Source: an uncultured Verrucomicrobiae bacterium
Lineage (GTDB): Bacteria; Verrucomicrobiota; Verrucomicrobiia; Chthoniobacterales; UBA10450
Direction: 5' to 3'
Length of the DNA stretch: 64,000 nt
NCBI GenBank assembly: GCA_963792775.1
Contig: CAWBXU010000015.1
Span: 263 to 64,262, forward strand
Each line of letters opens with the position of its first letter. Positions within the stretch are counted from its first letter, which is position 1. Made by a program: the position numbers and the translations under genes. Under the pieces are notes generated by a model that had not been told where the DNA came from, did not search any database, and saw only the letters and a list, made by a program, of their open reading frames with translations. Below are positions 1-64,000 of this stretch, one piece after another.

Positions 1-1407
1 GACACTTTTAAGCTCGCGTCCGATGACACGCAAGTGCGGAAGATCCTTGGCAGCGATTTGTCGGACTCGGCCAAAGCACAGCAAGTCCTGGCGATCTCCA
101 GCGTCAGCAATAATCCCAACGTGTTGCAGCTGCAAAAGACAATTGGCGAGCAGGAGGGGGAATTTGGCAAGTTGAAAGAGGGTACACCCCGCTGCACCCG
201 AAGTTCGCCGAAATGAAAAACCAGATTGCGGGTCTGCGGGCCGAACTCGACAAAGCGATCTTGCAGGCCTCGGAGACGGTGGGATCGGCTCTCGCTGCGG
301 CCCGGCAAACGGAGGCGAATATTGAAAGTTTGCTGAAAGACTTGGAGCTAGAAAAACTCAAAATCGATCGACTTGCCATTCCGTTTGCGGCCTATACTCG
401 GGAAGCCGATAGCTATAGAGACCTCTATGTTAGCGTGCAGGCACGTCTGAAGGAGACAGCAATCACTCAGGAGATTAATACTAACAACCTCCGGGTGGTG
501 ACTCCGGGATTGACGCCGCACTTACCGGTTAAGCCGCAGAAATTGCTCGTAGGCATCGCGTCGGTTATTGGCGGTCTTCTTCTCGGCTTCTGCGTCAGTT
601 TCGCCCTTTCGGCGACCGACAAGTCGTTTCGAACCGTGGATCAAATAGAACAGGCCCTCGGCCTCCCCATGCTGGCGGTAGTGCCGATAGCCGATAAGGT
701 CGTCACTCACGGGCAGGCTCTTCTCATCTTGCGCGAGCCGCAGAGCGCTGTCGCAGAAGGAATTCGGACCCTCCTGCTTCCCTCTCCATGCGGGAGGCGC
801 AAGCTGAGCACACGAGATTTCTCTTCACTAGCCGGTACCGGGTGAAGGCAAAACTTTCTGCTCGTCGAACTTCGCAGTTTCGCTGGCCCAGCTAGGGCAG
901 CGTACGCTGTTGATTGACGTCATCTGCGCTTACCCGCGATCAGCAAAGAATTCTTCCGGTCTGATGAAAGTCCTGGGGTTGCGGGTGTCCTGAAAGGCAC
1001 AGCGCGCTCCAGGAAGCGATTCGGCCCACTGAAGTCGCAAATCTTTCTGTTCTCACGGCCGGCGAGCGAATTCGTAATCCGGCGGAGTTGCTCACCACCG
1101 CAGATTTCGGTGAATTGCTCAGAAAAGCCTTAGTTGACCTACCAGCGGGTGGTGATCGATAGCGCACCCGTCCATGCGGTAAGCGACACGATGTGACTCC
1201 TGCGGTACGTCGAGTCGGTTTGCCTGGTAGTGCGGGCCGGAAGACGCCCCGCCGCGCAGTCCAGCGAGCGGTACAGATCTTAAGCGAAGGGAGTGCACGG
1301 CCGGTTGGAGTAATCTTAACCGCGCCTCACAACACCAGGGCGCAGGCTACTACTATTACTATTCAGCGGGCAAATACGGCGAGGGAGTTTACGCCGCTGC
1401 AAGTTGA
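1..1407 (+). pseudogene. Wzc/GumC-type polysaccharide co-polymerase fused to a BY-family tyrosine autokinase; 5' end outside the window; split over at least six frame segments
   Basis: Pieces 34-216 and 213-845 carry the Wzz-like coiled coil (GYTPLHPKFAEMKNQIAGLRAEL) and a TM helix (LLVGIASVIGGLLLGFCVSFAL). Other frames give Walker A PVPGEGKTF (about 832-860), LRLPAISKEFF, NLSVLTAGERIRNPAELL, VVIDSAPV and LVVRAGKTPRRAV..PVGVIL. The C-terminal tyrosine cluster GAGYYYYYSAGKYGEGVY ends at TGA 1405-1407. No single frame is open. Confidence 0.75.
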
Positions 1408-1628
1408 GACGGCTTCCCCTCCAGGGCCAACAAACCAGACGGAGTCCCCATTTGTTTCGCCTGGTTAGGTATCGCCCTGGAGAACGCGTATGAATTCTAT
1501 TCGGACCCAGCATTTTGCGCCGCTGGCGTGTGAGTAATCACGAGCGCGGCCGTGAGAAAAGAACCGTAGTGAAACTGAACCGTTGATCAGTTAGGAACAA
1601 TCCGACTTAACCTGCGCGCCACTAAGCG

Positions 1629-2966
1629 ATGATCAAGCAACCCATCAACCTAACGACCTCATTCGTCGTCCCAACCACTGCGACCTGCCTCGCCCGCGAC
1701 GCCTTGAAGGTTGCTTTCGTGCAGACACGAAAGGAAAACGCGGCTCGTTGGATCAATCGCGACACGTAGCATTGGATCGCTCTTGCAGCTTGCGGTGCTG
1801 GCCGTGATTACAAGGTCCAGCGGAGTTGAGACTGCCGGGTTGTTTTACCTTTTTATGTCGTGGATGATCTTTTTCAGGGACCTTTGGCAGCCTCGGTCTC
1901 CCTATTCAGACCATGCCAGCAGTAGCATCGCTAGACGCCCGGGGGCGCATCGAAGATGCCAACGCTCGCATTCGACAAAACTTTGTGGCGGCAATCGGCT
2001 ATTCCATCTGTCTCGCGGCAGTAATCGCTCTCGCCGCTCCTTACCTATCCAATATGGCTGGCCTTGGACGTCCGCAAATATCCGATTCTCATCCTGGCGT
2101 CAATCTCAGCCGTGGCCTTCACTGCTACCCGGATTGCCTCCGAGACACTGAAAGCCCGCAACCGCGCAAACGAGGGCATGTGCCTCGATTCAGTCCTACC
2201 GTTCGCGGGCCTGTTGTTGTGCATGGGAATGGCAACTGCGGTTTCCCTCAGATTGTCACCAGCCATGGTGGTGAATAGCTATGCCGTCACACTGATCTTC
2301 ATCGGAATTTTAGCCGCAGTCCGGCTCTGGAGGTCATCCCCGTCGCCGGCGACAAATACTAACTCGATCGCCCTAGACATGGACACGCTCCCGCTCTGGG
2401 GAATAGCTCTGGTGAATAATGCAATCACACTTTTACCCTACCTCGTCCTCCCGCACTTCGCGACCCTCTCTGGAAATCGGGTGTTTTGCCATTGCGCACC
2501 GTTTGATAAGATTTTGCGCCACCCTTACGGTTGCGCTGGGAATCACTTCGGGCCTGGTTTCGCTCGCAATTATTCACTTCGCAAGGTGGATGAACTCTCC
2601 CACCAGTTCCGGTCGTCTCAGGTTTGGTCTTTTCTCGCCTATTTGCCGTTTCTGCTCTGTAACCGTATTCGCAAAGTTTATCTTGGTCATTTTTGGAAGG
2701 CACATCGAGCCGGCGATACGATCACCATCCTCGCTATTCTGGCAATAGGAAGAGGTGTAAATGCTGCCTGCGGACTTACCGAATATTTTTTATCGATGGT
2801 TAACAGAAGCAGCGCTGAGTTTTGGAGTTCTGTCTCTTCACTTGTCATATTTTTAGGCTTTACGGCGCTATTGGGTAAAGCTTGGGGTGTGGTGGGCGTC
2901 GCGTTCGCCTTTTCGTTGTCGATGGCGGTACGGGCGGCGGCTTCGCTCATTTACGTCCGGTTGTGA
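1629..2966 (+). pseudogene. MOP/Wzx-like polysaccharide flippase, fragmented over several frames
   Basis: Overlapping ORFs 1711-2151, 1913-2278, 2064-2966 and 2419-2748 each encode hydrophobic helices. The C-terminus LLGKAWGVVGVAFAFSLSMAVRAAASLIYVRL is flippase-like. A possible ATG at 1629 runs into TAG after 46 codons. The family call rests on composition and the C-terminal motif only. Confidence 0.4.
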
Positions 2967-3075
2967 CCAATCAGCTACAAGCCGCTACCTCGTTTTAACA
3001 CTGAAGTCGCACCCAGCCCATTTTCCGATCCAACCAACCTCTAGTGGGAACCAAATTCATTAACGGGAATTCGAT

Positions 3076-3858
3076 ATGCACCTAGCTAGGTCGGGTAATG
3101 TTATAGCCTTGCTGTTCGTTGTTCTTGGCCTCGGCCTTTTCGCTCCTCGCTCGGTCACGAACAGCGATATTCATCCGCTCACTGCCGGGCCCGAATTGGA
3201 ACGCTACAAACTGGTGTGGCACGATGAATTTGATGGCGACACACTCAACAGCGACAATTGGAGTTGCCGTTCCGACTCTAGAAAATGGAGCACTCAGCGC
3301 CAGGAGAATGTTTCCGTAACTGATGGTCAGCTCCGAATTTCTCTGCGAAAGGAATATTATGGCGGCAAAAAATATACTGGCGGTGGAGTTATTAGTAAGA
3401 AGCAATTCAAATATGGTTAGTATGAGGCGCGATTCAAATGCCCTCCCGGTGGAGGCTGGCACACATCCTTCTGGATGATGAAGACAGGCGGCAACCGGGC
3501 GGCGGACCAAGAAATAGACGTGTGTGAGAATGACTCCGTTAACCACACACTGTTCAAGGTGAATGTTCATACCTACAATCCGACCCATCGAAGCCTCGGG
3601 CAAATAGGCATCAATTCTCCCGATCTTTCGGACGGGTATCACATCTGGGGCTGCGAATTTACGCCGAGGCAGGTGACGTTCTTTTTCGACGGGGCGAGAG
3701 TCGCGGGAAAGGACGTCTCCATGATAGGCCATGGCGACGAGAATATCTGGCTGACCTCGATTGCAGCAAGTGACGGAAACACCAAGATGGTGAATGAAGC
3801 GACCTTACCCGCCGTAGCCAGCTTTGATTACGTGCGCTTTTTTAAGGAGTCCGAGTGA
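3076..3858 (+). pseudogene. Glycoside hydrolase family 16 (beta-glucanase/laminarinase-like) with one in-frame TAG
   Basis: Signal-like N-terminus. GH16 hallmarks are WHDEFDG, GGWHTSFWMM and the catalytic EIDVCE (ExDxxE). ORFs 3076-3420 and 3475-3858 share one frame. They are separated by TAG at 3418-3420 within KYG*YEARFK, where GH16 proteins usually carry an aromatic residue. Confidence 0.75.
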
Positions 3859-3941
3859 AGGCGGCGCTTGAGAAGGGGCTTTCTTGTTAGCAATTGGGAC
3901 GTGACGGCAAGGTCAGAATGTTGGCAATGGCATAACTTACC

Positions 3942-5198
3942 GTGAATTTGCTTCTTCTTATAGCCGTTGTTGCACTGCTGGCTGTTACTACTTGGGCATT
4001 GGTGCGCTTCGTCGGCGGACAGCCCGCCGCGCTGTTTATCCTTGTCATCGGCATTTCAGTTATGGCGGGGAGTGTCCTTACGCCCGAGCGCGGGCCGGCG
4101 AAGAACGGCGTTGGCTGACAATAGGCTACAACCTTGTGGCTGGCGTTCCCTTCGCGCTGATAGCCGTTACTGCTGTATTCGTGCGAGGATACTCGCTTGC
4201 GATTGCGCAGAGGAAAAGGATTACTCCATTAGTAATGATGATGGGGGGGGTCGCCTGTTTTGGCTCGCTCATCGGTCTGCTTAACCGGAATCTAGTCGGT
4301 TACGTCATTGGAGACACTTTGAAAATGTTAATCGTTCCGACGCAACTGTTCTGCGGCGCCATCCTTGTGCGACGTCTAAGCGAGAAAGAAATAGGGAAAC
4401 TGATGATGATTGTGACCTGGATTGCTGTTGCGGGGGCAGCGGCGAGCTTGGTTCAGTGGGTGTTTCATCGCGCCGTTGCTGATCAGGCATCGGGCGCGAG
4501 GCTTTGGACCATTGGTCCTTGGACGTACAATTTGACAGCCTTTGCAGGGCTACTCGCGACATGGCCCCGGGGATACATCCTTCGGCTTGCGTGGTCAAGT
4601 GCACTCGGCCTCGTTGCCCTGGTTGGCGTAGTTACCGGCTATCGCTTAATTTTCGCTCTCTACGCCGTTATTTGCGTAACCTATGGATTCTGGATTGTTC
4701 CCCGTCGCTATTGGTCGAGATTCGCCGTGCTCGCATTCGTAGGATTGATCGCTTTGTCGGCCGGCGCTACCGTCTTGATAGAGAGGGGCCGAGGCACTCA
4801 CATGTTGGAGCGCTGGAAGATCCTGGCTTCCGATCCGCTTAATGATCCCTCTCGCCGGACGATTTGGCGAGATAGGTGCTGCGGTTCAGGAGATGGAAAA
4901 ATCACCGCTCTCGTTACTGGCAGGTGAGGGCGCCGGCGCCACTTTTGAATTGTACGAGAGCGCCGGTGATTATGCCGCGGCGCTCGCTGAGGCTTCCGGG
5001 GGCGAATTGCATAACATCCATGTATTTCTCGTGGGGGTATTTTTTCGGTATGGCGCGCTAGGTGTTTTGGTTTGGGTCTGCGTTCTTTTCACTCTTGTTC
5101 GACGGGGATTGTGGACGATTAATCGCACGATCATCTATCGGCGGGAATGCTGGATGGCCTTGTCGTTACTGCTGTGCGGAGTGATTAGTACGACTTAA
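3942..5198 (+). pseudogene. Wzy/O-antigen-ligase-like polymerase (Wzy_C type), about two frameshifts
   Basis: A GTG 3942 piece (VNLLLLIAVVALLAVTTWALV..) stops near 4110. The gene continues in ORF 3992-4927 (multi-TM). It then continues in ORF 4842-5198 with SPLSLLAGEGAGATF..ELHNIHVFLVGVFFRYGALGVL, typical of O-antigen polymerase/ligase loops. A G8 run lies at 4243-4250. Confidence 0.5.
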
Positions 5199-5340
5199 CT
5201 GTCTATCATCGACCGAGACTATCTTATTTGGCTATTTGTGGGCATGTTCATTACATCGAGCAAAGCCTTGCCCGCCCCACAAAGTCAAAGATATCCTGCA
5301 TCGGATCGCTTTCGCAGTTCTCAAACTGTTAAATATACAC

Positions 5341-6413
5341 ATGCTCGCTAGTCGAAATGTTGCGCTGGTTTCCGGATTCTGGGGGCAGAACATTGGAAAT
5401 GCATTTTTTAACATCGAGGCAAATGGATCCTTGATCATGTGTTTCCGGAAAGGCGAGTCGAATTCATTCTGGATCAACCTGGATATCGGACTTTTCACAA
5501 ACAACGCACGGGGAATCCTAAGAATGATTTTGGTCTCCTGAAGTATCTGGACTGCGAATACATTGTTCTCCAGGGGCCTATGTTGACAACGTCTTTTCCG
5601 GCTTTATGGGAGGACACGTTTACAGCTCTCAAGGCAAGGGGCACAAGATTTATCCTACTTGGCGCCGCAATGTTTCGCTACACCGACGAAGAAAGGGCAA
5701 TAAACCTCGAATTTCTTCGTCGATTTCGCCCGGCCATTATTAGCACGCGTGATGTCCCGACCTACGAAGCGTTCAAGGACGCGGCTGACTTCACCTATTC
5801 GGGGATAGACAGCGGCTTCTTCGCTTCCGACGCCTACGTGCCATTTCGGTTGACGGGCCCTGATTACATTACGGTGAATTTCGATCGCTGGCCTGAGCCT
5901 AGCATTAGGTTAGATGAGGAGAATGGTGCTGCTGATCGCCGTTTCGAGTATCTTTCGCATCTTTGGTCTCTGAAGTTTCCGCGTCTTCAATACTATCTTT
6001 CAAGTAAGGACAAGGTTAAGTCCTACTTGGGTGCACTCTTAGATGTGCGAAGGCTTCCGAAAAAACTGGGCGACTATGTGGTCATCCGACCTGAGCATCG
6101 ATTTAATCCGCATGTGACATGGAAGATCTATAAGCAGGCAAATGCAGTGGCATCCGATGAGCCGTGGAGTTACTTCACTCTTTACGCGAACACACAACTT
6201 ACGATCAGCGACCGGGTGCACGCGTGTGTCGCCACTCTCGCCTACGGCAAACCTGCCATGTTGTTTAGTCCTTCGCCAAGATCGAAGCTCTTCGACCGAC
6301 TTGGGTTGGATGAAATACGAAACCGGCCGGTAACACTCGATCGTGAAATTCTTCGTTCCATAAAGGATGAAGAGATTTCCTTCCTGAAAAACGCAGTGGC
6401 CAAAGGCTCCTGA
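5341..6413 (+). pseudogene. Polysaccharide pyruvyl transferase-like protein, probable frameshift near 5440-5470
   Basis: The N-terminal piece in another frame reads MLASRNVALVSGFWGQNIGNAFFNIEANG (a Gly-rich N-terminal motif). The main ORF 5439-6413 ends with ISDRVHACVATLAYGKPAMLF, typical of the PS_pyruv_trans family. The frameshift call is less certain than the family call. Confidence 0.5.
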
Positions 6414-6566
6414 AAGGTTTGTGAGAAACAGCGGGAGATTTCTCAGGGGGTTAACTGGAGATGGCGGGCTGAAGAGGCGGATGCACAATACGGCGTGAGA
6501 TGCCGTCCCTGAACACTGCCGTGCTAGTCGGAACGACCGAGCAAGTAATCTCTCGAGGATCAGTTT

Positions 6567-7775
6567 TTGAAAATCCAGATCATCAGTAATCTGTTTCGTC
6601 CCGATGAGCTGGCCGGTGCGGCTCTCTTTACCGACCTGGCATTCTTTCTAAAGCTGCAGGGACATGATGTGAGGGTGACAACCACCTTTCCTTATTATCC
6701 CGCGTGGAGGCTGAGGCCGGAAGATAAGGGTGTGAAGTGCCGCGACGAAAGCCTTGACGGAATCATAGTCCGCCGTGTGGGAATGTTTGTTCCGGAAAGA
6801 CCAAACGGCGCCCGCCGCGTCGCTTCCGATCTGACGTTCTTCATCAATCTCCTGCGCTACGGGGAATTCAAGGACTGGACGCCGGAGGTCGTACTGACGG
6901 CGTCGCCGATGTTTTCGCAATGTTTGGTCCAGAGGTTTCTTTATCGCGGGCAAAAGATTCCGCGACTCATCGTTGTGCAGGATTTCGTTGTCGATGCCGC
7001 TCTCGAGCTAAAGATACTCTGGTTGCCCGGCTTGGCCGCAACGCTCCGCCAGATTGAACGCTGGTCATTTCTTTCCGCCTCCACGCTTTTCACCATAAGT
7101 CGTCCGATGCTCCAGAAGCTGGAAGGTAAGTTGGACGCGAAAAGGCGCTGTTTGTTTGTCCCGAATTGGATTCATCAGAGTCTGGAGGACGAGGTTACCC
7201 GTCAAAAGGACATTCCGATTCTTCGCCAGCCCAGTTCATTGTTTTATTCCGGCAACTTTGGCGTCAAGCAAGGGCTTCCGAGCTTCGTCGAGTCCTTTAG
7301 TCATTACTCGGGCGATTGGAGCGTGAGGATGCACGGGGGAGGCAGCGAAGCTGGAAATCTTCGCAGACAGATCGAGCGCTGTAAATCGATCACATTGGGG
7401 GGTGTCTTGGACGAAGCTGACTATGTCCGATCGCTCCGTTCCGCGACCGCATGTCTGGTCACACAACAGCCAGGGATAGGGGCAAATTTCCTGCCGAGTA
7501 AAATTCTCCCCGCCCTTGCTACGGGAACTCCGATCCTGGCAATCGGTGATGCGACCAGCCCGCTAGGTCTCGAAGTGCGAGACGGTGGTTTTGGGGCAGT
7601 CGTAGAACCAGGTAATGATCGCCAGCTCGCGGATACCCTCGATGCCTGGACCGCTGATCCGGGGCTTTTGCGAGAGATGGGTCGGAGGTCATTGGTACGC
7701 AGTAAGCTCTATGCCTGGGACACGATTTTACCAATTTACGAGCGGGAGCTGCTCGCGCTCGCGGCGGGCGGCTGA
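6567..7775 (+). CDS. Glycosyltransferase family 4, WcaI-like
   Basis: 402 aa, TTG start. The N-terminus MKIQIISNLFRPDELAGAALFTDLAFFLKLQGHDVRVTTTFPYYPAWRL is characteristic of WcaI-type GT4 enzymes. The C-terminal GT-B half is present. Confidence 0.75.
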   Translation: MKIQIISNLFRPDELAGAALFTDLAFFLKLQGHDVRVTTTFPYYPAWRLRPEDKGVKCRDESLDGIIVRRVGMFVPERPNGARRVASDLTFFINLLRYGEFKDWTPEVVLTASPMFSQCLVQRFLYRGQKIPRLIVVQDFVVDAALELKILWLPGLAATLRQIERWSFLSASTLFTISRPMLQKLEGKLDAKRRCLFVPNWIHQSLEDEVTRQKDIPILRQPSSLFYSGNFGVKQGLPSFVESFSHYSGDWSVRMHGGGSEAGNLRRQIERCKSITLGGVLDEADYVRSLRSATACLVTQQPGIGANFLPSKILPALATGTPILAIGDATSPLGLEVRDGGFGAVVEPGNDRQLADTLDAWTADPGLLREMGRRSLVRSKLYAWDTILPIYERELLALAAGG

Positions 7776-7790
7776 AATTGGGACATAACT

Positions 7791-9257
7791 ATGTACGATC
7801 TTCGGACGAAAGCGATTCGTGGCGCCGGCTGGTCGGTCGCGGGTTCCCTCTCGGGACAGATCGTTTCGTTTGTTGTTTTTCTCTTGCTGGCGCGGCTTTT
7901 GTCCATCGAACAATTCGGCTTGATTGCCCTCGCCAATATCTATGTGTTGGTGGTCCAGATCTTTGTCTTCCAAGGGCTCGGACAGGCCGTCATCCAATTC
8001 GAAGATCTCGACGACCTTCATCTGGACACAGTCTTTTGGATGAATCTGGCGGCAGGCTGCTTTTTCTGTGCGCTCACCTTGGTCGACGCCGATTTCTTTT
8101 CAGGGTGTGTGGGTGCGCCGCCTCTCGGGCCATTACTTCGATGGCTTTCTCCCATATTCCTATTCGCCGCTTTGAGCGATGTGCAGAGTAACCTGCTCAC
8201 CCGCCAGATGGCGTTCTTCTCACTCGCCGCGCGCACCTTTATTTCTTACGTCGCTGGCGGAGTGGTGGGTGTCGCCCTGGCCCTAGGTGGCGCCGGTGCC
8301 TGGAGTATAGTTGGCCAGCAGCTTACTATTTGGGCGCTGAATGTCGTTGTGCTTTGGAGAGCAAGCGATTGGCGGCCTCGCTTTCGCTTCTCGCGCGAGC
8401 GTGCGTCCCGACTGGCCCGCTTCGGCGCAAACCTTCTCTGGGTGGATTTGGCCAGTCTGGCCAATCGGCGGTCGGACCAGTTTTTTATCGCGCGCTTTCT
8501 GGGTCCGGTGGCTGTGGGGATTTACGCGATCGGCGGACGAATCAGCATGCTCTTTGGAGAATTGGTTGTCCGCTCGTTTTCCCGAGTAAGTCTAAGTGCC
8601 TTTGCGCGTCTGCAAAACGATCCGGCGCGTCTCGCCCGCGGTTTCTATGACGTGACCGAAATGCAGGTTGCTCTCGTCTTGCCGATAACCCTCGGAATGA
8701 CTCTAATCGCGCCCTCAGCTGTGTCGCTTTTTTTCGGCGCGAAATGGCTTGGCGCCGCCCCAATCGTTCAAGTCTTGATTCTGGCCCTACCGTTCGAAGC
8801 TCTTTCCGCGATACATTTCTCGGTATTGATCAGCCGAGGACGTCCGCAATGGTGTTCTCTCCTGACCCTGGGGCATGCGTTGGTGAACGTCGCGATGTTC
8901 TTTCTCGCCGTCCGTTTCGGGATGCTCGCGGTGAGCATCGCATACGTCCTTCGTGCTGCCTTGTTTTACCCGGTGGAACTCTGTTTCGTCCGTCAGCTGA
9001 TTCCAATTTCCTTCGTCAAATTGTTTTTACTCTTAGCGTCGCCGCTCGTTGCCGCGCTCGCCATGACGCTCGGGATCTATTTACTACAAGAAGTTGCTGT
9101 CGCCCCTTCTTCCGCCACCTGGCTTTGTTCGGCGGTCGCCCTAGGCGCAGCAATTTACGGGCTGATTGTTTATCTTTTGCGCCCCGGCTTGGTGCGGGAC
9201 TTCTGGAGTCACCTCAGTCTCGTTTTCCAGTCTGAAGCGAGGGTAAGTCAATCGTGA
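7791..9257 (+). CDS. MOP-superfamily polysaccharide flippase (Wzx-like)
   Basis: 488 aa and intact, with about 12-14 predicted TM helices. The N-terminus RGAGWSVAGSLSGQIVSFVVFLLLARLLSIEQFGLIAL is typical of Wzx/polysaccharide biosynthesis proteins. GTGA overlap with the next gene. Confidence 0.75.
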   Translation: MYDLRTKAIRGAGWSVAGSLSGQIVSFVVFLLLARLLSIEQFGLIALANIYVLVVQIFVFQGLGQAVIQFEDLDDLHLDTVFWMNLAAGCFFCALTLVDADFFSGCVGAPPLGPLLRWLSPIFLFAALSDVQSNLLTRQMAFFSLAARTFISYVAGGVVGVALALGGAGAWSIVGQQLTIWALNVVVLWRASDWRPRFRFSRERASRLARFGANLLWVDLASLANRRSDQFFIARFLGPVAVGIYAIGGRISMLFGELVVRSFSRVSLSAFARLQNDPARLARGFYDVTEMQVALVLPITLGMTLIAPSAVSLFFGAKWLGAAPIVQVLILALPFEALSAIHFSVLISRGRPQWCSLLTLGHALVNVAMFFLAVRFGMLAVSIAYVLRAALFYPVELCFVRQLIPISFVKLFLLLASPLVAALAMTLGIYLLQEVAVAPSSATWLCSAVALGAAIYGLIVYLLRPGLVRDFWSHLSLVFQSEARVSQS

Positions 9258-10487
9258 AAGTTCTTCTCATCTCCAATCTTTTCCCACCCTTTGTTATGGG
9301 TGGAGCGGAGATGTCTGCCTATTCGCTCGCTCAATCGCTAGCCGCCCAGGGTCACCAGGTCCATGTTCTCACGAGCGCGCCGACCGAGCTCGTGGAGGGC
9401 CTGGAAGAGAATTCGTTCGGTTTTACGGTTGAGCGAAAGTTCTTCCGAAATCTTTATCAAGTGTTTGAGGCGGACAAAAAGGATCCGTTTACGAAACTCG
9501 TCTGGCACTTACACGACCATATCCATCTGCAGACGGAAAGGATCACGGAGGAAGTCATCGCGCGTTTCCAGCCGGACGTCATCAACACTCACGATTTGCA
9601 GGGAATAGGTTATAACCTGTTGCGAGCGATTGGCCGGAGCGGCCTGCCCTGCGTTCAGGTGCTACACGACTTTGGGATGATTTGTATCAATATGAACCAG
9701 TTTCGCGGGGGACACGAGTGTCGTCGCCATCATTTGCCCTGTCGCCTCTCGACAAGACTCAAGCAATCCTACTTCAAAACAATCCGACGCCTGACTTATA
9801 TATCCTACTCGCGCGCATTGTTGGAACGCTACCGTCCTTTTCTGGTTGAAGGAGCGCAGGCGACGGTTATTCCCCCTCCGCTCTACTTCGAGCGGTCGAA
9901 TGGTGTATCCAACCAGGAGCCGCTCCCGCACCTGGTTTATGTGGGCCAGATCGAATCGTGGAAGGGTGTTGGTTTCATATTGCAGGTCCTGGAACGAATC
10001 GCGAGGAATCGACGATTTGTTTTTGACGTGGTCGGCGGCGGCCACGAACTGACTTCGCTGCGCTCACAGGTACGGTGATCGGGCTTGGGTGAAATTTCAC
10101 GGTAAACGGCCTCCCGATGAAGTTGGAGCGTTCATGGCAAAAGCGGCCTTTTTGCTCGTGCCTTCTCTCTGGTTTGAAAATGCTCCCCTTGTCATTCGCC
10201 AGGCTATCGAAAGTAGCTTGCCTGTTCTGGCCAGTGATATCGGTGGTCTTGCAGAATTAGTTAATGACAATATTACGGGGCGCTTAATCCCGCCTGGGGA
10301 AGCGGCGGCATGGCAGGCGACAATCGAGTGGGCTTTGAATAACCCGGCGCAAGTCGAGAAGTGGCGGTGTGGCACGTCTGATCTGCAGGCAACGCGTTAC
10401 AGAGCAGATGTTCTTGGGCCGGCTTACTCCGAGCTCTTCGGGCGGATAGTCGGTAGCTCTCAACGCGTGGAGGAGTGGGCGAGATAA
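9254..10487 (+). CDS. Glycosyltransferase family 4, interrupted by a 1-nt insertion near 10069
   Basis: ORF 9254-10078 (MKVLLISNLFPPFVMGGAEMSAYSLAQSLAAQGHQVHVLT) and ORF 10089-10487 (FLLVPSLWFENAPLVIRQAIESSLPVLASDIGGLAELV) are the two GT-B halves. Removing one g in cag-g-tac restores ..LRSQYGDRAWVKFHG... Confidence 0.75.
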
Positions 10488-11936
10488 ATGGAGCACACCA
10501 GAACAGCAAAGGCGCACCGCGACCGGTTTTCCGAGAGTGACGAAGGCGTCAGCACCTTCCTTTTCTGTGCCGGTTGGGCGATCACGCTCCTTTATTTTCC
10601 AAACGGTTTGATGCATGAATGGCTGGGTTCGCTGGTTTACGTAAGAGATGGTCTGCTGATTTTGCATCTGGGGGGGACAGTCATTTTCTTTGCCAGGTCA
10701 GGCAGACTCCGGTCGTTCATCACTAACTCGTGGCTGCTCTGCCTCGTGCCCCTCTTCATATTGCCCGCCCTCTTTAAGAGCGAATACTCGATCGAGGCGC
10801 TCACCTTGTGGAAATGGACGGCATTCTGGTTGGACTGGATTCTTCTTGGCCGGCTTCTCGCCACGCAGAGAAATTTCACTGGAGTGATGTGGCTACTGGC
10901 CGGTTTGACCGTCTTTCTGCTCGCCGCGGACGCCGCCATTGGTTGTTATGAATGGAAGACCAATAAGTTCTTTTTCCCGATGCGCGGTGAAGTATCTCCA
11001 TTGGGTGTTCCGATGGGAAAAGATCAGCACCTGGTGCATCATCTACGGCTAAAAGGATTGCAGCGGGACGTCTTCTCGTTTGCTAACTTGATGGGTCTCG
11101 GGTGCGTGCTTTCGCTCTGTCTTTTCGTCAGTCTTAAGAATGCGCTTCAGCGTTATACAGCTCTCGTGATCAGCGGAATGTTCGCGCTTGTCATTTTCGC
11201 TTCCGGTGGACGTTCGGCCTTGATCGGAATCTTCGCTGCAGGTCTGCTTGCGGCGGCCTTCACGGTCGATCGTTTACGAATGCGTAGGTACTCAAAACAC
11301 CTTGCCGCTGTCTGGCTGTGCCTGGCCCTTGCTATCAGTTTGATCGGCGTGGGACAGATCACCGACGTGGTGAGCAGCTCGCTGATTAAGGGATCCTATG
11401 TAGGCGATTCCGCGAGTGCTTACGCGCGGGATAGGAGTTGGGGAAACATTCTCACGGCGATTGAGCACGTTCCTATTGTGCTTTTCACTGGAGGCCCGCT
11501 CGGCTCCTACATCGATAGTCAGGTCGATCCAATTTATCACTGGGCGGATAACAACTATCTTTGGCTGGTTTATCACACCAGCGTTATCGGCTTGCTGGGA
11601 GTTGTAGCTTATTTCCGAAAAGTACTTGGCTATAATGTATCGGCCTCTCGGGAATGGGGTCGTGACTGCTGCTTGTTATTCCTTGTCTTCGTGATGGGCG
11701 AATCAATTGCGCGAGAGGCGCTCACTTTTATTGGCTGCATGCCGCTCTTTGTGGCTTGTGGCTTTATCAGTGATTCTCACTCGCGATCCCTACCGGCTAC
11801 AGGCGGACGGCGAAGCGTTGACCATGCCGTCGTCTCCGAAAGATCGAAGCACCGGCGGCGGCGACGGCGGAAAAGCTCGATAGGAGAAACGTCCGAGGCA
11901 CCCTCGCTGCAGAGAGAAGATTCAATACGGAAATGA
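10488..11936 (+). CDS. O-antigen polymerase/ligase-like membrane protein (Wzy-like), paralogue A, with a basic C-terminal tail
   Basis: 482 aa, multi-TM. It shares blocks with the next gene: LQRDVFSFANLMGLGCV, GGRSALIGIFAAGLL, HWADNNYLWLVYHTSVIGLLGVVAYFRKVL and FVMGESIAREALTFIGCMPLFVACGFI. The tail reads SERSKHRRRRRRKSS. Confidence 0.6.
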   Translation: MEHTRTAKAHRDRFSESDEGVSTFLFCAGWAITLLYFPNGLMHEWLGSLVYVRDGLLILHLGGTVIFFARSGRLRSFITNSWLLCLVPLFILPALFKSEYSIEALTLWKWTAFWLDWILLGRLLATQRNFTGVMWLLAGLTVFLLAADAAIGCYEWKTNKFFFPMRGEVSPLGVPMGKDQHLVHHLRLKGLQRDVFSFANLMGLGCVLSLCLFVSLKNALQRYTALVISGMFALVIFASGGRSALIGIFAAGLLAAAFTVDRLRMRRYSKHLAAVWLCLALAISLIGVGQITDVVSSSLIKGSYVGDSASAYARDRSWGNILTAIEHVPIVLFTGGPLGSYIDSQVDPIYHWADNNYLWLVYHTSVIGLLGVVAYFRKVLGYNVSASREWGRDCCLLFLVFVMGESIAREALTFIGCMPLFVACGFISDSHSRSLPATGGRRSVDHAVVSERSKHRRRRRRKSSIGETSEAPSLQREDSIRK

Positions 11937-13351
11937 ATCGAACAGTTCTAAGCAGAAGGAGCCACAGAAGCCAGCGGCGAAGAGAGCAGTTGCCCGGACG
12001 AAGCGGACCGCGTCCCGGACTCGATTCTCGGTCACTCAAGACCTTGATCATATCGGGATGGGTCATTGTGCTTCTTTATCTTCCGAGTGGAATGCTGCAC
12101 GCCATTCTCGGTAATGCAGTGTACGGGCGAGATCTTCTTCTTGGTCTACATCTTGCGGCCTCGATTTTCTGGCTGGCTCGCGGCCAGCATTTGCGCTGGG
12201 TAGCGGAGAACAGTTGGGTCATTCTAATCACGCCGATCCTGCTCATCCCAGCGGTGCTTAATTCCAGTTTCACCCCCAACGGGGAAACGATTTCGGTAGA
12301 GGCGTTGCGCACCTGCAAGTGGAGCCTGTGCTGGCTCGATTGGTTTTGTCTTGGTGTATTCTTGCGGATGAACCGCAATTGGGGGAAATGGTTTCAGATC
12401 CTGGGAATGGTGACAATCGGCTGGCTGCTTGTCGAATTATTGGCGGGGGTGATTGAGTTATCGACCGGCAAGTACTTGTTTCCCACCACCTGGGGCCAAC
12501 GAACCACCCTTGGGGTCCTGGTAGGAAACGATCAATATTTGGGCAGCGCATTTCGTATCCGCGGGTTGCAACGAGATGTCTTTTCCTTTGCGAATCTAAT
12601 GGCGCTGAGCGCGGTTGCGGGAATGGTTTTCCTAACGATCACGCGTCGCGTTGTTATTCGAGTCAGCGCTGCGCTCTGGACGATCGTTTTCTTGATAATG
12701 ATGTTCGTCTCGGGCGGTCGGTCCGCGCTCTTCGGCGCGCTTGCCGCGGCTGTATATACGGTCTGCTTACTCCTCTTCCGACAGAAAATGCGGCGGTTCG
12801 GTCGCCATTATGTGCTGGTGTGGCTGGCTATAGGAATCGGGTTGAGTCTCCTCGGAGTAGGGAGATTCACCGAGTGGATCAGCGCCAACGTTCTGAGCGG
12901 CGCACACTATGGCGATGCCAGCAGTGCCTACATGCGCGATTCTTACTGGGTCCAGATGCTCGCGGCCTTTGGGCATAGTCCTATCATCCTGATTCTCGGC
13001 GGTCCTTTCGCTTCGCTCCTCGATCACAGTATCGGGCCGATGTTTCACTGGGCCGATAATCAATTCCTTTGGAACCTTTATCACCTCGGCATTGCTGGGT
13101 CCCTCGGCATGGCTTTTTACTTCTTTCGGGTCTTGCAAGCCGCGGACAATTGGTCGGAACCTCACGTCTTCGATGCCCTCATTCTCTTTCTCCTGTTCGT
13201 GATGGGCGAAGGCATTGCCCGGGAATCGCTGACCTTCATGGGTTGCGTAGGGTTGTTCGTTGCTTGCGGTTATGTCATTGCCTCAGACAACGTTCAGGAA
13301 GGCCGAGGAAAACGACATCGCCATCCCAGAACAAGGAGCCGCACCTCATGA
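11933..13351 (+). CDS. O-antigen polymerase/ligase-like membrane protein (Wzy-like), paralogue B
   Basis: 472 aa with an ATGA overlap with paralogue A. Matching blocks are LQRDVFSFANLMALSAVAG, GGRSALFGALAAAVY, HWADNQFLWNLYHLGIAGSLGMAFYFFRVL and FVMGEGIARESLTFMGCVGLFVACGYV. Both the N-terminal region and the C-terminal tail are basic. Confidence 0.6.
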   Translation: MNRTVLSRRSHRSQRRREQLPGRSGPRPGLDSRSLKTLIISGWVIVLLYLPSGMLHAILGNAVYGRDLLLGLHLAASIFWLARGQHLRWVAENSWVILITPILLIPAVLNSSFTPNGETISVEALRTCKWSLCWLDWFCLGVFLRMNRNWGKWFQILGMVTIGWLLVELLAGVIELSTGKYLFPTTWGQRTTLGVLVGNDQYLGSAFRIRGLQRDVFSFANLMALSAVAGMVFLTITRRVVIRVSAALWTIVFLIMMFVSGGRSALFGALAAAVYTVCLLLFRQKMRRFGRHYVLVWLAIGIGLSLLGVGRFTEWISANVLSGAHYGDASSAYMRDSYWVQMLAAFGHSPIILILGGPFASLLDHSIGPMFHWADNQFLWNLYHLGIAGSLGMAFYFFRVLQAADNWSEPHVFDALILFLLFVMGEGIARESLTFMGCVGLFVACGYVIASDNVQEGRGKRHRHPRTRSRTS

Positions 13352-14445
13352 TGGTGCTCCTGCGAATTCGCTCGGATGTAAAGACATATCCTGGGGGCGA
13401 CTACATTCATCTACAGAAAACCCGTGAGGCGCTCGAGCGCATAGGCATTTCCTGTATCGTATCGCCAGGACTCGATCCTATGCCGTCGGGCATCGATATT
13501 GTCCATCTCTTCAATACCACGCGCATTCACGAGACCTTTCTGCAATTCCGAGAGGCAAAACGGCGAGGCGTTCCAGTCGTCTTGACTCCGATCTGGCATT
13601 CGACGGCGGAGATGGAGCGCTTTTATCAAAGACTCTATGGTCTGCCATGGCTGCCGATTCAGGCTTATCTTGGGGCCAAAGAGATTCGCTACGCGAGACG
13701 CTCACAGCTGGCGATGTTTTGGCCGGCGACTTTTCAATTTAGAGAGTTACAGCGTGAGGTCGTCCGCGGATGCGACGCGTTGCTTCCAAACTCGAAGGCG
13801 GAGTTAAGGATTCTCGGCAATGAATTGGCAGTCCAACCGCGCGCGAGTTTCGTTGTTCCACTGGGCTTCGAGCCGCTGGAGCGAAGCAATGCGCCAGTTG
13901 AAGAGCGGCGTGATGTCCTCTGTGTCGGGCGGATCGAGCCGCGGAAGAATCAGCTGGAGGTGGCGCGAGCGTTTAGCTCCCGCCCGAGAGGCAAGGACCG
14001 ACTTCTTTTCTATGGGAGCGTGAGTCACTCTCACCGGCACTACTGGAAGCAGGTGCAAAAACATCTGCGGGATGGAAAACTGGAGTACCGTGGGTTTGTT
14101 CCGCAAGAGGAGATCTTTGCCGCCTATGCCCGGGCGAAAGGCGCTATCCTTGCAAGCTTTTTCGAGACGTGTGGCCTCGCAGCGCTGGAGGCCATCGCCT
14201 GCGGGGCGAGGACCTGTGTCAGCGATACACCTTACACTCGCGAGCTTTATCGGGATTCGGTAACCTACTGCGATCCGTTTTCGACCGAGTCCATCGCGTG
14301 CGGAATCGATGACCTGCTGGCCAAGGTCGAGACAACGCCGCCTGCGCGCCTGCCGAGTTATTCATGGGACGAGGTGGCCGAGCAGACGGTGGAAGCCTAC
14401 AAATACGTTCTATCGTCGCGTGCTGATTATGTCCACGCAGCCTAA
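13348..14445 (+). CDS. Glycosyltransferase (GT4/GT-B fold)
   Basis: I take ATG 13348 (MMVLLRIRSDVKTYPGGDYIHLQKTREALE), which has an ATGA overlap with the previous gene. The C-terminal half has GRIEPRKNQLEVARAF and FFETCGLAALEAIACG, the E-x7-E-like GT-B motif. The TAA stop lies inside the GCCTAACGA word. Confidence 0.7.
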   Translation: MMVLLRIRSDVKTYPGGDYIHLQKTREALERIGISCIVSPGLDPMPSGIDIVHLFNTTRIHETFLQFREAKRRGVPVVLTPIWHSTAEMERFYQRLYGLPWLPIQAYLGAKEIRYARRSQLAMFWPATFQFRELQREVVRGCDALLPNSKAELRILGNELAVQPRASFVVPLGFEPLERSNAPVEERRDVLCVGRIEPRKNQLEVARAFSSRPRGKDRLLFYGSVSHSHRHYWKQVQKHLRDGKLEYRGFVPQEEIFAAYARAKGAILASFFETCGLAALEAIACGARTCVSDTPYTRELYRDSVTYCDPFSTESIACGIDDLLAKVETTPPARLPSYSWDEVAEQTVEAYKYVLSSRADYVHAA

Positions 14446-15367
14446 CGAAAACCCGACACCAAGCGGCCCGCTGACTGCCTCGCAGCCGCTCTTGTCGGTC
14501 ATTATTGTCACTTACCAGTCACGCGATGAAATTGCGGAATGTCTGGAATCGATCCCGCCGGATGTCTGCGGAGCGCAGGTGGAAGTCATCGTCGTGGACA
14601 ATGCTTCGACGGATGGAACCATCGATTTCGTTGGTCCGCGTTATCCGACAACGATCACGGTCGGGACCGGCGCAAATCTCGGCTTTGGCCGGGCAAACAA
14701 CATCGGATATGCGCGGGCGCGGGGGAGGTTCATCCTATTCCTAAATCCCGATACGATAGTGAACCGCGAGGCATTGGAAAAATGCCTGAATCGTCTCCAA
14801 AACGAACCTGAGGTTGGAATCATTTCGCCCAGACTCGTGTTGGCGAATGGGGAAATGGATCTGGCCTGTCGGCGTTCCATCCCAAGTGTGTGGGATGGCT
14901 TAATGCGAGCCTCGGGATTGGCCCGGGTATTTCCCCATATCCCTCTCTGCGCTGGGTATAATCTCACTCATTTGCCGGAAACGGAAACCTATTGCGTAGG
15001 TGCGGTGAACGGAGCTTTCATGATGAGTTCACGCGCGGTCCTTCGGCGAATCGGACTGTTCGACGAGGAATTTTTCATGTACGGCGAAGATCTCGATCTT
15101 TGTTTTCGCTGCCGGGTGCAAGGTTTCTCGGTCGTTTACGACGGCCGCTTCTCGATCATTCATCTCAAAGGCCGAAGCTCAAGCAGAGAGTACCGCGCGA
15201 TGTCTCGGGAGCTTTTCGCCGGAACGAAAAAATTCTACCTCAAACATTTCACTCCGCCGGATTCGCGCGTGGGCCGATGGAAATACGAATTCCTTTTTTG
15301 GTTATGGGATAGCTATGCGCAACTCTTTGGCACCTTCCGACGACAGAAGACCGCGCGACCTCTCTGA
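14429..15367 (+). CDS. Glycosyltransferase family 2
   Basis: I take ATG 14429 (MSTQPNENP..). GT2 motifs are LLSVIIVTYQSRDEIAECLESI, VVDNASTDGT, GFGRANNIG, LNPD and YGEDLDLCFR. It overlaps the previous gene by 17 nt. Confidence 0.8.
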   Translation: MSTQPNENPTPSGPLTASQPLLSVIIVTYQSRDEIAECLESIPPDVCGAQVEVIVVDNASTDGTIDFVGPRYPTTITVGTGANLGFGRANNIGYARARGRFILFLNPDTIVNREALEKCLNRLQNEPEVGIISPRLVLANGEMDLACRRSIPSVWDGLMRASGLARVFPHIPLCAGYNLTHLPETETYCVGAVNGAFMMSSRAVLRRIGLFDEEFFMYGEDLDLCFRCRVQGFSVVYDGRFSIIHLKGRSSSREYRAMSRELFAGTKKFYLKHFTPPDSRVGRWKYEFLFWLWDSYAQLFGTFRRQKTARPL

Positions 15368-15411
15368 GGAGGACGGATGAAGGACTATGGGTCCCCGCGG
15401 GCCAAGTCGTT

Positions 15412-16098
15412 TTAAAAGATACTTTCGCCGACGCTGATTACGTCGCCAGGAAGAACCTGCATCGCGACGACTGAGTCGTCTTTTGCCATCCGGCTGGCAT
15501 TGATTTTGATCACCTGGTCGCTCCGGTTGCCTGCGCGTTTCAAGACGATTTTCGATGGATCCGCAATTGGGGTATAACCCCCCGCAATACCAATCGCCTG
15601 GAGAAGAGTAATAGCGTCGCGGTCCGGCATTTCATAAGAGCCCGGCTTTTGCACTTGCCCAAGGACGGTAAAGCGACGCTTGCTGTACTCCGTCACGATA
15701 ACGTTCACCTGGGGATTAACCAGGTAACGCTTGAGGGCGGCGCGAAGAGCCTCACTGGCGCCCTGCGAGGTCAGGCCGCCGATCCTGACCACGCCGACGA
15801 GCGGAAACGTGATCGTCCCTTGGTCGGAGATCCGCACCTTCGATTCAAGATCATCTTCTTGGAAAACCTTTATATCGACCAAGTCGCCGGACGAAAGAGA
15901 GTAATCGGAGAGGGTTTCTCGGGGAAGGTCTTGTCTCGGAAGAACTGACTGTGACTGATCGTTTGTGACACGGACGGCCCTTAAAGCACCCTGGACCTGA
16001 GGAGAGCGCGGCTCGGACTGCGCATAAACGATGCCAGAAAGACCGAAGAGAGTTAGAAGTTCGAAACAAAGGATTGAGTGAGCAGATAACGTTTTCAT
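15412..16098 (-). CDS. Polysaccharide export protein (Wza-like; Poly_export plus SLBB domains)
   Basis: 228 aa with signal peptide MKTLSAHSILCFELLTLFGLSGIVYAQ. It carries GDLVDIKVFQEDDLESKVRISDQGTITFPLVGVVRIGGLT and VTEYSKRRFTVLGQVQKPGSYEM, typical of Wza-family proteins. Confidence 0.8.
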   Translation of the reverse strand: MKTLSAHSILCFELLTLFGLSGIVYAQSEPRSPQVQGALRAVRVTNDQSQSVLPRQDLPRETLSDYSLSSGDLVDIKVFQEDDLESKVRISDQGTITFPLVGVVRIGGLTSQGASEALRAALKRYLVNPQVNVIVTEYSKRRFTVLGQVQKPGSYEMPDRDAITLLQAIGIAGGYTPIADPSKIVLKRAGNRSDQVIKINASRMAKDDSVVAMQVLPGDVISVGESIF

Positions 16099-16116
16099 AA
16101 GTCCTGGATGAGCAGA

Positions 16117-17388
16117 TCAAAAGCTGAGATTCAATTGAACAGTGGCCTGGTTGTCGGCATAGCTGAAGGTCTGGAGAGAAGATTCGTCGCGCATGTAGCG
16201 GTATCCAATCTGGAGGTTGGCGTGCTTCGTGATATCGAACCCAACTGATGGGTAGATATAGAAAATATCGTCGGTCCGGGCGGGAGCAACGACTCCGGGG
16301 AGGGTCTCATAGGCGGCGTTGGTGTAGCCGGCGGCGAGCATCAAGTAAACAAACTCATGGAAACGCTGGAAAAGATTGATCGACACGTTCGTTCGCTTGA
16401 CGTTTGAGCGCGAATTCTGGGCCGTGCTCTCGACATCCCGGGATCCTTCGAGTGAGATGGTCGTGCCATTAAAGGGCAGATAAGTCGCCCCAAGGGTAAA
16501 GATGGGATTGAGAGTGTCGCTGCCGCTGTCAAATTGTCGAAAATCCAGGCCGACTTTCGCTTTGAGCGATATCTTTTGAGTTGGGTTGTAGAGAACCCGG
16601 GCCAAAGCGCGTTCGAAGACCTGACTATCTCCGCGATCGTACTCAAGACGGCCGAGGGCGGCTCCGAACCCGAGATGAGTCTTCGGTTTTAGCCGGTAAT
16701 CCCAAAAGTTTTCGTTTTGCCAGGTGACAGAACTGCTGCCGACGTCGTAATCATGGATCTCGTTTTGAAAACGGCTTTCAAGGGAAGACTTCTCGCTAAT
16801 TTTGTAAGTGGCGCGGAGAAAGGTATCGATAAACGTCCGATCGACCCGAGTGCCCAAATCGAGATCGGCGTTCGATAGCGTCTGATAGCGAGAGATAAAG
16901 CTGATATCCAGTCTTGAAAAGTGTCGTTGTAGGACGAGCGATCCGTCGTGGTTAAGACTGTTTTCGGAGCTGTGATCGACGAAAAAGGCGGCGGTTGGAG
17001 CGTAAACGACCATGACGAGGCTGCGCTCGTCTTCGACATTCATCGGCTCGTCAAACCGGTGAGGAAACGGCAGTTCTTCGTGCGCCGACCTGTGAACGTC
17101 CCCCCAGCCGAAGGCAAGCAATGGAGTCAGGGAAAACTGTACATCAGACTGCGGGTTATCGTGACTAATGAACAAGTTGTCGTCATACGTCACCTTCGTT
17201 TGTACCTCGGCGGCAAAATCCCAGGCAGGTTTGACCACGCTGGCGGATTCTACCGACACATAGGCAGAATCCGCCGATTTGGCGATGGGAGCCGCGTTCG
17301 AAGAAGTCGTGGGCACCTCCACTTCTTGAGCGAGTGAGTTCCCCGCCGCCAGGGTCACTCCGCAAAGCAAGAAAGAGAACTTGCTCAA
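16117..17388 (-). CDS. Putative outer-membrane beta-barrel protein linked to EPS export
   Basis: Alternating hydrophobic beta-strand pattern with an OMP-type C-terminus (..TVQLNLSF). It lies directly upstream of the Wza-like gene. The start is uncertain. I propose TTG 17388, giving signal peptide (M)SKFSFLLCGVTLAAGNSLAQE. The full ORF runs to 17640. Confidence 0.5.
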   Translation of the reverse strand: MSKFSFLLCGVTLAAGNSLAQEVEVPTTSSNAAPIAKSADSAYVSVESASVVKPAWDFAAEVQTKVTYDDNLFISHDNPQSDVQFSLTPLLAFGWGDVHRSAHEELPFPHRFDEPMNVEDERSLVMVVYAPTAAFFVDHSSENSLNHDGSLVLQRHFSRLDISFISRYQTLSNADLDLGTRVDRTFIDTFLRATYKISEKSSLESRFQNEIHDYDVGSSSVTWQNENFWDYRLKPKTHLGFGAALGRLEYDRGDSQVFERALARVLYNPTQKISLKAKVGLDFRQFDSGSDTLNPIFTLGATYLPFNGTTISLEGSRDVESTAQNSRSNVKRTNVSINLFQRFHEFVYLMLAAGYTNAAYETLPGVVAPARTDDIFYIYPSVGFDITKHANLQIGYRYMRDESSLQTFSYADNQATVQLNLSF

Positions 17389-17896
17389 AAAGACGGTACC
17401 CTCGGGTGTCTTCTTCAATTCAGTCCTCCATTTTCGAACGACTCCCCCTGGGCAAATCTGGATCTGGTCAAGCCAGGCCGGCGCGCCAGGGGATTCGGCG
17501 GAGGAGTGATTGAATTTGTCATGCGAGTCGCCACGCGACATAAATTTTCCAGGAAGCTTTGTGAGCCTCGGCCCCCGTCCGCGCTGGCGACTATCTGCCG
17601 GTATTTCACACGCGGGACACCTGGCAGTTTTCAGCAGCACTCGTACCGCGACTCTGCGCGGCGCAGAAAAATCTGCGGGTATTTTCTGCGATCAAGGTTC
17701 GCAGTTCCGCCCGGAATAGGACGAACCGCTGGACGCTACCGACTTGCCGTCTAAAGGGCGTCGCAGCGGAGGCTTAGCCCGAGTCGCCCATCGCGACGAA
17801 AGCTTTCGAATCGGGTCCGATTGAAATGGAAGACTAAGAACTCAAAAGGGGTTGGGGTCTGGCACATGCTCTGCTCGAATTCCTTAGTTCTTGGTC

Positions 17897-19714
17897 ATGC
17901 GAACTTCCTGGCTCCGTTTTTTTCTCTGTGGCGGCCCGTGCCTTTTGGCGCCGCTGCTGTCGCACGGTGCCATGATCGATCAATTCGAATCCCCGACCGC
18001 ACCCGAGCCCTGGTCCTTCAATCGGGGGGCAGAATTTCCGGGCGCCACTGGCTCGCTGACTCGTGGCAAAGGCCACGCGGGATCAGGCGCTCACCTCTCC
18101 TTCAACGTTGCCGGCGGCGGTAATTATGTGGGCGCAGATCGGAGCCTTACTTTGCCTTTGGAGGCCGCTGCCATCCGGTTGTGGGTGCAACATCCCGGTG
18201 GCGTAAACATTCAGATCCGCGTCACCGACCAAACGGGTCAAACCCTGCAGTATTCACCCACTCGCCCTTTCGAGGCTACGGAAGCAGGCGATTGGTATCG
18301 CCTCACAGTCAAGCTCGGCCCAACGACCGAGCATTGGGGCGGAAACACAAATGACGGAATTGTTCACAATCCCATTGTCAAAGTAAGTGTCCTCGCCCAG
18401 CCCGGACAGACGAAGATCGGCGCGATCGATTTCGATGATGTTGAGGCCCTCAGTTCGCTCGATTCAGTGATCGATCCATCCCAAAACCCAAGCGCAGGCA
18501 AAGCCTTGGATTTCCTCGGCAACCTCGGGGTGCAACTCGCCGTCCGCGATACCGACGCTACCGGGCTCGATCTCGCCCATTCAATCGGCTTTAAATGGGT
18601 CCGGGTAGAGATGTTTTGGGCGGATATCGAGACCACCCTGCACAGCTACGATTTCACCAAATACGACCAGTTGGTTTCGGCTTTAGCGGCCCGTGGGATG
18701 AAAGCGCACTTCGTTCTCTGCTATGGCAACGCGCTTTACACAGGCCGTGATTGGTTTGCGCCCCCGCGCACCCCCTCCGCGATTGATGGTTTTGCGGAAT
18801 TCGCCAGAAACGCCGCGATCCATTTCCGAGACAAAGGCGTCCAGTTCGAAATTTGGAATGAACCGAACGCCGCGCGCTTCTGGGATCCACCCAGCCCGAG
18901 TGAATATGCTGCGCTCACGAAAGCAGCCATCCCGCGTCTGCATGCCGGAGATCCGAAGGCAAAAGTGTCGACGGGCGGTCTCGCGGGAATGGATATGACA
19001 TTTCTCAAGAGCTTCATCGCCCAGGGAGGCGGAAGCGGGGCCGATGCGATTGGAGTTCACCCTTATCGTCTGGAGGTGCCGGAAAAGCTGAGCGACGAAA
19101 TGGTTCTCATGCGCGCAAGCCTGGCCGGTTTTTCCCCGGCCTCGGCTCCGGCCCCCGCTGTGTGGAGTACCGAGTGCGGTTACTCATCGGCCTGGTACGG
19201 CGACGGCACTCTCGAAGAAAACCAGGTAAAACAGGCGAAATTCTGCGCGCGTCAGTTGCTTACAGGCGCAGCCCTCGGCCTTGCATTCGACAGTCTCTTT
19301 CAGCTTCGTGATCACGGCTCCAACCCGTCGGACCCCGAGATGAATTTTGGCGTCCTCGATTCCCAACGAGGTGAAAAACCATTGACGTCATCAATTCGAA
19401 CGCTCCTGCGACAATGCGCCGGGCGAACGTTCAGCGGTCTGCTCCCTGCACCCGATAACGCAATCCACGTGCTGAAATTTCAGGGAGTTGACGATGCCAT
19501 GCTTGCTCTTTGGTCGGAGACGGTTGATGCGGCCGCGCAGAAAATAATTTTGCGGCGAGCGCCCGTAAGCGCCCAGGATTATCTCGGCAAAGCGCTGAAC
19601 GCAAAACTCGAAAAGGACGGCACCTTCTCCGTCGAGGTCGGCGATGCGCCCGTTTATTTGGTTTTCACGCAAAACGAGCCGAGCGCTCCAACCGGCCTTC
19701 ACGTGGACGAATGA
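17897..19714 (+). CDS. Secreted clan GH-A (TIM-barrel) glycoside hydrolase
   Basis: About 605 aa with signal peptide MRTSWLRFFLCGGPCLLAPLLSHGA. The barrel region has GFKWVRVEMFWADIE and the acid/base motif VQFEIWNEPN found in the GH5/GH39-type clan GH-A. The exact family is not resolved. Confidence 0.6.
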   Translation: MRTSWLRFFLCGGPCLLAPLLSHGAMIDQFESPTAPEPWSFNRGAEFPGATGSLTRGKGHAGSGAHLSFNVAGGGNYVGADRSLTLPLEAAAIRLWVQHPGGVNIQIRVTDQTGQTLQYSPTRPFEATEAGDWYRLTVKLGPTTEHWGGNTNDGIVHNPIVKVSVLAQPGQTKIGAIDFDDVEALSSLDSVIDPSQNPSAGKALDFLGNLGVQLAVRDTDATGLDLAHSIGFKWVRVEMFWADIETTLHSYDFTKYDQLVSALAARGMKAHFVLCYGNALYTGRDWFAPPRTPSAIDGFAEFARNAAIHFRDKGVQFEIWNEPNAARFWDPPSPSEYAALTKAAIPRLHAGDPKAKVSTGGLAGMDMTFLKSFIAQGGGSGADAIGVHPYRLEVPEKLSDEMVLMRASLAGFSPASAPAPAVWSTECGYSSAWYGDGTLEENQVKQAKFCARQLLTGAALGLAFDSLFQLRDHGSNPSDPEMNFGVLDSQRGEKPLTSSIRTLLRQCAGRTFSGLLPAPDNAIHVLKFQGVDDAMLALWSETVDAAAQKIILRRAPVSAQDYLGKALNAKLEKDGTFSVEVGDAPVYLVFTQNEPSAPTGLHVDE

Positions 19715-19946
19715 TTTCGGTGGGTTGAACCGGCGGCGGGCCAAGGGCCGCGCGGTTCAGACCTGGAATGGGCCAAGCGACCGCGCGATTCTATTCCATC
19801 GGATGCGAGGACCCGCCTAACGAACGCGAAGGCGACGGACGTCGAATCGCGGACAGCTTTTCGCCTAACGATTCCAGATAGCGCGAGGAATTCGCTGCCT
19901 GAATTCCGTCGATGCGCGTGCCGCCGGCGCAGGTTTACGTTGCGCC

Positions 19947-20414
19947 ATGCAAACATCAAACTTTCGAATCGTTCCGCTTCTCGCCGAGGTGGCGGAGGCG
20001 GCCCGGCGTCTGGCTGCGACGGGCGCTCCGGATCACGCCGTCGTGACGGCCGACGCGCCGACCGGCTACCCGTGCCGGCATTGCCTGCAATGGGCGCGGC
20101 CGGGCGAAGAAGTCATTCTCTTCCCCTACGCGTCCATTCCGGCCGGTCATCCCTACGCGGAGAGCGGTCCCATCTTCGTGCACGCGGAGAACTGCGCGCG
20201 TTATTCCGCGACGGCGGAATATCCGGCCAGTTTTCGGAGCCATCGCGTGTTCCGGGCCTATAATGCAGGCAACGACATGATCGACGCGGTCGCGCTGGAA
20301 AATGGTAAGCCCGAATCGGTGATCGCGCGGTTGCTGGAAAATCCCGAGACTGCTTTCCTGCAGGCGCGGAGCAGCACGCGCGGCTGTTACACCTTTAGAA
20401 TCGAACGCTCATGA
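19947..20414 (+). CDS. DUF1203-like small protein
   Basis: 155 aa. GYPCRHCLQWARPGEEVILFPYASIPAGHPYAESGPIFVHAENC matches my memory of the DUF1203 core. ATGA overlap with the downstream ada-like gene. Confidence 0.5.
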   Translation: MQTSNFRIVPLLAEVAEAARRLAATGAPDHAVVTADAPTGYPCRHCLQWARPGEEVILFPYASIPAGHPYAESGPIFVHAENCARYSATAEYPASFRSHRVFRAYNAGNDMIDAVALENGKPESVIARLLENPETAFLQARSSTRGCYTFRIERS

Positions 20415-21476
20415 AGACTCTGGAATTGCTTCCGCCTAACGACACCATGTATCGCGCGCTGGTCGATCGTGACTCGACCTTCGAAGGCATCTTCTTCGCG
20501 GGGGTGCGCACGACGGGAATTTTCTGTCGCCCCACCTGCAGCGCAAAAAAGCCGGCGCCGCAAAACGTCGAGTTCTTCTCGTCGCCTAACGAGGCCTTGC
20601 TTGGCGGTTATCGGCCCTGTCTGCGTTGCCGGCCGATGGATCCGGTGCAGCGTCCGCCAGAGCTGATCGAGCGCCTCCGCGCGGAGGTGGAAAAGGCGCC
20701 CGATGGTCGCCTGACGGACAAGGAACTTAGCTGCCCTCGCGATCGATCCTTCGACGGCGCGGCGACAGTTCAAGCGCCATTACGGAATGACGTTTCAGGC
20801 TTATCATCGGGCGCGGCGGCTGGGGCTGGCTTTGCGCGAAGTGCGTAAAGGGGAGCGCGTGGAGGATGTGCGCAACGGGAGCGGTTTTCAATCGGAGAGC
20901 GGATTCCGCGACGCTTTTACGAAGATCTTTGGAGAATCGCCGAGCGCGGCGAAAGGACAGGGCGGTTTGATGGCCGAGCGAATTGAAACGCCGCTCGGCT
21001 CGATGCTCGCGATCGCCGATGACGCCGGTCTGCGCCTGCTCGAGTTTGTCGATCGCCGGGCTCTCGAACGCGAGCTCTCGATCCTGCGGACGCGCCTAAA
21101 AACCAACGTTGTGCCGGGTGAACATCGGCATCTCACGGCGCTTCGCCGTCAGTTAGGAGATTATTTTTCAGGAACGAACCTGGTCTTCAAGGTGCCGATG
21201 GCACCGGTCGGTTCTCCGTTTCAACTCCGCGATTGGAAGTTGCTGCAATCGATTCCGCTGGGCGAAACCCGCTCCTATTCGTGGATGGCGGAGAAGCTGG
21301 GCGACAAGGAAATGCGACGCGCGGTCGGTCGAGCCAACGGCGAAAACATGCTTTGTATCATCATCCCGTGCCATCGCGTGATTCGAGCGGATGGCACGCT
21401 CTGCGGCTATGGCGGCGGGCTCTGGCGGAAGAAATGGCTGCTCGAGCACGAGCGAAACTGCGCCGGCAAATCCTGA
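20411..21476 (+). CDS. ada: Ada-like methylphosphotriester/O6-methylguanine DNA methyltransferase with an AraC-type HTH; 1-nt insertion near 20729
   Basis: The Ada zinc domain reads FCRPTCSAKKPAPQNVEFF..GYRPCLRCRP. The HTH (AIDPSTARRQFKRHYGMTFQAYHRARRLGLAL) is readable only after shifting frame at 20729. The Ogt domain carries the active site IIIPCHRVIRADGTLCGYGGG. Confidence 0.8.
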
Positions 21477-21493
21477 AGCGCTTCGACCCTCGC

Positions 21494-22103
21494 TTAGCCT
21501 GCCACGCTCCCGATTCCGTTGCCTAACGGCGCGGTCGTTTTCACCCGCTTCGGGTTGGCTCGCCGCTGGAGCAGCGCAACGAAGAGGAGAAAGCCGAGGC
21601 ATGTGCCGATCGAAATCAGCAGTTCATTTCGCACCGGTGGAAAAATAAGGAAGAAACCTTTGCCCTTGATCAGGGAGGAAAAGCTGGAGACGCAAAACGG
21701 CATGAGGAAAAGACGAAAAGCCTGCCAGCCGTCGGGTGCGCCGCCGGCCAGGCCGCGGACGCTGAGAAGGAGGGCGAAGCCGATAAGGGCGGTGATGCCT
21801 AACGAATTCAGCCAACGGGGAGCCCGAAAAAAAAAAAAAAAAAATAAAAATAGATAAACCAGAAGAAAAGCCAGATAAAAGAGGAGCGAAGAGATGGACC
21901 GGCGTCGGATCGAAGTGATGTCCGAGGGTGACCAGATACCAGAGGAGGTAACACCAGAGGATTTTCCGGCTGAGAGAAATCGATTCGAAATAGCGCAGGA
22001 AGATGGTGTGCACGCGAAGAGAAGGTTTGCGACCCGAGGCTAGTTCGTCGGTTGGACTTATGTCAACATAATCGTCACTTATTCTAGCCGTCGCGGCCGT
22101 CAA
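21494..22103 (-). CDS. Hypothetical multi-pass membrane protein split by a T18 homopolymer
   Basis: The upstream part (ORF 21624-22103) is hydrophobic up to ..GLSIFIFFFFF, then turns Arg/Pro-rich, which looks out of frame. The frame of ORF 21494-21703 is open and hydrophobic from codon 21826 (RAPRWLNSLGITALIGFALLLSV..). A tract of T17 or T20 would fuse the two parts. Confidence 0.45.
21827..21844. repeat. A18/T18 homopolymer tract (poly-Phe codons on the minus strand)
   Basis: Counted directly: 18 consecutive A on the + strand, followed by T and AAAAA. It is highly atypical in this GC-rich sequence. Confidence 0.9.
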
Positions 22104-22147
22104 AGGATTCCGGGCAACGGCAGCGAATTTTCGAGGCGCGGAGGGTC

Positions 22148-22221
22148 CGCGCCCAGGAGGACTCGAACCTCCGACCGTCGGATTAGAAATCCGATGCTCT
22201 ATCCGGCTGAGCTATGGGCGC
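22148..22221 (-). tRNA. tRNA-Arg (anticodon UCU)
   Basis: The minus strand reads GCGCCCA TA GCTC AGCCGGATA GAGC A TCGGA TTTCTAA TCCGA CGGTC GGAGG TTCGAGT CCTCC TGGGCGC G. The cloverleaf has perfect 7/4/5/5 bp stems. The T-loop is TTCGAGT and the anticodon is TCT. CCA is not encoded. Confidence 0.88.
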
Positions 22222-22319
22222 TTTTGCCGTAACCTAAACGAGCGCGCCAAGGCAGCGTCCGTTTGGTTCCGACACTTTGCGCCGGGTTGGCGGCCGATCA
22301 AGCTGCGCTCGCGGGATCG

Positions 22320-24437
22320 TTAGGGCTGGACGAGTTCGGCCGTGCCGCTGATCGCCGGACTATCCACTCCGCCGGTGATGAGAATTCGGCCGTCCTTCAA
22401 AAGCGTCGCGGTATGATTCTGCCGGGTCTCGGTCATGGTGCCAAACAAGCTCATGCGGCCCGTCGCCGGATCATACATTTCAACGGAATCGAGCGCTCGC
22501 TCCAAACCGCCAAAGACGGAGTTGCCAGTCGAGGCGCCTCCGATGACCAGGACGTTGCCCTGAAGAGAGCCCCAAGCGGGATTGTCCAGGAGAATCGCGA
22601 CGTGACGCTGCCGCTGCTGCATCAGCCCGTCCGTCTCGGAAAAGGTGCCGGCTGAAATGCTGTAGAGATCGGAGGTATCGGGGAAGGAAATCCCACCGGT
22701 GACCAGGATCGTGTTGTTGAGCAACAGGGTCGCGTCGTGCTCGGTGCGGCCGACATGCATTTCGCCACTGAGAGTCCAAGTGCGTGCCTTGACGTTATAG
22801 ATTTCCGACGTCGGCGTGCCGGTATCCACCGGCATGCCGTTGGAAATGGAGGCGCCTCCCTCAACGAAAACATTGCCGTTCGGTAGAAGATTCGCGCGAT
22901 GGCGCTTTCTTTGCACGTTCAGGTCCCCGGTGCTCGACCACGTGCCACGTCGCGGATTGTAAAGTTCCGCCGTCTTCTGCGGATCGGCTCCCATGCGGCC
23001 GCCGGCGGCCAGGACCTGGCCATTGGGCAGGAGAGTGGAGGTGAACAACGAGCGGCCATTGACCATCTCGCCGGTGAGGGAGAACTGATTGGTTTTCGGA
23101 TCGAAAATTTCGCACACTTCGGTATCGCCATTCTCTGTCTTGCCGCCTGCTATGAGGACTCTTCGGTCCTTGAGCCGGGTCGCAGTGTGACTCTTCCTAG
23201 CCTGAGTGAGAGAGCCGACGAGGCTGAAAGAGTTATGTTTGGGATCGAACAGTTCCGCGGAATCGAGAAATTCGGCGTCGGTGCTGCCTCCCACCAAGAG
23301 GACTTTGCCGCTTGTGAGCAGGGTGTCGGTATGTTGATTGCGTGCCACCTGCATGTTGCCTAACGAGGTAAAGGCATGCGTGACCGGATCGAGAATCTCC
23401 GCCGTTTGCAGGGTCTTGTTTCCGGTAATGCCGCCGGCCACGAGGACGCTGCCGTTGGGCAGGAGGGTGGCGGTCGGGCCGGTACGATTTTCCTGCATTG
23501 TGTCGTGAACTGACCACAGGCCCGTGACCGGGTCGCGGATTTCGTTGACGGCGAGGAAACCGCTCTCGAGCGTGGTGCCGCCGATCACGAGGACGCTGCC
23601 GTCAGACAGCAGGATCGCTTCGTGATTGGAACGGTGGTAGCGCATCTTCTTGGCGTTGGCGAAGGTTTGCTGCTGGGGATTGTAGATCTCGGTCTCGTCG
23701 TGGGGGCTCGTGCCGGTGAAACCGCCGGTGATCAGGACCGTGTTATCGGGCAGGAGCGTGCTGGTATGGTTGGCCCGCGAGAGGGTCATATGCGCGGCGA
23801 GCTGGGTGAAGGCATTGCTCGTCGAATTGTAGATCCAGGCATCCGCCGCCGGGATGGGGCCGACATAGCCACCGGTGACCAGAACCGTCCCATCAGCAAG
23901 ATTGACGGAGGAATGGCTGGAGCGGTTGGTCGGGGAGGTGGCCGTGGCCGTGAAGGTTTGCGTGACGGGATCGAAAAGATCGGCGTTCTTGCCACCGACG
24001 ATGACCACCTTGCCATTGGTGAGAAGATTAGCGGTGTGCTTGCTCCGTCCGATCGTCATTTGATGAGCCACTTGCGTAAAATTGCCGGTGTTAGGGTCGT
24101 AAAACTCGGCCGTTTTCAGCTGCTGCCCGCTCGACAGGACGCCGCCGGTGATGAGGACGCGACCATCAGATAGGAGAGTCGAAGTGTGATAGGAACGCGG
24201 CGTCGTCATCGAGCCGGTCGGGGTGAAAGTGCCCGTCGACGGATCGTAGAGAAGCGCGGAGTCGAGTGCCGCGCTCTCGTTGATTCCACCGGCGATCAAG
24301 ACTTTGCCGGAGTTGAGCAGAGTGGCGGTGTGACCGGCGCGCTCCGGGGTAAGCTCGATCGTTGAAGGCGCAGCAGAAACCCAGGTGGTGAAGACGCTGA
24401 GCGAAAGAGCGGCGACTGAAAGACAAAGTTTTTTCAT
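22320..24437 (-). CDS. Secreted Kelch-repeat beta-propeller protein
   Basis: 705 aa with signal peptide MKKLCLSVAALSLSVFTTWVSA. It has roughly 14 repeats of about 48 aa of the form R..HTATLL.dGkVLi.GG. The stop TAA lies inside CCCTAACGA. Confidence 0.8.
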   Translation of the reverse strand: MKKLCLSVAALSLSVFTTWVSAAPSTIELTPERAGHTATLLNSGKVLIAGGINESAALDSALLYDPSTGTFTPTGSMTTPRSYHTSTLLSDGRVLITGGVLSSGQQLKTAEFYDPNTGNFTQVAHQMTIGRSKHTANLLTNGKVVIVGGKNADLFDPVTQTFTATATSPTNRSSHSSVNLADGTVLVTGGYVGPIPAADAWIYNSTSNAFTQLAAHMTLSRANHTSTLLPDNTVLITGGFTGTSPHDETEIYNPQQQTFANAKKMRYHRSNHEAILLSDGSVLVIGGTTLESGFLAVNEIRDPVTGLWSVHDTMQENRTGPTATLLPNGSVLVAGGITGNKTLQTAEILDPVTHAFTSLGNMQVARNQHTDTLLTSGKVLLVGGSTDAEFLDSAELFDPKHNSFSLVGSLTQARKSHTATRLKDRRVLIAGGKTENGDTEVCEIFDPKTNQFSLTGEMVNGRSLFTSTLLPNGQVLAAGGRMGADPQKTAELYNPRRGTWSSTGDLNVQRKRHRANLLPNGNVFVEGGASISNGMPVDTGTPTSEIYNVKARTWTLSGEMHVGRTEHDATLLLNNTILVTGGISFPDTSDLYSISAGTFSETDGLMQQRQRHVAILLDNPAWGSLQGNVLVIGGASTGNSVFGGLERALDSVEMYDPATGRMSLFGTMTETRQNHTATLLKDGRILITGGVDSPAISGTAELVQP

Positions 24438-25046
24438 AACAGGAAGAGGTTTGGCGAATCCGAATTATTCGGGCGCCGGCTCGCTGGCGAGCTGAGGGAG
24501 CTACACTACGAGAAGGACTATTTTTCGTCCAGAAAAACCGCGAGTTGCGGGCGAGAAAAATCGCCGCAGCATCAGCGTTTTCTCAAGGAGAAAAACAATC
24601 CGACCCCGCCGGCACTGCCGCACGACGAAGCGTCCACGCTCGAAAAACGGCGTAGAGGAACGTCAGTTTGGGATGACGCGCCGTGCAGACGGCTTTGCCG
24701 CCTCTATTCGCGGATGCCCTGCTTCAGTTCCCAGACGCGCAATGCCGCCAGCAGCAAACTCTTGGTTCGCGTGAGCGTTCCGACCGCTGGGCGATTAGGC
24801 TCGTCCCCGGTTTTCGCCGCTGCTTTCGGGCTGCGTTTGGGCTTCTTCGGCGTCTTCCGTTTCGGCAATCGCCGGACAGTCGCTTCACTCACCTTTAGAT
24901 CTCCCCCAGAAGTTATAGGCCCCATAATAGTTATGGCTATCGAATAGCAGCTTCCCTGCCATATCCGATCCGACGGCGACGACGGCCGCTTATTCAGGCG
25001 GAAAGCGCTTGTGCCTCTGCGGTTCTTCGGCGATTTCATCCCGGTC

Positions 25047-26054
25047 ATGGCGAACCGCAAACTGGGATGTCTCAGCATATTTTTGTTCGTCGCCCTCTGC
25101 CTCAGCGTGTTGGTCAACCTTTTCCTCGCGATGACCGCTTTTCGCCGCCTGGAAGGCGCGGGGCGCGATGTGGAATATCGCCCGCGTTTTACCGAGATGG
25201 TGCTGGAGCGGGGAACGCGTGGCGATTCGAGCAAGATCGCCGTCATCAGCCTGCGCGGCCTGATCAGCTCGGGCGTGGCCGGCAACGTCGGTGAATCGAT
25301 GGTGGACGATCTGCGCTGGGAACTCGAGCAGGCGCGGAACGACCGGGACGTTCGCGCGGTCGTGCTGGAGGTCGATTCGCCGGGCGGCGAAGTGACCGCC
25401 GCCGATATGATCTACGACGCGGTGGTCAAGACACGGGCGACCAAGCCGGTCGTCGTTTACATGGAATCGCTCGCCGCTTCCGGTGGCTACTACGTTTCCT
25501 GCGGCGGCCAATTTTTGATGGCGAACGAAACCAGCATCACCGGGAGCATCGGCGTCATCATTCAAACCCTGAACTACGAGCAGCTCTTCAACAAAATCGG
25601 GCTGGCCTCGGTCGTGTTCAAAAGCGGCAAGTTCAAGGACATGCTCAACGGCGCGCGCCCGATCACACCGGAAGAGCACGATTACATCCAGGGCTTTGTC
25701 ATGAAAACCTACGACAAGTTTCTCGGCATCGTCGCGAAAGAGCGCAATCTCCCGGCCGACGCATTGCGCAACGGCATCGCCGACGGCCGCATTCTTTCAG
25801 GGCGGGATGCGCTCGACGACAAGTTGATCGACGGACTCGGCCAGATCGAAGACGCCTTCGCCAAAGCGAAAGAGCTGGGGCGCGCGCCTAACGCCGAGAT
25901 CGTGAAATACGGACCGCCCTTCAGTCTGGGGCGCGTCTTCCGCCTCCTGACCAAAGCGGGCGACAATAAGATCGAGCTCTCCCTCCCCGGGCAGCTCGTT
26001 CCGCAATTGCAGAGCGGGCGCGCCTATTTTCTCCCCAGTTTCTACGCTCCCTGA
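25047..26054 (+). CDS. sppA: Signal peptide peptidase SppA (36K type)
   Basis: VAGNVGESMVDDLRWELEQARNDRDVRAVVLEVDSPGGEVTAADMIY and MESLAASGGYYVSCGG..TGSIGV match the S49 peptidase family. I take ATG 25047, which precedes the TM helix. The ORF opens at 25011. Confidence 0.8.
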   Translation: MANRKLGCLSIFLFVALCLSVLVNLFLAMTAFRRLEGAGRDVEYRPRFTEMVLERGTRGDSSKIAVISLRGLISSGVAGNVGESMVDDLRWELEQARNDRDVRAVVLEVDSPGGEVTAADMIYDAVVKTRATKPVVVYMESLAASGGYYVSCGGQFLMANETSITGSIGVIIQTLNYEQLFNKIGLASVVFKSGKFKDMLNGARPITPEEHDYIQGFVMKTYDKFLGIVAKERNLPADALRNGIADGRILSGRDALDDKLIDGLGQIEDAFAKAKELGRAPNAEIVKYGPPFSLGRVFRLLTKAGDNKIELSLPGQLVPQLQSGRAYFLPSFYAP

Positions 26055-26070
26055 TCGGCGCGGCTAAGAA

Positions 26071-26862
26071 ATGTTCGACAGCCTGCTCAACGCGCTGCTC
26101 GTGGTCGCCGCGCTCTATGTTTACCTCGCGCTCTTCCGCCAGATCTCGGCCCGCCAGGTCAACGGCGCGGCCTCGTTAGGCGAAAAACAATTCGGCCTGC
26201 CCGAGGCGGCCACGGCCGCTCTTCTCGTGGGCTGGTTCGGCTTGAACGTCGTGACCGCGATCCGCTACGGGCAGGGAGCTTATCAGACGCGCGAGCTCAT
26301 TATCACCGGCGTCTTTTCCCTCGCCATCCTCCTCCTCCTCACTTCGCTCCTGCAATTTCGCGGCTTCAGTGTGCTCTCGTTAGGCGGATTCTCCCGGCTC
26401 GGTTTTGGACGGACCATCAGTACCGCGGCCGTCCTCCTTTTTGCCGCTTATCCGCTGCTCTTCGCGGCGGACGAAATTTCACAGTTGTTTCTCGGGAACG
26501 GCTCGAGCCGGCAGCAGATTATCGAAATGTTTACCGGCTCGGAGACGCTCCAGCAGCGCGTCATGATCATCGTCCTCGCGATCGGGATCGCCCCCATGAC
26601 CGAAGAATTTATCTTCCGCTTTTTCCTCTACGGAGTGCTCAAGCGCTATTTTGGCCGCGGCCCGGGTCTGATCATGAACGCCTTGCTTTTCGCCGCCGTG
26701 CACGTGCATCTGCCGAGCTTCGGGCCGCTCTTCGTCCTCGGCAGTTGCTTTACCCTGGCCTACGAATGGAGCGGTTCGATTCTTGTCCCCATGACGATGC
26801 ACGCGCTCTTTAATTTCTTCACCCTTAGCGCGCTCGCTTTTCCCAATCTCCTGCCGCAATGA
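26071..26862 (+). CDS. CPBP-family intramembrane glutamic endopeptidase (CAAX protease/Abi)
   Basis: 263 aa, multi-TM. CPBP motifs are present: TEEFIFRFFLYG (EExxxR), LLFAAVHVH (FxxxH) and MHALFNF (HxxxN). Confidence 0.8.
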   Translation: MFDSLLNALLVVAALYVYLALFRQISARQVNGAASLGEKQFGLPEAATAALLVGWFGLNVVTAIRYGQGAYQTRELIITGVFSLAILLLLTSLLQFRGFSVLSLGGFSRLGFGRTISTAAVLLFAAYPLLFAADEISQLFLGNGSSRQQIIEMFTGSETLQQRVMIIVLAIGIAPMTEEFIFRFFLYGVLKRYFGRGPGLIMNALLFAAVHVHLPSFGPLFVLGSCFTLAYEWSGSILVPMTMHALFNFFTLSALAFPNLLPQ

Positions 26863-27779
26863 AAGTGCGCGAGTCCGCCAAAGGACGGATTCGCTGCGGC
26901 GAACTGGGCGAGGACCGGCTGATCGCGCAACTGGTCCGCCGCCTCAAAACTCGTCCGGATGTGATCGCCGGCCCGGGCGATGACTGCGCGGTGGTGACGC
27001 TGCCGGGAGCGAAGCAGTTGCTTCTCTTGAAAACCGATTGCGTGGTCGAGCGCATTCACTTTCGGCCTAACGAATCGCCCAGTTCGGTCGGATGGAAAGC
27101 GATGGCGCGGGTCTTGAGCGATTTCGCGGCGATGGCGGGTCTGCCGCATTTTGCCCTCGTCACTTTGATCGTGCCGCCGGAGCGCGCCGCGCGCTGGACT
27201 AACGAACTCTATCGCGGGTTGCGCCGCGTCGCCGATCGTTTCGAGGTCGCGATCGTCGGCGGCGAAACCAGCAGCACCAAAGGCCCCGCTGTCGTCTCCA
27301 TCAGCGCCCTGGGGACGGTGGAAAAAAGTCGCTGGGTCTCGCGCAGTGGCGGGAAAAGCGGCGACGCGCTTTTCGTCACGGGAAGACTCGGAGGCTCCAT
27401 TCGCCGGAAGCATTTGAATTTCGTCCCGCGCATCGCCGAAGCCCGCTGGCTCACGGAAAATTTCCTCCTTCACGCGATGATGGATTTAAGCGACGGCCTC
27501 GGGACCGATCTCCCGCGTCTGGCGAAAGCCAGCAAAGTTGGTTTCGAGATTGACGAGAAAGCCCTGCCACGAAATCGCGCCTGTACGATTAAGCAGGCGA
27601 TCAGCGACGGCGAAGATTACGAACTGCTCTTCGCCCTCGCGCCTAACGACGCCGCGCCTTTGGAAAAAAAGTGGCGCAAGAAATTCCCGCCTCTACCGCT
27701 CACCCGCATCGGCTCCCTCATTCCGCATTCCGCATTCCGCATTCCGCATTGGTCCCGTGGCTACGTTCACTTCGCATAG
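26859..27779 (+). CDS. thiL: Thiamine-monophosphate kinase
   Basis: 306 aa. GEDRLIAQL..GPGDDCAVV, LLLKTDCVVERIHF and AIVGGETS..DLSDGLGTDL are typical AIR-synthase-fold ThiL motifs. ATGA overlap with the CPBP gene. The C-terminal tail is encoded by a heptanucleotide repeat. Confidence 0.85.
   Translation: MKVRESAKGRIRCGELGEDRLIAQLVRRLKTRPDVIAGPGDDCAVVTLPGAKQLLLLKTDCVVERIHFRPNESPSSVGWKAMARVLSDFAAMAGLPHFALVTLIVPPERAARWTNELYRGLRRVADRFEVAIVGGETSSTKGPAVVSISALGTVEKSRWVSRSGGKSGDALFVTGRLGGSIRRKHLNFVPRIAEARWLTENFLLHAMMDLSDGLGTDLPRLAKASKVGFEIDEKALPRNRACTIKQAISDGEDYELLFALAPNDAAPLEKKWRKKFPPLPLTRIGSLIPHSAFRIPHWSRGYVHFA
27719..27750. repeat. Tandem heptanucleotide repeat (CATTCCG) x 4.6
   Basis: The sequence cattccg cattccg cattccg cattccg catt was read directly. 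It encodes IPHSAFRIPH at the 3' end of thiL and ends 6 nt before the proposed tsaE GTG at 27757. Confidence 0.9.
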
Positions 27780-28176
27780 CGTGGAGGAGACGATCGCTTT
27801 TGCGCGGGAATGGGCCCAGGCGCTTCGGCCTAACGACGTCGTGGCCTTGCGCGGCGATCTCGGCTCGGGCAAAACGCATTTCGTCAAAGGTCTCGTCGCC
27901 GGTTGCGGCAGCGCCGATCCCGTCACCAGTCCCACTTTCACGATTCTGCACGAATACCGCGGCGGGCGACTGCCCGTTTTCCATTTCGATTTTTACCGGC
28001 TGGAGCATCGCGCGGAAGTCGAGCGTCTTGGCTTCGAAGAATATCTGGAGGACGGCGGCCTCGCCGTCATCGAATGGGCCGATCGGTTTCCCGAGTTATT
28101 GCCCGAGCGAACCCGCTGGATCGACGTCGTCGCGGGCACGGCCAACGAGCGCATGATCAGTGAAGCAAGCCGATGA
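27757..28176 (+). CDS. tsaE: tRNA t6A37 biosynthesis ATPase TsaE (YjeE)
   Basis: VALRGDLGSGKTHFVKGL (P-loop), SPTFTILHEY, FHFDFYRL and IEWADR are TsaE hallmarks. There is no in-frame ATG, so I take GTG 27757. It overlaps the thiL 3' end by 23 nt. Confidence 0.8.
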   Translation: MATFTSHSVEETIAFAREWAQALRPNDVVALRGDLGSGKTHFVKGLVAGCGSADPVTSPTFTILHEYRGGRLPVFHFDFYRLEHRAEVERLGFEEYLEDGGLAVIEWADRFPELLPERTRWIDVVAGTANERMISEASR

Positions 28177-28776
28177 GCATTCTCGCCCTCGAGCTTTCTT
28201 CACCGCTCGGCAGCATCGCCTTCCGTCACCCGGATGGAACCAGCGTCGTTAGGCAATTTCCGGCCGACCGCAAGGATTCCGGCTTTTTTTTCGAAAACCT
28301 GGGCGATCTCCGGCGCGAATGCGGATTGCCGGACGTGATCGCGGTCGGCCTTGGCCCGGGTTCCTACGCCGGCATCCGCATTGCGATCGCGACCGCGCTC
28401 GGGCTGCGGGCGGCGGCGGGGGCGCGGCTCGTGGGTTGGCCGTCGATTTGCGCGATCGATTGCGCGGAGTATTTCGTCGTCGGTGATGCGCGGCGAAGCA
28501 GTTATTTTTTTGCCCATGTGCGAGACGGCGACTGCATCGAGGGCCCGGTCTTAATGAGCGAGACGGAATTGCGCGCAAAGTTAGGCGAACAAAGCAATTT
28601 GCCGCGGCTGGCTGCGCAATCGTTGCCGCAATTTGCAGAAGTCACGCGTCGCGCATCCCTCCGCGTCTGTTCTCGCCCGTCTGGCTGAAAATCGCGGAAC
28701 AGAAGAACCGCTCGAGCCGATTTACTTGCGCGAGCCTTATATTACGACCCCGAAAGCCACGCCATGGAATCGTTAG
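28173..28776 (+). CDS. tsaB: tRNA t6A37 biosynthesis protein TsaB (YeaZ); frameshift near 28655
   Basis: MSILALELSSPLGSIA and VGLGPGSYAGIRIAIATALGL are present. The family-typical C-terminus (PSASVLARLAENRGTEEPLEPIYLREPY) is in another frame and ends at TAG 28774-28776. ATGA overlap with tsaE. Confidence 0.75.
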
Positions 28777-29863
28777 GCGAAGAACGGTGCTGGGCCGAGA
28801 TCGATCTCGCGGCCCTGCGGCACAACGCGCGAGTGGCGCGGGAGCGCGCGGGCGAGGGGAAGGAGCTGCTCGCGGTGGTGAAGGCGAACGGCTACGGCCA
28901 CGGCATGATCGAGATCGCGCGCGCCCTGCGGGAGGAGGCGGATCTTTTTGGCGTCGCCAACCTGCACGAGGCGCGCACGCTGCGCGAGAGCGGAGCCACG
29001 CAGCCGATCCTCCTCCTCGGTCCGGCGCTTCCGGAAGAGCGCGCCGCGATTAATGCGCAGGGCTTCATTCCTTCGGTCTCGACGGTCGAGGAAGCGGGCG
29101 CCTTCGCGGTGAATCGCAGCGGGATCAACTTTGTCATCGATACCGGAATGGGGCGGATGGGTTGCTGGCAGGACGACGCGCTTGCGACGCTGGAAAAAAT
29201 TGTGCGCATTCCGGGCTTGCTGCTGCACAGCGTCTCGACGCATTTGCCGGTCGGCGGACGAAGACGCCGCCTTTACCCGCGCGGAGCTGGCTCAGTTCGA
29301 CGCACTCGTTAGGCAGATTCGGCCGCGCGTTCCCGCTTCGACGAAAGTGCACGTGCTCCTGAGCGCCGGAATCCTCGGTTTTCCGCCGCAGAATTTCGAG
29401 ATCGTTCGTGCCGGTCTCATGCTCTACGGCAGTTCGCCGTTACCAGATGCGCAACAATTTCTGCGACCGGTGCTGAATTGAAAACGCACATCGCCCTGCT
29501 CCGCGACCTGCCGGCCGGCCGCGGCATCAGCTACGGCCGAACCTTCGTCACCCCCCGCCCGATGCGCGTGGCGACGATCAGCGCGGGCTACGCCGACGGT
29601 TATCCGCGCTCGCTCTCCAATCGCGACGCAGCCGTGCTGATCGGCGGGAAACGCTGTCCCGTTCTCGGCCGGATCACGATGGATCTCACGATGGTGGATG
29701 TGAGCGCCGCTGCCCGCAGCGCGCGTCGGCGACGAGGTCGTGCTCATCGGGCGTCAAGGCGAGCGAGGAAATTCTCGCGGCCGAAGTCGCGACGCGCGCG
29801 GGCACGATCGCGTGGGAGATTTTCACCGGGATTGGCAGCCGGGTGCGGCGTGTGTATTTGTGA
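28764..29863 (+). CDS. alr: Alanine racemase, readable only across four frame changes (about 29255, 29475, 29715, 29768)
   Basis: Segments read AEIDLAALRHNARV..AVVKANGYGHG (PLP lysine), STHLPV/ADEDAAFTRAELAQF, RPVL/LKTHIALLRDLPAGRGISYGRTF..SAGYADGYPRSL..GRITMDLTMVDVS, GDEVVLIGRQGE and EILAAEVATRAGTIAWEIFTGIGSRVRRVYL. Each junction is a 1-nt indel. For example, ttt has become tt at 29475. Confidence 0.8.
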
Positions 29864-29870
29864 GGCGGCG

Positions 29871-30233
29871 ATGTTCCAGATCATTTTCAACGAGCTCAGC
29901 GCCGCGGAAATGGCGGCGTTGCCGAAAACGCTCCAGCTCGATTTGCTCGCCGAATTTCAAATCCTCCCGGAAGACCTCGACAACCTCGACGGCAACCGCT
30001 TCGGCGTGATCAAGCGCGAGGGGAAAACGCTGCATCGCTATCGAGCGAAGGATTACCGCATCTATTTCGAGCGCAGCCCGGAAGGCGTCACGGTGCATCG
30101 CGTCCTGCACAAAAACACGCTGCGGGATTTTCTTTACCGGAGCAAACTGCCGATGGCGGAAGACGATCAGCTCGGCAAGACGCGGGAGTTCTGGAAGTTG
30201 ATCGAGCAAGGCGAGAAAACCCGGAAAGCCTGA
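29871..30233 (+). CDS. RelE/ParE-fold toxin-like protein (tentative)
   Basis: 120 aa. The core GKTLHRYRAKDYRIYFERSPEGVTVHRVLHKN resembles the RelE/ParE beta-sheet signature (..R.gdyRiiY.i....i.v..v.hR). No small partner ORF is visible on either side. Confidence 0.4.
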   Translation: MFQIIFNELSAAEMAALPKTLQLDLLAEFQILPEDLDNLDGNRFGVIKREGKTLHRYRAKDYRIYFERSPEGVTVHRVLHKNTLRDFLYRSKLPMAEDDQLGKTREFWKLIEQGEKTRKA

Positions 30234-30325
30234 GGGAACGCGCGGAGCCATCGGTTAGGCTTGACAGCTGCGAGGTCGGCGGCAAAACCTCGCCCCGTCA
30301 GTTGAACCAACAAGAAAGAATCAAA

Positions 30326-31042
30326 ATGAAATTACTCACTCGCGCACTCGCGATCCTCGCCTTCTTGCCGATTGCGGCACTGCAGGCCCAGCAGCCATCC
30401 GCCGCATCCAAAGGCGCCGCGACCATGAAGCGGACCGACGTTTACCACGTCTTCATTGTCAAAGCCGCGCCCGGCAAGGCGAAGGAATTACAGGATTGGC
30501 TGAAGCAACCCGATCCGCAACATCCCGACGCCAAGGGAATCGTCCTGCGTCATCAGGACGGTGACGCGTGGGACTTTGTCGCCATCGAGCACATCGGCAC
30601 GAAAGCGACCGTGGACCTGAGCGCCACGCCGATGACGCCGCAGCAGCGGCTCATCAGCGAATGGCACGGCGACACTTTTGTCAGCGGTCCCTCCTGGGCC
30701 GACTTCGCGAAAGCCCTCGGCCTGGATGATGCCTCCAAGACTTCCGGTGCGGTTTATATCGTTTCCGATTATCGGGCCGTGCCCGGTCATCGCGATGAGC
30801 TGGAGAAAATGCTGAGCGAAGCGACTCCGGGCGATACGGCTTCGGGAAATGTCCTCCTCGCACATGTGGAAGGCGCGCCGTGGAATTTCCTTGGCGTCGT
30901 CCGTTACGATAGCTGGGAAAAATACGCCGATGGCGAAAAGAACAGCATCGCGCAGACGAACAAGGGCGAGGGCGGCTGGTTTGAGCTGCGCAACCACGTG
31001 GCTCTGCATCACGATACGCTGACCGATCGCATCATGCCCTAA
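30326..31042 (+). CDS. Secreted protein with an internal duplication of a roughly 100-aa alpha/beta module (function unknown)
   Basis: Signal peptide MKLLTRALAILAFLPIAALQA. Module 1 is VYHVFIVKAAPGKAKELQDWLKQ..GIVLRHQDGDAWDFVAIEHIG. Module 2 is VYIVSDYRAVPGHRDELEKMLSE..GNVLLAHVEGAPWNFLGVVRYDS. Confidence 0.5.
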   Translation: MKLLTRALAILAFLPIAALQAQQPSAASKGAATMKRTDVYHVFIVKAAPGKAKELQDWLKQPDPQHPDAKGIVLRHQDGDAWDFVAIEHIGTKATVDLSATPMTPQQRLISEWHGDTFVSGPSWADFAKALGLDDASKTSGAVYIVSDYRAVPGHRDELEKMLSEATPGDTASGNVLLAHVEGAPWNFLGVVRYDSWEKYADGEKNSIAQTNKGEGGWFELRNHVALHHDTLTDRIMP

Positions 31043-31182
31043 ACGGCGGGATCGCTGGGGGCTGAACAGGGAGGGGCGCTTTGCAAGCGCCCATGGCGGT
31101 TTTAAACCGCCGCTCCCTGATCAGGCCTGATCACGACTCGCCTGCACAACCTTATGCGGGGGCGGAAACGAACTCTTTGGTG

Positions 31183-31512
31183 ATGAAAGATACGAGCGTT
31201 ACCAAGGTCACTTCAGAGTTTTCCCCGCACGGTCCGGAAGGAGAAAAGTATCTCGCCTCCGGAATTCACGTCGCCATGCGGCTCTGGGAAAACGAAAAGC
31301 CTAACGACAAAAAGCCGGTTTCGAAACATCCCTACGAAGTCGTCGGCTACGTGATCAAGGGAAAAGCCGAGCTCCATCTCGAAGGGCAGACCTTGATCCT
31401 GAACGCGGGTGATTCCTACGCCGTGCCGAAAAACGCGGAGCACACCTACAAAATCGTCGAGAACTTCACCGCGGTGGAGGCAACGAGCCCGCCGGCGCTG
31501 GTGCATCAGTAG
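31183..31512 (+). CDS. Cupin-domain protein
   Basis: 109 aa from ATG 31183. HPYEVVGYVIKGKAELHLEGQTLILNAGDSYAVPKNAEHTY fits the two-motif cupin_2 pattern. Confidence 0.65.
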   Translation: MKDTSVTKVTSEFSPHGPEGEKYLASGIHVAMRLWENEKPNDKKPVSKHPYEVVGYVIKGKAELHLEGQTLILNAGDSYAVPKNAEHTYKIVENFTAVEATSPPALVHQ

Positions 31513-31519
31513 CGGCCAC

Positions 31520-31588
31520 TTGTAGGGCGGGCGCTCCGCCTGCCCAAATGTGAGACGAGTCAGGGCAACCGAAGCGGTCGCCCTACAA
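31520..31588. repeat. REPIN-like inverted doublet with GTAG heads, filling the convergent cupin/rpsR gap (likely bidirectional terminator)
   Basis: TTGTAGGGCG..CGCCCTACAA are 10-nt outer inverted repeats. Each half is a GTAG head plus a GC-rich hairpin (GGGCGGGCG-ctc-CGCCTGCCC and GGGCAACC-gaagc-GGTCGCCC). It abuts the rpsR stop at 31589. Confidence 0.55.
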
Positions 31589-31828
31589 TTACTTCATCAA
31601 CAGCACGGAGCGGCTGCGCTTGATTTCGCGCGTGATTTTGCGGTGCATGTGCGCCGGCATTCCGGTGACGCGGCGCGGCAAAATCTTTCCACTTTCGGTG
31701 ACGAATTTTCTGAGGAGATCGGGATTCTTGTAATCGATCGCTTCGGCCGCGATATCGATGCGGCGACGCGGCATGGTGCGATTGGCGCGGCGAAAGGCGG
31801 AACGGCGTTTGGCGGTTTTCGGTTGCAT
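31589..31828 (-). CDS. rpsR: 30S ribosomal protein S18
   Basis: 79 aa. [26 protein letters not shown] and [12 protein letters not shown] are the S18 signature. Confidence 0.9.
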
Positions 31829-31829
31829 G

Positions 31830-32003
31830 TTACTTGGTCTCCCGGTGAAGGGTGTGCCGCTTCATGAACGGATTATACTTTTTCTTCTCCAGCCGGTTGG
31901 GGGTGCGCGGGCTTTTTTTGTTGCGCGTCGACATGTAACGCGAGGCGGGCATCCCGGCGGCTTTCGCTTCGGTGCATTCGAGAGTGATGATTTCCTGGGC
32001 CAT
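31830..32003 (-). CDS. rpmG: 50S ribosomal protein L33
   Basis: Below the ORF-track cutoff at 57 aa, so translated by hand: [57 protein letters not shown]. This is the L33 pattern (ITLEC..SRY.T.KNK....RLE.KKY.P..K.HTLH.E.K). It is 1 nt from the rpsR start. Confidence 0.85.
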
Positions 32004-32008
32004 GTTCG

Positions 32009-32797
32009 TTATTCTTTCGTGTCCTCAGCCTTTTCTTCCTCTTCGCCTTCGCGTGTTTCGTCATCCGTTAGGCCAAAGAGCGAGGTGACGGATTGCCGCA
32101 CGCGGGAAGCTTTGTTCTGCTTCTCGAGCTGGGACTGGCATTCCACGGTGTAGCGAGCGAACGGAATCGCCTCGAGCCGGGCGTGCCTGATCGGCTTGCC
32201 CGACATTTCGCATTTGCCGTAGCTGCCGAGTTCGATGCGCTTGAGCGCTTCGTCGATTTCGTAAAGGGCATCCTGTTCCTGCGATAAAAGGCTCAGGGCA
32301 AAATCGCGATCGTAGGCGTCGCTTCCGGCATCGGCCTGGTGCATGCCAAAGGCGGAGGCTTCACTGCCCTCGGCGCGGGCTCGCAAAGTGTCCTGCGCCA
32401 CGCCGGCCATCGAATCGACCATCGCGTCGCGCAATTGCAGAAGACGCTGCTTTTGCGCGCGGGTGAAGGGATCGAGCCGGCGCTCTTTCGCTTTGGTGTG
32501 ATTACCGATAATCGTGTCGGTCTGGGTGCCGTTTTTGCCGTGCGGCTTCGCGGGTTTGACCGCTTTCGATTTGGCGGGTTTGGCGGGAGGAGCCACTGCT
32601 TTCTTCGCGGGCTTAATCGGCTTGCGTGCGGCAGGCTTGCGCGCGACGACCTTGGCGGCAGCCGGTTTGCTCTTGGGCGCTTTGCGCGCGGGTGCCGACT
32701 TTTTCGCCGCAGAGGTCTTCCGCTTCGCAACAGCCTTCTTTGGCGTCGTTTTCTTAGCGGGCTTTTTCGCAGCGTGAGTCTTCTTGGAACTGGCCAT
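32009..32797 (-). CDS. DksA/TraR-family protein with a long Lys/Ala/Pro-rich N-terminal tail and a Cys-depleted finger
   Basis: 262 aa. Residues 1 to about 95 are [30 protein letters not shown]. The DksA core has [14 protein letters not shown] (coiled-coil tip) and [29 protein letters not shown]. Aligned to the C-x2-C-x17-C-x2-C finger, this keeps only the first and fourth Cys. The C-terminus is acidic. Confidence 0.75.
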
Positions 32798-32935
32798 AAA
32801 TTAAGAGGTAAGAGTCCGGCGTTCGAACCCGTCCGGAGAAAGGGGAGGCTTAATTAAGGGCAATTCAATTTTGGCGCAAGCGGTTTCGGAGCGATTTCGC
32901 GCCTAGGTTTTTGTCCCTGCGCGCGAGGGCTTAGC

Positions 32936-33730
32936 TCACGAGCTGGCGCTGGAATAATGCTGCAGCGCCCAGCGCCAAAAAGCGCGGCTGATGAGGGCCG
33001 CAATCGTCCCCGCCGCGACGAGGTGAAACATCAGCCAGGCGGGTTGGCCTAACGACTTGATGAGGAGCCGCGCCGGGATGTTGGCCACGATGATGACGGG
33101 CACAATCCAGCCGAAAACCCAGCGGAAGACTGGAGGAAAAATGACGTCCGGATAGCGCGCGATGTTAAGAAAGTTGAAGTAGCCGTAGACCAGTCCCTGT
33201 GCCCTAACGATCCAGAAGCTGACCGCGGCGAGCGTGAGCATGATTGAGTAATGGATCGCGACCCCGAATCCGAGCGCGACGAAGTAGAGCGCGATCGCTC
33301 CGGGACCGGGGACAACGTGCAAACGCACGAGCGAAATGATGACGACGATCGCGCCGATGAGCGCGTTGACGATGCTGTCGAGGCCGAATTGTTTCGTCGA
33401 AACGACAAACTGGCTATCGAGCGGGAGGACGAGGAGCGAATCCAGTTTCCCGGTGCGAACGAGCTCGGGAATGTTGGCCACGTTAACGAAGAAAAACGCC
33501 TGGAAAAGCTGGGCGATGATCTGGTGCGTGCCGACGAGGAGGACGACTTCCCATTTCGTCCAGTCACCGATCCGATCAACCTGCCCGAAGATGATGCTGA
33601 AGAAGAGGATCTGGCCACAAAACCAGAGCACCTCCACCACCATCCAGAGGAGGAAGTTGGCCTTGAAGCTGAGCTCGCGGATGAGGGAATTGCGCAGCAT
33701 GATCGAGTAGATTTCGAAGTAACGGCGCAC
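32936..33730 (-). CDS. ABC-2-type transporter permease (DUF990-like), no partner genes adjacent
   Basis: 264 aa with six predicted TM helices. The N-terminus MRRYFEIYSIMLRNSLIRELSFKANFLLWMVVEVLWF is typical of this permease family. Confidence 0.55.
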   Translation of the reverse strand: MRRYFEIYSIMLRNSLIRELSFKANFLLWMVVEVLWFCGQILFFSIIFGQVDRIGDWTKWEVVLLVGTHQIIAQLFQAFFFVNVANIPELVRTGKLDSLLVLPLDSQFVVSTKQFGLDSIVNALIGAIVVIISLVRLHVVPGPGAIALYFVALGFGVAIHYSIMLTLAAVSFWIVRAQGLVYGYFNFLNIARYPDVIFPPVFRWVFGWIVPVIIVANIPARLLIKSLGQPAWLMFHLVAAGTIAALISRAFWRWALQHYSSASS

Positions 33731-33865
33731 GCCTCTCTCTTGTCATTCAATTGTATGACGAGTCAACCGCGCGAAATCGCGCCGCCGAATTTGCCTAACG
33801 GAAAGCGCGACAGCACGAGGGCGTTTGACGGCCGCGTTCGTTCGGCCGATGCAACGCCCAAGTCG

Positions 33866-35028
33866 ATGCGCCGCTTCCTTCCCATCCTTGCCGGAGTCGT
33901 CGTCGTGCTTCTCGCGATCTGGCTGGTCCGGCGCTGGAGCGCATCCGGCGGCGAAACCTATCGCACGGCGGAGGTCACGCGCGGCGATATCACGCAAATG
34001 GTGACGGCAACCGGCACGCTCAACCCGGTCGTCAACGTGCAGGTCGGCAGCCAGATTTCGGGAAACATTTCCAAGCTTTACGTCGATTACAATTCCAACG
34101 TCAAAGCCGGCCAGGTCGTCGCGGAAATCGATCCGGCGATTTTCAAGGCCGCGGTCACGCAGGCGCAGGGCGATCTGGAGAGCGCGCAGGCCGGGCTCGA
34201 GTTGGCGAAGGTCAACGCCGCGCGCATGGAGGACCTGGTGAAGAAGCAGACTTCCTCGCAATCGGAGCTCGACCAGGCAATGGCCACGCTTCATCAGTCG
34301 CAGGCCAACGTCATGATCAAACAAGGCGCGCTCGATCGTGCCAAGACCGATCTCGACCATTGCACGATCACTTCGCCGATCGACGGCACCGTCATCTCGC
34401 GCAGCGTCGATGTCGGCCAGACGGTCGCGGCCAGTCTTTCCGCGCCGGTTATTTTCACGATCGCGAACGACCTAACGAAAATGCAGATCGACACCAACGT
34501 CGCGGAAGCCGATGTCGGCGTGATCGAGAAAGATCAGACGGTCGATTTCACGGTCGACGCTTTCCCGAATCGCACTTTCCACGGCCAGGTCGTGCAGGTG
34601 CGCAACGCGCCGACCACGGTGCAAAACGTCGTCACCTACGACACCGTCATCGGCGTCAATAACAAGGATTTGAAACTGAAGCCGGGCATGACTGCGAACG
34701 TCTCGATCATCGTGGCGCATCGCGACAACGTCTTGAAGATCAGCAACGCCGCGCTGCGATTTCATCCGCCGGAAGAAGCGCCCGCGGCCAGCGGAAGCGC
34801 TTCCGCTCCGCGGCATGCGCGGAGGTCGTGGAAAAGCGGGCGCGCATCCGATCGAGAAGACGGTTTACGTTTTACCGGCCGGCGCGAACACGCCGACAGC
34901 CGGTGAAGATCAAGACCGGGATCAGCGACGGCATTTACACCGAAGTGACCGATGGCTTGAAAGAAGGCGATCAGGTCGTCACCGCGGCGTTGGGCAAAGC
35001 TGCGGTCGCGCTCCGACGCGACGAATAA
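33866..35028 (+). CDS. MacA/HlyD-family periplasmic adaptor; two frame changes near 34810 and 34895
   Basis: I take ATG 33866 (MRRFLPILAGVVVVLLAIWL). Family motifs are TATGTLNPVVNVQVGSQISG, coiled-coil AQGDLESAQAGLELAKVN and ITSPIDGTVISRSVDVGQTV. The C-terminus (EKTVYVLPAG.. then PVKIKTGISDGIYTEVTDGLKEGDQVV) lies in two other frames. Confidence 0.8.
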
Positions 35029-35068
35029 TCCGCTCGCCGGTGGACGGCGGCGCTTCTAGGAGCCGGAG

Positions 35069-35835
35069 ATGGCCGATCAAGCTGTCGTTAGGCTGGAAGA
35101 CGTTCACAAGATTTACCACACCGGTGAAGTCGAAGTGCACGCCGTCCGCGGCGTCTCGCTCGAGATCGCGAAAGGCGAATTCGTCGCCTTCATGGGCTCG
35201 AGCGGCTCGGGCAAATCGACTCTCATGAACATCCTCGGCTGCCTCGACCGGCCTTCACGCGGCCGCTATTTGCTCGATGGCGAGGATGTCTCCGGCCTGG
35301 AGCGCGATCAGCTCGCCGATATCCGCAACGGCAAACTCGGTTTCGTTTTTCAAAGTTTCAACCTGCTCGCCCGCACTTCGGCGCGGGAGAACGTCGAGCT
35401 GCCGCTGCTTTACGGCGCGCATCGCCTAACGAACATGGAACTGGCCGCGCGCGCCGACAAGGTGCTCGCCGCGGTCGGCCTGGCCGGCCGCGAAGATCAT
35501 CACCCGAGCCAGCTTTCCGGCGGCCAGCAGCAGCGCGTCGCCATCGCCCGCGCGCTGATCAACGACCCGGAGGTCGTCCTCGCCGACGAGCCGACCGGCA
35601 ACCTCGACAGCCGCACGAGCGTCGAGATCATGGGCATTTTCCAGGAGCTGAACGAGCGCGGCATCACCATCATCATGGTGACGCACGAACCGGACATCGC
35701 TTCCTACGCGCGGCGCAACATCGTGATGCGCGACGGCCTCGTGCAATACGATCGCCCGGTGAAGGAGCGGTTTTCCGCCAAGATCGAGGCGCAAAAGCTT
35801 TCCGAAGTCGTGGAGCAGGAAGCGGAGGTGGAAGC

Positions 35836-35839
<4 letters not shown>
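35069..35839 (+). CDS. MacB/LolD-type ABC transporter ATP-binding protein
   Basis: 256 aa. Walker A is GSSGSGKST, the signature is [15 protein letters not shown], Walker B is [11 protein letters not shown], and the H-loop is VTHE. Confidence 0.9.
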
Positions 35840-37054
<1,215 letters not shown>

Positions 37055-37057
37055 TGC

Positions 37058-37420
37058 ATGACCGGGCCGAATCGCTTTCAAAAACTGGTCGCCGAAGCGA
37101 AGAAGAATATCCGCGAGATTTCGCCTAACGACGCCGTGCACGAGGTCGGCTGCGGCGCCGCCACTCTGATCGATGTGCGTTCTGCGGAAGATTGGAAGTC
37201 CGGCCACGCGCGCGGCGCACGTCACCTCGAACGGGGCGAAGTCGAGCTCGAGATCGAAGAACAGATTCCCGATCTCGACCAGCGCATCATCTGTTATTGC
37301 GGCGGCGGGAGCCGCTCCGCGCTCGTCGCCGAGAGCCTGCAGAAGATGGGTTATCGCAATGTCCGCTCGCTGGCCGGAGGTTTTCGCGCCTGGCAGGCGG
37401 CTGGTCTGCCAAGCGAATAA
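37058..37420 (+). CDS. Rhodanese-domain sulfurtransferase
   Basis: 120 aa. It has LIDVRSAEDWKSGHARGARHL and the active-site loop CYCGGGSRS. Confidence 0.8.
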   Translation: MTGPNRFQKLVAEAKKNIREISPNDAVHEVGCGAATLIDVRSAEDWKSGHARGARHLERGEVELEIEEQIPDLDQRIICYCGGGSRSALVAESLQKMGYRNVRSLAGGFRAWQAAGLPSE

Positions 37421-37467
37421 TTTGCGAGCTTGACGCCATCGGCGCAGCTCCCAACAATCCGCACCCG

Positions 37468-39745
37468 ATGAACTCTCGAATCGCGGTGCTCCTGTCGGTT
37501 TTGTTCCTCGCGGCGGCGACGCTTTCCGCTCGCCTCGCTGCTCCACGAACGGGAAGGCAAAAACACCTCGGCGTTGAGGGAGGCTGGGGCGGAAAAAGAG
37601 AGCCCGCCGGAAGATTGGTTCGTTACCCAGCGGGTCACGCATGGCGGAATTCCCGCGGGCGCCCTCGAGAAAGCTGGCGCGCAGGCGGCCGCGCTCATCG
37701 CGGCAACCGAGCAGGCGAATCCGGCTCCGAGCCGGCACGCTGGAAATTTGTCGGGCCGACTAACATTGGTGGCCGAGTCGTGGACATCGCTGTCGATCCG
37801 GTTGCGGCCGACACGATTTACATCGCCGCGGCGACCGGCGGCGTCTGGAAGAGCAAGGACAAAGGCTCTCACTTCAGCGCCATCTGGCCGGCGACAAATC
37901 CGCAATCGATGGGCGCGCTCGCCATTTCCCCTAACGGCACGCTCTTTGCCGGAACCGGCGAAGCCAATCCTGGCGGCGGCAGCATCACCTACGGCGGCTC
38001 GGGCATTTACCGTTCGAGCGACGGCGGGAAGACCTGGCAACTCGTCGGCCTAACGAACTCCGGCGCGATCGGCCGGATCGCGATCGATCCGACTAATCCG
38101 CAGCGCATCTTCGCCGCGGTCGCGGGACAACTTTACAACCACGGCGGCGAGCGCGGCGTTTACGAATCGACTGACGGCGGCTCCAATTGGACCCAGGTCC
38201 TGGCCGGCGACAACGACACGACCGGCGCGGTCGACCTCGCAATCGACCCGACCAATCCGAACCGGATCTTCACCGCTATGTGGGACCACTTGCGCGAGCC
38301 CGATCTGCGCACCTATGGCGGAGTCGGCTCGGGCGTTTATCGCTCGACCGACGGCGGCGCACATTGGCTGCGCCTAACGAGCGGTCTGCCCGCCGTGTCG
38401 CCCACGATCGGCCGGATCGGGATCGCGCTGGCGACTTCCAACCCGCAGCAGCTCTATGCCATCGTCAACCAGACGAACGGTTTCTTCCAAGGCTTCTACA
38501 GATCGACCGACGGCGGCGACACCTGGACGAAGTTGCCTAACAATTCCACCCTCTCGGGCGCGCAATCGAGCTACGGCTGGTGGTTTGGGCGGCTCTGGGT
38601 CGATCCGCTCGATCAGGCCCACGTCTTCGCGGCCGGGGTTTACCTTTGCGAATCGAAAAACAGCGGCTCGACTTTCACCGGCGCGTTCAGTCCGCACGCC
38701 GATCATCACGCCATGGCGTGGGACCTGAAAGTGCCCGAACCGCGTTTATCTCGGGAACGACGGCGGCACTTACCGCTCGGACGTGAACGGCTCGAACGAC
38801 CAATGGACTTCCGCGACTTCCCAGCCTTTCACGCAGTTCTACAGCGTGGACGTGAGCGAACAGGACGCCAGCCGGCTGGTCGGCGGCGCGCAGGATAACG
38901 GAGTGAACCGTTCCTATCGGCGGGACCGGCTGGAACACCTACGTCGGCGGCGACGGCCTCGAGGCGTTGATCGATCCGGTCGACCAGAACAACGTCTACG
39001 GCTGCTCCCAATACGGCGAATGCAATCGCTCGACCAACGGCGGCTCTTCATCTTCCGATTTTACCGGCGCCACGACCTCTTCCCGTCGGAATTGGCTCAG
39101 CCCGCTCCAGTTCGACCCGGCCAATCCCGCCATCCTCTACTACGCGGGCAACAGGTGAACCGCTCGGTCGATCACGCTGTCCACTGGACCGCGATCAGCC
39201 CCGACCTGACCGGCGGACCGGGGCGCGATCCGAGTTATCCCTTCGGCACCGTCACCACCGTGGCCGGCGCGAAGACCGATCCCAACCGCGTCCTCGCCGG
39301 GACCGACGACGGCCGCCTCTGGTTCACGACGAATCTTGGTGGAAATTGGACCCGGGTGACCGATCCCGACGTTCCCGGGACGTGGGTCACCCGGGTCACC
39401 GTCGACCCGGCTAACGCGACCATCGCCTATGCCACCTTCTCGGGTTTCCGCGCCGGCAGCGCCATGCCTTACGTCCTGAAGACGACCGACGGCGGAACGA
39501 ACTGGACGAACATCTCCGGCAACCTCCCGCAGGCGCCGGTTAACGACATCCTCCCGATCGGCTCGACCCTTTACGTCGCGACCGATGTCGGCGTCTTCAG
39601 CTCGCCTAACGGCGGCCGCAAATGGCGCGCGGCGGGCACGAAGTTGCCTAACGTTCCCGTGACCGACCTCGAATATCGGGCAGCCTCGAACGCGCTTTAC
39701 GCCGCCACCTTTGGTCGGGGGATGTTCATGCTCGCGCTGCCTTGA
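37468..39745 (+). CDS. Secreted BNR/Asp-box repeat (sortilin/VPS10-like) beta-propeller protein; about five frame changes
   Basis: Signal peptide MNSRIAVLLSVLFLAAATLSA. Asp-box repeats recur: GVWKSKDKGSHF, IYRSSDGGKTW, YESTDGGSNW, YRSTDGGAHW, YRSTDGGDTW, LKTTDGGTNW and FSSPNGGRKW. Reading switches frames near 37560, 37735, 38745, 38925 and 39155. Confidence 0.7.
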
Positions 39746-39795
39746 CCTGAAGAGCCGGCAAAATCTCGATCGCATCCCGCGGGTTGCCGCGGCGC

Positions 39796-39946
39796 CTGGG
39801 TAGCGCGTGCGTCTCGCATGCTGGCGACGGTGTTCCACCGTCGCGAACTTTTCTTGCGGCGGAGCCCGTTCGAACGACGTGGCGTAACAAAAAGTTCGTC
39901 GCGCTGGAACAGCGCGACCAGCACACGAGACGTGTGCGCTACCCGG
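39796..39946. repeat. 151-bp REPIN-like palindromic element (GGGTAG heads, nested hairpins)
   Basis: The left arm is CTGGGTAGCGCGTGCGTCTCGCATGC (39796-39821). The right arm GCACACGAGACGTGTGCGCTACCCGG (39921-39946) is its imperfect reverse complement. Internal hairpins are GCGACGGTG-ttc-CACCGTCGC (39824-39844), GAACTTTT..AAAAGTTC (39845-39897) and GTCGCGCTG-gaa-CAGCGCGAC (39898-39918). Confidence 0.7.
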
Positions 39947-39967
39947 GCGTGTGTCCGCTTCAGGTGC

Positions 39968-40050
39968 CTGGGGAGGACGGGCTGGTAGCCCGTCGCGCTT
40001 GGGCGAGTCTCGCCCAAGGCCGTTTGCGGGGAGCGCAACTTGTGGAGGCA
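39968..40050. repeat. Half-element of the same family (GGGGAG head plus two hairpins, then a second GGGGAG-hairpin unit)
   Basis: It reads CTGGGGAG GACGGGCT-ggt-AGCCCGTC gcg CTTGGGCGAG-t-CTCGCCCAAG gcc, then CGGGGAGCGC AACTTG-tggagg-CAAGTT. The first 53 nt align with the reverse complement of 60661-60714, with compensatory stem changes. Confidence 0.7.
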
Positions 40051-40470
40051 AGTTTCCGTCATCGTGATTCCGGAGGCCGGGAGCGCTCGTGGACTGACCG
40101 TCGCAGGTTCCGAAAAGGCCGTTTCGATTTTCGCGAAGACCGGGAGAGCAATCGTAAAGGCCGAAGCGATTGATCGGACGGCCTTGTCAGGAGTTCTTCA
40201 GGTCAGATTTACGATCGCGACGGTCTTGTTTTCGTTCCGGCGGCCTTCTCGCTGAGATCGACGGCCTTATTTCCCGAGGCGAAAGGCCGTTCCCTCGCCG
40301 ACCCGCCCACGGCGCCATCGGGCCGGTCGAGAGCTCGGCCAGTGAAGGCGATGTTTCATTCTTGACAGAAGCCAGCGAAATCGAAAAGCCTCTCGGCCAT
40401 TCCTCCTTTAGGCGACGCGTTTTTGCAGCAGATGAGCAACAGATGCACAAAGCAGGAACAGATCTACGCC

Positions 40471-41232
40471 ATGAACCTTAGAAAACGCAGCTACTCGCAG
40501 TCAGTCATCCCCCTTCTCTTCGCGGCCCTCGCGGTCGCGCTTAGTTTCTCGTTAGGCAGCTCCACCGCGCAGGGTGAACTGCTTTTCTCCGATAGCTTCC
40601 AATATACCCCTGGTCCGCTCGACGGGGATGGTCCGCCGGCCGGTGCCCCTCCGGGTCAATCGGGCTGGAGCATTCTCTCGGGCCAGCCGCAGGTCACCCC
40701 GATTGGGTTGCACTTGAAGAGTCTGTTCTACGCCGGGGGAGCCATCTCGCTCAATGATTTCGCTGTCGCGCAGACGGCGGTGGCGAGTCTCAGGCCGGTG
40801 ACGAGCGGCGTCGTCTGGATCGGCTTTCTCATCCGTAACGTGAGTGGCGGAGATGACGGCTACGCCGTGCTCAATCTCACCGCGGGCACGGGGACGACCG
40901 GTTTCCCCGGCTACGGGGTGCTCGACGCCCACCGGCTTTTCGGGATCGATAACGATACCGGGCGGCCGCGGAGTCAGGCGTTCACCACCATCCCGCCCAG
41001 CACGGACACAACCTGGGTGGTGATAAAGTTGAATTTCAGCCGCGGAAGCCAGGAGCTTTTCATCAACCCAAGATCTCAGAACGCCTCGCCGGATGCGGTC
41101 TTGAGGATGACGCCCGATTTCCAGACGAACGGCTTCAGCGACATGCGCCTGAACGAGGGCTTCAACGGCGGCGTCTTCAACTTCGACGAGCTGCGGGTGG
41201 CGACGACTTTCGACGAGATTCGGATTCCATAG
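40471..41232 (+). CDS. Secreted hypothetical protein (possible jelly-roll/LamG-like fold)
   Basis: ATG 40471 gives signal peptide MNLRKRSYSQSVIPLLFAALAVALSFSLGSSTAQG. The protein is beta-rich and ends ..FNFDELRVATTFDEIRIP. No motif that I can assign. Confidence 0.45.
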   Translation: MNLRKRSYSQSVIPLLFAALAVALSFSLGSSTAQGELLFSDSFQYTPGPLDGDGPPAGAPPGQSGWSILSGQPQVTPIGLHLKSLFYAGGAISLNDFAVAQTAVASLRPVTSGVVWIGFLIRNVSGGDDGYAVLNLTAGTGTTGFPGYGVLDAHRLFGIDNDTGRPRSQAFTTIPPSTDTTWVVIKLNFSRGSQELFINPRSQNASPDAVLRMTPDFQTNGFSDMRLNEGFNGGVFNFDELRVATTFDEIRIP

Positions 41233-41238
41233 AAACCT

Positions 41239-41967
41239 TCAGCTCTTCGAGAGGACGACTGCCAGCCGGACGGAATCGCCGGACTTGCCGATGTAATAGA
41301 GGGCCACGCCGCCGGAGCCGCTGACCGGGTAGAGCAGGTAGGGTACGCCTTTGATCGTGACGGGATTAGCGGTGTCGATTGAGGCTGGCTGCGAGCGATC
41401 GTAGGAGACGACGGAACGGTAATCGCGTCGATCGAAGATGGTGGTGCTGTCGTCGGGGCGGCCTTGTCCGCGATAGGTCGCCGCGCTGGTGTAGGAATCG
41501 ACCAGGATCGGCTCGACGATGTCTTCGCCGGCGTCACGCCGAAGCCGGAAGGTGATCTCCTGGGACGCCCCGCCCCATTGGCTGAGATTAACAGGGTGCC
41601 CGTAAGCGACGTCGAAGACGCGGACATTTTCGCCTAACGAGGCCTCATGACGGGCAGGAGCTGGATTTTTCGCCGCCGGCTGCGACTGCTCCGTAAAGGC
41701 AGCGGCTTCGGCCGGCGACAAGGCGAGATTCGGATCCTGCAGGTTCCGGACGAGCGTTTCATCGGCTCCCTGGGCTTTGAGGGTATTCACCTGCGGAGCG
41801 GTCAGCGGGTGAAGTAGCTTGCGGTCGCGGACCGCTTGCATGATCTCGGGATTGCTTTCGTGCGCGCGGACGAGGAGCGAGACTTCGCTGAATTCAATCG
41901 GGCGGCCGGAGGCGGGGAGAAGGCCGAGAAGGGCGAGCAGAAGGACGGCGGAGAGTTTGCGTTTCAT
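41239..41967 (-). CDS. Secreted hypothetical protein
   Basis: 242 aa with signal peptide MKRKLSAVLLLALLGLLPASG. Coding-like composition, and it contains the genomic word as S-L-G. No recognisable family. Confidence 0.45.
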   Translation of the reverse strand: MKRKLSAVLLLALLGLLPASGRPIEFSEVSLLVRAHESNPEIMQAVRDRKLLHPLTAPQVNTLKAQGADETLVRNLQDPNLALSPAEAAAFTEQSQPAAKNPAPARHEASLGENVRVFDVAYGHPVNLSQWGGASQEITFRLRRDAGEDIVEPILVDSYTSAATYRGQGRPDDSTTIFDRRDYRSVVSYDRSQPASIDTANPVTIKGVPYLLYPVSGSGGVALYYIGKSGDSVRLAVVLSKS

Positions 41968-41997
41968 GCCCTAGTTTTATCAAATCGCCCGACTCTT

Positions 41998-42025
41998 TTG
42001 ACAACTCGCGAAATGCCGCTAGTTT
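41998..42025 (+). promoter_or_regulatory. Candidate sigma70-type promoter for the rplA operon
   Basis: TTGACA (41998-42003), a 16-nt spacer, then TAGTTT (42020-42025). This is about 70 nt upstream of the rplA ATG. A perfect hairpin GTCCCCCA/TGGGGGAC at about 42036-42053 lies in the leader. This is a pattern match only. Confidence 0.3.
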
Positions 42026-42095
42026 CCACGTCCCGCGTCCCCCAATGGGGGACCCATCAGGAGAGTCACCCGACTCGTTCGCACTGAAAATCATC

Positions 42096-42797
42096 ATGCA
42101 AAAAAATCGTAGCAAACGTTATCGCGCGGCCGCCGAGCTGGTGGATCGCAACAAGACTTACAGCTTCGCCGACGCGGTCTCGACGCTGAAGAAGCTTCCG
42201 CCGACGAAGTTCGACCAGACGGTGACGATGTCGTTCCGTCTCGGCGTCGATCCGAAGCAATCCGACCAGATGGTGCGCGGAACCTGCCCGCTTCCGCACG
42301 GCAGCGGCAAACAGGTGCGCGTGCTCGTTTTCGCGCAAGGCGCGGCGGCGACTGCGGCCAAGAATGCCGGCGCGGAGTTTGTCGGCTTCAAGGATATGAT
42401 CAAGAAATGCCAGGAAGGTTTCCAGGATTTCGATGTCGCGATCGCGACGCCGGGCGCGATGGCGGAAGTGCGCAAGCTCGGCAAGGTGCTCGGGCCGCGC
42501 GGGCTCATGCCGAATCCGAAGACCGGCACGGTGACCGAAGACACGGCGAAGGCCGTCGCGGAAGTGAAGGCCGGCCGCGTGGAATTCAAGCTCGACAAGA
42601 ATGGCAACGTCGCGGTGCCGGTCGGAAAATTTTCCTTCGCCGAAAACCAGCTGGTGGAAAACGGCACAGCGATCATCGAAGCGGTGGTGAAAGCCCGTCC
42701 GGCCACGGCCAAGGGCCGTTTTGTCGAAGCCATGACCCTCGCGGCGACGATGTCGCCCGGGTTGCCAGTCGATCCGTCGCCTTATCTCACCGTTTAG
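42096..42797 (+). CDS. rplA: 50S ribosomal protein L1
   Basis: 233 aa from ATG 42096. KRYRAAAELVDRNKTYSFADAV, KFDQTVTMSFRLGVDPKQSDQMVRG and LGPRGLMPNPKTGTVT match the L1 family. Confidence 0.9.
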   Translation: MQKNRSKRYRAAAELVDRNKTYSFADAVSTLKKLPPTKFDQTVTMSFRLGVDPKQSDQMVRGTCPLPHGSGKQVRVLVFAQGAAATAAKNAGAEFVGFKDMIKKCQEGFQDFDVAIATPGAMAEVRKLGKVLGPRGLMPNPKTGTVTEDTAKAVAEVKAGRVEFKLDKNGNVAVPVGKFSFAENQLVENGTAIIEAVVKARPATAKGRFVEAMTLAATMSPGLPVDPSPYLTV

Positions 42798-42809
42798 ATT
42801 TTCCTCAAT

Positions 42810-43350
42810 ATGAGACCTGAAAAAGCCAACATCGTTTCGGACTTGTCCGAGAAGCTCAACAGCTCGCCTTTCCTGCTCGTGACCGATTACCAGCGGATGA
42901 AGGTCGACCAGTTCGGCGAGCTGCGGAATCGCCTCGCCCCGACCGGCGCGGAAGTGCACGTGGTCAAGAACAGCTTCCTCAAGCGCGCCATGGCGGCCAG
43001 CGGCCTGCCCGATGTCGCGAAGGAATTGAGCGGCCAGACGGCGGTCGTGACGGGCAAGAGCGACGTCGCGCCGGTCGCGAAGGTGCTGAAGACTTTTGCC
43101 GCGGAGTTCAAGATCGCGACGCTCAAGATCGGCGTGGTCGACAAGAGCGTGCTCTCGATCGCCGAGGTGGAGATCGCTGGCCGACTTCCCGTCGCGCGAA
43201 GTCCTGCTCGCGCAGCTCCTCGGCATGCTGATGGCGCCGGCGACGAAGCTGGTCCGCGTCCTGAACGAACCGGCCGCGGCGCTCGCCCGACTTTTGCAGG
43301 CCAAAGCCGAGAAGGAAGGCAAACCGGCGGAGGCGGCGGCAGCAGCCTAA
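42810..43350 (+). CDS. rplJ: 50S ribosomal protein L10; frame change near 43176
   Basis: [42 protein letters not shown].. is read in the first frame up to ..[53 protein letters not shown] is in the frame of ORF 43096-43350. The stop TAA 43348-43350 lies inside GCCTAACG. Confidence 0.85.
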
Positions 43351-43360
43351 CGCCTAACGA
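43345..43360 (+). repeat. Two overlapping copies of the genomic word (GCCTAACGCCTAACGA) at the rplJ stop
   Basis: Read directly. The first copy supplies the rplJ TAA and the second follows with an 8-nt period. Confidence 0.8.
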
Positions 43361-43481
43361 ATTTCGTCCGGCGCAGCCTGCGTGGACGGCTAACCAACAA
43401 ACAAACAACTGTCCGGACTCGGCGGCTGCCGGTCGTAATTTCCCGAAGGCTTTCGGGAGCGGCAATCGGAGGATAAATAAA

Positions 43482-43868
43482 ATGGCAGATACAAACGCAA
43501 TCGTGGAGCAACTCAGCGGCTTGACCGTTCTCGAGGTTGCTGGACTGGTGAAGCAACTCGAAGAGAAATGGGGCGTGAGCGCCGCGGCTCCGGTCGCGGC
43601 GGCCGCGCCGGCGGGCGGCGGCGGCGGTGCGGCCGCTCCGGCAGCCGAAGAGAAAACCACTTTCGACGTCATCCTCAAGGAAATGGGCGCGAACAAAATC
43701 GGCGTGATCAAGGAAGTGCGCGCCGCGGTCCCCGGCCTCGGCCTGGCGGAAGCCAAGGCTCTGGTCGAGGGCGCGCCCAAGACGATGAAGGAAGGCGTGA
43801 CCAAGGAAGAAGCCGAAGAGATCAAGAAAAAGGTCGAAGCGGCCGGCGCCAAGGTCGAGATCAAGTAA
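43482..43868 (+). CDS. rplL: 50S ribosomal protein L7/L12
   Basis: 128 aa with an Ala/Gly hinge. It has [32 protein letters not shown] and [45 protein letters not shown] lies 10 nt upstream. Confidence 0.92.
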
Positions 43869-44006
43869 TTTCCACGCCAGCGGCGGGCGCAGCGCTTTGC
43901 GAAAAAGCGCTTGCGCCCTCCGGCTGGCGGTGGATACTAGCAATCCCGCTTTTCCAGCTACACCAGTCTCCCGATTTATTTTTACCCGCGCTCGACGGCT
44001 TAATCC

Positions 44007-44059
44007 AAGATTAGCGACAAAACAGCGGAGGTCACGTTGACCGACCGTTGTTTTGCTGC
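44007..44059 (+). terminator. Candidate rplL-rpoB attenuator or partial terminator
   Basis: An imperfect long hairpin, ACAAAACAGCGG..(GGTCA-cgt-TGACC)..ACCGTTGTTTTG, is followed by a T7 run at 44053-44059. The position is analogous to the known E. coli rplL-rpoB attenuator. Confidence 0.4.
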
Positions 44060-44166
44060 TACTTTTTTTGCCCGCGATTCCCGGCTGATCCTTTGATATT
44101 CAGCCTCCGCACGACCTGTATCCAGGGTCGTTGCCGGTATTTAACCATTGGAGATTGGTGATTGTT

Positions 44167-47974
<3,808 letters not shown>

Positions 47975-47995
47975 CGAAAAGCAAGAAGATTTCTA

Positions 47996-48078
47996 AGGAA
48001 CGCAGGAAAGCAGGAATGGTCAGGAGGAAGAAGTGGATTTCTCAAAGTCCATCTCTCTTCCTGTTTTTCTGCGTTCCT
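47996..48078 (+). other. Long stem-loop in the rpoB-rpoC spacer (possible RNA processing site)
   Basis: AGGAACGCAGGAAAGCAGGA (47996-48015) pairs with TCCTGTTTTTCTGCGTTCCT (48059-48078). This gives 18 Watson-Crick pairs plus 2 G-U pairs, the latter valid only in the + sense RNA. The region is locally AT-rich. Confidence 0.5.
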
Positions 48079-48109
48079 CAGCGCTAGAGAATTTTTAGAA
48101 GACAATTTT

Positions 48110-52234
<4,125 letters not shown>

Positions 52235-52259
52235 CGAACCCGCAACCAATGTTAACCGC

Positions 52260-52295
52260 GAGAGCCGCAACGAAAGTTGCGGCTCTCATTTTTTA
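52260..52295 (+). terminator. Rho-independent terminator after rpoC
   Basis: GAGAGCCGCAAC-gaaa-GTTGCGGCTCTC is a 12-bp perfect stem with a GNRA loop, followed by ATTTTTTAAAA. It ends 5 nt before the next ATG. Confidence 0.75.
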
Positions 52296-52299
52296 AAAG

Positions 52300-52863
52300 A
52301 TGTCGATCGCAACTAAGACCGGTGACGCCGGTGAAACTTCGCTCATGTATGGCCGGCGGGTGCCAAAGACCGATCACCGGGTTGATGCCTACGGCTGTGT
52401 TGATGAAGTGAATTCCGCGCTCGGCCTTGTCCGCGCCACGACCGGCTCCGGGCCAATCGCGGAACAGATTCTCGCGATTCAAAAAGAGCTCGTCACTGTG
52501 ATGGGCGAACTCGCGACCGCGCCGCAGGATCTCGCGCGCTACGAAAAGGACGGCTTCGCCCTAACGACATCCGCGATGGTCGATCGCCTAACGAGCGCAA
52601 TCGACGAACTGGAGAAAGATAAAACGCTTTACGGCAAAGGCTGGGCCATGCCTGGCAACACACCGCTCGGAGCCGCCCTTGATCTCGCGCGTACCACCTG
52701 CCGCCGCGCCGAACGCCGCGTCGCGGCGCTCGACGTCGCCGAGCATTCCAACGCCGAAATCCTCCGCTACCTCAACCGCCTCTCCGATCTCTGCTGGCTC
52801 CTCGCGCGTTTCGTTGAGAAAAACGACCACCGCATCGGCCTGAACCCTGGCGCGCCGGAATGA
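52300..52863 (+). CDS. PduO-type ATP:cob(I)alamin adenosyltransferase
   Basis: 187 aa. The N-terminus TKTGDAGETSLMYGRRVPKTDHRVDAYGCVDEVNSALG and RLSDLCWLLAR are typical of the PduO/MMAB family. Confidence 0.85.
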   Translation: MSIATKTGDAGETSLMYGRRVPKTDHRVDAYGCVDEVNSALGLVRATTGSGPIAEQILAIQKELVTVMGELATAPQDLARYEKDGFALTTSAMVDRLTSAIDELEKDKTLYGKGWAMPGNTPLGAALDLARTTCRRAERRVAALDVAEHSNAEILRYLNRLSDLCWLLARFVEKNDHRIGLNPGAPE

Positions 52864-53642
52864 CCCTTGCCGAGCACGAAATCGTCGATCTCCCCACGCC
52901 CACTGGGCCGATGCGCACGCACATCGTGCGCCCCGCCGCGGAAGGACGCTATCCAGGTCTCCTGCTTTTCTCGGAGATTTTTCAGGTCACTGGCCCGATC
53001 CGGCGGACGGCGGCGCTGCTCGCCGGGCACGGATTTCTCGTCGCGGTGCCGGAGATTTACCATGAATACGAACCCGCCGGCACCGTCCTCGCCTACGACG
53101 ATGCGGGAGCGAAACGGGGCAATGCTCTGAAGACCACGAAGCCGCTCGACGCCTACGATGCCGATGCGCAAGTGGCTTTGAAATACCTGAGCGAACATCC
53201 CGCTTCGACCGGTCGGCTCGGTGTCATGGGCATCTGCATCGGCGGTCATCTCGCCTTCCGCGCGGCGATGAATCCCGCCGTGCTCGCCGCGGCTTGCTTC
53301 TACGCCACCGACATCCACACGCGCAGTCTCGGTGCGGGCATGAAGGACAACACGCTCGACCGCATTGGCGAGATTGCTGGTGAAATGCTCATGGTCTGGG
53401 GTCGCCAGGACCCGCACGTGCCACTAGAGGGGCGCTTGAAAATCCATGCTGCGCTGGAAGCGGCCGGCACGCTTTTTCAATGGCACGAGTTTAATGCCGC
53501 CCACGCCTTTCTGCGCGACGAAGGCCCGCGCTACAACCCGGTGCTCGCTCAACAGGGCTATGCGCTCGCGCTGGAGATGTTTCAGCGCCGACTGTCGGAG
53601 GGCGATGTCATGGTCGCCAAACCGGCGGACCGGCTTCTTTGA
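52860..53642 (+). CDS. Dienelactone hydrolase family protein
   Basis: 260 aa. It has GLLLFSEIFQVTGPIRRTAALLAGHGFLVAVPEIYH and the nucleophile elbow GVMGICIGGHLAF. ATGA overlap with the previous gene. Confidence 0.75.
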   Translation: MTLAEHEIVDLPTPTGPMRTHIVRPAAEGRYPGLLLFSEIFQVTGPIRRTAALLAGHGFLVAVPEIYHEYEPAGTVLAYDDAGAKRGNALKTTKPLDAYDADAQVALKYLSEHPASTGRLGVMGICIGGHLAFRAAMNPAVLAAACFYATDIHTRSLGAGMKDNTLDRIGEIAGEMLMVWGRQDPHVPLEGRLKIHAALEAAGTLFQWHEFNAAHAFLRDEGPRYNPVLAQQGYALALEMFQRRLSEGDVMVAKPADRLL

Positions 53643-53721
53643 TTTTTTGCTCCGAGAAGCGCCCTTGTATCGCGTGGTCGGCTTGGTTTTGTCCGCTCAC
53701 GGTCACTGGGCTGCGCGTGAT

Positions 53722-55402
53722 TTACTTCGGCACTTCATTGTCTTTGCCGAGATACTCCCAGCGTTGCAATGAGATCGGCACGTTGCCGTTCTTCCAGACG
53801 AAATCGTGAAACGCCTGCAGGTTGAATTTCTCTCCCTGTTGCAGCCGCGCTTCGGCGAGAAGCTTGGTGATCTGTAGTTTGCCGATTTGGTAGGTCAGCG
53901 CCTGGCCCGGCCCGGTCGAGAACGCAATCGCCTCGGAGCGCGCGGTCCCCGCATCCATCGGCACTTTCGACTCCAAATATTTCGCTGCCTGCTCGAGCGT
54001 GAACTCCCCGAGCGCCAGCCGCACATCCACTTCCACGCGGAGCGCGCGCAGCCGCATGAAATTGTAAATGATCTCGCGCGTGTGCGGGCTGTCGTCGAAA
54101 AGCCCGGCCTGCAGCATCATCTCCTCGGCGTAGAACCCGATCCCTTCGTTCGCGCCCGAGTCGTAGTAATGCCGCCGGATCGGGTCCTCGTGTTTCCAGG
54201 AAAGACAGAGCTGAAAATAATGGCCCGGGAATTCCTTCGTGCACCGTCAGCGGTCGCGGATCGGCTGCAGTCGCGCGCAGGAAATATCCGAGCTTCGGCG
54301 AAGGCGGCGGGACGTAACGAATGCAGTTCTCGTTCAAACGCGACGGCGAAGTGAAATCATCGAGCTCGGTGAATCCCTCCATCGCCGCGAGATACGGCGG
54401 CATCGCGCGAAAGGTGTAGTGCTGGAGCCAATCCGGCACGGTGAGAATCCCATGCGTTCCAAGGAAATCGCGGATCTGCTGCTCCTTCGCTGCCTCGTCG
54501 CGCTTCCAGCTCTCGATATCGGTCGCGAGCGCGAGCGGCGGCACGTTGCGATTTCGTTGCGCTTCGAAAGCTTCGAATGCCACCGCGCGATCCCATTCCT
54601 GTCGCCCCATTGCCAGCAACTCCTCCGGAGAATACGGATTGAGCGCCACGTTCTTCAGAAAGAACAGATAAGCCTCGCGGCCGAGCGAAGTTTGTTCGGG
54701 CAACGACGAGAGACGCTTCTGCAGGCCGGACTGAAATTTCTCGAGCGCGTCCGCCGCTCCCTTCGTCGCATCGTTCAACTCCGCCGCCGAGAGCGTCGTC
54801 GTCGGCTGCAGCGCGGTCGCCATTTGCTGGAGGCGCGGCCGAATCTTGTCGAGCGCGGCGATCGCCACACTCGCAAATGGCTTAGGCGGATTTGTTAGGT
54901 TCGCCATCCCGCTCTCGAGGATCGACGGGATGTTTGTAATGCGGGCGAGGATCTCGCGGCTGCGCGCTTCGTCATACGGACCCGGCACGGTCAGAGCTTC
55001 CACAACGGGCGTCAGCGTCTGCTCGAGGTAAAAATTCGGATCGCGTTTCCAGCGTGGATTCACGTCCAACTCCCAATGCACGCGGGCCAGCGCCGAACCG
55101 ATCAACCGATAGTCGACTTGCTGCGGGATCGGCCAATTGTTCGGATCGATCTCTTTCCAGCGCGCCTCGAACTTCGCGAGATCCGCATGCCGCTTTTCCA
55201 TCGATGCCGCCGACCAATCGCGTTTCCCGCCGGGCCGCTCCATCCGGTTCACATCGTCGCCCGAGAATGGCGCGTATTGCGCGCGCCAGGTCCAGAAATC
55301 CGCGGACAATTTTTGCAGCGGCTCGTCCGGCGCGGCCGCCGCCTGACAAAAGCCGGTCGCAGCGAAGAGAAGAGACGCGGCAAAGAGCGAGAAGCGATTC
55401 AT
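53722..55402 (-). CDS. Secreted DUF885-family protein; 1-nt insertion near 54225
   Basis: Signal peptide MNRFSLFAASLLFAATGFCQA. The family motif HEGIPGH-YFQL is split exactly at the frame change (cccgggcca versus cccggccat). The C-terminal 170 aa (..NEGIGFYAEEMMLQAGLFDD..) continue in ORF 53722-54120. Confidence 0.75.
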
Positions 55403-55462
55403 ATTGCCGGCAGACTAGCGAGCCCGCTCGGAAGACAGAGAAAAATCGCTTCGCCTAACGAA

Positions 55463-58051
55463 TTATTCTGCGCGCAGCGCGACCATCGGATCTACGCGCG
55501 CCGCACGTCGCGCCGGTATCCAGGTCGCGAGCAGGGCCGCGGCCGCGAGGAGAAGCGGCGCGAGCGTGAAGGCAATCGGATCGAGCGCGCCGACTTCGTA
55601 GAGCAACCCGCTCACCACTCTGCCGATCAGGATCGCAAGTACCAGCCCGAGCCCGACGCCACTTAGCAACATGAGCGCGGTTTCGCGCATGAACATCCAT
55701 TGCACCGCGCCCGGCTGCGCGCCCAACGCCATGCGAATGCCGATCTCCCGCCGGCGCCGCGCGACCGCGTAGGCTTTCACCCCGTAAATCCCGATGACCG
55801 CGAGCGCGAGCGCGAGCCCGCCGAAGATGGAAAAAAGCGCTGCCCCCGCCCGCACGAGCCAGAGCTCGACATTGCTCTCGAGATGTTGCGAGAACGTTTT
55901 CAGCGAGAGAATTGGCAGCACCGGATCGACTTCGCGAACCGTCCGCCTGACGAGATCGGCGGCGGTGCTTTCATTGGCGTGACTGAGCGCCGCGAATTTT
56001 ACGATGAAGAAAACCTCGCTCTGGAATCCGCGCGCGAAGGGCAGGTAAAGCGTTCCCGGCTGCTCGCTCTCGAAGATGGCGCCACGCGTCGCCGGCACGA
56101 TGCCGACGACTTCGATCGGTTGTTCCGGCTTAATTTGCCCGTTGCGGTCGTCATTGATGTTGAACCCGTTCCGCTCGGTACCTTTCACGGGGGCGTTGTC
56201 GCTCGCGATCTGGATTTGCTGTCCCAGCGCGTCGCCATCGGGCCAGAGTTTTTTCGCGAGCACATCGTCGATGATCGCGACCGCAGGTCCGCCGGGCTCG
56301 TTTGCCTCCGCCGCATTAAAGGCGCGCCCGCGGAGGAAGCGCAGTCCGGTGGTGGAAAAATAATCCGCGCCCACGCTGTTCCAGCGCGCGCTGAAAGCGA
56401 GGCCCGCCGCGGCCGTCGCCGGATGCGAGTCGGCTGTTCCATGAAAGCCGGCCCGCTGCACGTTCTTATCCAACGAAATCATCCCGAAAGGCACGGTCGC
56501 GGAAATCGTGGCGTGCTCGACCCCAGGAAGAGCGGCCAGGCGCTCCTGCAGTTTGCGATAAAGTTCCTGCGCGTGTTTTTGATCGTAGCCGCCGAGGCTG
56601 GCATCGACTTCGAGGAGAAAACTCCGCTCCGTCTGCAAGCCCGTATCGACGCTCGCTGCTTTCTGCGCGCCGCGGACGAAGAGCGCCGCCGCCGTCAGGA
56701 GGGCGAGAGAAAAGGCGATTTGCGCCACCACGAGCGGATTGCGCGGGAGAAATTTCCAATGCCGCCTAACGACATCTTCGGCCGCGTTTTCCTTCAGATC
56801 GCCGATCACGAGACCGCGCGAAAGTTTCAAGGCCGGCCCGAGGGCGAAGCCGATCGTGCCGAGCATGGCGAAGAGGAGGGTGGCGAGAAGGATGGCGGGC
56901 TTGGGTCCCGTCGTCCAAACGAGATCGAGCGGGATCAGCTTGCCGGCCGAGGCAAAGAGCAGGTCGCACGACCAGAGCCCGAGGAGCAATCCGCCGGCCC
57001 CGCCGCAGAGCGCGAGAACGAATCCTTCGATGAGCAGTTGCCTAACGATTTGCCGGCGGGTCCCTCCGAGCGCCTGCCGAATCGCGATCTCTTTGCGCCG
57101 CGCCGTGCCGCGGGCGAGGAGCATGTTCGCGAGGTTGAGGCAGGCGACGAGGAGCACGACCAGCGACATCCCGAGAAGGAGCGGCGCGACCGTGCCCAGG
57201 TTGCCCGCGCCTTGCGGGCTCGTGCTCGTGGAAAAGCGCGAGACGGGCGTGGTCAAAAAGGTCTGGTTTTTCTGCTCGACGGGGTAGGCCTTTTCCAGAT
57301 TGGTCGCCAGCGTCTTCAGCGCGGGCAACGCGGCCGCCGCCGTCAGGCCGGGTTTGAGCCGGCCAATCAGCATGAGCTGGGTGCTGGCGCGGTCGCCTAA
57401 CGAGTTGCGATTATCCTGCTCGAAATCGTTCGCCACCTGATCGTAAACCCCGAGCGGCAGCCAGACCTCCGGAGCGATGATCTGCATCGTCCCGGCGAAC
57501 CCTTCCGGCAGGATCCCAACGATCGTGAACGGGCGCCCATCGATCAGCATTTTCGAGCCGAGGAGATCGGGCTTGAGGCCCTGTTTTTTCCAATAGCTGT
57601 GACTAACGATCGCGACCTGCGCGTTGCGGCCGGGCGTTTCCTCCTCGGGCAAAAAAGTGCGCCCCTGCGCGGGTGCGCGTCCGAGGACGGAGAAGTAGTT
57701 CGAGCTCACGACATCCGCGAAAGCGCGTCGGGTGTTCCCTTTTTCGCCGATGCCGATCATGGCGAGGTTATGCGCGAAGAGGCCGGAGAAGACGGTGTTC
57801 TGCTCGCGAATGTCGCGATAAGTCGGATAGGAAAAACCGCGAAAGCTCTTCGGGTTTTTCGCATCCTGCGAGAAGAGCTGCACGATTTCGTCAGGCCGCT
57901 CATAACTCGGCGGGTCGTAGAGCAGTGTGTGGATGAGGCTGAAGACGGAGGTGTTGACCCCGATGCCAAGGGCCAGGGTGAGGATCGCAAGGGCGCTGAA
58001 GCCGGGCGATTTGAGGAGGAGCCGAAGGGCGAAGCGGAGGTCGTGGAGCAT
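55463..58051 (-). CDS. ADOP-family duplicated MacB/FtsX-type permease (paralogue 1)
   Basis: 862 aa and intact. The N-terminus is MLHDLRFALRLLLKSPGFSALAILTLALGIGVNTSVFS. There are two FtsX modules (..RRKEIAIRQALGG.. and ..RRREIGIRMALGA..). The C-terminus is ARRAARVDPMVALRAE. Confidence 0.85.
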   Translation of the reverse strand: MLHDLRFALRLLLKSPGFSALAILTLALGIGVNTSVFSLIHTLLYDPPSYERPDEIVQLFSQDAKNPKSFRGFSYPTYRDIREQNTVFSGLFAHNLAMIGIGEKGNTRRAFADVVSSNYFSVLGRAPAQGRTFLPEEETPGRNAQVAIVSHSYWKKQGLKPDLLGSKMLIDGRPFTIVGILPEGFAGTMQIIAPEVWLPLGVYDQVANDFEQDNRNSLGDRASTQLMLIGRLKPGLTAAAALPALKTLATNLEKAYPVEQKNQTFLTTPVSRFSTSTSPQGAGNLGTVAPLLLGMSLVVLLVACLNLANMLLARGTARRKEIAIRQALGGTRRQIVRQLLIEGFVLALCGGAGGLLLGLWSCDLLFASAGKLIPLDLVWTTGPKPAILLATLLFAMLGTIGFALGPALKLSRGLVIGDLKENAAEDVVRRHWKFLPRNPLVVAQIAFSLALLTAAALFVRGAQKAASVDTGLQTERSFLLEVDASLGGYDQKHAQELYRKLQERLAALPGVEHATISATVPFGMISLDKNVQRAGFHGTADSHPATAAAGLAFSARWNSVGADYFSTTGLRFLRGRAFNAAEANEPGGPAVAIIDDVLAKKLWPDGDALGQQIQIASDNAPVKGTERNGFNINDDRNGQIKPEQPIEVVGIVPATRGAIFESEQPGTLYLPFARGFQSEVFFIVKFAALSHANESTAADLVRRTVREVDPVLPILSLKTFSQHLESNVELWLVRAGAALFSIFGGLALALAVIGIYGVKAYAVARRRREIGIRMALGAQPGAVQWMFMRETALMLLSGVGLGLVLAILIGRVVSGLLYEVGALDPIAFTLAPLLLAAAALLATWIPARRAARVDPMVALRAE

Positions 58052-58063
58052 GGTCGTGGTTTT

Positions 58064-60508
<2,445 letters not shown>

Positions 60509-60563
60509 TTGGATGCAGTGGCCGCCTTGTTGGATTCAAATTCCTCTGCCGCGCCTTCAAATT

Positions 60564-60714
60564 CTGGGGAGGACGGAGTGCCACTCCGTCGTTCGGCGCA
60601 GTCTGCGCCGAACTGCGCGCAGGGTTGATTCCTCGAGCACGGGTGGCGCCGTTCGCGGAGGGCCTTGGACGAGACTCGTCCAAGCGCGACGGAGTAACAC
60701 TCCGTCCTCCCCGG
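60564..60714. repeat. 151-bp REPIN-like element (GGGGAG heads) between ADOP paralogues 3 and 2
   Basis: It reads CTGGGGAG GACGGAGTG-c-CACTCCGTC (60564-60590), GTTCGGCGCAG-t-CTGCGCCGAAC (60591-60613), CTTGGACGAG-a-CTCGTCCAAG (60664-60684), then GACGGAGT-aac-ACTCCGTC CTCCCCGG (60688-60714). Confidence 0.75.
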
Positions 60715-60737
60715 AACGGAAATAGCACGCCGGAAGA

Positions 60738-63164
60738 TCATTCTGCCCGTAATGCCTCCATCGGATTCACTTTGGTGGCGCGGCGCGCGGGGAGGTAATT
60801 GGCGAGGAGCGCGACGAGCGCGAGCAGACAAACGACGCTGACGAACGTCACCGGATCCGTCGCGCCCACACCATAGAGCAGGCTCGCAAGAAATCTCGTT
60901 AGGCCAAACGCGGCCAGCAGGCCGAGTCCGAGCCCGATGGCAGCGAGTTTCATTCCGTCGCCCACGACCATGCGAAAGAGCGTCGCGCGTTGCGCCCCCA
61001 AAGCCATGCGAATGCCGAGCTCGCGCGTGCGCTGGGTGACGGCGTAGGAAATGACGCCATACAAACCGAGCGCGGCGAGGGCGAGTGCGATCGCGGCGAA
61101 GGTGCCGAGCAACGCGCCGTTCAGCCGTCGATCCGCGACCGATTCAGCGATCACGTTTTGCATGGTTTCGACCCGGAATAGCGGCAAGCTCGGATCGATT
61201 TCCTGAATGGCGCGCCGCACCGAAGCCACGAGCGCCGTTGGCTCAGTCGCATTCGCCCGCACCACCAAGGTCGCGGTCTGCAGCATGTTGCCTCCCAAAT
61301 CTTTCGAGCCCGGAGCCTGCGCAATCGCGAAGTAAATTTCTGGCTGCGGCTCGCGATCGAGACCGCTCTGCCTGACGTCAGCGACCACCCCGACGATCGT
61401 GAAGGCGTATTCGCTCCCGATAAGAATTTTTCCGCCGAGAATTCCGCTTTCGCTTTCACCGAAGCGACGAGCGAGCGCGCGGTTCACCACGATCGAGGGC
61501 GACGCCATCGCGCCATCGCGCGCATCAGTCAGCCGGCCGGCCAGCAGCGGCACGCCCATCGTCCCGAAGTAATTCCCGGCGACACAGCGGAACTCCGCCA
61601 GCGGCGCCTGCCCGGGCGGGAAAGGATGACCCTCGAGTTTGATGCTGCCGTTCATGCCCCATTGCGCGAGCGGCAGAAAATTGATCGCCCCGGCGCCGCG
61701 CACTCCGGGCAGACTTTGGATGCGGCCGAGCGCACGCTGGTAAAACGCGATGACCTGATCGGCGCGCGCGTAACGATCGTTAGGCAAAGCGACCCGCGCG
61801 GTCAGCACCTGCTCCGGCTCGCGCAATCCCGAGTTGGTCTGCTGCAGGGCCGCGAAACTGCGCAGGAGCAAGCCGGCGCCGCTCAGGAGGACGACGGCGA
61901 GCGCCACTTCCGCGACAACGAGGAGACCGCGCAACCGGTTCGCGCCCGCGAGCGCAGTCTGGCCGTGCAGCGCAGTTTGCATATCGGCCGCGGAACGTCC
62001 CAACATTTGCCGCGCGGGCGCGAGTCCGCAGCCGACCCCGACGCAGAAAGCGAGGAGCGCGGTGAAACCCAAGACCGTTCCATCGAGGTGCACCGCGCTC
62101 GCCCCAGGAATTTGATTGCCTAACAATGCCAGGAGCAGATCGATGCCCCAGATGGCGAGGACAATGCCGGCCGCGCCGCCCAGCGTCGCGAGCAAAATGC
62201 TCTCGATGAGAAATTGCCTAACGAGTCGCGCGCGACTGGCGCCGAGCGCGAGCCGGAGCGCGATCTCGCGCTGGCGTCCGGCGGCGCGGGCGAGGAGAAG
62301 ATTGGCGATGTTGGCGGTCGCGATCAGGAGGACGCAGGCGACGCTTCCGAGGAGAACGAGGAGCGAGGCGCGGCTGTTCCGCGTCAGCTGTTCCTGCAGG
62401 GGGACGAGCGAGATGCTGCGGTCGCCCTGCTCGTCGGGATATTTTTTCCCGATCGTTAGGGCGACCGCTTCCATGTTGGCCTGCGCCTGCGCCAGGGAGA
62501 CGCCGGGACGCAGACGACCGACCACCTGCAATCCGTGATCGCCGCGCGCCGCCATCTGCGCCGGAGTCACGACCAGCGGCACCCAAAGCTGCCCGCGTTC
62601 GCTCGGAAAACGAAAGCTCGCCGGCATTACTCCGATGACGGTGAAAGGCCGGCCATCGAGCGGAATGGTGAGGCCAACGATCGCGGGATCAGCTCCGAAT
62701 TGCGCGCGCCACATTCCCTCGCTGAGCACAACCACGTTCGTGCCGCCGGCCCGGTCTTCACCGCCGACAAACGTTCGGCCGAGCAGCGGCTGCGCGCCGA
62801 GGACGCGGAAATAATTTGCCGAAACGGTGACGCCAAGAATGCGCTCCGGGCTCGTTTTATCCTGCAGCGCGAAATCCTGATATTGGTAGGCCGCGATGCC
62901 TTGCAGCGTCGTGTTCTGTTCGCGCCAGTCGCGAATATTGGCGGGTGAGCTGGAGCCGAGAAAGCCCGCTGGAAATTTCTTGCTCTCGAAAATCTGCACG
63001 AGCTGATCCGGCCGGGTGAGCGGCAGCGGGCGCAGGAGGACGGCGTTGACCACGCTGAAGATCGCGGTGTTCGCGCCGATCCCGAGAGCGAGAGTGAGGA
63101 TCGCAATCAGGCTGAAGCCCGGCGATTTTATTAGAAGCCTGAAGGCGTAGCGAAGATCGTTCAT
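60738..63164 (-). CDS. ADOP-family duplicated permease (paralogue 3)
   Basis: I take ATG 63164 (MNDLRYAFRLLIKSPGFSLIAILTLALGIGANTAIFS), giving 808 aa. The ORF extension to 63272 runs through the palindromic element. It has GRQREIALRLALGA, RTRELGIRMALGA and ARRATKVNPMEALRAE. Confidence 0.85.
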   Translation of the reverse strand: MNDLRYAFRLLIKSPGFSLIAILTLALGIGANTAIFSVVNAVLLRPLPLTRPDQLVQIFESKKFPAGFLGSSSPANIRDWREQNTTLQGIAAYQYQDFALQDKTSPERILGVTVSANYFRVLGAQPLLGRTFVGGEDRAGGTNVVVLSEGMWRAQFGADPAIVGLTIPLDGRPFTVIGVMPASFRFPSERGQLWVPLVVTPAQMAARGDHGLQVVGRLRPGVSLAQAQANMEAVALTIGKKYPDEQGDRSISLVPLQEQLTRNSRASLLVLLGSVACVLLIATANIANLLLARAAGRQREIALRLALGASRARLVRQFLIESILLATLGGAAGIVLAIWGIDLLLALLGNQIPGASAVHLDGTVLGFTALLAFCVGVGCGLAPARQMLGRSAADMQTALHGQTALAGANRLRGLLVVAEVALAVVLLSGAGLLLRSFAALQQTNSGLREPEQVLTARVALPNDRYARADQVIAFYQRALGRIQSLPGVRGAGAINFLPLAQWGMNGSIKLEGHPFPPGQAPLAEFRCVAGNYFGTMGVPLLAGRLTDARDGAMASPSIVVNRALARRFGESESGILGGKILIGSEYAFTIVGVVADVRQSGLDREPQPEIYFAIAQAPGSKDLGGNMLQTATLVVRANATEPTALVASVRRAIQEIDPSLPLFRVETMQNVIAESVADRRLNGALLGTFAAIALALAALGLYGVISYAVTQRTRELGIRMALGAQRATLFRMVVGDGMKLAAIGLGLGLLAAFGLTRFLASLLYGVGATDPVTFVSVVCLLALVALLANYLPARRATKVNPMEALRAE

Positions 63165-63189
63165 AATCGTCTTGGATGTGGCGCGCACT

Positions 63190-63319
63190 CTGGGGAGCGC
63201 ACGCGACTCGCGTGCTGCAATCGGCGACTCGCCGATTGCCTCTGCGGTCTCAGCGCTGGGCGCGAAGAGCATTTCGGCGAGTCGCCAAAATGGGCACGCG
63301 AGTCGCGTGCGCTCCCCAG
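63190..63319. repeat. 130-bp REPIN-like element with perfect 26-nt inverted arms between ADOP paralogues 4 and 3
   Basis: CTGGGGAGCGCACGCGACTCGCGTGC (63190-63215) is the exact reverse complement of 63294-63319. Inner hairpins are AATCGGCGA-c-TCGCCGATT (63219-63237) and TTTCGGCGA-g-TCGCCAAAA (about 63272-63290). It ends 1 nt from the stop of the upstream gene. Confidence 0.8.
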
Positions 63320-63320
63320 A

Positions 63321-64000
63321 TTACTCATCGCGCAGCGCCTCGATCGGGTTGACCCGCGTGGCGCGTTGCGCCGGGAGCAGACAGGCGACAAGCGCGACCG
63401 CCGCGAGCAAGAGCGTAATCGCGCCGAGGGTGAGCGGATCAGAGGCGCTCGTCTGGAAAAGAATCGAGCCCATCGCGCGGGTCGCGAGAAAGGTCGCGAC
63501 CAGGCCGACGAGCAATCCGATCCCGACCAGCTTGCCGCCGCTGCCGAGAATGAGATTGAGCACGTCGCGGGTCTGCGCGCCCAGCGCCATGCGAATCCCA
63601 ATCTCGCCGCGTCGCTGCACGACGTTGTAGGACATGACGCCGTAAATCCCGACTGACGCGATGATGAGCGCGACGATTGAGAAGACGGCGACGAGCGTCA
63701 TGGCGAAGCGTTGCTTCGCGATCGTCTCCGAGAGAATTTCCGTGAGCGGCTGGATCGTGCCGACCGGCTGATCTTTGTCGATGGAATAGACCGCGGGTCG
63801 GAGCGCCCCAATCAGCGCCGCGGGCGAGCCCGTGCTGCGCAGGACGACGTTGAGGGTGTTGAAGGGATGCTGCGCGAAGGGCTCGTAAGTCTGCGCCGTT
63901 GTCTCCTTGTCGACGCCGTACTGTTTGATGTCGCCGACGATCCCGACGATCTGGCGGAAATTTTCCGGACCATTCTGCACATCGATCTGTTTCCCGATCG
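63321..64000 (-). CDS. ADOP/FtsX-type permease (paralogue 4), C-terminal part only; continues beyond the window
   Basis: The frame is open to the window edge. It has VQRRGEIGIRMALGA and the C-terminus AQRATRVNPIEALRDE. Confidence 0.8.
   Translation of the reverse strand, partial: IGKQIDVQNGPENFRQIVGIVGDIKQYGVDKETTAQTYEPFAQHPFNTLNVVLRSTGSPAALIGALRPAVYSIDKDQPVGTIQPLTEILSETIAKQRFAMTLVAVFSIVALIIASVGIYGVMSYNVVQRRGEIGIRMALGAQTRDVLNLILGSGGKLVGIGLLVGLVATFLATRAMGSILFQTSASDPLTLGAITLLLAAVALVACLLPAQRATRVNPIEALRDE

Follow-up and report, generated by a model that had tools for sequence, protein, structure and literature searches.

A nine-base word occurs about once per kilobase, essential genes included, in a single uncultured clade of Chthoniobacterales (Verrucomicrobiota) from soil

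Results

The window analysed here, a 64,000-nucleotide stretch of DNA from an uncultured member of the Verrucomicrobiota, raises the question of why a single asymmetric 9-mer, GCCTAACGA (TCGTTAGGC in the opposite orientation), should recur so often in it. An exact count gave 39 copies across the whole window, 27 on the + strand and 12 on the - strand, against a chance expectation of 0.45 obtained from dinucleotide shuffles; it was by far the top-ranking 9-mer, and both of its 8-mer sub-words headed the 8-mer ranking, with 49 copies each. The 38 coordinates listed in an earlier note, made from the sequence alone, were all correct, and one further copy, at 14440 (+), had been overlooked. The onset of the enrichment was abrupt, at about 19.8 kb: one copy was found in bases 1-19,700, and 38 in the segment from 19.7 to 64 kb (44.3 kb; 0.86 per kb, i.e. 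one per 1.15 kb). For this segment ~0.2-0.7 copies are expected (0.17-0.63 in Markov simulations of order 1-3). The CCTAAC core occurred there 67 times (one per 0.66 kb; orientation 42:25), in agreement with the density and skew reported before. In a pooled 191.6 kb, 149 copies were found against 2.25 expected, and the over-representation was about 55- to 65-fold or more. No earlier description of GCCTAACGA as an element was found in the literature.

The two segments and the individual copies are listed below (coordinates; strand; context, orientation relative to the gene and residues encoded). Every entry from 14440 onward is an exact copy of GCCTAACGA.

1..19700; no strand; exopolysaccharide/O-antigen gene cluster, word-poor, 1 exact GCCTAACGA in 19.7 kb
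19815..62224; no strand; word-rich core-genome segment, 38 exact GCCTAACGA/TCGTTAGGC and 33 one-mismatch copies
14440..14448; +; glycosyltransferase gene, sense, P-N-E; sole exact copy within the polysaccharide island
19815..19823; +; non-coding
19863..19871; +; non-coding
20434..20442; +; Ada Zn-domain gene, sense, P-N-D
20584..20592; +; Ada Zn-domain gene, sense, P-N-E
21797..21805; +; hypothetical ORF, P-N-E; A18 run 30 nt downstream
23358..23366; +; Kelch-repeat gene, antisense, S-L-G
26173..26181; -; CAAX-protease gene, antisense, S-L-G
26377..26385; -; CAAX-protease gene, antisense, S-L-G
27065..27073; +; AIR-synthase-related gene, sense, P-N-E
27641..27649; +; AIR-synthase-related gene, sense, P-N-D
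27828..27836; +; TsaE ORF 27538-28176, P-N-D (frame counted from ORF start)
28246..28254; -; TsaB-like gene, antisense, V-R
28770..28778; -; alr, antisense, S-L-G
29306..29314; -; alr, V-R along the true reading path
31299..31307; +; cupin gene, sense, P-N-D
33047..33055; +; intergenic, between DksA-like and HlyD genes
35085..35093; -; ABC ATPase gene, antisense, V-R
35424..35432; +; ABC ATPase gene, sense, L-T
36528..36536; +; MacB-type permease gene, sense, P-N-D
37123..37131; +; its TAA closes ORF 35836-37128
38048..38056; +; BNR/sortilin-like ORF, sense, L-T
38372..38380; +; BNR/sortilin-like ORF, sense, L-T
40549..40557; -; hypothetical gene, antisense, S-L-G
41632..41640; +; hypothetical - strand gene, antisense, S-L-G
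43352..43360; +; rplJ-rplL spacer; one-mismatch copy at 43345 immediately before
47912..47920; -; rpoB, S-L-G
47969..47977; +; supplies the rpoB stop codon (GCC-TAA)
51819..51827; -; rpoC, I-V-R-Q
52586..52594; +; cob(I)alamin adenosyltransferase gene, L-T; window-specific
55453..55461; +; intergenic
56764..56772; +; MacB-type permease 1, antisense, V-R
57040..57048; +; MacB-type permease 1, antisense, V-R; matching-position word in L081 and L083
57395..57403; +; MacB-type permease 1, antisense, S-L-G
58758..58766; -; MacB-type permease 2, sense, P-N-E
60047..60055; +; MacB-type permease 2, antisense, S-L-G
60896..60904; -; MacB-type permease 3, sense, L-T
61777..61785; -; MacB-type permease 3, sense, P-N-D
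62216..62224; +; MacB-type permease 3, antisense, V-R; matching-position word in L081

The word-poor island, which served as a contrast within the window, encodes GNVR, pyruvyl transferase, glycosyltransferases, a Wzx flippase, a Wzy-like protein, Wza and a GH5 enzyme. Its GC content is 54%, against ~61% in the core, its GC3 and tetranucleotide usage are atypical, and a 9.8-kb cassette of it is common to another genome, in a different context, with 98.4% identity. This horizontally exchanged DNA is depleted in GCCTAACGA; its single copy, at 14440, was also found in L241.

The enrichment is not confined to the window; such confinement would, by the earlier note, have refuted its reading. Four independent related genomes (L081, L082, L083/L084 and L205), grouped with the window in a single rpoC clade, carried 0.30-1.03 copies per kb, and at least 12 unrelated soil metagenome contigs, with tetranucleotide signatures like that of the window's core, had dispersed copies in both orientations (~0.4-1.8 per kb). 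The sister genomes L049 and L206 had 0-1 copies, the nearest sister clade (93% rpoC identity) was without the word, and no IMG/VR viral contig showed a dispersed high density of it. GCCTAACGA is restricted to one clade of uncultured soil Chthoniobacterales, where it is found about once per kilobase, also in essential genes. A hyper-abundant word of its own, AGATCGACAAT, was detected in L010 and, less strongly, in L208.

Most of the copies (32/39) were coding, 16 of them sense and 16 antisense, which supports the independence from gene strand described earlier. The claim that all three frames are used did not hold as worded: the copies occupied the four strand-frames in which GCCTAACGA contains no stop codon (4/4; P-N-D/E, L-T, S-L-G and V-R), and the fifth was represented by the genuine stop codon of rpoB at 47969, an arrangement seen likewise in L205. 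True reading frames were never broken by the word. An apparent in-frame TAG at the alr copy 29306 results from assembly frameshifts, and the stop of ORF 35836-37128 within copy 37123 is uncertain, this gene probably being frameshifted. The words comprise ~0.6% of the codons and contained 28% of all TTA and 26% of all AGG codons, a concentration that the earlier note had suggested looking for.

Alignments with orthologs had no insertions at the words. The rpoC copy at 51819 reads GTT-AGG-CAA in the window as well as in L081, L082 and L083, and GTG-CGC/CGT-CAG in the outgroups L049, L010 and L007, amounting to four nucleotide changes and zero amino-acid changes. The rpoB copy at 47912 was conserved in L081, L082 and L083; L206 and L207 had it as well, and L049 had TTG in place of the word's TTA. 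A CCTAAC-like sequence was present in the rplJ-rplL spacer of the relatives at the position of copy 43352, and the relatives had CTG-ACC/ACG instead of the word at the cob(I)alamin adenosyltransferase site (52586). These alignments show that substitutions, most of them synonymous, created the copies at positions conserved in the proteins and brought in rare codons, which supports a force acting on the DNA word itself, as had been proposed. Orthologous copies were retained more often than control 9-mers (47% against 20% of comparisons); more than half were nevertheless not shared, indicating both maintenance and turnover.

Within-contig orientation in 17 contigs fitted p = 0.5-0.6, and p >= 0.75 was rejected (P about 0.001); relatives aligned on the rpoBC locus gave orientations of 4:6, 1:4, 9:9 and 6:3. 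This lack of replication-type polarity (75% or more being rejected) argues against Chi- or KOPS-like elements, from which the word had already been set apart. Spacing was Poisson-like (CV 0.91 on a small n), no more even than random, and no periodicity was seen in it. In the window, neither terminators nor close inverted pairs were associated with the word, and the sole strong terminator (52260-52287) was without it.

One-mismatch copies numbered 33 between 19.7 and 64 kb, against ~8-12 expected, and two-mismatch copies were not enriched there relative to Markov simulations. The favoured variants were CCCTAACGA, GACTAACGA, GCATAACGA, ACCTAACGA, GCCTAACAA, GCCTAACGT/G and GCCTGACGA; positions 4, 6 and 7 were intolerant of change, at positions 2 and 3 C>A variants were in 9- to 19-fold excess while C>T variants were not enriched, and transversions at positions 1-3 and 9 were among the enriched changes. 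Such a spectrum is specific, unlike transition decay, and agrees with what a DNA-binding protein of graded preference would produce. The flanks of 150 pooled sites had a weak T preference at -4 to -2 and nothing further, so the copies are not parts of a longer repeat, and the view that they are neither fragments of a larger element nor REP-like stands.

Discussion

We give roughly even chances to the reading that molecular drive has spread GCCTAACGA as a word for uptake or self-recognition, of the DUS/USS type. To our knowledge, a frequent word set into essential genes through mostly silent mutations is otherwise seen only in relatives of Neisseria and Haemophilus, in their DNA-uptake sequences, and GCCTAACGA may therefore mark species-specific uptake in a new phylum. 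Against this stands that we know of no report of natural transformation in Verrucomicrobiota. Under the uptake reading, the 9-mer, together with its weakly T-rich 5' flank and the few variants that are tolerated, would constitute a lineage-specific 'self' DNA word. A sequence-specific receptor of the transformation machinery would preferentially bind and import double-stranded fragments bearing it, and RecA-dependent recombination would replace homologous chromosomal segments with them. Mutations that create or improve a word would consequently be over-transmitted, and words would pile up wherever coding constraints permit, even where this demands rare codons, a molecular drive that would have filled the core genome of a single clade within the Chthoniobacterales. 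This reading presupposes competence in these bacteria, a receptor with the matching specificity and, as the drive, uptake bias rather than another biased process.

The resemblance to DUS and USS drawn in the earlier note survives in the statistics, since GCCTAACGA matches them in how densely it occurs, in its length and strand symmetry, in being tolerated within coding sequence, in its confinement to one clade and in its scarcity in a horizontally exchanged island; uptake itself would be an added assumption, and the likeness fails at terminators, where about half of DUS/USS lie. Moreover, DUS 'dialects' differ by 1-2 nt, whereas the sister-lineage word AGATCGACAAT is unrelated in sequence to GCCTAACGA. 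No competence or pilin genes were present within the window or the other loci examined.

Any sequence-specific process of biased gene conversion would be expected to leave the same static pattern. A serious rival, although we consider it unlikely, is a drive of the kind proposed for HIP1, in which a sequence-specific methyltransferase with a Vsr-like mismatch endonuclease, or other very-short-patch gene conversion, turns near-cognates into GCCTAACGA with no role in uptake. It would account equally well for over-representation that came about through substitution, for symmetry between strands, for specificity to the clade and for a slow gain in new DNA, and the enrichment of C>A but not C>T at positions 2 and 3 agrees with the direction of T:G to C:G correction. 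HIP1 is a precedent for similarly high enrichment without uptake, of 15- to 300-fold (PMC5861425). In L082, an indel error falls exactly within a near-word, a single case, perhaps a sign that a modified base disturbed base-calling. Known VSP-type drives, however, act on 4-5-bp palindromic methylation sites with modest enrichment, and a 9-bp asymmetric specificity would, as far as we know, be unprecedented. The rpoC copy also took four changes that include transversions (CGC to AGG), beyond T-to-C corrections, as do the enriched variants at positions 1-3 and 9, and the window contains no methyltransferase or Vsr gene, its only repair genes being Ada and Ogt.

Rather improbable is a 'self' signal that is Chi-like or modulates nucleases in another way, read by RecBCD/AddAB or a defence nuclease in protecting or repairing the chromosome and selected for its frequency in the core. 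Chi words are lineage-specific, unrelated between taxa, over-represented in the core genome and scarce in DNA of foreign origin, habits that the clade specificity and island depletion of GCCTAACGA match, and the window taken alone has a 27:12 skew; both the 17-contig and the rpoBC orientations nevertheless contradict such polarity. In addition, the density and observed/expected ratio of this 9-mer lie far above those of known Chi sites (E. coli has about one Chi per 4.5 kb, no more than a few times the number expected), and selection on each of thousands of sites would be very weak.

That the copies are binding sites, in high number, for some abundant protein that associates with the nucleoid or organises the chromosome, and are held by selection for chromosome structure, seems very improbable. 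Their strand symmetry, independence from transcription and elevated conservation would suit it, and their variant spectrum is typical of a protein's graded specificity. The fitness effect per site would be minute across thousands of sites, however, and hardly likely to beat codon bias; spacing is random, and the absence of the word from the nearest sister clade implies that it is dispensable for conserved chromosome biology.

An artefact of sequencing, assembly or base-calling, a tag that was inserted, and pieces of some longer dispersed repeat are effectively refuted, even though the window assembly is error-prone, with several frameshifts in essential genes, because the word stands at orthologous positions when samples from ENA, JGI and NCBI are assembled independently, leaves true reading frames intact, and shows neither insertions relative to orthologs nor similar flanks.

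Abundance, variants and flanks of the word

A pattern search for the non-palindromic 9-mer GCCTAACGA on either strand recovered 39 exact copies in the window (+ strand, 27; - strand, 12). Every one of the 38 positions found by eye in the earlier note was correct, and one additional copy was detected at 14440. Dinucleotide shuffles of the window contained the word 0.45 times on average and three times at most, and in the core of the window (19.7-64 kb, 44.3 kb) 38 copies were observed against 0.2-0.7 expected; Markov simulations of order 1-3 gave 0.17-0.63. The word was the commonest 9-mer of the window, and its two 8-mer sub-words were the commonest 8-mers. In the same 44.3 kb, one-mismatch copies were in about three-fold excess (33 vs 8-12 expected), two-mismatch copies showed no excess, and the inner motif CCTAAC was present 67 times (orientation 42:25), in agreement with the earlier estimate of roughly one such copy per 0.7 kb. 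The pool of word-bearing DNA (191.6 kb) held 149 exact copies vs 2.25 expected, a slight over-estimate since a pair of words was the criterion by which twelve of its contigs were chosen.

At 150 distinct sites, pooled from the window and from related DNA, the flanks showed a weak bias towards T from -4 to -2 and nothing else, and the bases beyond the stretch -4 to +9 were uninformative, indicating that the copies are not pieces of a longer repeat; the conserved flanks of a dispersed repeat, which the earlier note had named as evidence against its proposal, were absent from these sites. Eight one-mismatch variants were enriched 4- to 19-fold in the 191.6 kb pool (CCCTAACGA, GACTAACGA, GCATAACGA, ACCTAACGA, GCCTAACAA, GCCTAACGT, GCCTAACGG and GCCTGACGA); almost no change was tolerated at positions 4, 6 and 7, and no enrichment was seen for C>T at positions 2 and 3. 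Judged from these sequences, the variant spectrum suggests a DNA-binding protein with graded specificity and does not resemble random decay.

Gene context and codon use

Pfam scans assigned the first 19.7 kb of the window to an exopolysaccharide/O-antigen cluster and identified housekeeping and other genes in the core (ada/ogt, tRNA-Arg, thiL-like, tsaE, tsaB, alr, a MacB/HlyD ABC system, rplA, rplJ, rplL, rpoB, rpoC and a cobalamin adenosyltransferase gene); the Rfam scan hit only a tRNA. Two of these features are located as follows:

22148-22221, tRNA-Arg
55463-63980, tandem array of MacB_PCD/FtsX permeases, with at least three complete paralogs and a fourth that the end of the window truncates

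Thirty-two of the 39 copies (82%) were intragenic, 16 in sense and 16 in antisense, and an RNA-level or transcription-linked element was rejected on this equality. The coding copies filled four stop-free strand-frames, read as P-N-D/E (11, including the TsaE copy, whose phase was reset by hand), L-T (5), S-L-G (9) and V-R (7); in the frame GCC-TAA the word provides the genuine stop codon of rpoB. The claim that the word imposes codons out of place in a GC-rich genome held, as 8 of 29 TTA (28%), 5 of 19 AGG (26%) and 3 of 23 CTA codons fell within the roughly 0.6% of codons that it occupies. It is therefore tolerated in coding sequence, in permissive frames and with distorted codon use, as are DUS and USS, the DNA uptake sequences of Neisseriaceae and Pasteurellaceae. 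The seven non-coding or gene-end copies were all on the + strand (19815, 19863, 33047, 37123, 43352, 47969 and 55453); several of them lay at the 3' ends of genes, a place where GCC-TAA can supply both the final codon and the stop.

The window assembly was error-prone. An extra base in a CGCGCGCG run at 45255 divides rpoB into two ORFs, rplJ and rplL (42810-43868) are read as a single fused ORF, and a MacB-type permease (35836-37128) has a truncated FtsX domain. The alr gene (28764-30233) contains at least four reading-frame changes due to assembly indels; an in-frame stop caused by the word in this gene was considered and rejected, since the true reading path gives V-R. Frame calls near error sites are uncertain, and indels may hide some copies of the word.

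Origin of the copies by substitution

The ortholog comparison called for in the earlier note was carried out by alignment with a sister genome (L049, 93% rpoC identity) and a Chthoniobacterales MAG (L010, 90%). No 9-nt insertions were found at word sites, the differences being substitutions, and an origin by insertion or as a watermark was rejected. At the rpoC site the window reads ATC-GTT-AGG-CAA vs ATC-GTG-CGC/CGT-CAG in L049, L010 and a third outgroup (L007), that is, four nucleotide changes over the word plus flank and zero amino-acid changes. The rpoB site differed by TTG to TTA, and the adenosyltransferase gene site by CTG-ACC-GCG to CTA-ACG-AGC, with two silent changes and one replacement of Ala by Ser.

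Distribution in relatives and in metagenomes

The rpoC protein placed the host in the Chthoniobacterales (Verrucomicrobiota), and a search with it returned relatives at 96-97% rpoC identity, on contigs from different ENA, JGI and NCBI samples, which bear the word.

Exact copies of the word in loci of relatives at 96-97% rpoC identity
L081 (on ERZ25071726 ctg274525_19x_c, 4.02 Mb): 10 copies in 24 kb
L082: 5 copies in 16.7 kb
L083 (on JGI 3300036855 Ga0376680_0000002, 1.29 Mb): 18 copies in 24 kb
L084: 17 copies in 16.5 kb (apparently from the L083 genome)
L205: 9 copies in 24 kb

In the rpoC neighbour-joining tree the window and these five loci formed one clade, with the sister pair L049 (no copies) and L206 (one copy) outside it; a further locus, L207, carried four copies, and both L010 and the Udaeobacter-annotated L208 carried none. 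The word clade is narrow (rpoC at least about 93.5% identical). The rpoC copy was common to the window, L081, L082 and L083 and missing from L205, and the rpoB copy at 47912 was common to the window, L081, L082, L083, L206 and L207 and likewise missing from L205; other copies were genome-specific. Across aligned regions, a copy found in one genome was still there in another in 47% of comparisons vs 20% for control 9-mers, which indicates both maintenance and turnover of the word.

A metagenome scan that required two copies spaced by 10-40 nt, a criterion that also returned many chance matches and tandem repeats, recovered at least 12 soil contigs with dispersed words in both orientations (about 0.4-1.8 per kb), none of which resembles the window. 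Their tetranucleotide correlation with the window core was 0.88-0.95, vs a median of 0.77 for the other scan matches. Enrichment confined to the window, which would have spoken against the earlier proposal, was not what these relatives and soil contigs showed; it extends beyond the window and beyond the rpoBC neighbourhood. Among 84 rpoC loci of diverse bacteria, the top enrichment scores belonged to the loci bearing the word. Three of four other high scorers inspected were rejected as REP-like (L060), tandem (L069) or coding (L012) repeats, and the fourth (L028) had a word with five copies.

Scarcity of the word in the polysaccharide island

The polysaccharide island (1-19,700) contained one exact copy, and two favoured copies (the exact one and one favoured variant) vs 65 in the rest of the window. 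Its GC and GC3 were below the core values, and its tetranucleotide correlation with the core was only 0.87. Homologs of its flippase were 100, 82 and 77% identical and then 55% or less, vs dozens at 96-97% for rpoC. A 9.8-kb block (6534-16323) was 98.4% identical to positions 8743-18538 of L241 (ERZ25039539 contig_2969, 1.79 Mb), from another genome and sample, and the flanking genes differed on both sides, which marks the block as a recently exchanged cassette. Taken together, these observations show that the cluster is horizontally exchanged and has not acquired the word. L241 held only the same single copy in 21.5 kb, so that both stretches (1 copy in 19.7 kb and 1 in 21.5 kb) agree with the scarcity of DUS and USS in horizontally acquired DNA.

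A second word in sister lineages

In L010, which lacks GCCTAACGA, another word, (A/T)AGATCGACAAT, was dispersed over 20.8 kb in 14-19 copies; these lay in either orientation, some of them within rpoC, and had no similarity in their flanks. L208 was a weaker case, with seven copies of ATCGACAA in 16.8 kb, of which three occupied orthologous positions. These two loci suggest that lineage-specific hyper-abundant words may recur in Chthoniobacterales.

Comparison with known systems and interpretation

DUS and USS share several properties of the word: they are non-palindromic, with a 9-nt core and weakly biased flank positions; they occur about once per kb in both orientations, far above expectation, as found here; they are mostly intragenic, in permissive frames, with unusual codons as the cost; and they are clade-wide yet missing in neighbours, with a graded variant spectrum. 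In sequence, the word is unrelated to the 9-mer core of the Haemophilus influenzae USS (AAGTGCGGT) and to the DUS (GCCGTCTGAA and its dialects), and direct comparison with the DUS revealed no more than a GCC start in common. Its host belongs to another phylum, as an uncultured soil member of the Verrucomicrobiota. Neighbouring DUS dialects lie 1-2 nt apart, whereas the sister-lineage word AGATCGACAAT is unrelated to GCCTAACGA. According to a recent survey, about half of DUS/USS sit in terminators; about half are in terminators or inverted pairs, whereas the word was enriched in neither, since terminator scans of the window gave no convincing terminator holding it, the clear strong rpoC terminator (52260-52287) lacks it, and inverted pairs were not in excess. 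Even spacing, a sign of uptake-driven saturation, was not seen either (CV 0.91, P = 0.36), placement being consistent with random. No competence or pilin gene was found in the ~64-kb window or in the ~17-24-kb loci of its relatives, and a search for the prepilin motif gave zero matches in the loci of the clade. The sequence-specific receptor is ComP in Neisseria and a predicted ComN in Pasteurellaceae. We know of no cultured member of the word-bearing clade.

Thousands of sites held against codon preference in essential genes, next to a sister lineage without them, make selection at each site a hard explanation and a molecular drive an easier one. The drive spreading the word would be biased DNA uptake followed by homologous recombination, and because this is the only experimentally established drive that gives the exact pattern, the word would be best explained as a DUS/USS-like uptake or self-recognition sequence, a reading that we accept with belief and doubt about evenly balanced.

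The main rival, which we consider unlikely, is a sequence-specific repair or methylation drive of the kind discussed for HIP1 (GCGATCGC), the abundant palindrome of cyanobacteria, and it predicts the same static pattern as uptake. HIP1 resembles the word as a hyper-abundant short sequence, coding and non-coding, conserved within lineages; its excess is given as 15- to 300-fold in the figures taken from PMC5861425, a range into which the word falls. The HIP1 literature consulted treats its function as unsettled, with ties to DNA methylation and horizontal transfer proposed. HIP1 is, however, a palindrome targeted by known methylases and distributed phylum-wide, whereas the word is asymmetric, and so falls outside the palindromic class, has no known methylase and is restricted to a narrow clade. 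If such a drive were nonetheless responsible, the word would give HIP1 its first asymmetric counterpart and would be relevant to the 30-year-old puzzle of HIP1.

A Chi-like nuclease signal appears improbable. Chi, KOPS and SRS are also lineage-specific short words over-represented in core genomes, but they are 5-8 nt long, several-fold sparser or far less enriched, and oriented with replication, whereas the orientation of the word is near random. It was 27:12 over the window and, at the rpoBC locus of relatives, 4:6, 1:4, 9:9 and 6:3, the seven non-coding or gene-end + copies adding to the local skew of the window. Over 17 contigs the within-contig majority fraction was 0.65, which is compatible with p = 0.5-0.6 but not with 0.75 (P about 0.001) or 0.9, making Chi-like and KOPS-like roles unlikely and upholding the contrast with these polarised signals drawn in the earlier note. 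Binding sites for a nucleoid protein are a very improbable reading. REP, BIME and MITE elements likewise have many dispersed copies, but they are longer palindromic units with hairpin potential, lie between genes and have conserved flanks, whereas the word has no longer conserved unit (150 sites) and is 82% intragenic (39 copies). An artefact is scarcely conceivable: the assemblies are independent, and the word respects reading frames.

The uptake reading has a further consequence, which we put forward tentatively: the word would be the first DNA-uptake (self-recognition) sequence outside Proteobacteria, in uncultured Chthoniobacterales whose neighbours, including Udaeobacter-like ones, would have unrelated words such as AGATCGACAAT, so that word-specific transformation with fast-evolving receptor specificity may be recurrent and unrecognised in soil Verrucomicrobiota. 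To our knowledge, sequence-specific DNA uptake is known from two proteobacterial families only, both host-associated. Recent preprints still name Neisseriaceae and Pasteurellaceae as the families having it. Full-text literature searches, directed at the 9-mer and at competence or uptake sequences in Verrucomicrobia or Chthoniobacter, yielded nothing but primers and unrelated papers, and no prior description. Chthoniobacterales are among the dominant soil bacterial groups, and a true uptake word would point to species-restricted transformation as a force on both gene flow and the cohesion of species in soil microbiomes. Such a word could also be used as a tag by which metagenomic contigs are assigned to the clade and foreign islands within it are spotted, as a handle on a new DNA receptor through phylogenetic profiling, and as an aid in designing DNA to be taken up by these so far intractable bacteria.

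Additional observations

An A18 homopolymer (21827-21844) in this genome of ~60% GC is separated by 30 nt from the word copy upstream of it and by ~300 nt from tRNA-Arg, and a (GCATTCC)x3 tandem repeat (27725-27745) is found near the end of an AIR-synthase-related gene. A MacB-type permease array similar to that of the window is present 3' of rpoC in L083. In L082, at ~9350 (corresponding to window 47357), an rpoB frameshift consists of an extra C exactly within the near-word CCG[C]TTAGGC; this single case could reflect faulty base-calling where the word is modified.

In the rpoC neighbourhood of Pseudoxanthomonas spadix (L060, 1308-19143) there are clusters of a ~45-nt REP-like element (…GGATCCCCGCCTGCGCGGGGATGATGTTCCGGCAAAG…). 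The metagenome contig L114 has 10 words at 1697-4918, within its first 5 kb, and none at 5000-13872, a part with few long ORFs that is not an rRNA operon (negative Rfam scan). L207, outside the word clade, carries three words at one end, all within 2.1 kb (355-2111), which could be a recombined fragment, and elsewhere only the common rpoB copy. A scan of viral contigs gave tandem repeats and chance pairs only, save for one contig of 48% GC (L232, IMGVR_UViG_3300036832_000197), which has none in the other 12 kb examined and four exact words clustered in ~900 bp at 11807-12651.

Follow-up and report, generated by a model that had tools for sequence, protein, structure and literature searches.

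REP/REPIN-type elements in a gene-free gap of a Chthoniobacterales bacterium are probably copied by a RAYT encoded elsewhere in the genome

RAYT/REP systems are defined by a RAYT gene that lies between inverted copies of the same REP (PMC2817692), and this RAYT-plus-REP unit is called a “REPtron”; REPs and REPINs are treated in Nunvar 2010 (PMC2817692) and Bertels & Rainey 2011 (PMC3116915). GTAG REPs are reported to abound in the verrucomicrobium Opitutus terrae, and GT pairing is frequent (Di Nocera 2013, PMC3733652). Some tyrosine transposases (TIRYTs) are flanked by long TIRs of two palindromes, an arrangement named TIRtron (PMC3733652). We analyzed a 64-kb stretch of DNA from a member of the Chthoniobacterales (Verrucomicrobiota), here called the window, with two neighboring elements, A and B, in a gap between genes. 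Judged from their sequence and that of their relatives, A and B are very probably non-autonomous elements of the REP/REPIN type, which would be copied in trans by a RAYT encoded elsewhere.

The gap comprises 725 nt (39746-40470), from the stop codon of a BNR/Sortilin-type gene to an ATG at 40471. It had been described as gene-free in an earlier note on this DNA, and our results agree: Pfam gave no match for four ORFs across 39697-40481, two of which cross the hairpin arrays end to end, and the coding potential was not credible. A protein encoded in the gap was therefore rejected. An Rfam scan of 39700-40520 returned nothing up to E=1, and across the whole window one tRNA alone reached the gathering score; the elements were thus rejected as members of a known structured RNA family, as no covariance model matched them.

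Element A (39796-39946, assigned to neither strand) is a full type-1a REPIN by its fold and its full-length identity to copies in other genomes. Its left arm consists of the head GGGTAG (39798-39803), the 7-bp hairpin HP1 (39805-39821, GCGTGCGtctCGCATGC), the trinucleotide TGG, the 9-bp hairpin HP2 (39824-39844, GCGACGGTGttcCACCGTCGC) with the loop ttc, and the tail GAACTTTT, which is followed by a 37-nt spacer. The right arm mirrors it with HP2' (39898-39918, GTCGCGCTGgaaCAGCGCGAC, loop gaa), HP1' (39921-39937, GCACACGagaCGTGTGC) and the mirrored head CTACCC (39939-39944). A REP unit with the head 5' of a palindrome, GGGTAG plus a 7-bp hairpin, is thus found on both arms. Direct reading and a repeat search showed that the inverted arms (39793-39852 and 39890-39949) are 60 nt long and 77% complementary, so that the symmetric part reaches about 60 nt per arm rather than the 26 nt given previously. 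The predicted RNA fold of A has a free energy of -101.7 kcal/mol (z -8.8 against shuffled sequences), far better than the shuffles, and the element is present as it had been described. Its copies in other genomes and species are 82-84% identical over the full length.

HP1 and HP1' are each perfect hairpins (one G.T wobble allowed) that differ from each other at 5/17 positions. The two HP2 stems are unrelated although their loops are complementary, as stated in the earlier note and confirmed here by direct reading. Both stems recur as such elsewhere, for example in four related loci (L082, L096, L125 and L172), and they represent fixed “alpha” and “beta” arms family-wide, which are also located on the two sides of RAYT genes (L212 and L196). 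Since the same two stems recur in other genomes, the asymmetry of A is a family property that was inherited and did not evolve in place.

Element B (39968 to ~40050, plus strand) is a lone “beta” arm of a type-2 REPIN. It is composed of the head GGGGAG (39970-39975), HP1 (39976-39994, GACGGGCTggtAGCCCGTC), HP2 (39998-40018, CTTGGGCGAGtCTCGCCCAAG) with a perfect 10-bp stem, and a third small hairpin (40024-40038). Its description as a half-element holds, since homology is lost after ~40048 and alignment to 20 full alpha/beta elements revealed no recognizable alpha partner arm beyond that position. B matches the reverse complement of 60661-60714, and exactly three base pairs differ on both sides of the stems. 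Two of them fall in GACGGGCT/AGCCCGTC versus GACGGAGT/ACTCCGTC; the third falls in CTTGGGCGAG/CTCGCCCAAG versus CTTGGACGAG/CTCGTCCAAG. These compensatory pairs, reported earlier, proved exact on re-reading. The fold of B alone shows a marginal excess over shuffles (z -2.0).

When the window was scanned for hairpins preceded by GG(G/T)AG, A, B and two further elements, C and D, were recovered, and also E, which raises the number of elements from the four counted previously to five. Element C (60564-60712, neither strand) is a full REPIN of type 2, its left arm being alpha and its right arm beta; it sits between two tandem ADOP permease genes and has a fold z of -8.2. Element D (63190-63319, neither strand) is a full REPIN of type 1b whose 26-nt terminal arms (CTGGGGAGCGCACGCGACTCGCGTGC) are perfect; its fold z is -13.2, and relatives of type-1b exist. 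Element E (31066-31118, neither strand; fold z -6.7) is a 53-nt doublet, CAGGGAG + GGGCGCTTtgcAAGCGCCC + TGGCGGTTTtAAACCGCCG + CTCCCTG, which starts 24 nt past the stop codon of the gene at 30302-31042. E is a further REP family in the window, since the same doublet lies on both sides of a second RAYT lineage in a related locus (L122, 5743-5799 and 6392-6446). All five copies in the 64 kb are intergenic, in short spaces just after stop codons. The divergence of the stems, which the earlier note considered larger than expected for freshly copied REPINs, is no oddity of fresh copies: A and D fall into separate subfamilies (1a and 1b), and the HP1 variants of B and C coexist family-wide.

In the minus-strand region around C and D (55463-63980), duplicated permease genes of the ADOP family form a tandem array. 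Three of them scored 745-949 bits, and a fourth ORF (63321-63980) runs off the window. C and D fill short spacers of the array, on either side of the permease gene at 60738-63164 (minus strand).

The same elements form dispersed, multi-copy families in related genomes, comprising three arm types (1a, 1b and 2) plus the E doublet. The REP-like arm consists of a GGG(T/G)AG head of the GT(A/G)G type and two G+C-rich hairpins, and the complete element of two such arms, inverted, with the heads outermost and a variable spacer between them (~145-160 nt in all). The type-1a arm (GGGTAG head and two hairpins; pattern GGGTAGCGCNNNCGTCTCGNNNGCTGG) was found in at least 119 stretches from many Verrucomicrobiota genomes and MAGs, including Udaeobacter. 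We read 166 such arms, with GGGTAGCGC followed by HP1, and 70 full elements besides A in related loci, mostly 147-151 nt long. The type-2 arm (GGGGAG-GACGG...; pattern GGGGAGGACGGRSTNNNASYCCGTC) was found in at least 97 stretches, nearly all from Chthoniobacterales MAGs and mostly as inverted pairs 150-220 nt apart. We read 152 such arms and 64 full elements, the latter with lengths of ~150-160, 175-180 and 200-220 nt. A typical type-2 alpha arm is HP1 + TTCGGCGSAGTCTSCGCCGAA and a typical beta arm HP1 + CTTGGGCGAGtCTCGCCCAAG + TTTGCGCGCAGCGCAA, exactly the layout of C. Dozens of loci each from the MAGs JBBQHV01, JACDGS01 and CBDCJI01 were among the matches listed. Further copies, as looked for in the earlier note, are thus numerous in related genomes. 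As in the window, a type-1a and a type-2 element are neighbors in two unrelated loci (L082 and L096), and such adjacency is the clustering known for REPs. The element ends are conserved (TCC|GGGGAG...CTCCCC|GGA), and no direct repeats indicating target-site duplication were detected at more than 70 full elements.

The arms were also found beside transposase genes. A tblastn search with E. coli RayT identified Y1_Tnp-like genes adjoining elements in three cases (L102, L122 and L155/L157), and a search with an alignment of these genes yielded 80 RAYT loci, nearly all of which carry inverted head+HP1+HP2 arms within ~30-150 nt of the gene. Type-1a arms bracket RAYTs in L196, L208-L210 and L212; D-like type-1b arms in L180-L184, L197 and L233; and type-2 arms in L102, L179 and L155/L157. 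A cognate RAYT between inverted REPs thus occurs in related genomes for all three arm types as well as for the E doublet. All 72 sequences compared keep the HUH histidines, and 70 of them keep the catalytic Tyr (Y..NP context). With the NCBIfam model REP_Tyr_transpos (NF047646), which has a cutoff of 80 bits, the RAYT genes of the relatives score 67-84 bits; those in L196 (84.4) and L197 (83.9) exceed the cutoff, and those in L102 and L122 (72-73) lie just below it. The RAYTs also match the IS200 model weakly, and the RAYT model is matched far better. Within the 64-kb window itself, tblastn found neither a RAYT nor recG (best E ~0.06). The search for a RAYT gene proposed in the earlier note was thus successful in the relatives, where the gene is flanked by the same arm types, and negative in the window; for this organism we infer the link from its relatives.

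These findings support the REP/REPIN architecture first proposed for A and B through the copies in related genomes, the covariation described below and the RAYTs flanked by the same arms. The elements would be copied in trans by a RAYT (an HUH/Y1 single-strand DNA transposase) from another part of the genome. This enzyme would recognize the folded head-plus-hairpin on the strand with the head at its 5' end, and would cut and join at that place with no target duplication. The hairpins could, as a side effect, act on transcripts.

As in REPINs, a head tetranucleotide precedes a palindrome, two inverted REPs make up the presumed mobile unit (A, C and D have both around a spacer, B is a single arm), and the copies in related genomes are many and dispersed, cluster beside each other and probably lie mostly between genes. 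As in REP/RAYT systems, the RAYT lies between the same inverted REPs, stem mutations are compensated and there is no target duplication. Unlike REPINs, the arms are 50-60 nt long with two or three hairpins instead of one, in a unit of 145-220 nt, and the two arms constitutively differ in HP2 (“alpha” and “beta”). Three window families have a GGAG head, not GT(A/G)G, and this variant replaces GTAG in B, C and D. The host belongs to the Verrucomicrobiota (Chthoniobacterales), in contrast to the Gammaproteobacteria. The elements share with the REPs of O. terrae and the PVC group (PMC3733652) the phylum, GTAG/GTGG heads, tail-to-tail dimers, frequent G.T stem pairs and sites downstream of ORFs, as compared at the level of family descriptions. 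The arms exceed classical REPs (20-40 nt) in length and are similar to the “double palindromic TIRs” of TIRtrons; however, the published TIR motif GGGGWSAS (PMC3733652) does not fit the heads found here. The elements further resemble IS200/IS605 (TnpA Y1, subterminal hairpins) in HUH/Y1 chemistry, folded single-strand ends and the absence of target duplication, but their ends are inverted copies of one module instead of two different hairpins, the transposase fits the RAYT model better and the short elements carry no gene.

Palindromes are kept by compensatory substitutions, and the compensatory changes first seen between B and C received formal covariation support for type-2 and type-1a stems. 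The following counts come from in-register alignments that include copies related by descent, and overstate the number of independent events: in type-2 beta arms, 100% of cells are paired and six pairs are changed on both sides, with 0/500 shuffles as high; in type-2 alpha arms, 99.9% of cells are paired, again with 0/500 shuffles as high; and in type-1a HP1, where the search pattern left three positions per side free, these positions comprise 441 Watson-Crick, 46 G.T, 5 A.C and 6 other cells. One position of the type-2 beta HP2 shows G-C, U-A, A-U and C-G. For type-1a HP1, the pairing of distinct variants exceeded that of all 1000 shuffles. The covariation is evidence for maintenance of the structure and gives no count of independent events.

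The mismatches may indicate which strand folds. When the arms are read with the head at the 5' end, G.T pairs outnumber A.C pairs (58 versus 19 in one count), and the same reading of type-1a HP1 gives 46 versus 5. This bias would fit folding, or damage, of the DNA strand carrying the head at its 5' end on both arms, which a transposase acting on single-strand DNA would lead one to expect. A strand-specific mutation bias could also give rise to the G.T excess. Selection on a single RNA transcript as the source of the covariation is disfavored, since the two arms lie on opposite strands and the excess of G.T over A.C is present on both.

It has to be considered whether the elements are primarily cis-acting RNA or DNA signals of the host, such as two-way intrinsic terminators or stabilizers of mRNA 3' ends, kept by selection and not by transposition. 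In A, HP2 followed by GAACTTTTCT forms a terminator-like module on the plus strand (39824-39853), and HP2' followed by GAACTTTTTG its mirror on the minus strand (39889-39918). T-runs thus lie behind both inner hairpins, with a terminator-like score on both strands, so that A looks like a two-way terminator or 3'-end stabilizer by its sequence. The tail CGAACTTTY is conserved across the type-1a family, the RNA folds are very stable, and all copies in the window lie just downstream of stop codons. However, independent terminators would be expected neither to share 80-84% identity over ~147 nt across unrelated loci and species nor to bracket RAYT genes as inverted arms. The type-2 and type-1b arms have no T-run, Rfam gives no match, and the G.T bias, present on both arms, is at odds with transcription of one strand as its cause. 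We therefore regard host signaling as an unlikely primary nature of the elements. A terminator or 3'-stabilizer effect is plausible as a secondary role, given the T-runs, the conserved tail and the position of all five copies, and is best seen as exapted by elements that are of the REP/REPIN type in the first place.

The covariation itself might have arisen mechanically: template switching or gene conversion within quasi-palindromes would make the compensatory changes without selection, and copying would then spread them. Mutation through palindrome correction is known, and many variants are common to numerous copies, indicating single events. On the other hand, G.T intermediates are common and strand-biased, which argues for stepwise substitution via tolerated wobbles and not for one-step correction. 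This origin is quite improbable, and it would concern the source of the covariation but not the identity of the elements. That the elements are MITEs, deletion derivatives of a DDE-type insertion sequence moved via its terminal inverted repeats, is hardly credible and was rejected: the inverted repeats at the ends, the length of 130-220 nt and the dispersed multi-copy spread would agree with it, but more than 70 full copies lack a target-site duplication, the gene between the same arms is an HUH/Y1 RAYT and not a DDE transposase, and what is conserved is the local hairpins, not arm-to-arm complementarity (the two HP1s of A differ at 5/17 positions).

Our analysis of the RAYT loci, all from related genomes outside the window (L179-L258, L377 and L378 were examined for nesting), revealed an unusual arrangement. 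In L102 (4511-7141), recG contains a RAYT together with both REP arms, and the whole reads as a single open frame of 876 codons; the RecG parts align to residues 127-455 and 473-769 of T. maritima RecG. The same nesting was found in 11 further loci (L179, L183, L186, L188, L192, L196, L205, L210, L216, L221 and L155/L157). The RAYT is located at one site, just before the “VGTHAL” motif, and in the same frame as both RecG halves; the recG frame is continuous in 10/11 complete cases, and the REP arm type differs between species. At 45/80 RAYT loci, the RAYT frame stays open for at least 120 codons on either side, with the RAYT nested in frame in a large housekeeping gene. These 45 loci, from independent assemblies, include nearly all of the verrucomicrobial ones and a few from Planctomycetota; the RAYT copies of Acidobacteriota and Desulfobacterota stand alone.

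The hosts identified by Pfam are recG, alaS (with at least two insertion sites), thrS, metH (sometimes with two RAYTs), priA, carB, valS, leuS and an aminotransferase. A protein search showed many database products that join Y1_Tnp with RecG, AlaRS or MetH domains, some of them named “RecG-like helicase/REP element-mobilizing transposase RayT”. In a rough neighbor-joining tree, the recG-nested RAYTs do not group together but are spread among the other copies. REPs alone are known to insert in frame, O. terrae having the most cases (PMC3733652); for whole RAYTs that lie in frame within housekeeping genes, our literature search found no paper. We tentatively propose, with slightly less than even confidence, that in this phylum the REPIN families of the window are served by RAYTs nested with their arms, in frame, in housekeeping genes, the arms being translated linkers and the RAYT an internal domain of an essential protein. 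If true, this would represent either an intein-like route that makes the RAYT undeletable and vertically inherited, or a functional chimera of a helicase or synthetase with an HUH domain. The genome of the window would then probably carry a nested RAYT for its type-1a, type-1b and type-2 elements, and confirmed nesting would bear on the long vertical persistence of REPIN-RAYT systems.

This study provides well-defined REPIN families for the Chthoniobacterales, abundant but little-studied soil bacteria, although the kind of element is already known. Families with two-hairpin arms and a fixed alpha/beta asymmetry constitute a clean natural data set of stem covariation, the strand bias of which suggests that single-strand DNA, and not RNA, is what folds. 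Such repeats explain many long “gene-free” gaps and break short-read assemblies, and they may terminate or stabilize transcripts between tandem genes.

We also made several observations on the surroundings of A and B. The gene upstream of the gap, of the BNR/Sortilin-Vps10 type, lies in two frames (37192-38898 and 38783-39745) that overlap by ~115 nt. Since both parts match the same Pfam families, this suggests a frameshift, by which the gene would be a pseudogene or contain a sequence error. The best relatives of this neighboring gene come from Chthoniobacterales MAGs (63-69% amino acid identity, with one partial match at 84%), and at the orthologous BNR loci recovered, at most 69% identical apart from the one at 84%, the intergenic DNA could not be aligned with the window. 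The remainder of the gap (40050-40470, ~420 nt) has no ORF with a Pfam match and gave no Rfam match, and no similar sequence to 40040-40480 was found among the related loci fetched. It contains several copies of the motif AAGGCCG/CGGCCTT and a weak terminator-like site (40213-40225). The sequences downstream of the orthologous BNR gene in two relatives (L009 and L017) are unrelated to that of the window, and the former, a Chthoniobacterales MAG, carries there (11060-11500) a different ~230-nt tandem repeat unrelated to the window elements.

Follow-up and report, generated by a model that had tools for sequence, protein, structure and literature searches.

What is the hairpin-rich sequence that lies between two tandem ADOP permease genes in the stretch of DNA analysed here, a regulator of the operon or a repeat with a history of its own? 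The whole stretch (hereafter the window) spans 64 kb. The initial annotation described an element of 151 bp at 60564-60714, headed by GGGGAG, and proposed that it could act within a polycistronic RNA as an attenuator, processing site or stabiliser setting different levels for otherwise similar paralogues. The architecture is indeed present, with inverted arms, four hairpins and a fold of z -8/-10 on the two strands, and the following analysis concerns its extent, its relatives and its probable origin.

Structure and extent of the element

The element is a near-perfect nested palindrome (Table 1). Each end comprises a head, TCY/GGGGAG, a first hairpin of the form GACGGNNT-nnn-ANNCCGTC, and a second hairpin with a variable stem of 9-11 bp around the centre AGTCT. 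A repeat search delimits terminal inverted arms of 30 nt (60562-60591 versus 60687-60716, 90% complementary), each containing its own hairpin (60572-60590, GACGGAGTG c CACTCCGTC, and 60688-60706), and two perfect inner hairpins, one of 11 bp centred on t at 60591-60613 and one of 10 bp centred on a at 60664-60684. The information profile of 209 family ends places the conserved edge at TCY/GGGGAGG...CCTCCCC/RGA, which shifts the annotated extent outward by one position on each side, to 60563-60715. Past position -3/-4 the information content falls to nothing, and the 209 ends show no longer conserved terminus beyond TCC/GGA, save for a slight rise in G+C between -13 and -19. Folding of the 151-nt sequence yields -100.1 kcal/mol (z -7.95) for the plus strand and -101.1 kcal/mol (z -10.15) for the minus strand, with 0 of 200 shuffles folding as well in either case, and the whole-element fold closes end to end on both strands. 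The covariance model of the end module (R1) matches the window at 60562-60621 on the plus strand (79.5 bits, E 5.7e-18) and at 60654-60716 on the minus strand (57.8 bits, E 1.3e-12).

Homology of the right half to a half-element near 40.0 kb, with paired substitutions that preserve base pairing, had been noted from the sequence and is borne out by the alignment: the reverse complement of 60660-60714 is identical to 39968-40022 at 46 of 55 positions, six of the nine differences combine into three compensatory changes, two of them in hairpin 1 (A-T to G-C, G-C to C-G) and one in hairpin 2 (A-T to G-C), and the dot-bracket folds are identical. Pairing is also kept in the right hairpin-2 variants TTGGGCGAG (window position 39998) and TTGGTCGAG (locus L050). 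The inner hairpins do have complementary loops, because the two modules are inverted copies sharing the AGTCT centre, but their stems, described as unrelated, are both versions of the module TT.GG...AGTCT. Nor does the length of 151 bp shared with element A (39796-39946) carry meaning; it is a coincidence, since family members measure 121-222 bp between GGGG and CCCC, the variation arising through the central spacer. The subterminal TGCGCGCAG-like motif of the spacer recurs within other copies and beside hairpin 2 of transposase-bearing copies.

Table 1. Positions of the element, its parts and its surroundings in the window
Feature	Position	Strand	Basis and remarks
Whole element, 153 bp, TCT/GGGGAGG ... 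CCTCCCC/GGA	60563-60715		REPIN-like inverted dimer of double-hairpin end modules
Left head GGGGAG, unpaired tag	60566-60571	+	Invariant in 209 family ends; counterpart of the GTAG of classical REPs
Left hairpin 1, GACGGAGT gcc ACTCCGTC	60572-60590	+	Repeat search, fold
Left hairpin 2, GTTCGGCGCA gtc TGCGCCGAAC, centre AGTCT	60591-60613	+	Repeat search; all 10 pairs covary
Central spacer, little conserved save for the subterminal TGCGCGCAG-like motif adjoining hairpin 2	60614-60663		Sequence
Right hairpin 2, minus-strand reading CTTGGACGA gtc TCGTCCAAG, extended by GC..GC	60664-60684	-	Repeat search
Right hairpin 1, GACGGAGT gtt ACTCCGTC (minus strand)	60688-60706	-	Repeat search
Right head, GGGGAG on the minus strand	60707-60712	-	Sequence
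Indel relative to L117, 194 bp: the element with some 20 nt of flank to either side	60544-60737		blastn; absent from the L117 site
Upstream ADOP permease gene, stop codon 22 nt before the element	60738-63164	-	TIGR03434, 949.7 bits; 91% identical orthologue in L117
Downstream ADOP permease gene, start 54 nt after the element	58064-60508	-	TIGR03434, 888.2 bits; orthologue at L117 8462-10906
Sister element C, 132 bp, head CTGGGGAG, GCGCACGCG-act-CGCGTGC and a second hairpin	63189-63320		Next ADOP intergenic region
Sister element A, 151 bp, head CTGGGTAG and hairpins	39796-39946		Sequence
Truncated family copy: one end module and subterminal TTTGCG.GGAGCGCAAC motif, no inverted partner	39966-40040	+	R1 match

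Genomic setting

The gene upstream of the element probably starts at 63164 rather than at 63272: its TIGR03434 profile match begins at residue 37 of the longer ORF, an ATG is found at 63164, and the start would have been mispredicted because the ORF runs into element C. Neither a promoter-like nor a terminator-like site was found near the element. Since it also lies between co-oriented genes, it is probably transcribed as part of a polycistronic RNA, as the initial annotation supposed. Reading it as an intrinsic terminator was rejected, there being no U-tract and no terminator-like site. The whole window contains no Rfam family above the gathering thresholds, and a permissive search of 60400-60900 gave as its best match the sbcD RNA at a chance-level 16 bits, where the gathering score is 40.

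The window holds at least three REP/REPIN families and a fourth, AGGGAG unit. According to model R1, the GGGGAG family is represented by one full copy and the truncated copy near 40.0 kb (39966-40028, 51 bits, E 6.4e-11). Element C has 66-nt inverted arms of 79% complementarity and gives weak R1 matches of 24.2 and 18.3 bits.

A repeat family of Chthoniobacterales with covarying hairpins

We scanned for relatives with the strict pattern CCGGGGAGGACGGNNTNNNANNCCGTCG; a looser one, GGGGAGGACGGN9CCGTC, gave chance matches. The strict pattern returned at least 98 loci, and 97 of the matches listed come from MAGs of Chthoniobacterales or Verrucomicrobiae. One haloarchaeal match was checked and judged to be due to chance, as were the loose-pattern matches in Actinomycetota and other phyla, real elements being present only in the matches from Chthoniobacterales. 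The family thus appears specific to Chthoniobacterales (Verrucomicrobiota), where at least 10 MAGs carry it, at more than 100 unrelated loci altogether and with many loci per MAG. The sample collected comprises 209 end modules and 76 complete +/- pairs. Copies are mostly intergenic (two of the 76 lie within coding-like frames), and by a rough count they adjoin the 3' ends of genes (about 59) more often than the 5' ends (about 23). The complete elements lack a target-site duplication: 61 of 76 have no shared flank base, and the remainder fits chance. This is consistent with transposition of the HUH/Y1 type and not with that by DDE enzymes.

Base pairing is maintained in the family by compensatory changes. 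In an alignment of 20 ends, 99.2% of the cells pair, and in 12 of 18 pairs both members have changed; when the partners are displaced by 1-3 columns, pairing falls to 34-49%. The covariance-model check places the element in a covarying family, as had been suggested, and the covariation score of the 20 ends is reached by 0 of 500 shuffles. The two inner pairs of the left hairpin 1 covary across the family (GC:13/AU:7 and GC:11/CG:5/UA:3/GU:1), and hairpin 1 as a whole is 97.7% Watson-Crick in the 209 ends. Hairpin 2 is very diverse, with 76 stem variants in 168 modules; the exact variant of the left hairpin 2 is found in 12 of the 168, and the centre AGTCT in 130. Such covariation points to the maintenance of DNA hairpins in a mobile-element family and is not evidence for an RNA regulator.

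Family ends flank genes of REP-associated tyrosine transposases

An E. coli RAYT probe served only to nominate candidate transposases. It led to a different RAYT, the 211-aa protein of locus L162 (the 'RayT' type, flanked by AAGGAGCGGCGG hairpins), which is not the cognate enzyme of this family and was used as a better probe.

In the MAG of the closest relative found, modules at 7759 (+) and 8362 (-) of JBBSED010000030 enclose the gene of a 152-aa RAYT, and modules likewise flank a RAYT in DASXPA010000081 (L137, 5570-6165). The arrangement is seen in this relative and ten further MAGs. Model R1 detects the module on both sides of the RAYT, with scores of 39-75 bits, in 10 of 11 group-1 loci; the remaining one, L224, loses its upstream side at the contig end. 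About 0.7 Mb of family-bearing loci contained no long-distance +/- module pair enclosing any gene other than RAYT. All RAYT-flanking modules inspected have the heads GGGGAG or GGGTAG in common. More distant RAYTs are accompanied by modules of the GGGGAGCGCACGCG or GGGTAGCGCACGCG type, which match elements C and A of the window: the module type of element C is also found around RAYTs nested in metH, and the GGGTAGCGCACGCG module flanks a carB-nested RAYT in L294. The cognate RAYT, nested in recG, has the module type GGGGAGGACGG. Across the loci compared, then, RAYT lineage and flanking module type vary together, and this tie offers a concrete enzyme-substrate pair for biochemistry.

The 152-aa RAYT matches the NCBIfam profile NF047646 (REP-associated tyrosine transposase) over positions 5-145 of 146 with E 3e-21, at 75.8 bits against a cut-off of 80, and the L137 RAYT reaches 21.4 on Pfam Y1_Tnp against a cut-off of 23, which other members of the RAYT family pass. 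Scores slightly below the curated cut-offs count against assigning the element to the REPINs. The sole PDB relative of the RAYT is E. coli TnpA-REP (4ER8), to which the HUH (PDHVH) and Y (DYITRNP) motifs can be aligned. The 64-kb window has no RAYT gene, and the cognate RAYT was deduced from relatives of ~89% identity because the source is known only from that window.

The element is very probably a non-autonomous REPIN mobilised in trans by RAYT. We infer that the source genome carries this RAYT, that it is the mobilising enzyme and what its cleavage chemistry would be. In single-stranded DNA, for example at a replication fork, each end would fold into two hairpins. The RAYT, an HUH/Y1 enzyme of the IS200/IS605 superfamily presumably encoded at another site of the genome and enclosed there by this pair of end modules, would recognise the head and hairpin and cut and rejoin the strand, so that the element is excised or copied with no target-site duplication. 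Pairing would be kept across copies since foldable ends alone are recognised, and palindrome-templated repair may add to its maintenance. The diversity of hairpin 2 speaks against the REPIN reading in one respect, being unexpected if the enzyme reads the stem sequence.

An empty orthologous site in the closest relative

The closest relative found, locus L117 of a Chthoniobacterales MAG, has ~89% DNA identity to the window over 57659-64000. In blastn, L117 6001-8427 corresponds to window 63164-60738 and 8426-11310 to 60543-57659. The orthologous intergenic site of L117 is empty and consists of the stop codon, 34 nt (by the ORF list) and the start codon. One intergenic region further on, at the site of element C in the window, L117 carries a family-B (GGGGAG) copy at 5768-5920, and a 75% identical copy of element A lies between ADOP genes at 3161-3312. 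The evidence for mobility is thus one empty/filled orthologous pair and one site with differing elements, the breakpoints of which include ~20-nt flanks. A metagenome scan with the ADOP 3' end for strains with and without the element retrieved only an unrelated AT-rich chance match.

The indel, at 194 bp, is larger than the 153-bp element. This discrepancy weighs against simple REPIN mobility and speaks for a passive passenger, a copy that reached or left the junction when the tandem ADOP paralogues exchanged sequence through homologous recombination, gene conversion or unequal crossing-over, and not through transposase action. Relative to the genes, the window copy has the same orientation as the one at the neighbouring junction of L117, and the two have about 23 nt of left flank in common (TCTTCCNGCG.GCTATTTCC.TT) directly after the ADOP stop codon, with partly similar right flanks. 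A paralogue-level alignment (68.5% over 769 nt) extends through both flanking coding sequences, the element itself being 83.7% identical, and the repeat search detects a 21-nt imperfect direct duplication adjoining the element. Because of the common left flank, recombination or gene conversion between the tandem ADOP paralogues, instead of transposition, may have moved this particular copy. Such an origin of the copy is nevertheless less likely than not: it leaves the more than 200 ends dispersed over unrelated loci, the sharp boundary TCC/GGGG and the association with RAYT unexplained, and it covers only the last step in the history of the copy, where it is compatible with the REPIN reading.

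Position within the ADOP operon

The regulatory role originally proposed, that of a cis-acting RNA of the ADOP operon (an attenuator, an RNase processing site or a 3'-exonuclease block) which sets the levels of the paralogues, has become improbable. Its appeal is in the position and stability of the element, which lies 22 nt after one ADOP stop codon and 54 nt before the start of the next, co-oriented gene, in an interval free of promoter-like sites, and reaches -101 kcal/mol on the transcribed strand. Such elements occupy two of the window's three ADOP junctions and two junctions in L117, and E. coli REPs are known to stabilise upstream mRNA and to attenuate downstream expression. On the head-first strand, G.T pairs outnumber A.C mismatches by 45 to 16, but this excess stems largely from one abundant inherited variant (21 copies). 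The element is not conserved at the orthologous junction, which is empty in the closest relative, and L117 has a copy at a different junction instead. Furthermore, the same family is found in more than 100 unrelated contexts, its structure is strand-symmetric, with both strands folding equally well, and the same ends flank a transposase; the lack of a U-tract, a terminator-like site or an Rfam match also argues against a cis-acting RNA.

The hairpin-rich elements between the ADOP genes are therefore better understood as mobile REPIN-like copies than as operon-specific regulators, and, if so, covariation in them is no proof of RNA function. Their position in the operon is a tolerated landing site, and any effect on mRNA is a by-product; an effect on the stability of the polycistronic mRNA or on downstream expression is possible, and would be secondary and incidental.

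A classical MITE, an internally deleted insertion sequence mobilised by a DDE transposase through its terminal inverted repeats, is a very improbable alternative, for although the 30-nt terminal inverted repeats, the length of about 150 bp and the multi-copy, intergenic occurrence are traits general to MITEs such as the Correia or ERIC elements, 61 of 76 copies lack a target-site duplication, the termini are built of hairpins, as is typical of elements handled as single strands, and the sole gene found between such termini is the HUH/Y1 RAYT.

Relation to known repeat systems

The REPINs and the REP-RAYT system, in which REP doublets are mobilised by RAYTs, are known from E. coli TnpA-REP (4ER8) and from the REPINs of Pseudomonas fluorescens (Bertels & Rainey 2011, PMC3116915; Messing et al. 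2012, PMC3479197). The present family resembles this system in its units, which are short palindromes bearing a conserved unpaired head and occur as inverted pairs with a spacer between them; in its tens to hundreds of dispersed, mostly extragenic copies in related MAGs; in the lack of target-site duplication and the restriction of a family to one lineage; and in the defining trait of the REPtron, units that flank the RAYT gene, seen here in the relatives, with HUH and Y motifs of the enzyme that align to 4ER8. It differs in the head, which is GGGGAG (GGGTAG in a sister family) instead of the classical GTAG, in having two consecutive hairpins per end instead of one, the second with a hypervariable stem and a fixed AGTCT centre, and in the greater length of the element (about 150-220 bp). 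The cognate RAYT is also nested in frame in recG, not free-standing. With heads GGGGAG or GGGTAG and double-hairpin ends, these repeats would constitute a previously uncatalogued REP/REPIN superfamily of the Chthoniobacterales, a group of soil Verrucomicrobiota that is abundant and has been little studied. The repeats can also serve as markers, for assembly breaks, strain typing and annotation.

Likenesses to other short mobile elements are more partial. The Correia elements of Neisseria and the ERIC elements of enterobacteria are MITEs of roughly 100-150 bp, the terminal inverted repeats of which fold in RNA and alter the expression of neighbouring genes; Correia elements generate a duplication of a TA target and are not known to be associated with a Y1 transposase. 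The element studied here is similar in size, terminal inverted repeats, intergenic co-transcribed position and possible effects on mRNA processing or stability, but in contrast to Correia its family shows no duplication and has ends that also enclose a RAYT. IS200/IS605 elements and their PATE derivatives depend on an HUH/Y1 enzyme that reads their hairpin ends as single-stranded DNA, and they produce no target-site duplication. The hairpins at their two ends are found on a single strand and do not form an inverted repeat, whereas the ends of the present element are inverted, as in REPINs.

The TIRtrons, as outlined by Di Nocera, De Gregorio & Rocco (2013, PMC3733652), contain RAYT-like genes (TIRYTs) with long flanking terminal inverted repeats that carry a GGGGWSAS motif, some of them 'double palindromic', and the corresponding repeat families are moderately abundant and organised as dimers. 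On that outline, the GGGG(A/T)(G/C) head, the double-hairpin inverted repeats around a tyrosine transposase and the dispersed dimers are shared with our family. Compared by description, GGGGAGGA fits GGGGWSAS at positions 1-6 only, the last two being mismatched, and the species named there are Stenotrophomonas, Acidobacteria and others, as against Chthoniobacterales here. The same account describes the REP families GTAG-17 to GTAG-20 of Opitutus terrae and in-frame intragenic REPs in DNA-repair genes, e.g. uvrA (PMC3733652). Verrucomicrobial genomes rich in coexisting REP families, with REPs tolerated in frame in repair genes, would thus be common to both cases; the REPs described there are single short GTAG or GTGG hairpins, and the account does not report the nesting of a whole RAYT in a host gene.

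The literature searched yielded no published account of RAYTs nested in frame in host genes. We tentatively consider it possible that the REPIN system described here has its RAYT, together with the two flanking REP modules, nested in frame in the gene of the DNA-repair helicase recG, with sisters in metH, carB and alaS. If the RAYT is produced as an insert of an indispensable host protein, or from inside it, a REPIN-RAYT pair would have a new route to vertical inheritance and expression; nesting in recG, if true, might couple mobilisation to stalled replication forks, and in-frame nesting in housekeeping genes, if confirmed, would be relevant to transposon domestication. In the sequences at hand, RAYTs are found in frame inside recG, metH, carB and alaS, the sister RAYTs lying with their own cognate modules in inter-domain linkers.

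Identity of the element

The hairpin-rich unit between the two ADOP genes is very probably a REPIN-type mobile repeat (an inverted REP dimer) with an identified cognate lineage of REP-associated tyrosine transposases (RAYTs). The observations behind this reading are the module anatomy, the kept pairing, multi-copy dispersal in one lineage, the lack of target duplication, presence or absence at orthologous sites, and a RAYT flanked by modules of the same repeat family, here called family B.

The initial annotation described a 151-bp GGGGAG-headed hairpin element, and the analysis bears this out. An inverted-repeat search finds terminal arms of 30 nt each (60562–60591 and 60687–60716, 90% complementary), a hairpin within each arm, and two perfect inner hairpins at 60591–60613 and 60664–60684. 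The inner stems, initially taken to be unrelated, are both variants of one module. Predicted folding energies for the 151 nt are −100.1 kcal/mol on the plus strand (z −7.95) and −101.1 kcal/mol on the minus strand (z −10.15), more stable than any of 200 dinucleotide shuffles. The annotated homology to the half-element at 40.0 kb with compensatory stem changes also holds: the reverse complement of 60660–60714 agrees with 39968–40022 at 46 of 55 positions, six of the nine differences combine into three compensatory pairs, and both sequences are predicted to form the same structure. Conservation in the family sets the edges at TCY/GGGGAGG...CCTCCCC/RGA (slashes mark the boundaries), that is 60563–60715; these 153 bp have no coding capacity. 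An Rfam search returned no match for the element, and a scan of 60350–60900 no promoter-like or terminator-like site. The genes on either side are minus-strand ADOP-family permeases (TIGR03434), of which the upstream one has its most likely start at 63164, since the longer ORF (60738–63272) runs into another repeat, element C.

Repeats of the window and housekeeping genes that host RAYTs
Feature	Location	Description	Context
Element sequence	60564–60714	CTGGGGAGG-ACGGAGTgccACTCCGTC-GTTCGGCGCAgtcTGCGCCGAAC ... CTTGGACGAgacTCGTCCAAG-cgc-GACGGAGTaacACTCCGTC-CTCCCCGG	
Element C, 132 bp	63189–63320	inverted dimer, 66-nt arms, 79% complementary	between next ADOP gene pair
Solo RayT-type unit, 51 nt	31068–31118	AGGGAG, two hairpins, CTCCCT	intergenic
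metH host (Pfam)	L228, L254, L272	two different inter-domain linkers	
metH host (Pfam)	L231	apparently RAYTs at both linkers	
carB host (Pfam)	L294	GGGTAGCGCACGCG module flanks RAYT	
alaS host (Pfam)	L226		

Distribution and covariation of family B

Scanned with a loose pattern, 185,579 species genomes yielded plus and minus matches paired 130–220 bp apart only in Chthoniobacterales MAGs. A stricter pattern, CCGGGGAGGACGGNNTNNNANNCCGTCG, returned at least 98 loci; among the matches listed, 97 belong to Chthoniobacterales or Verrucomicrobiae MAGs (at least ten assemblies), and a single haloarchaeal match was judged on inspection to be chance. From the stricter-pattern loci we extracted 209 end modules (head, hairpin 1 and hairpin 2; L009–L213) and 76 complete elements, which measure 121–222 bp from GGGG to CCCC with a mode of 155–160 bp. 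The length of 151 bp in common with element A, a sister repeat to which the initial annotation had likened the element, is thus a coincidence. GGGGAGGACGG and CCGTC are fully conserved in the ends, and conservation stops sharply three bases beyond the head. In 61 of the 76 elements the flanks share no direct repeat, and there is therefore no target-site duplication. All but two of the 76 lie outside coding-like frames, and a rough ORF-based count places them beside gene 3' ends about 2.5 times as often as beside 5' ends. In one MAG a whole element with its flank is tandemly duplicated at two loci (L060 2674–3076, period ~248 bp; L152 3734–4280, ~386 bp), indicating that family-B copies multiply also by local duplication.

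The initial annotation had suggested a covariance-model scan and looked to further family members for covariation. In an alignment of 20 family-B ends, 99.2% of cells are paired in the two-hairpin structure, 12 of the 18 pairs are changed on both sides, and the observed covariation score is reached by none of 500 column shuffles; sliding the partners by 1–3 columns lowers the pairing to 34–49%. Variation in hairpin 1 is restricted to two inner pairs. All ten pairs of hairpin 2 vary, with 76 distinct stems among 168 modules—about 97% Watson–Crick paired despite this variety—around an AGTCT centre present in 130 of the 168. A fixed loop with a free stem possibly reflects structure-plus-loop recognition or palindrome-templated correction. 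On the head-first strand, G.T pairs outnumber A.C mismatches (45 vs 16), which hints that this is the folded strand, the excess being dominated by one abundant variant. Run on the window, the covariance model made from this alignment (R1) picks up the element at its two ends (79.5 and 57.8 bits), along with the truncated copy 39966–40028 (51 bits) and, more weakly, element C (63188–63321; 24 and 18 bits).

The probable cognate transposase

Di Nocera et al. (PMC3733652) describe RAYT-like genes flanked by TIRs with a common GGGGWSAS motif, some of them double palindromic; prompted by this, we looked for Y1 transposases in the family-bearing loci. The first match was a 211-aa RayT-type gene (L162 5805–6464; Pfam Y1_Tnp, E 5e-8), rejected as the family-B enzyme as its flanking double hairpin (AAGGAGCGGCGG...; 5743–6440) differs. 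This gene, which occurs in other Chthoniobacterales, is free-standing, with syntenic orthologues in L214 and L215 (~2850–3650) in the order Peptidase_M3, RayT, beta-lactamase; its orthologues are ~70% identical in more than 100 protein clusters, and a solo unit of its repeat lies in the window. With this protein as probe, a second RAYT was found that is exactly enclosed by a pair of family-B modules: in JBBSED010000030, with modules at 7759 (+) and 8362 (−), and in DASXPA010000081 (L137), region 5570–6165. Its left flank is TCCGGGGAGGACGGGGTGTCACCCCGTCGTGCCGGAGAGTCTCTCCGGCAC and its right flank the same module inverted. Over its whole length, the NCBIfam profile for REP-associated tyrosine transposases (NF047646) matches this 152-aa protein at E 3e-21 and 75.8 bits, slightly short of the 80-bit cut-off; in the PDB the protein has a single relative, E. 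coli TnpA-REP (4ER8), to which it aligns at both the HUH and the Tyr motif.

A genome-wide search returned more than 521 relatives, nearly all from Chthoniobacterales or Verrucomicrobiota. The module is matched by R1 both upstream and downstream of the RAYT in 10 of the 11 closest loci; in the eleventh (L224) the upstream side is cut off by the contig end. R1 finds no match at more distant RAYT relatives, which are flanked by GGGGAGCGCACGCG- or GGGTAGCGCACGCG-type modules resembling window elements C and A. The REPtron layout, a RAYT flanked by REP units, and the joint variation of the enzyme with its flanking repeat make up the defining signature of REP/REPIN–RAYT systems.

RAYTs nested in housekeeping genes

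Nearly all of 42 RAYT loci inspected lie within open frames of 800–1500 aa. In L137, the family-B RAYT and both modules are in frame within recG: positions 4505–7138 form a single 878-aa open frame with RecG (NF008168, 747.8 bits) in two stretches and the RAYT at residues 387–524. JBBSED010000030 7700–8420 (L190 and L192, merged as L237) is a further nested locus. Across L216–L295 (Chthoniobacterales/Verrucomicrobiota), nested RAYTs are in frame in their host genes together with the flanking double-hairpin modules. The commonest host is recG, in open frames of 800–1000 aa with RecG in two stretches around the RAYT. The literature searched describes in-frame REPs in repair genes (PMC3733652) and REPs inside RAYT genes, and sets unexpectedly long RAYT proteins aside as fusions or errors; it gave no description of whole RAYTs nested within housekeeping genes. 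We consider this arrangement of higher interest than the element that led to it.

Signs of movement, proposed mechanism and possible effects

The closest relative found, L117 (JBBSED010000055, Chthoniobacterales LS1_sbin.35, the same MAG as JBBSED010000030), has tandem ADOP genes in common with window 57659–64000 at 88–89% DNA identity. At the element's junction L117 has only a stop-to-start spacer (34 nt by ORF list), and window 60544–60737 (194 bp) is extra. The next junction upstream in L117 holds a family-B copy (5768–5920; R1 82 and 60 bits) where the window carries element C, which looks unrelated, and a third, between two ADOP genes, holds a copy of element A (3161–3312, 75% identical). 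These differing contents of orthologous junctions suggest that the repeats are gained, lost or exchanged within the time scale of species divergence.

For this particular copy, recombination between the tandem ADOP paralogues instead of transposition is a realistic alternative: the window copy and the L117 copy at the neighbouring site have the same orientation, ~23 nt of left flank in common right after the stop codon and partly similar right flanks, and their region aligns at paralogue level across both coding flanks. REPs elsewhere affect mRNA decay and downstream expression. The element is likely co-transcribed with the ADOP genes, as initially proposed, and given such effects it may alter relative levels of the paralogues as a side effect. 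Setting those levels is not its reason to exist, however: the nearest relative lacks it at the orthologous junction, family B is spread across unrelated loci, the two strands fold equally well, and a terminator signature is lacking.

The mechanism we propose for a REPIN-type mobile repeat draws partly on the general behaviour of HUH/Y1 enzymes. By analogy with these and with the complex of TnpA-REP and a REP hairpin (PMC3479197), the element ends would fold in single-stranded DNA, and the RAYT would recognise head and hairpin, cleave and rejoin, mobilising the 153-bp non-coding element in trans. Among known systems, REPIN/REP–RAYT comes closest, and more narrowly the TIR repeats found in TIRtrons; relatives show every defining feature open to testing, the source genome being seen through one window. 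What sets family B apart from classical REPIN systems is that its head is GGGGAG, that each end carries two hairpins, the second with a hypervariable stem, and that the element is larger. No paper tying RAYTs or REPINs to Chthoniobacterales was found in the literature searched.

Other repeats in the window

The module of element C (CTGGGGAG followed by GCGCACGCG-act-CGCGTGC and a second hairpin centred on GACTC) is of the type that flanks metH-nested RAYTs in other Verrucomicrobiota. Element A (39796–39946, 151 bp, head CTGGGTAG) abuts the truncated family-B copy at 39966–40040, forming a small REP cluster. On its downstream-gene side, the element is adjoined by an imperfect 21-nt direct duplication (60509–60564; TTCAAATTC twice, TTGGATGCA/TTGGATTCA, spacing 21), which has a single counterpart in the L117 empty site and possibly stems from post-insertion repair or slippage. 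An inverted pair with a GTAG head at 31520–31588 (TTGTAGGGCGGGCGCTCCGCCTGCCC ... GGGCAACCGAAGCGGTCGCCCTACAA), just past a small cupin-like ORF, is probably yet another REP family. The A/T-richer inverted repeats at 47993–48081, with GGAA/CAGGAA-type words (CTAAGGAACGCAGGAAAGCAGGAA ... TTCCTGTTTTTCTGCGTTCCTCAG), could represent one more repeat family or a terminator; in L162, upstream of the RayT locus, there is a palindrome resembling them (5560–5680). The window's only Rfam match at the gathering threshold is a minus-strand tRNA gene at 22148–22221 (72.5 bits).
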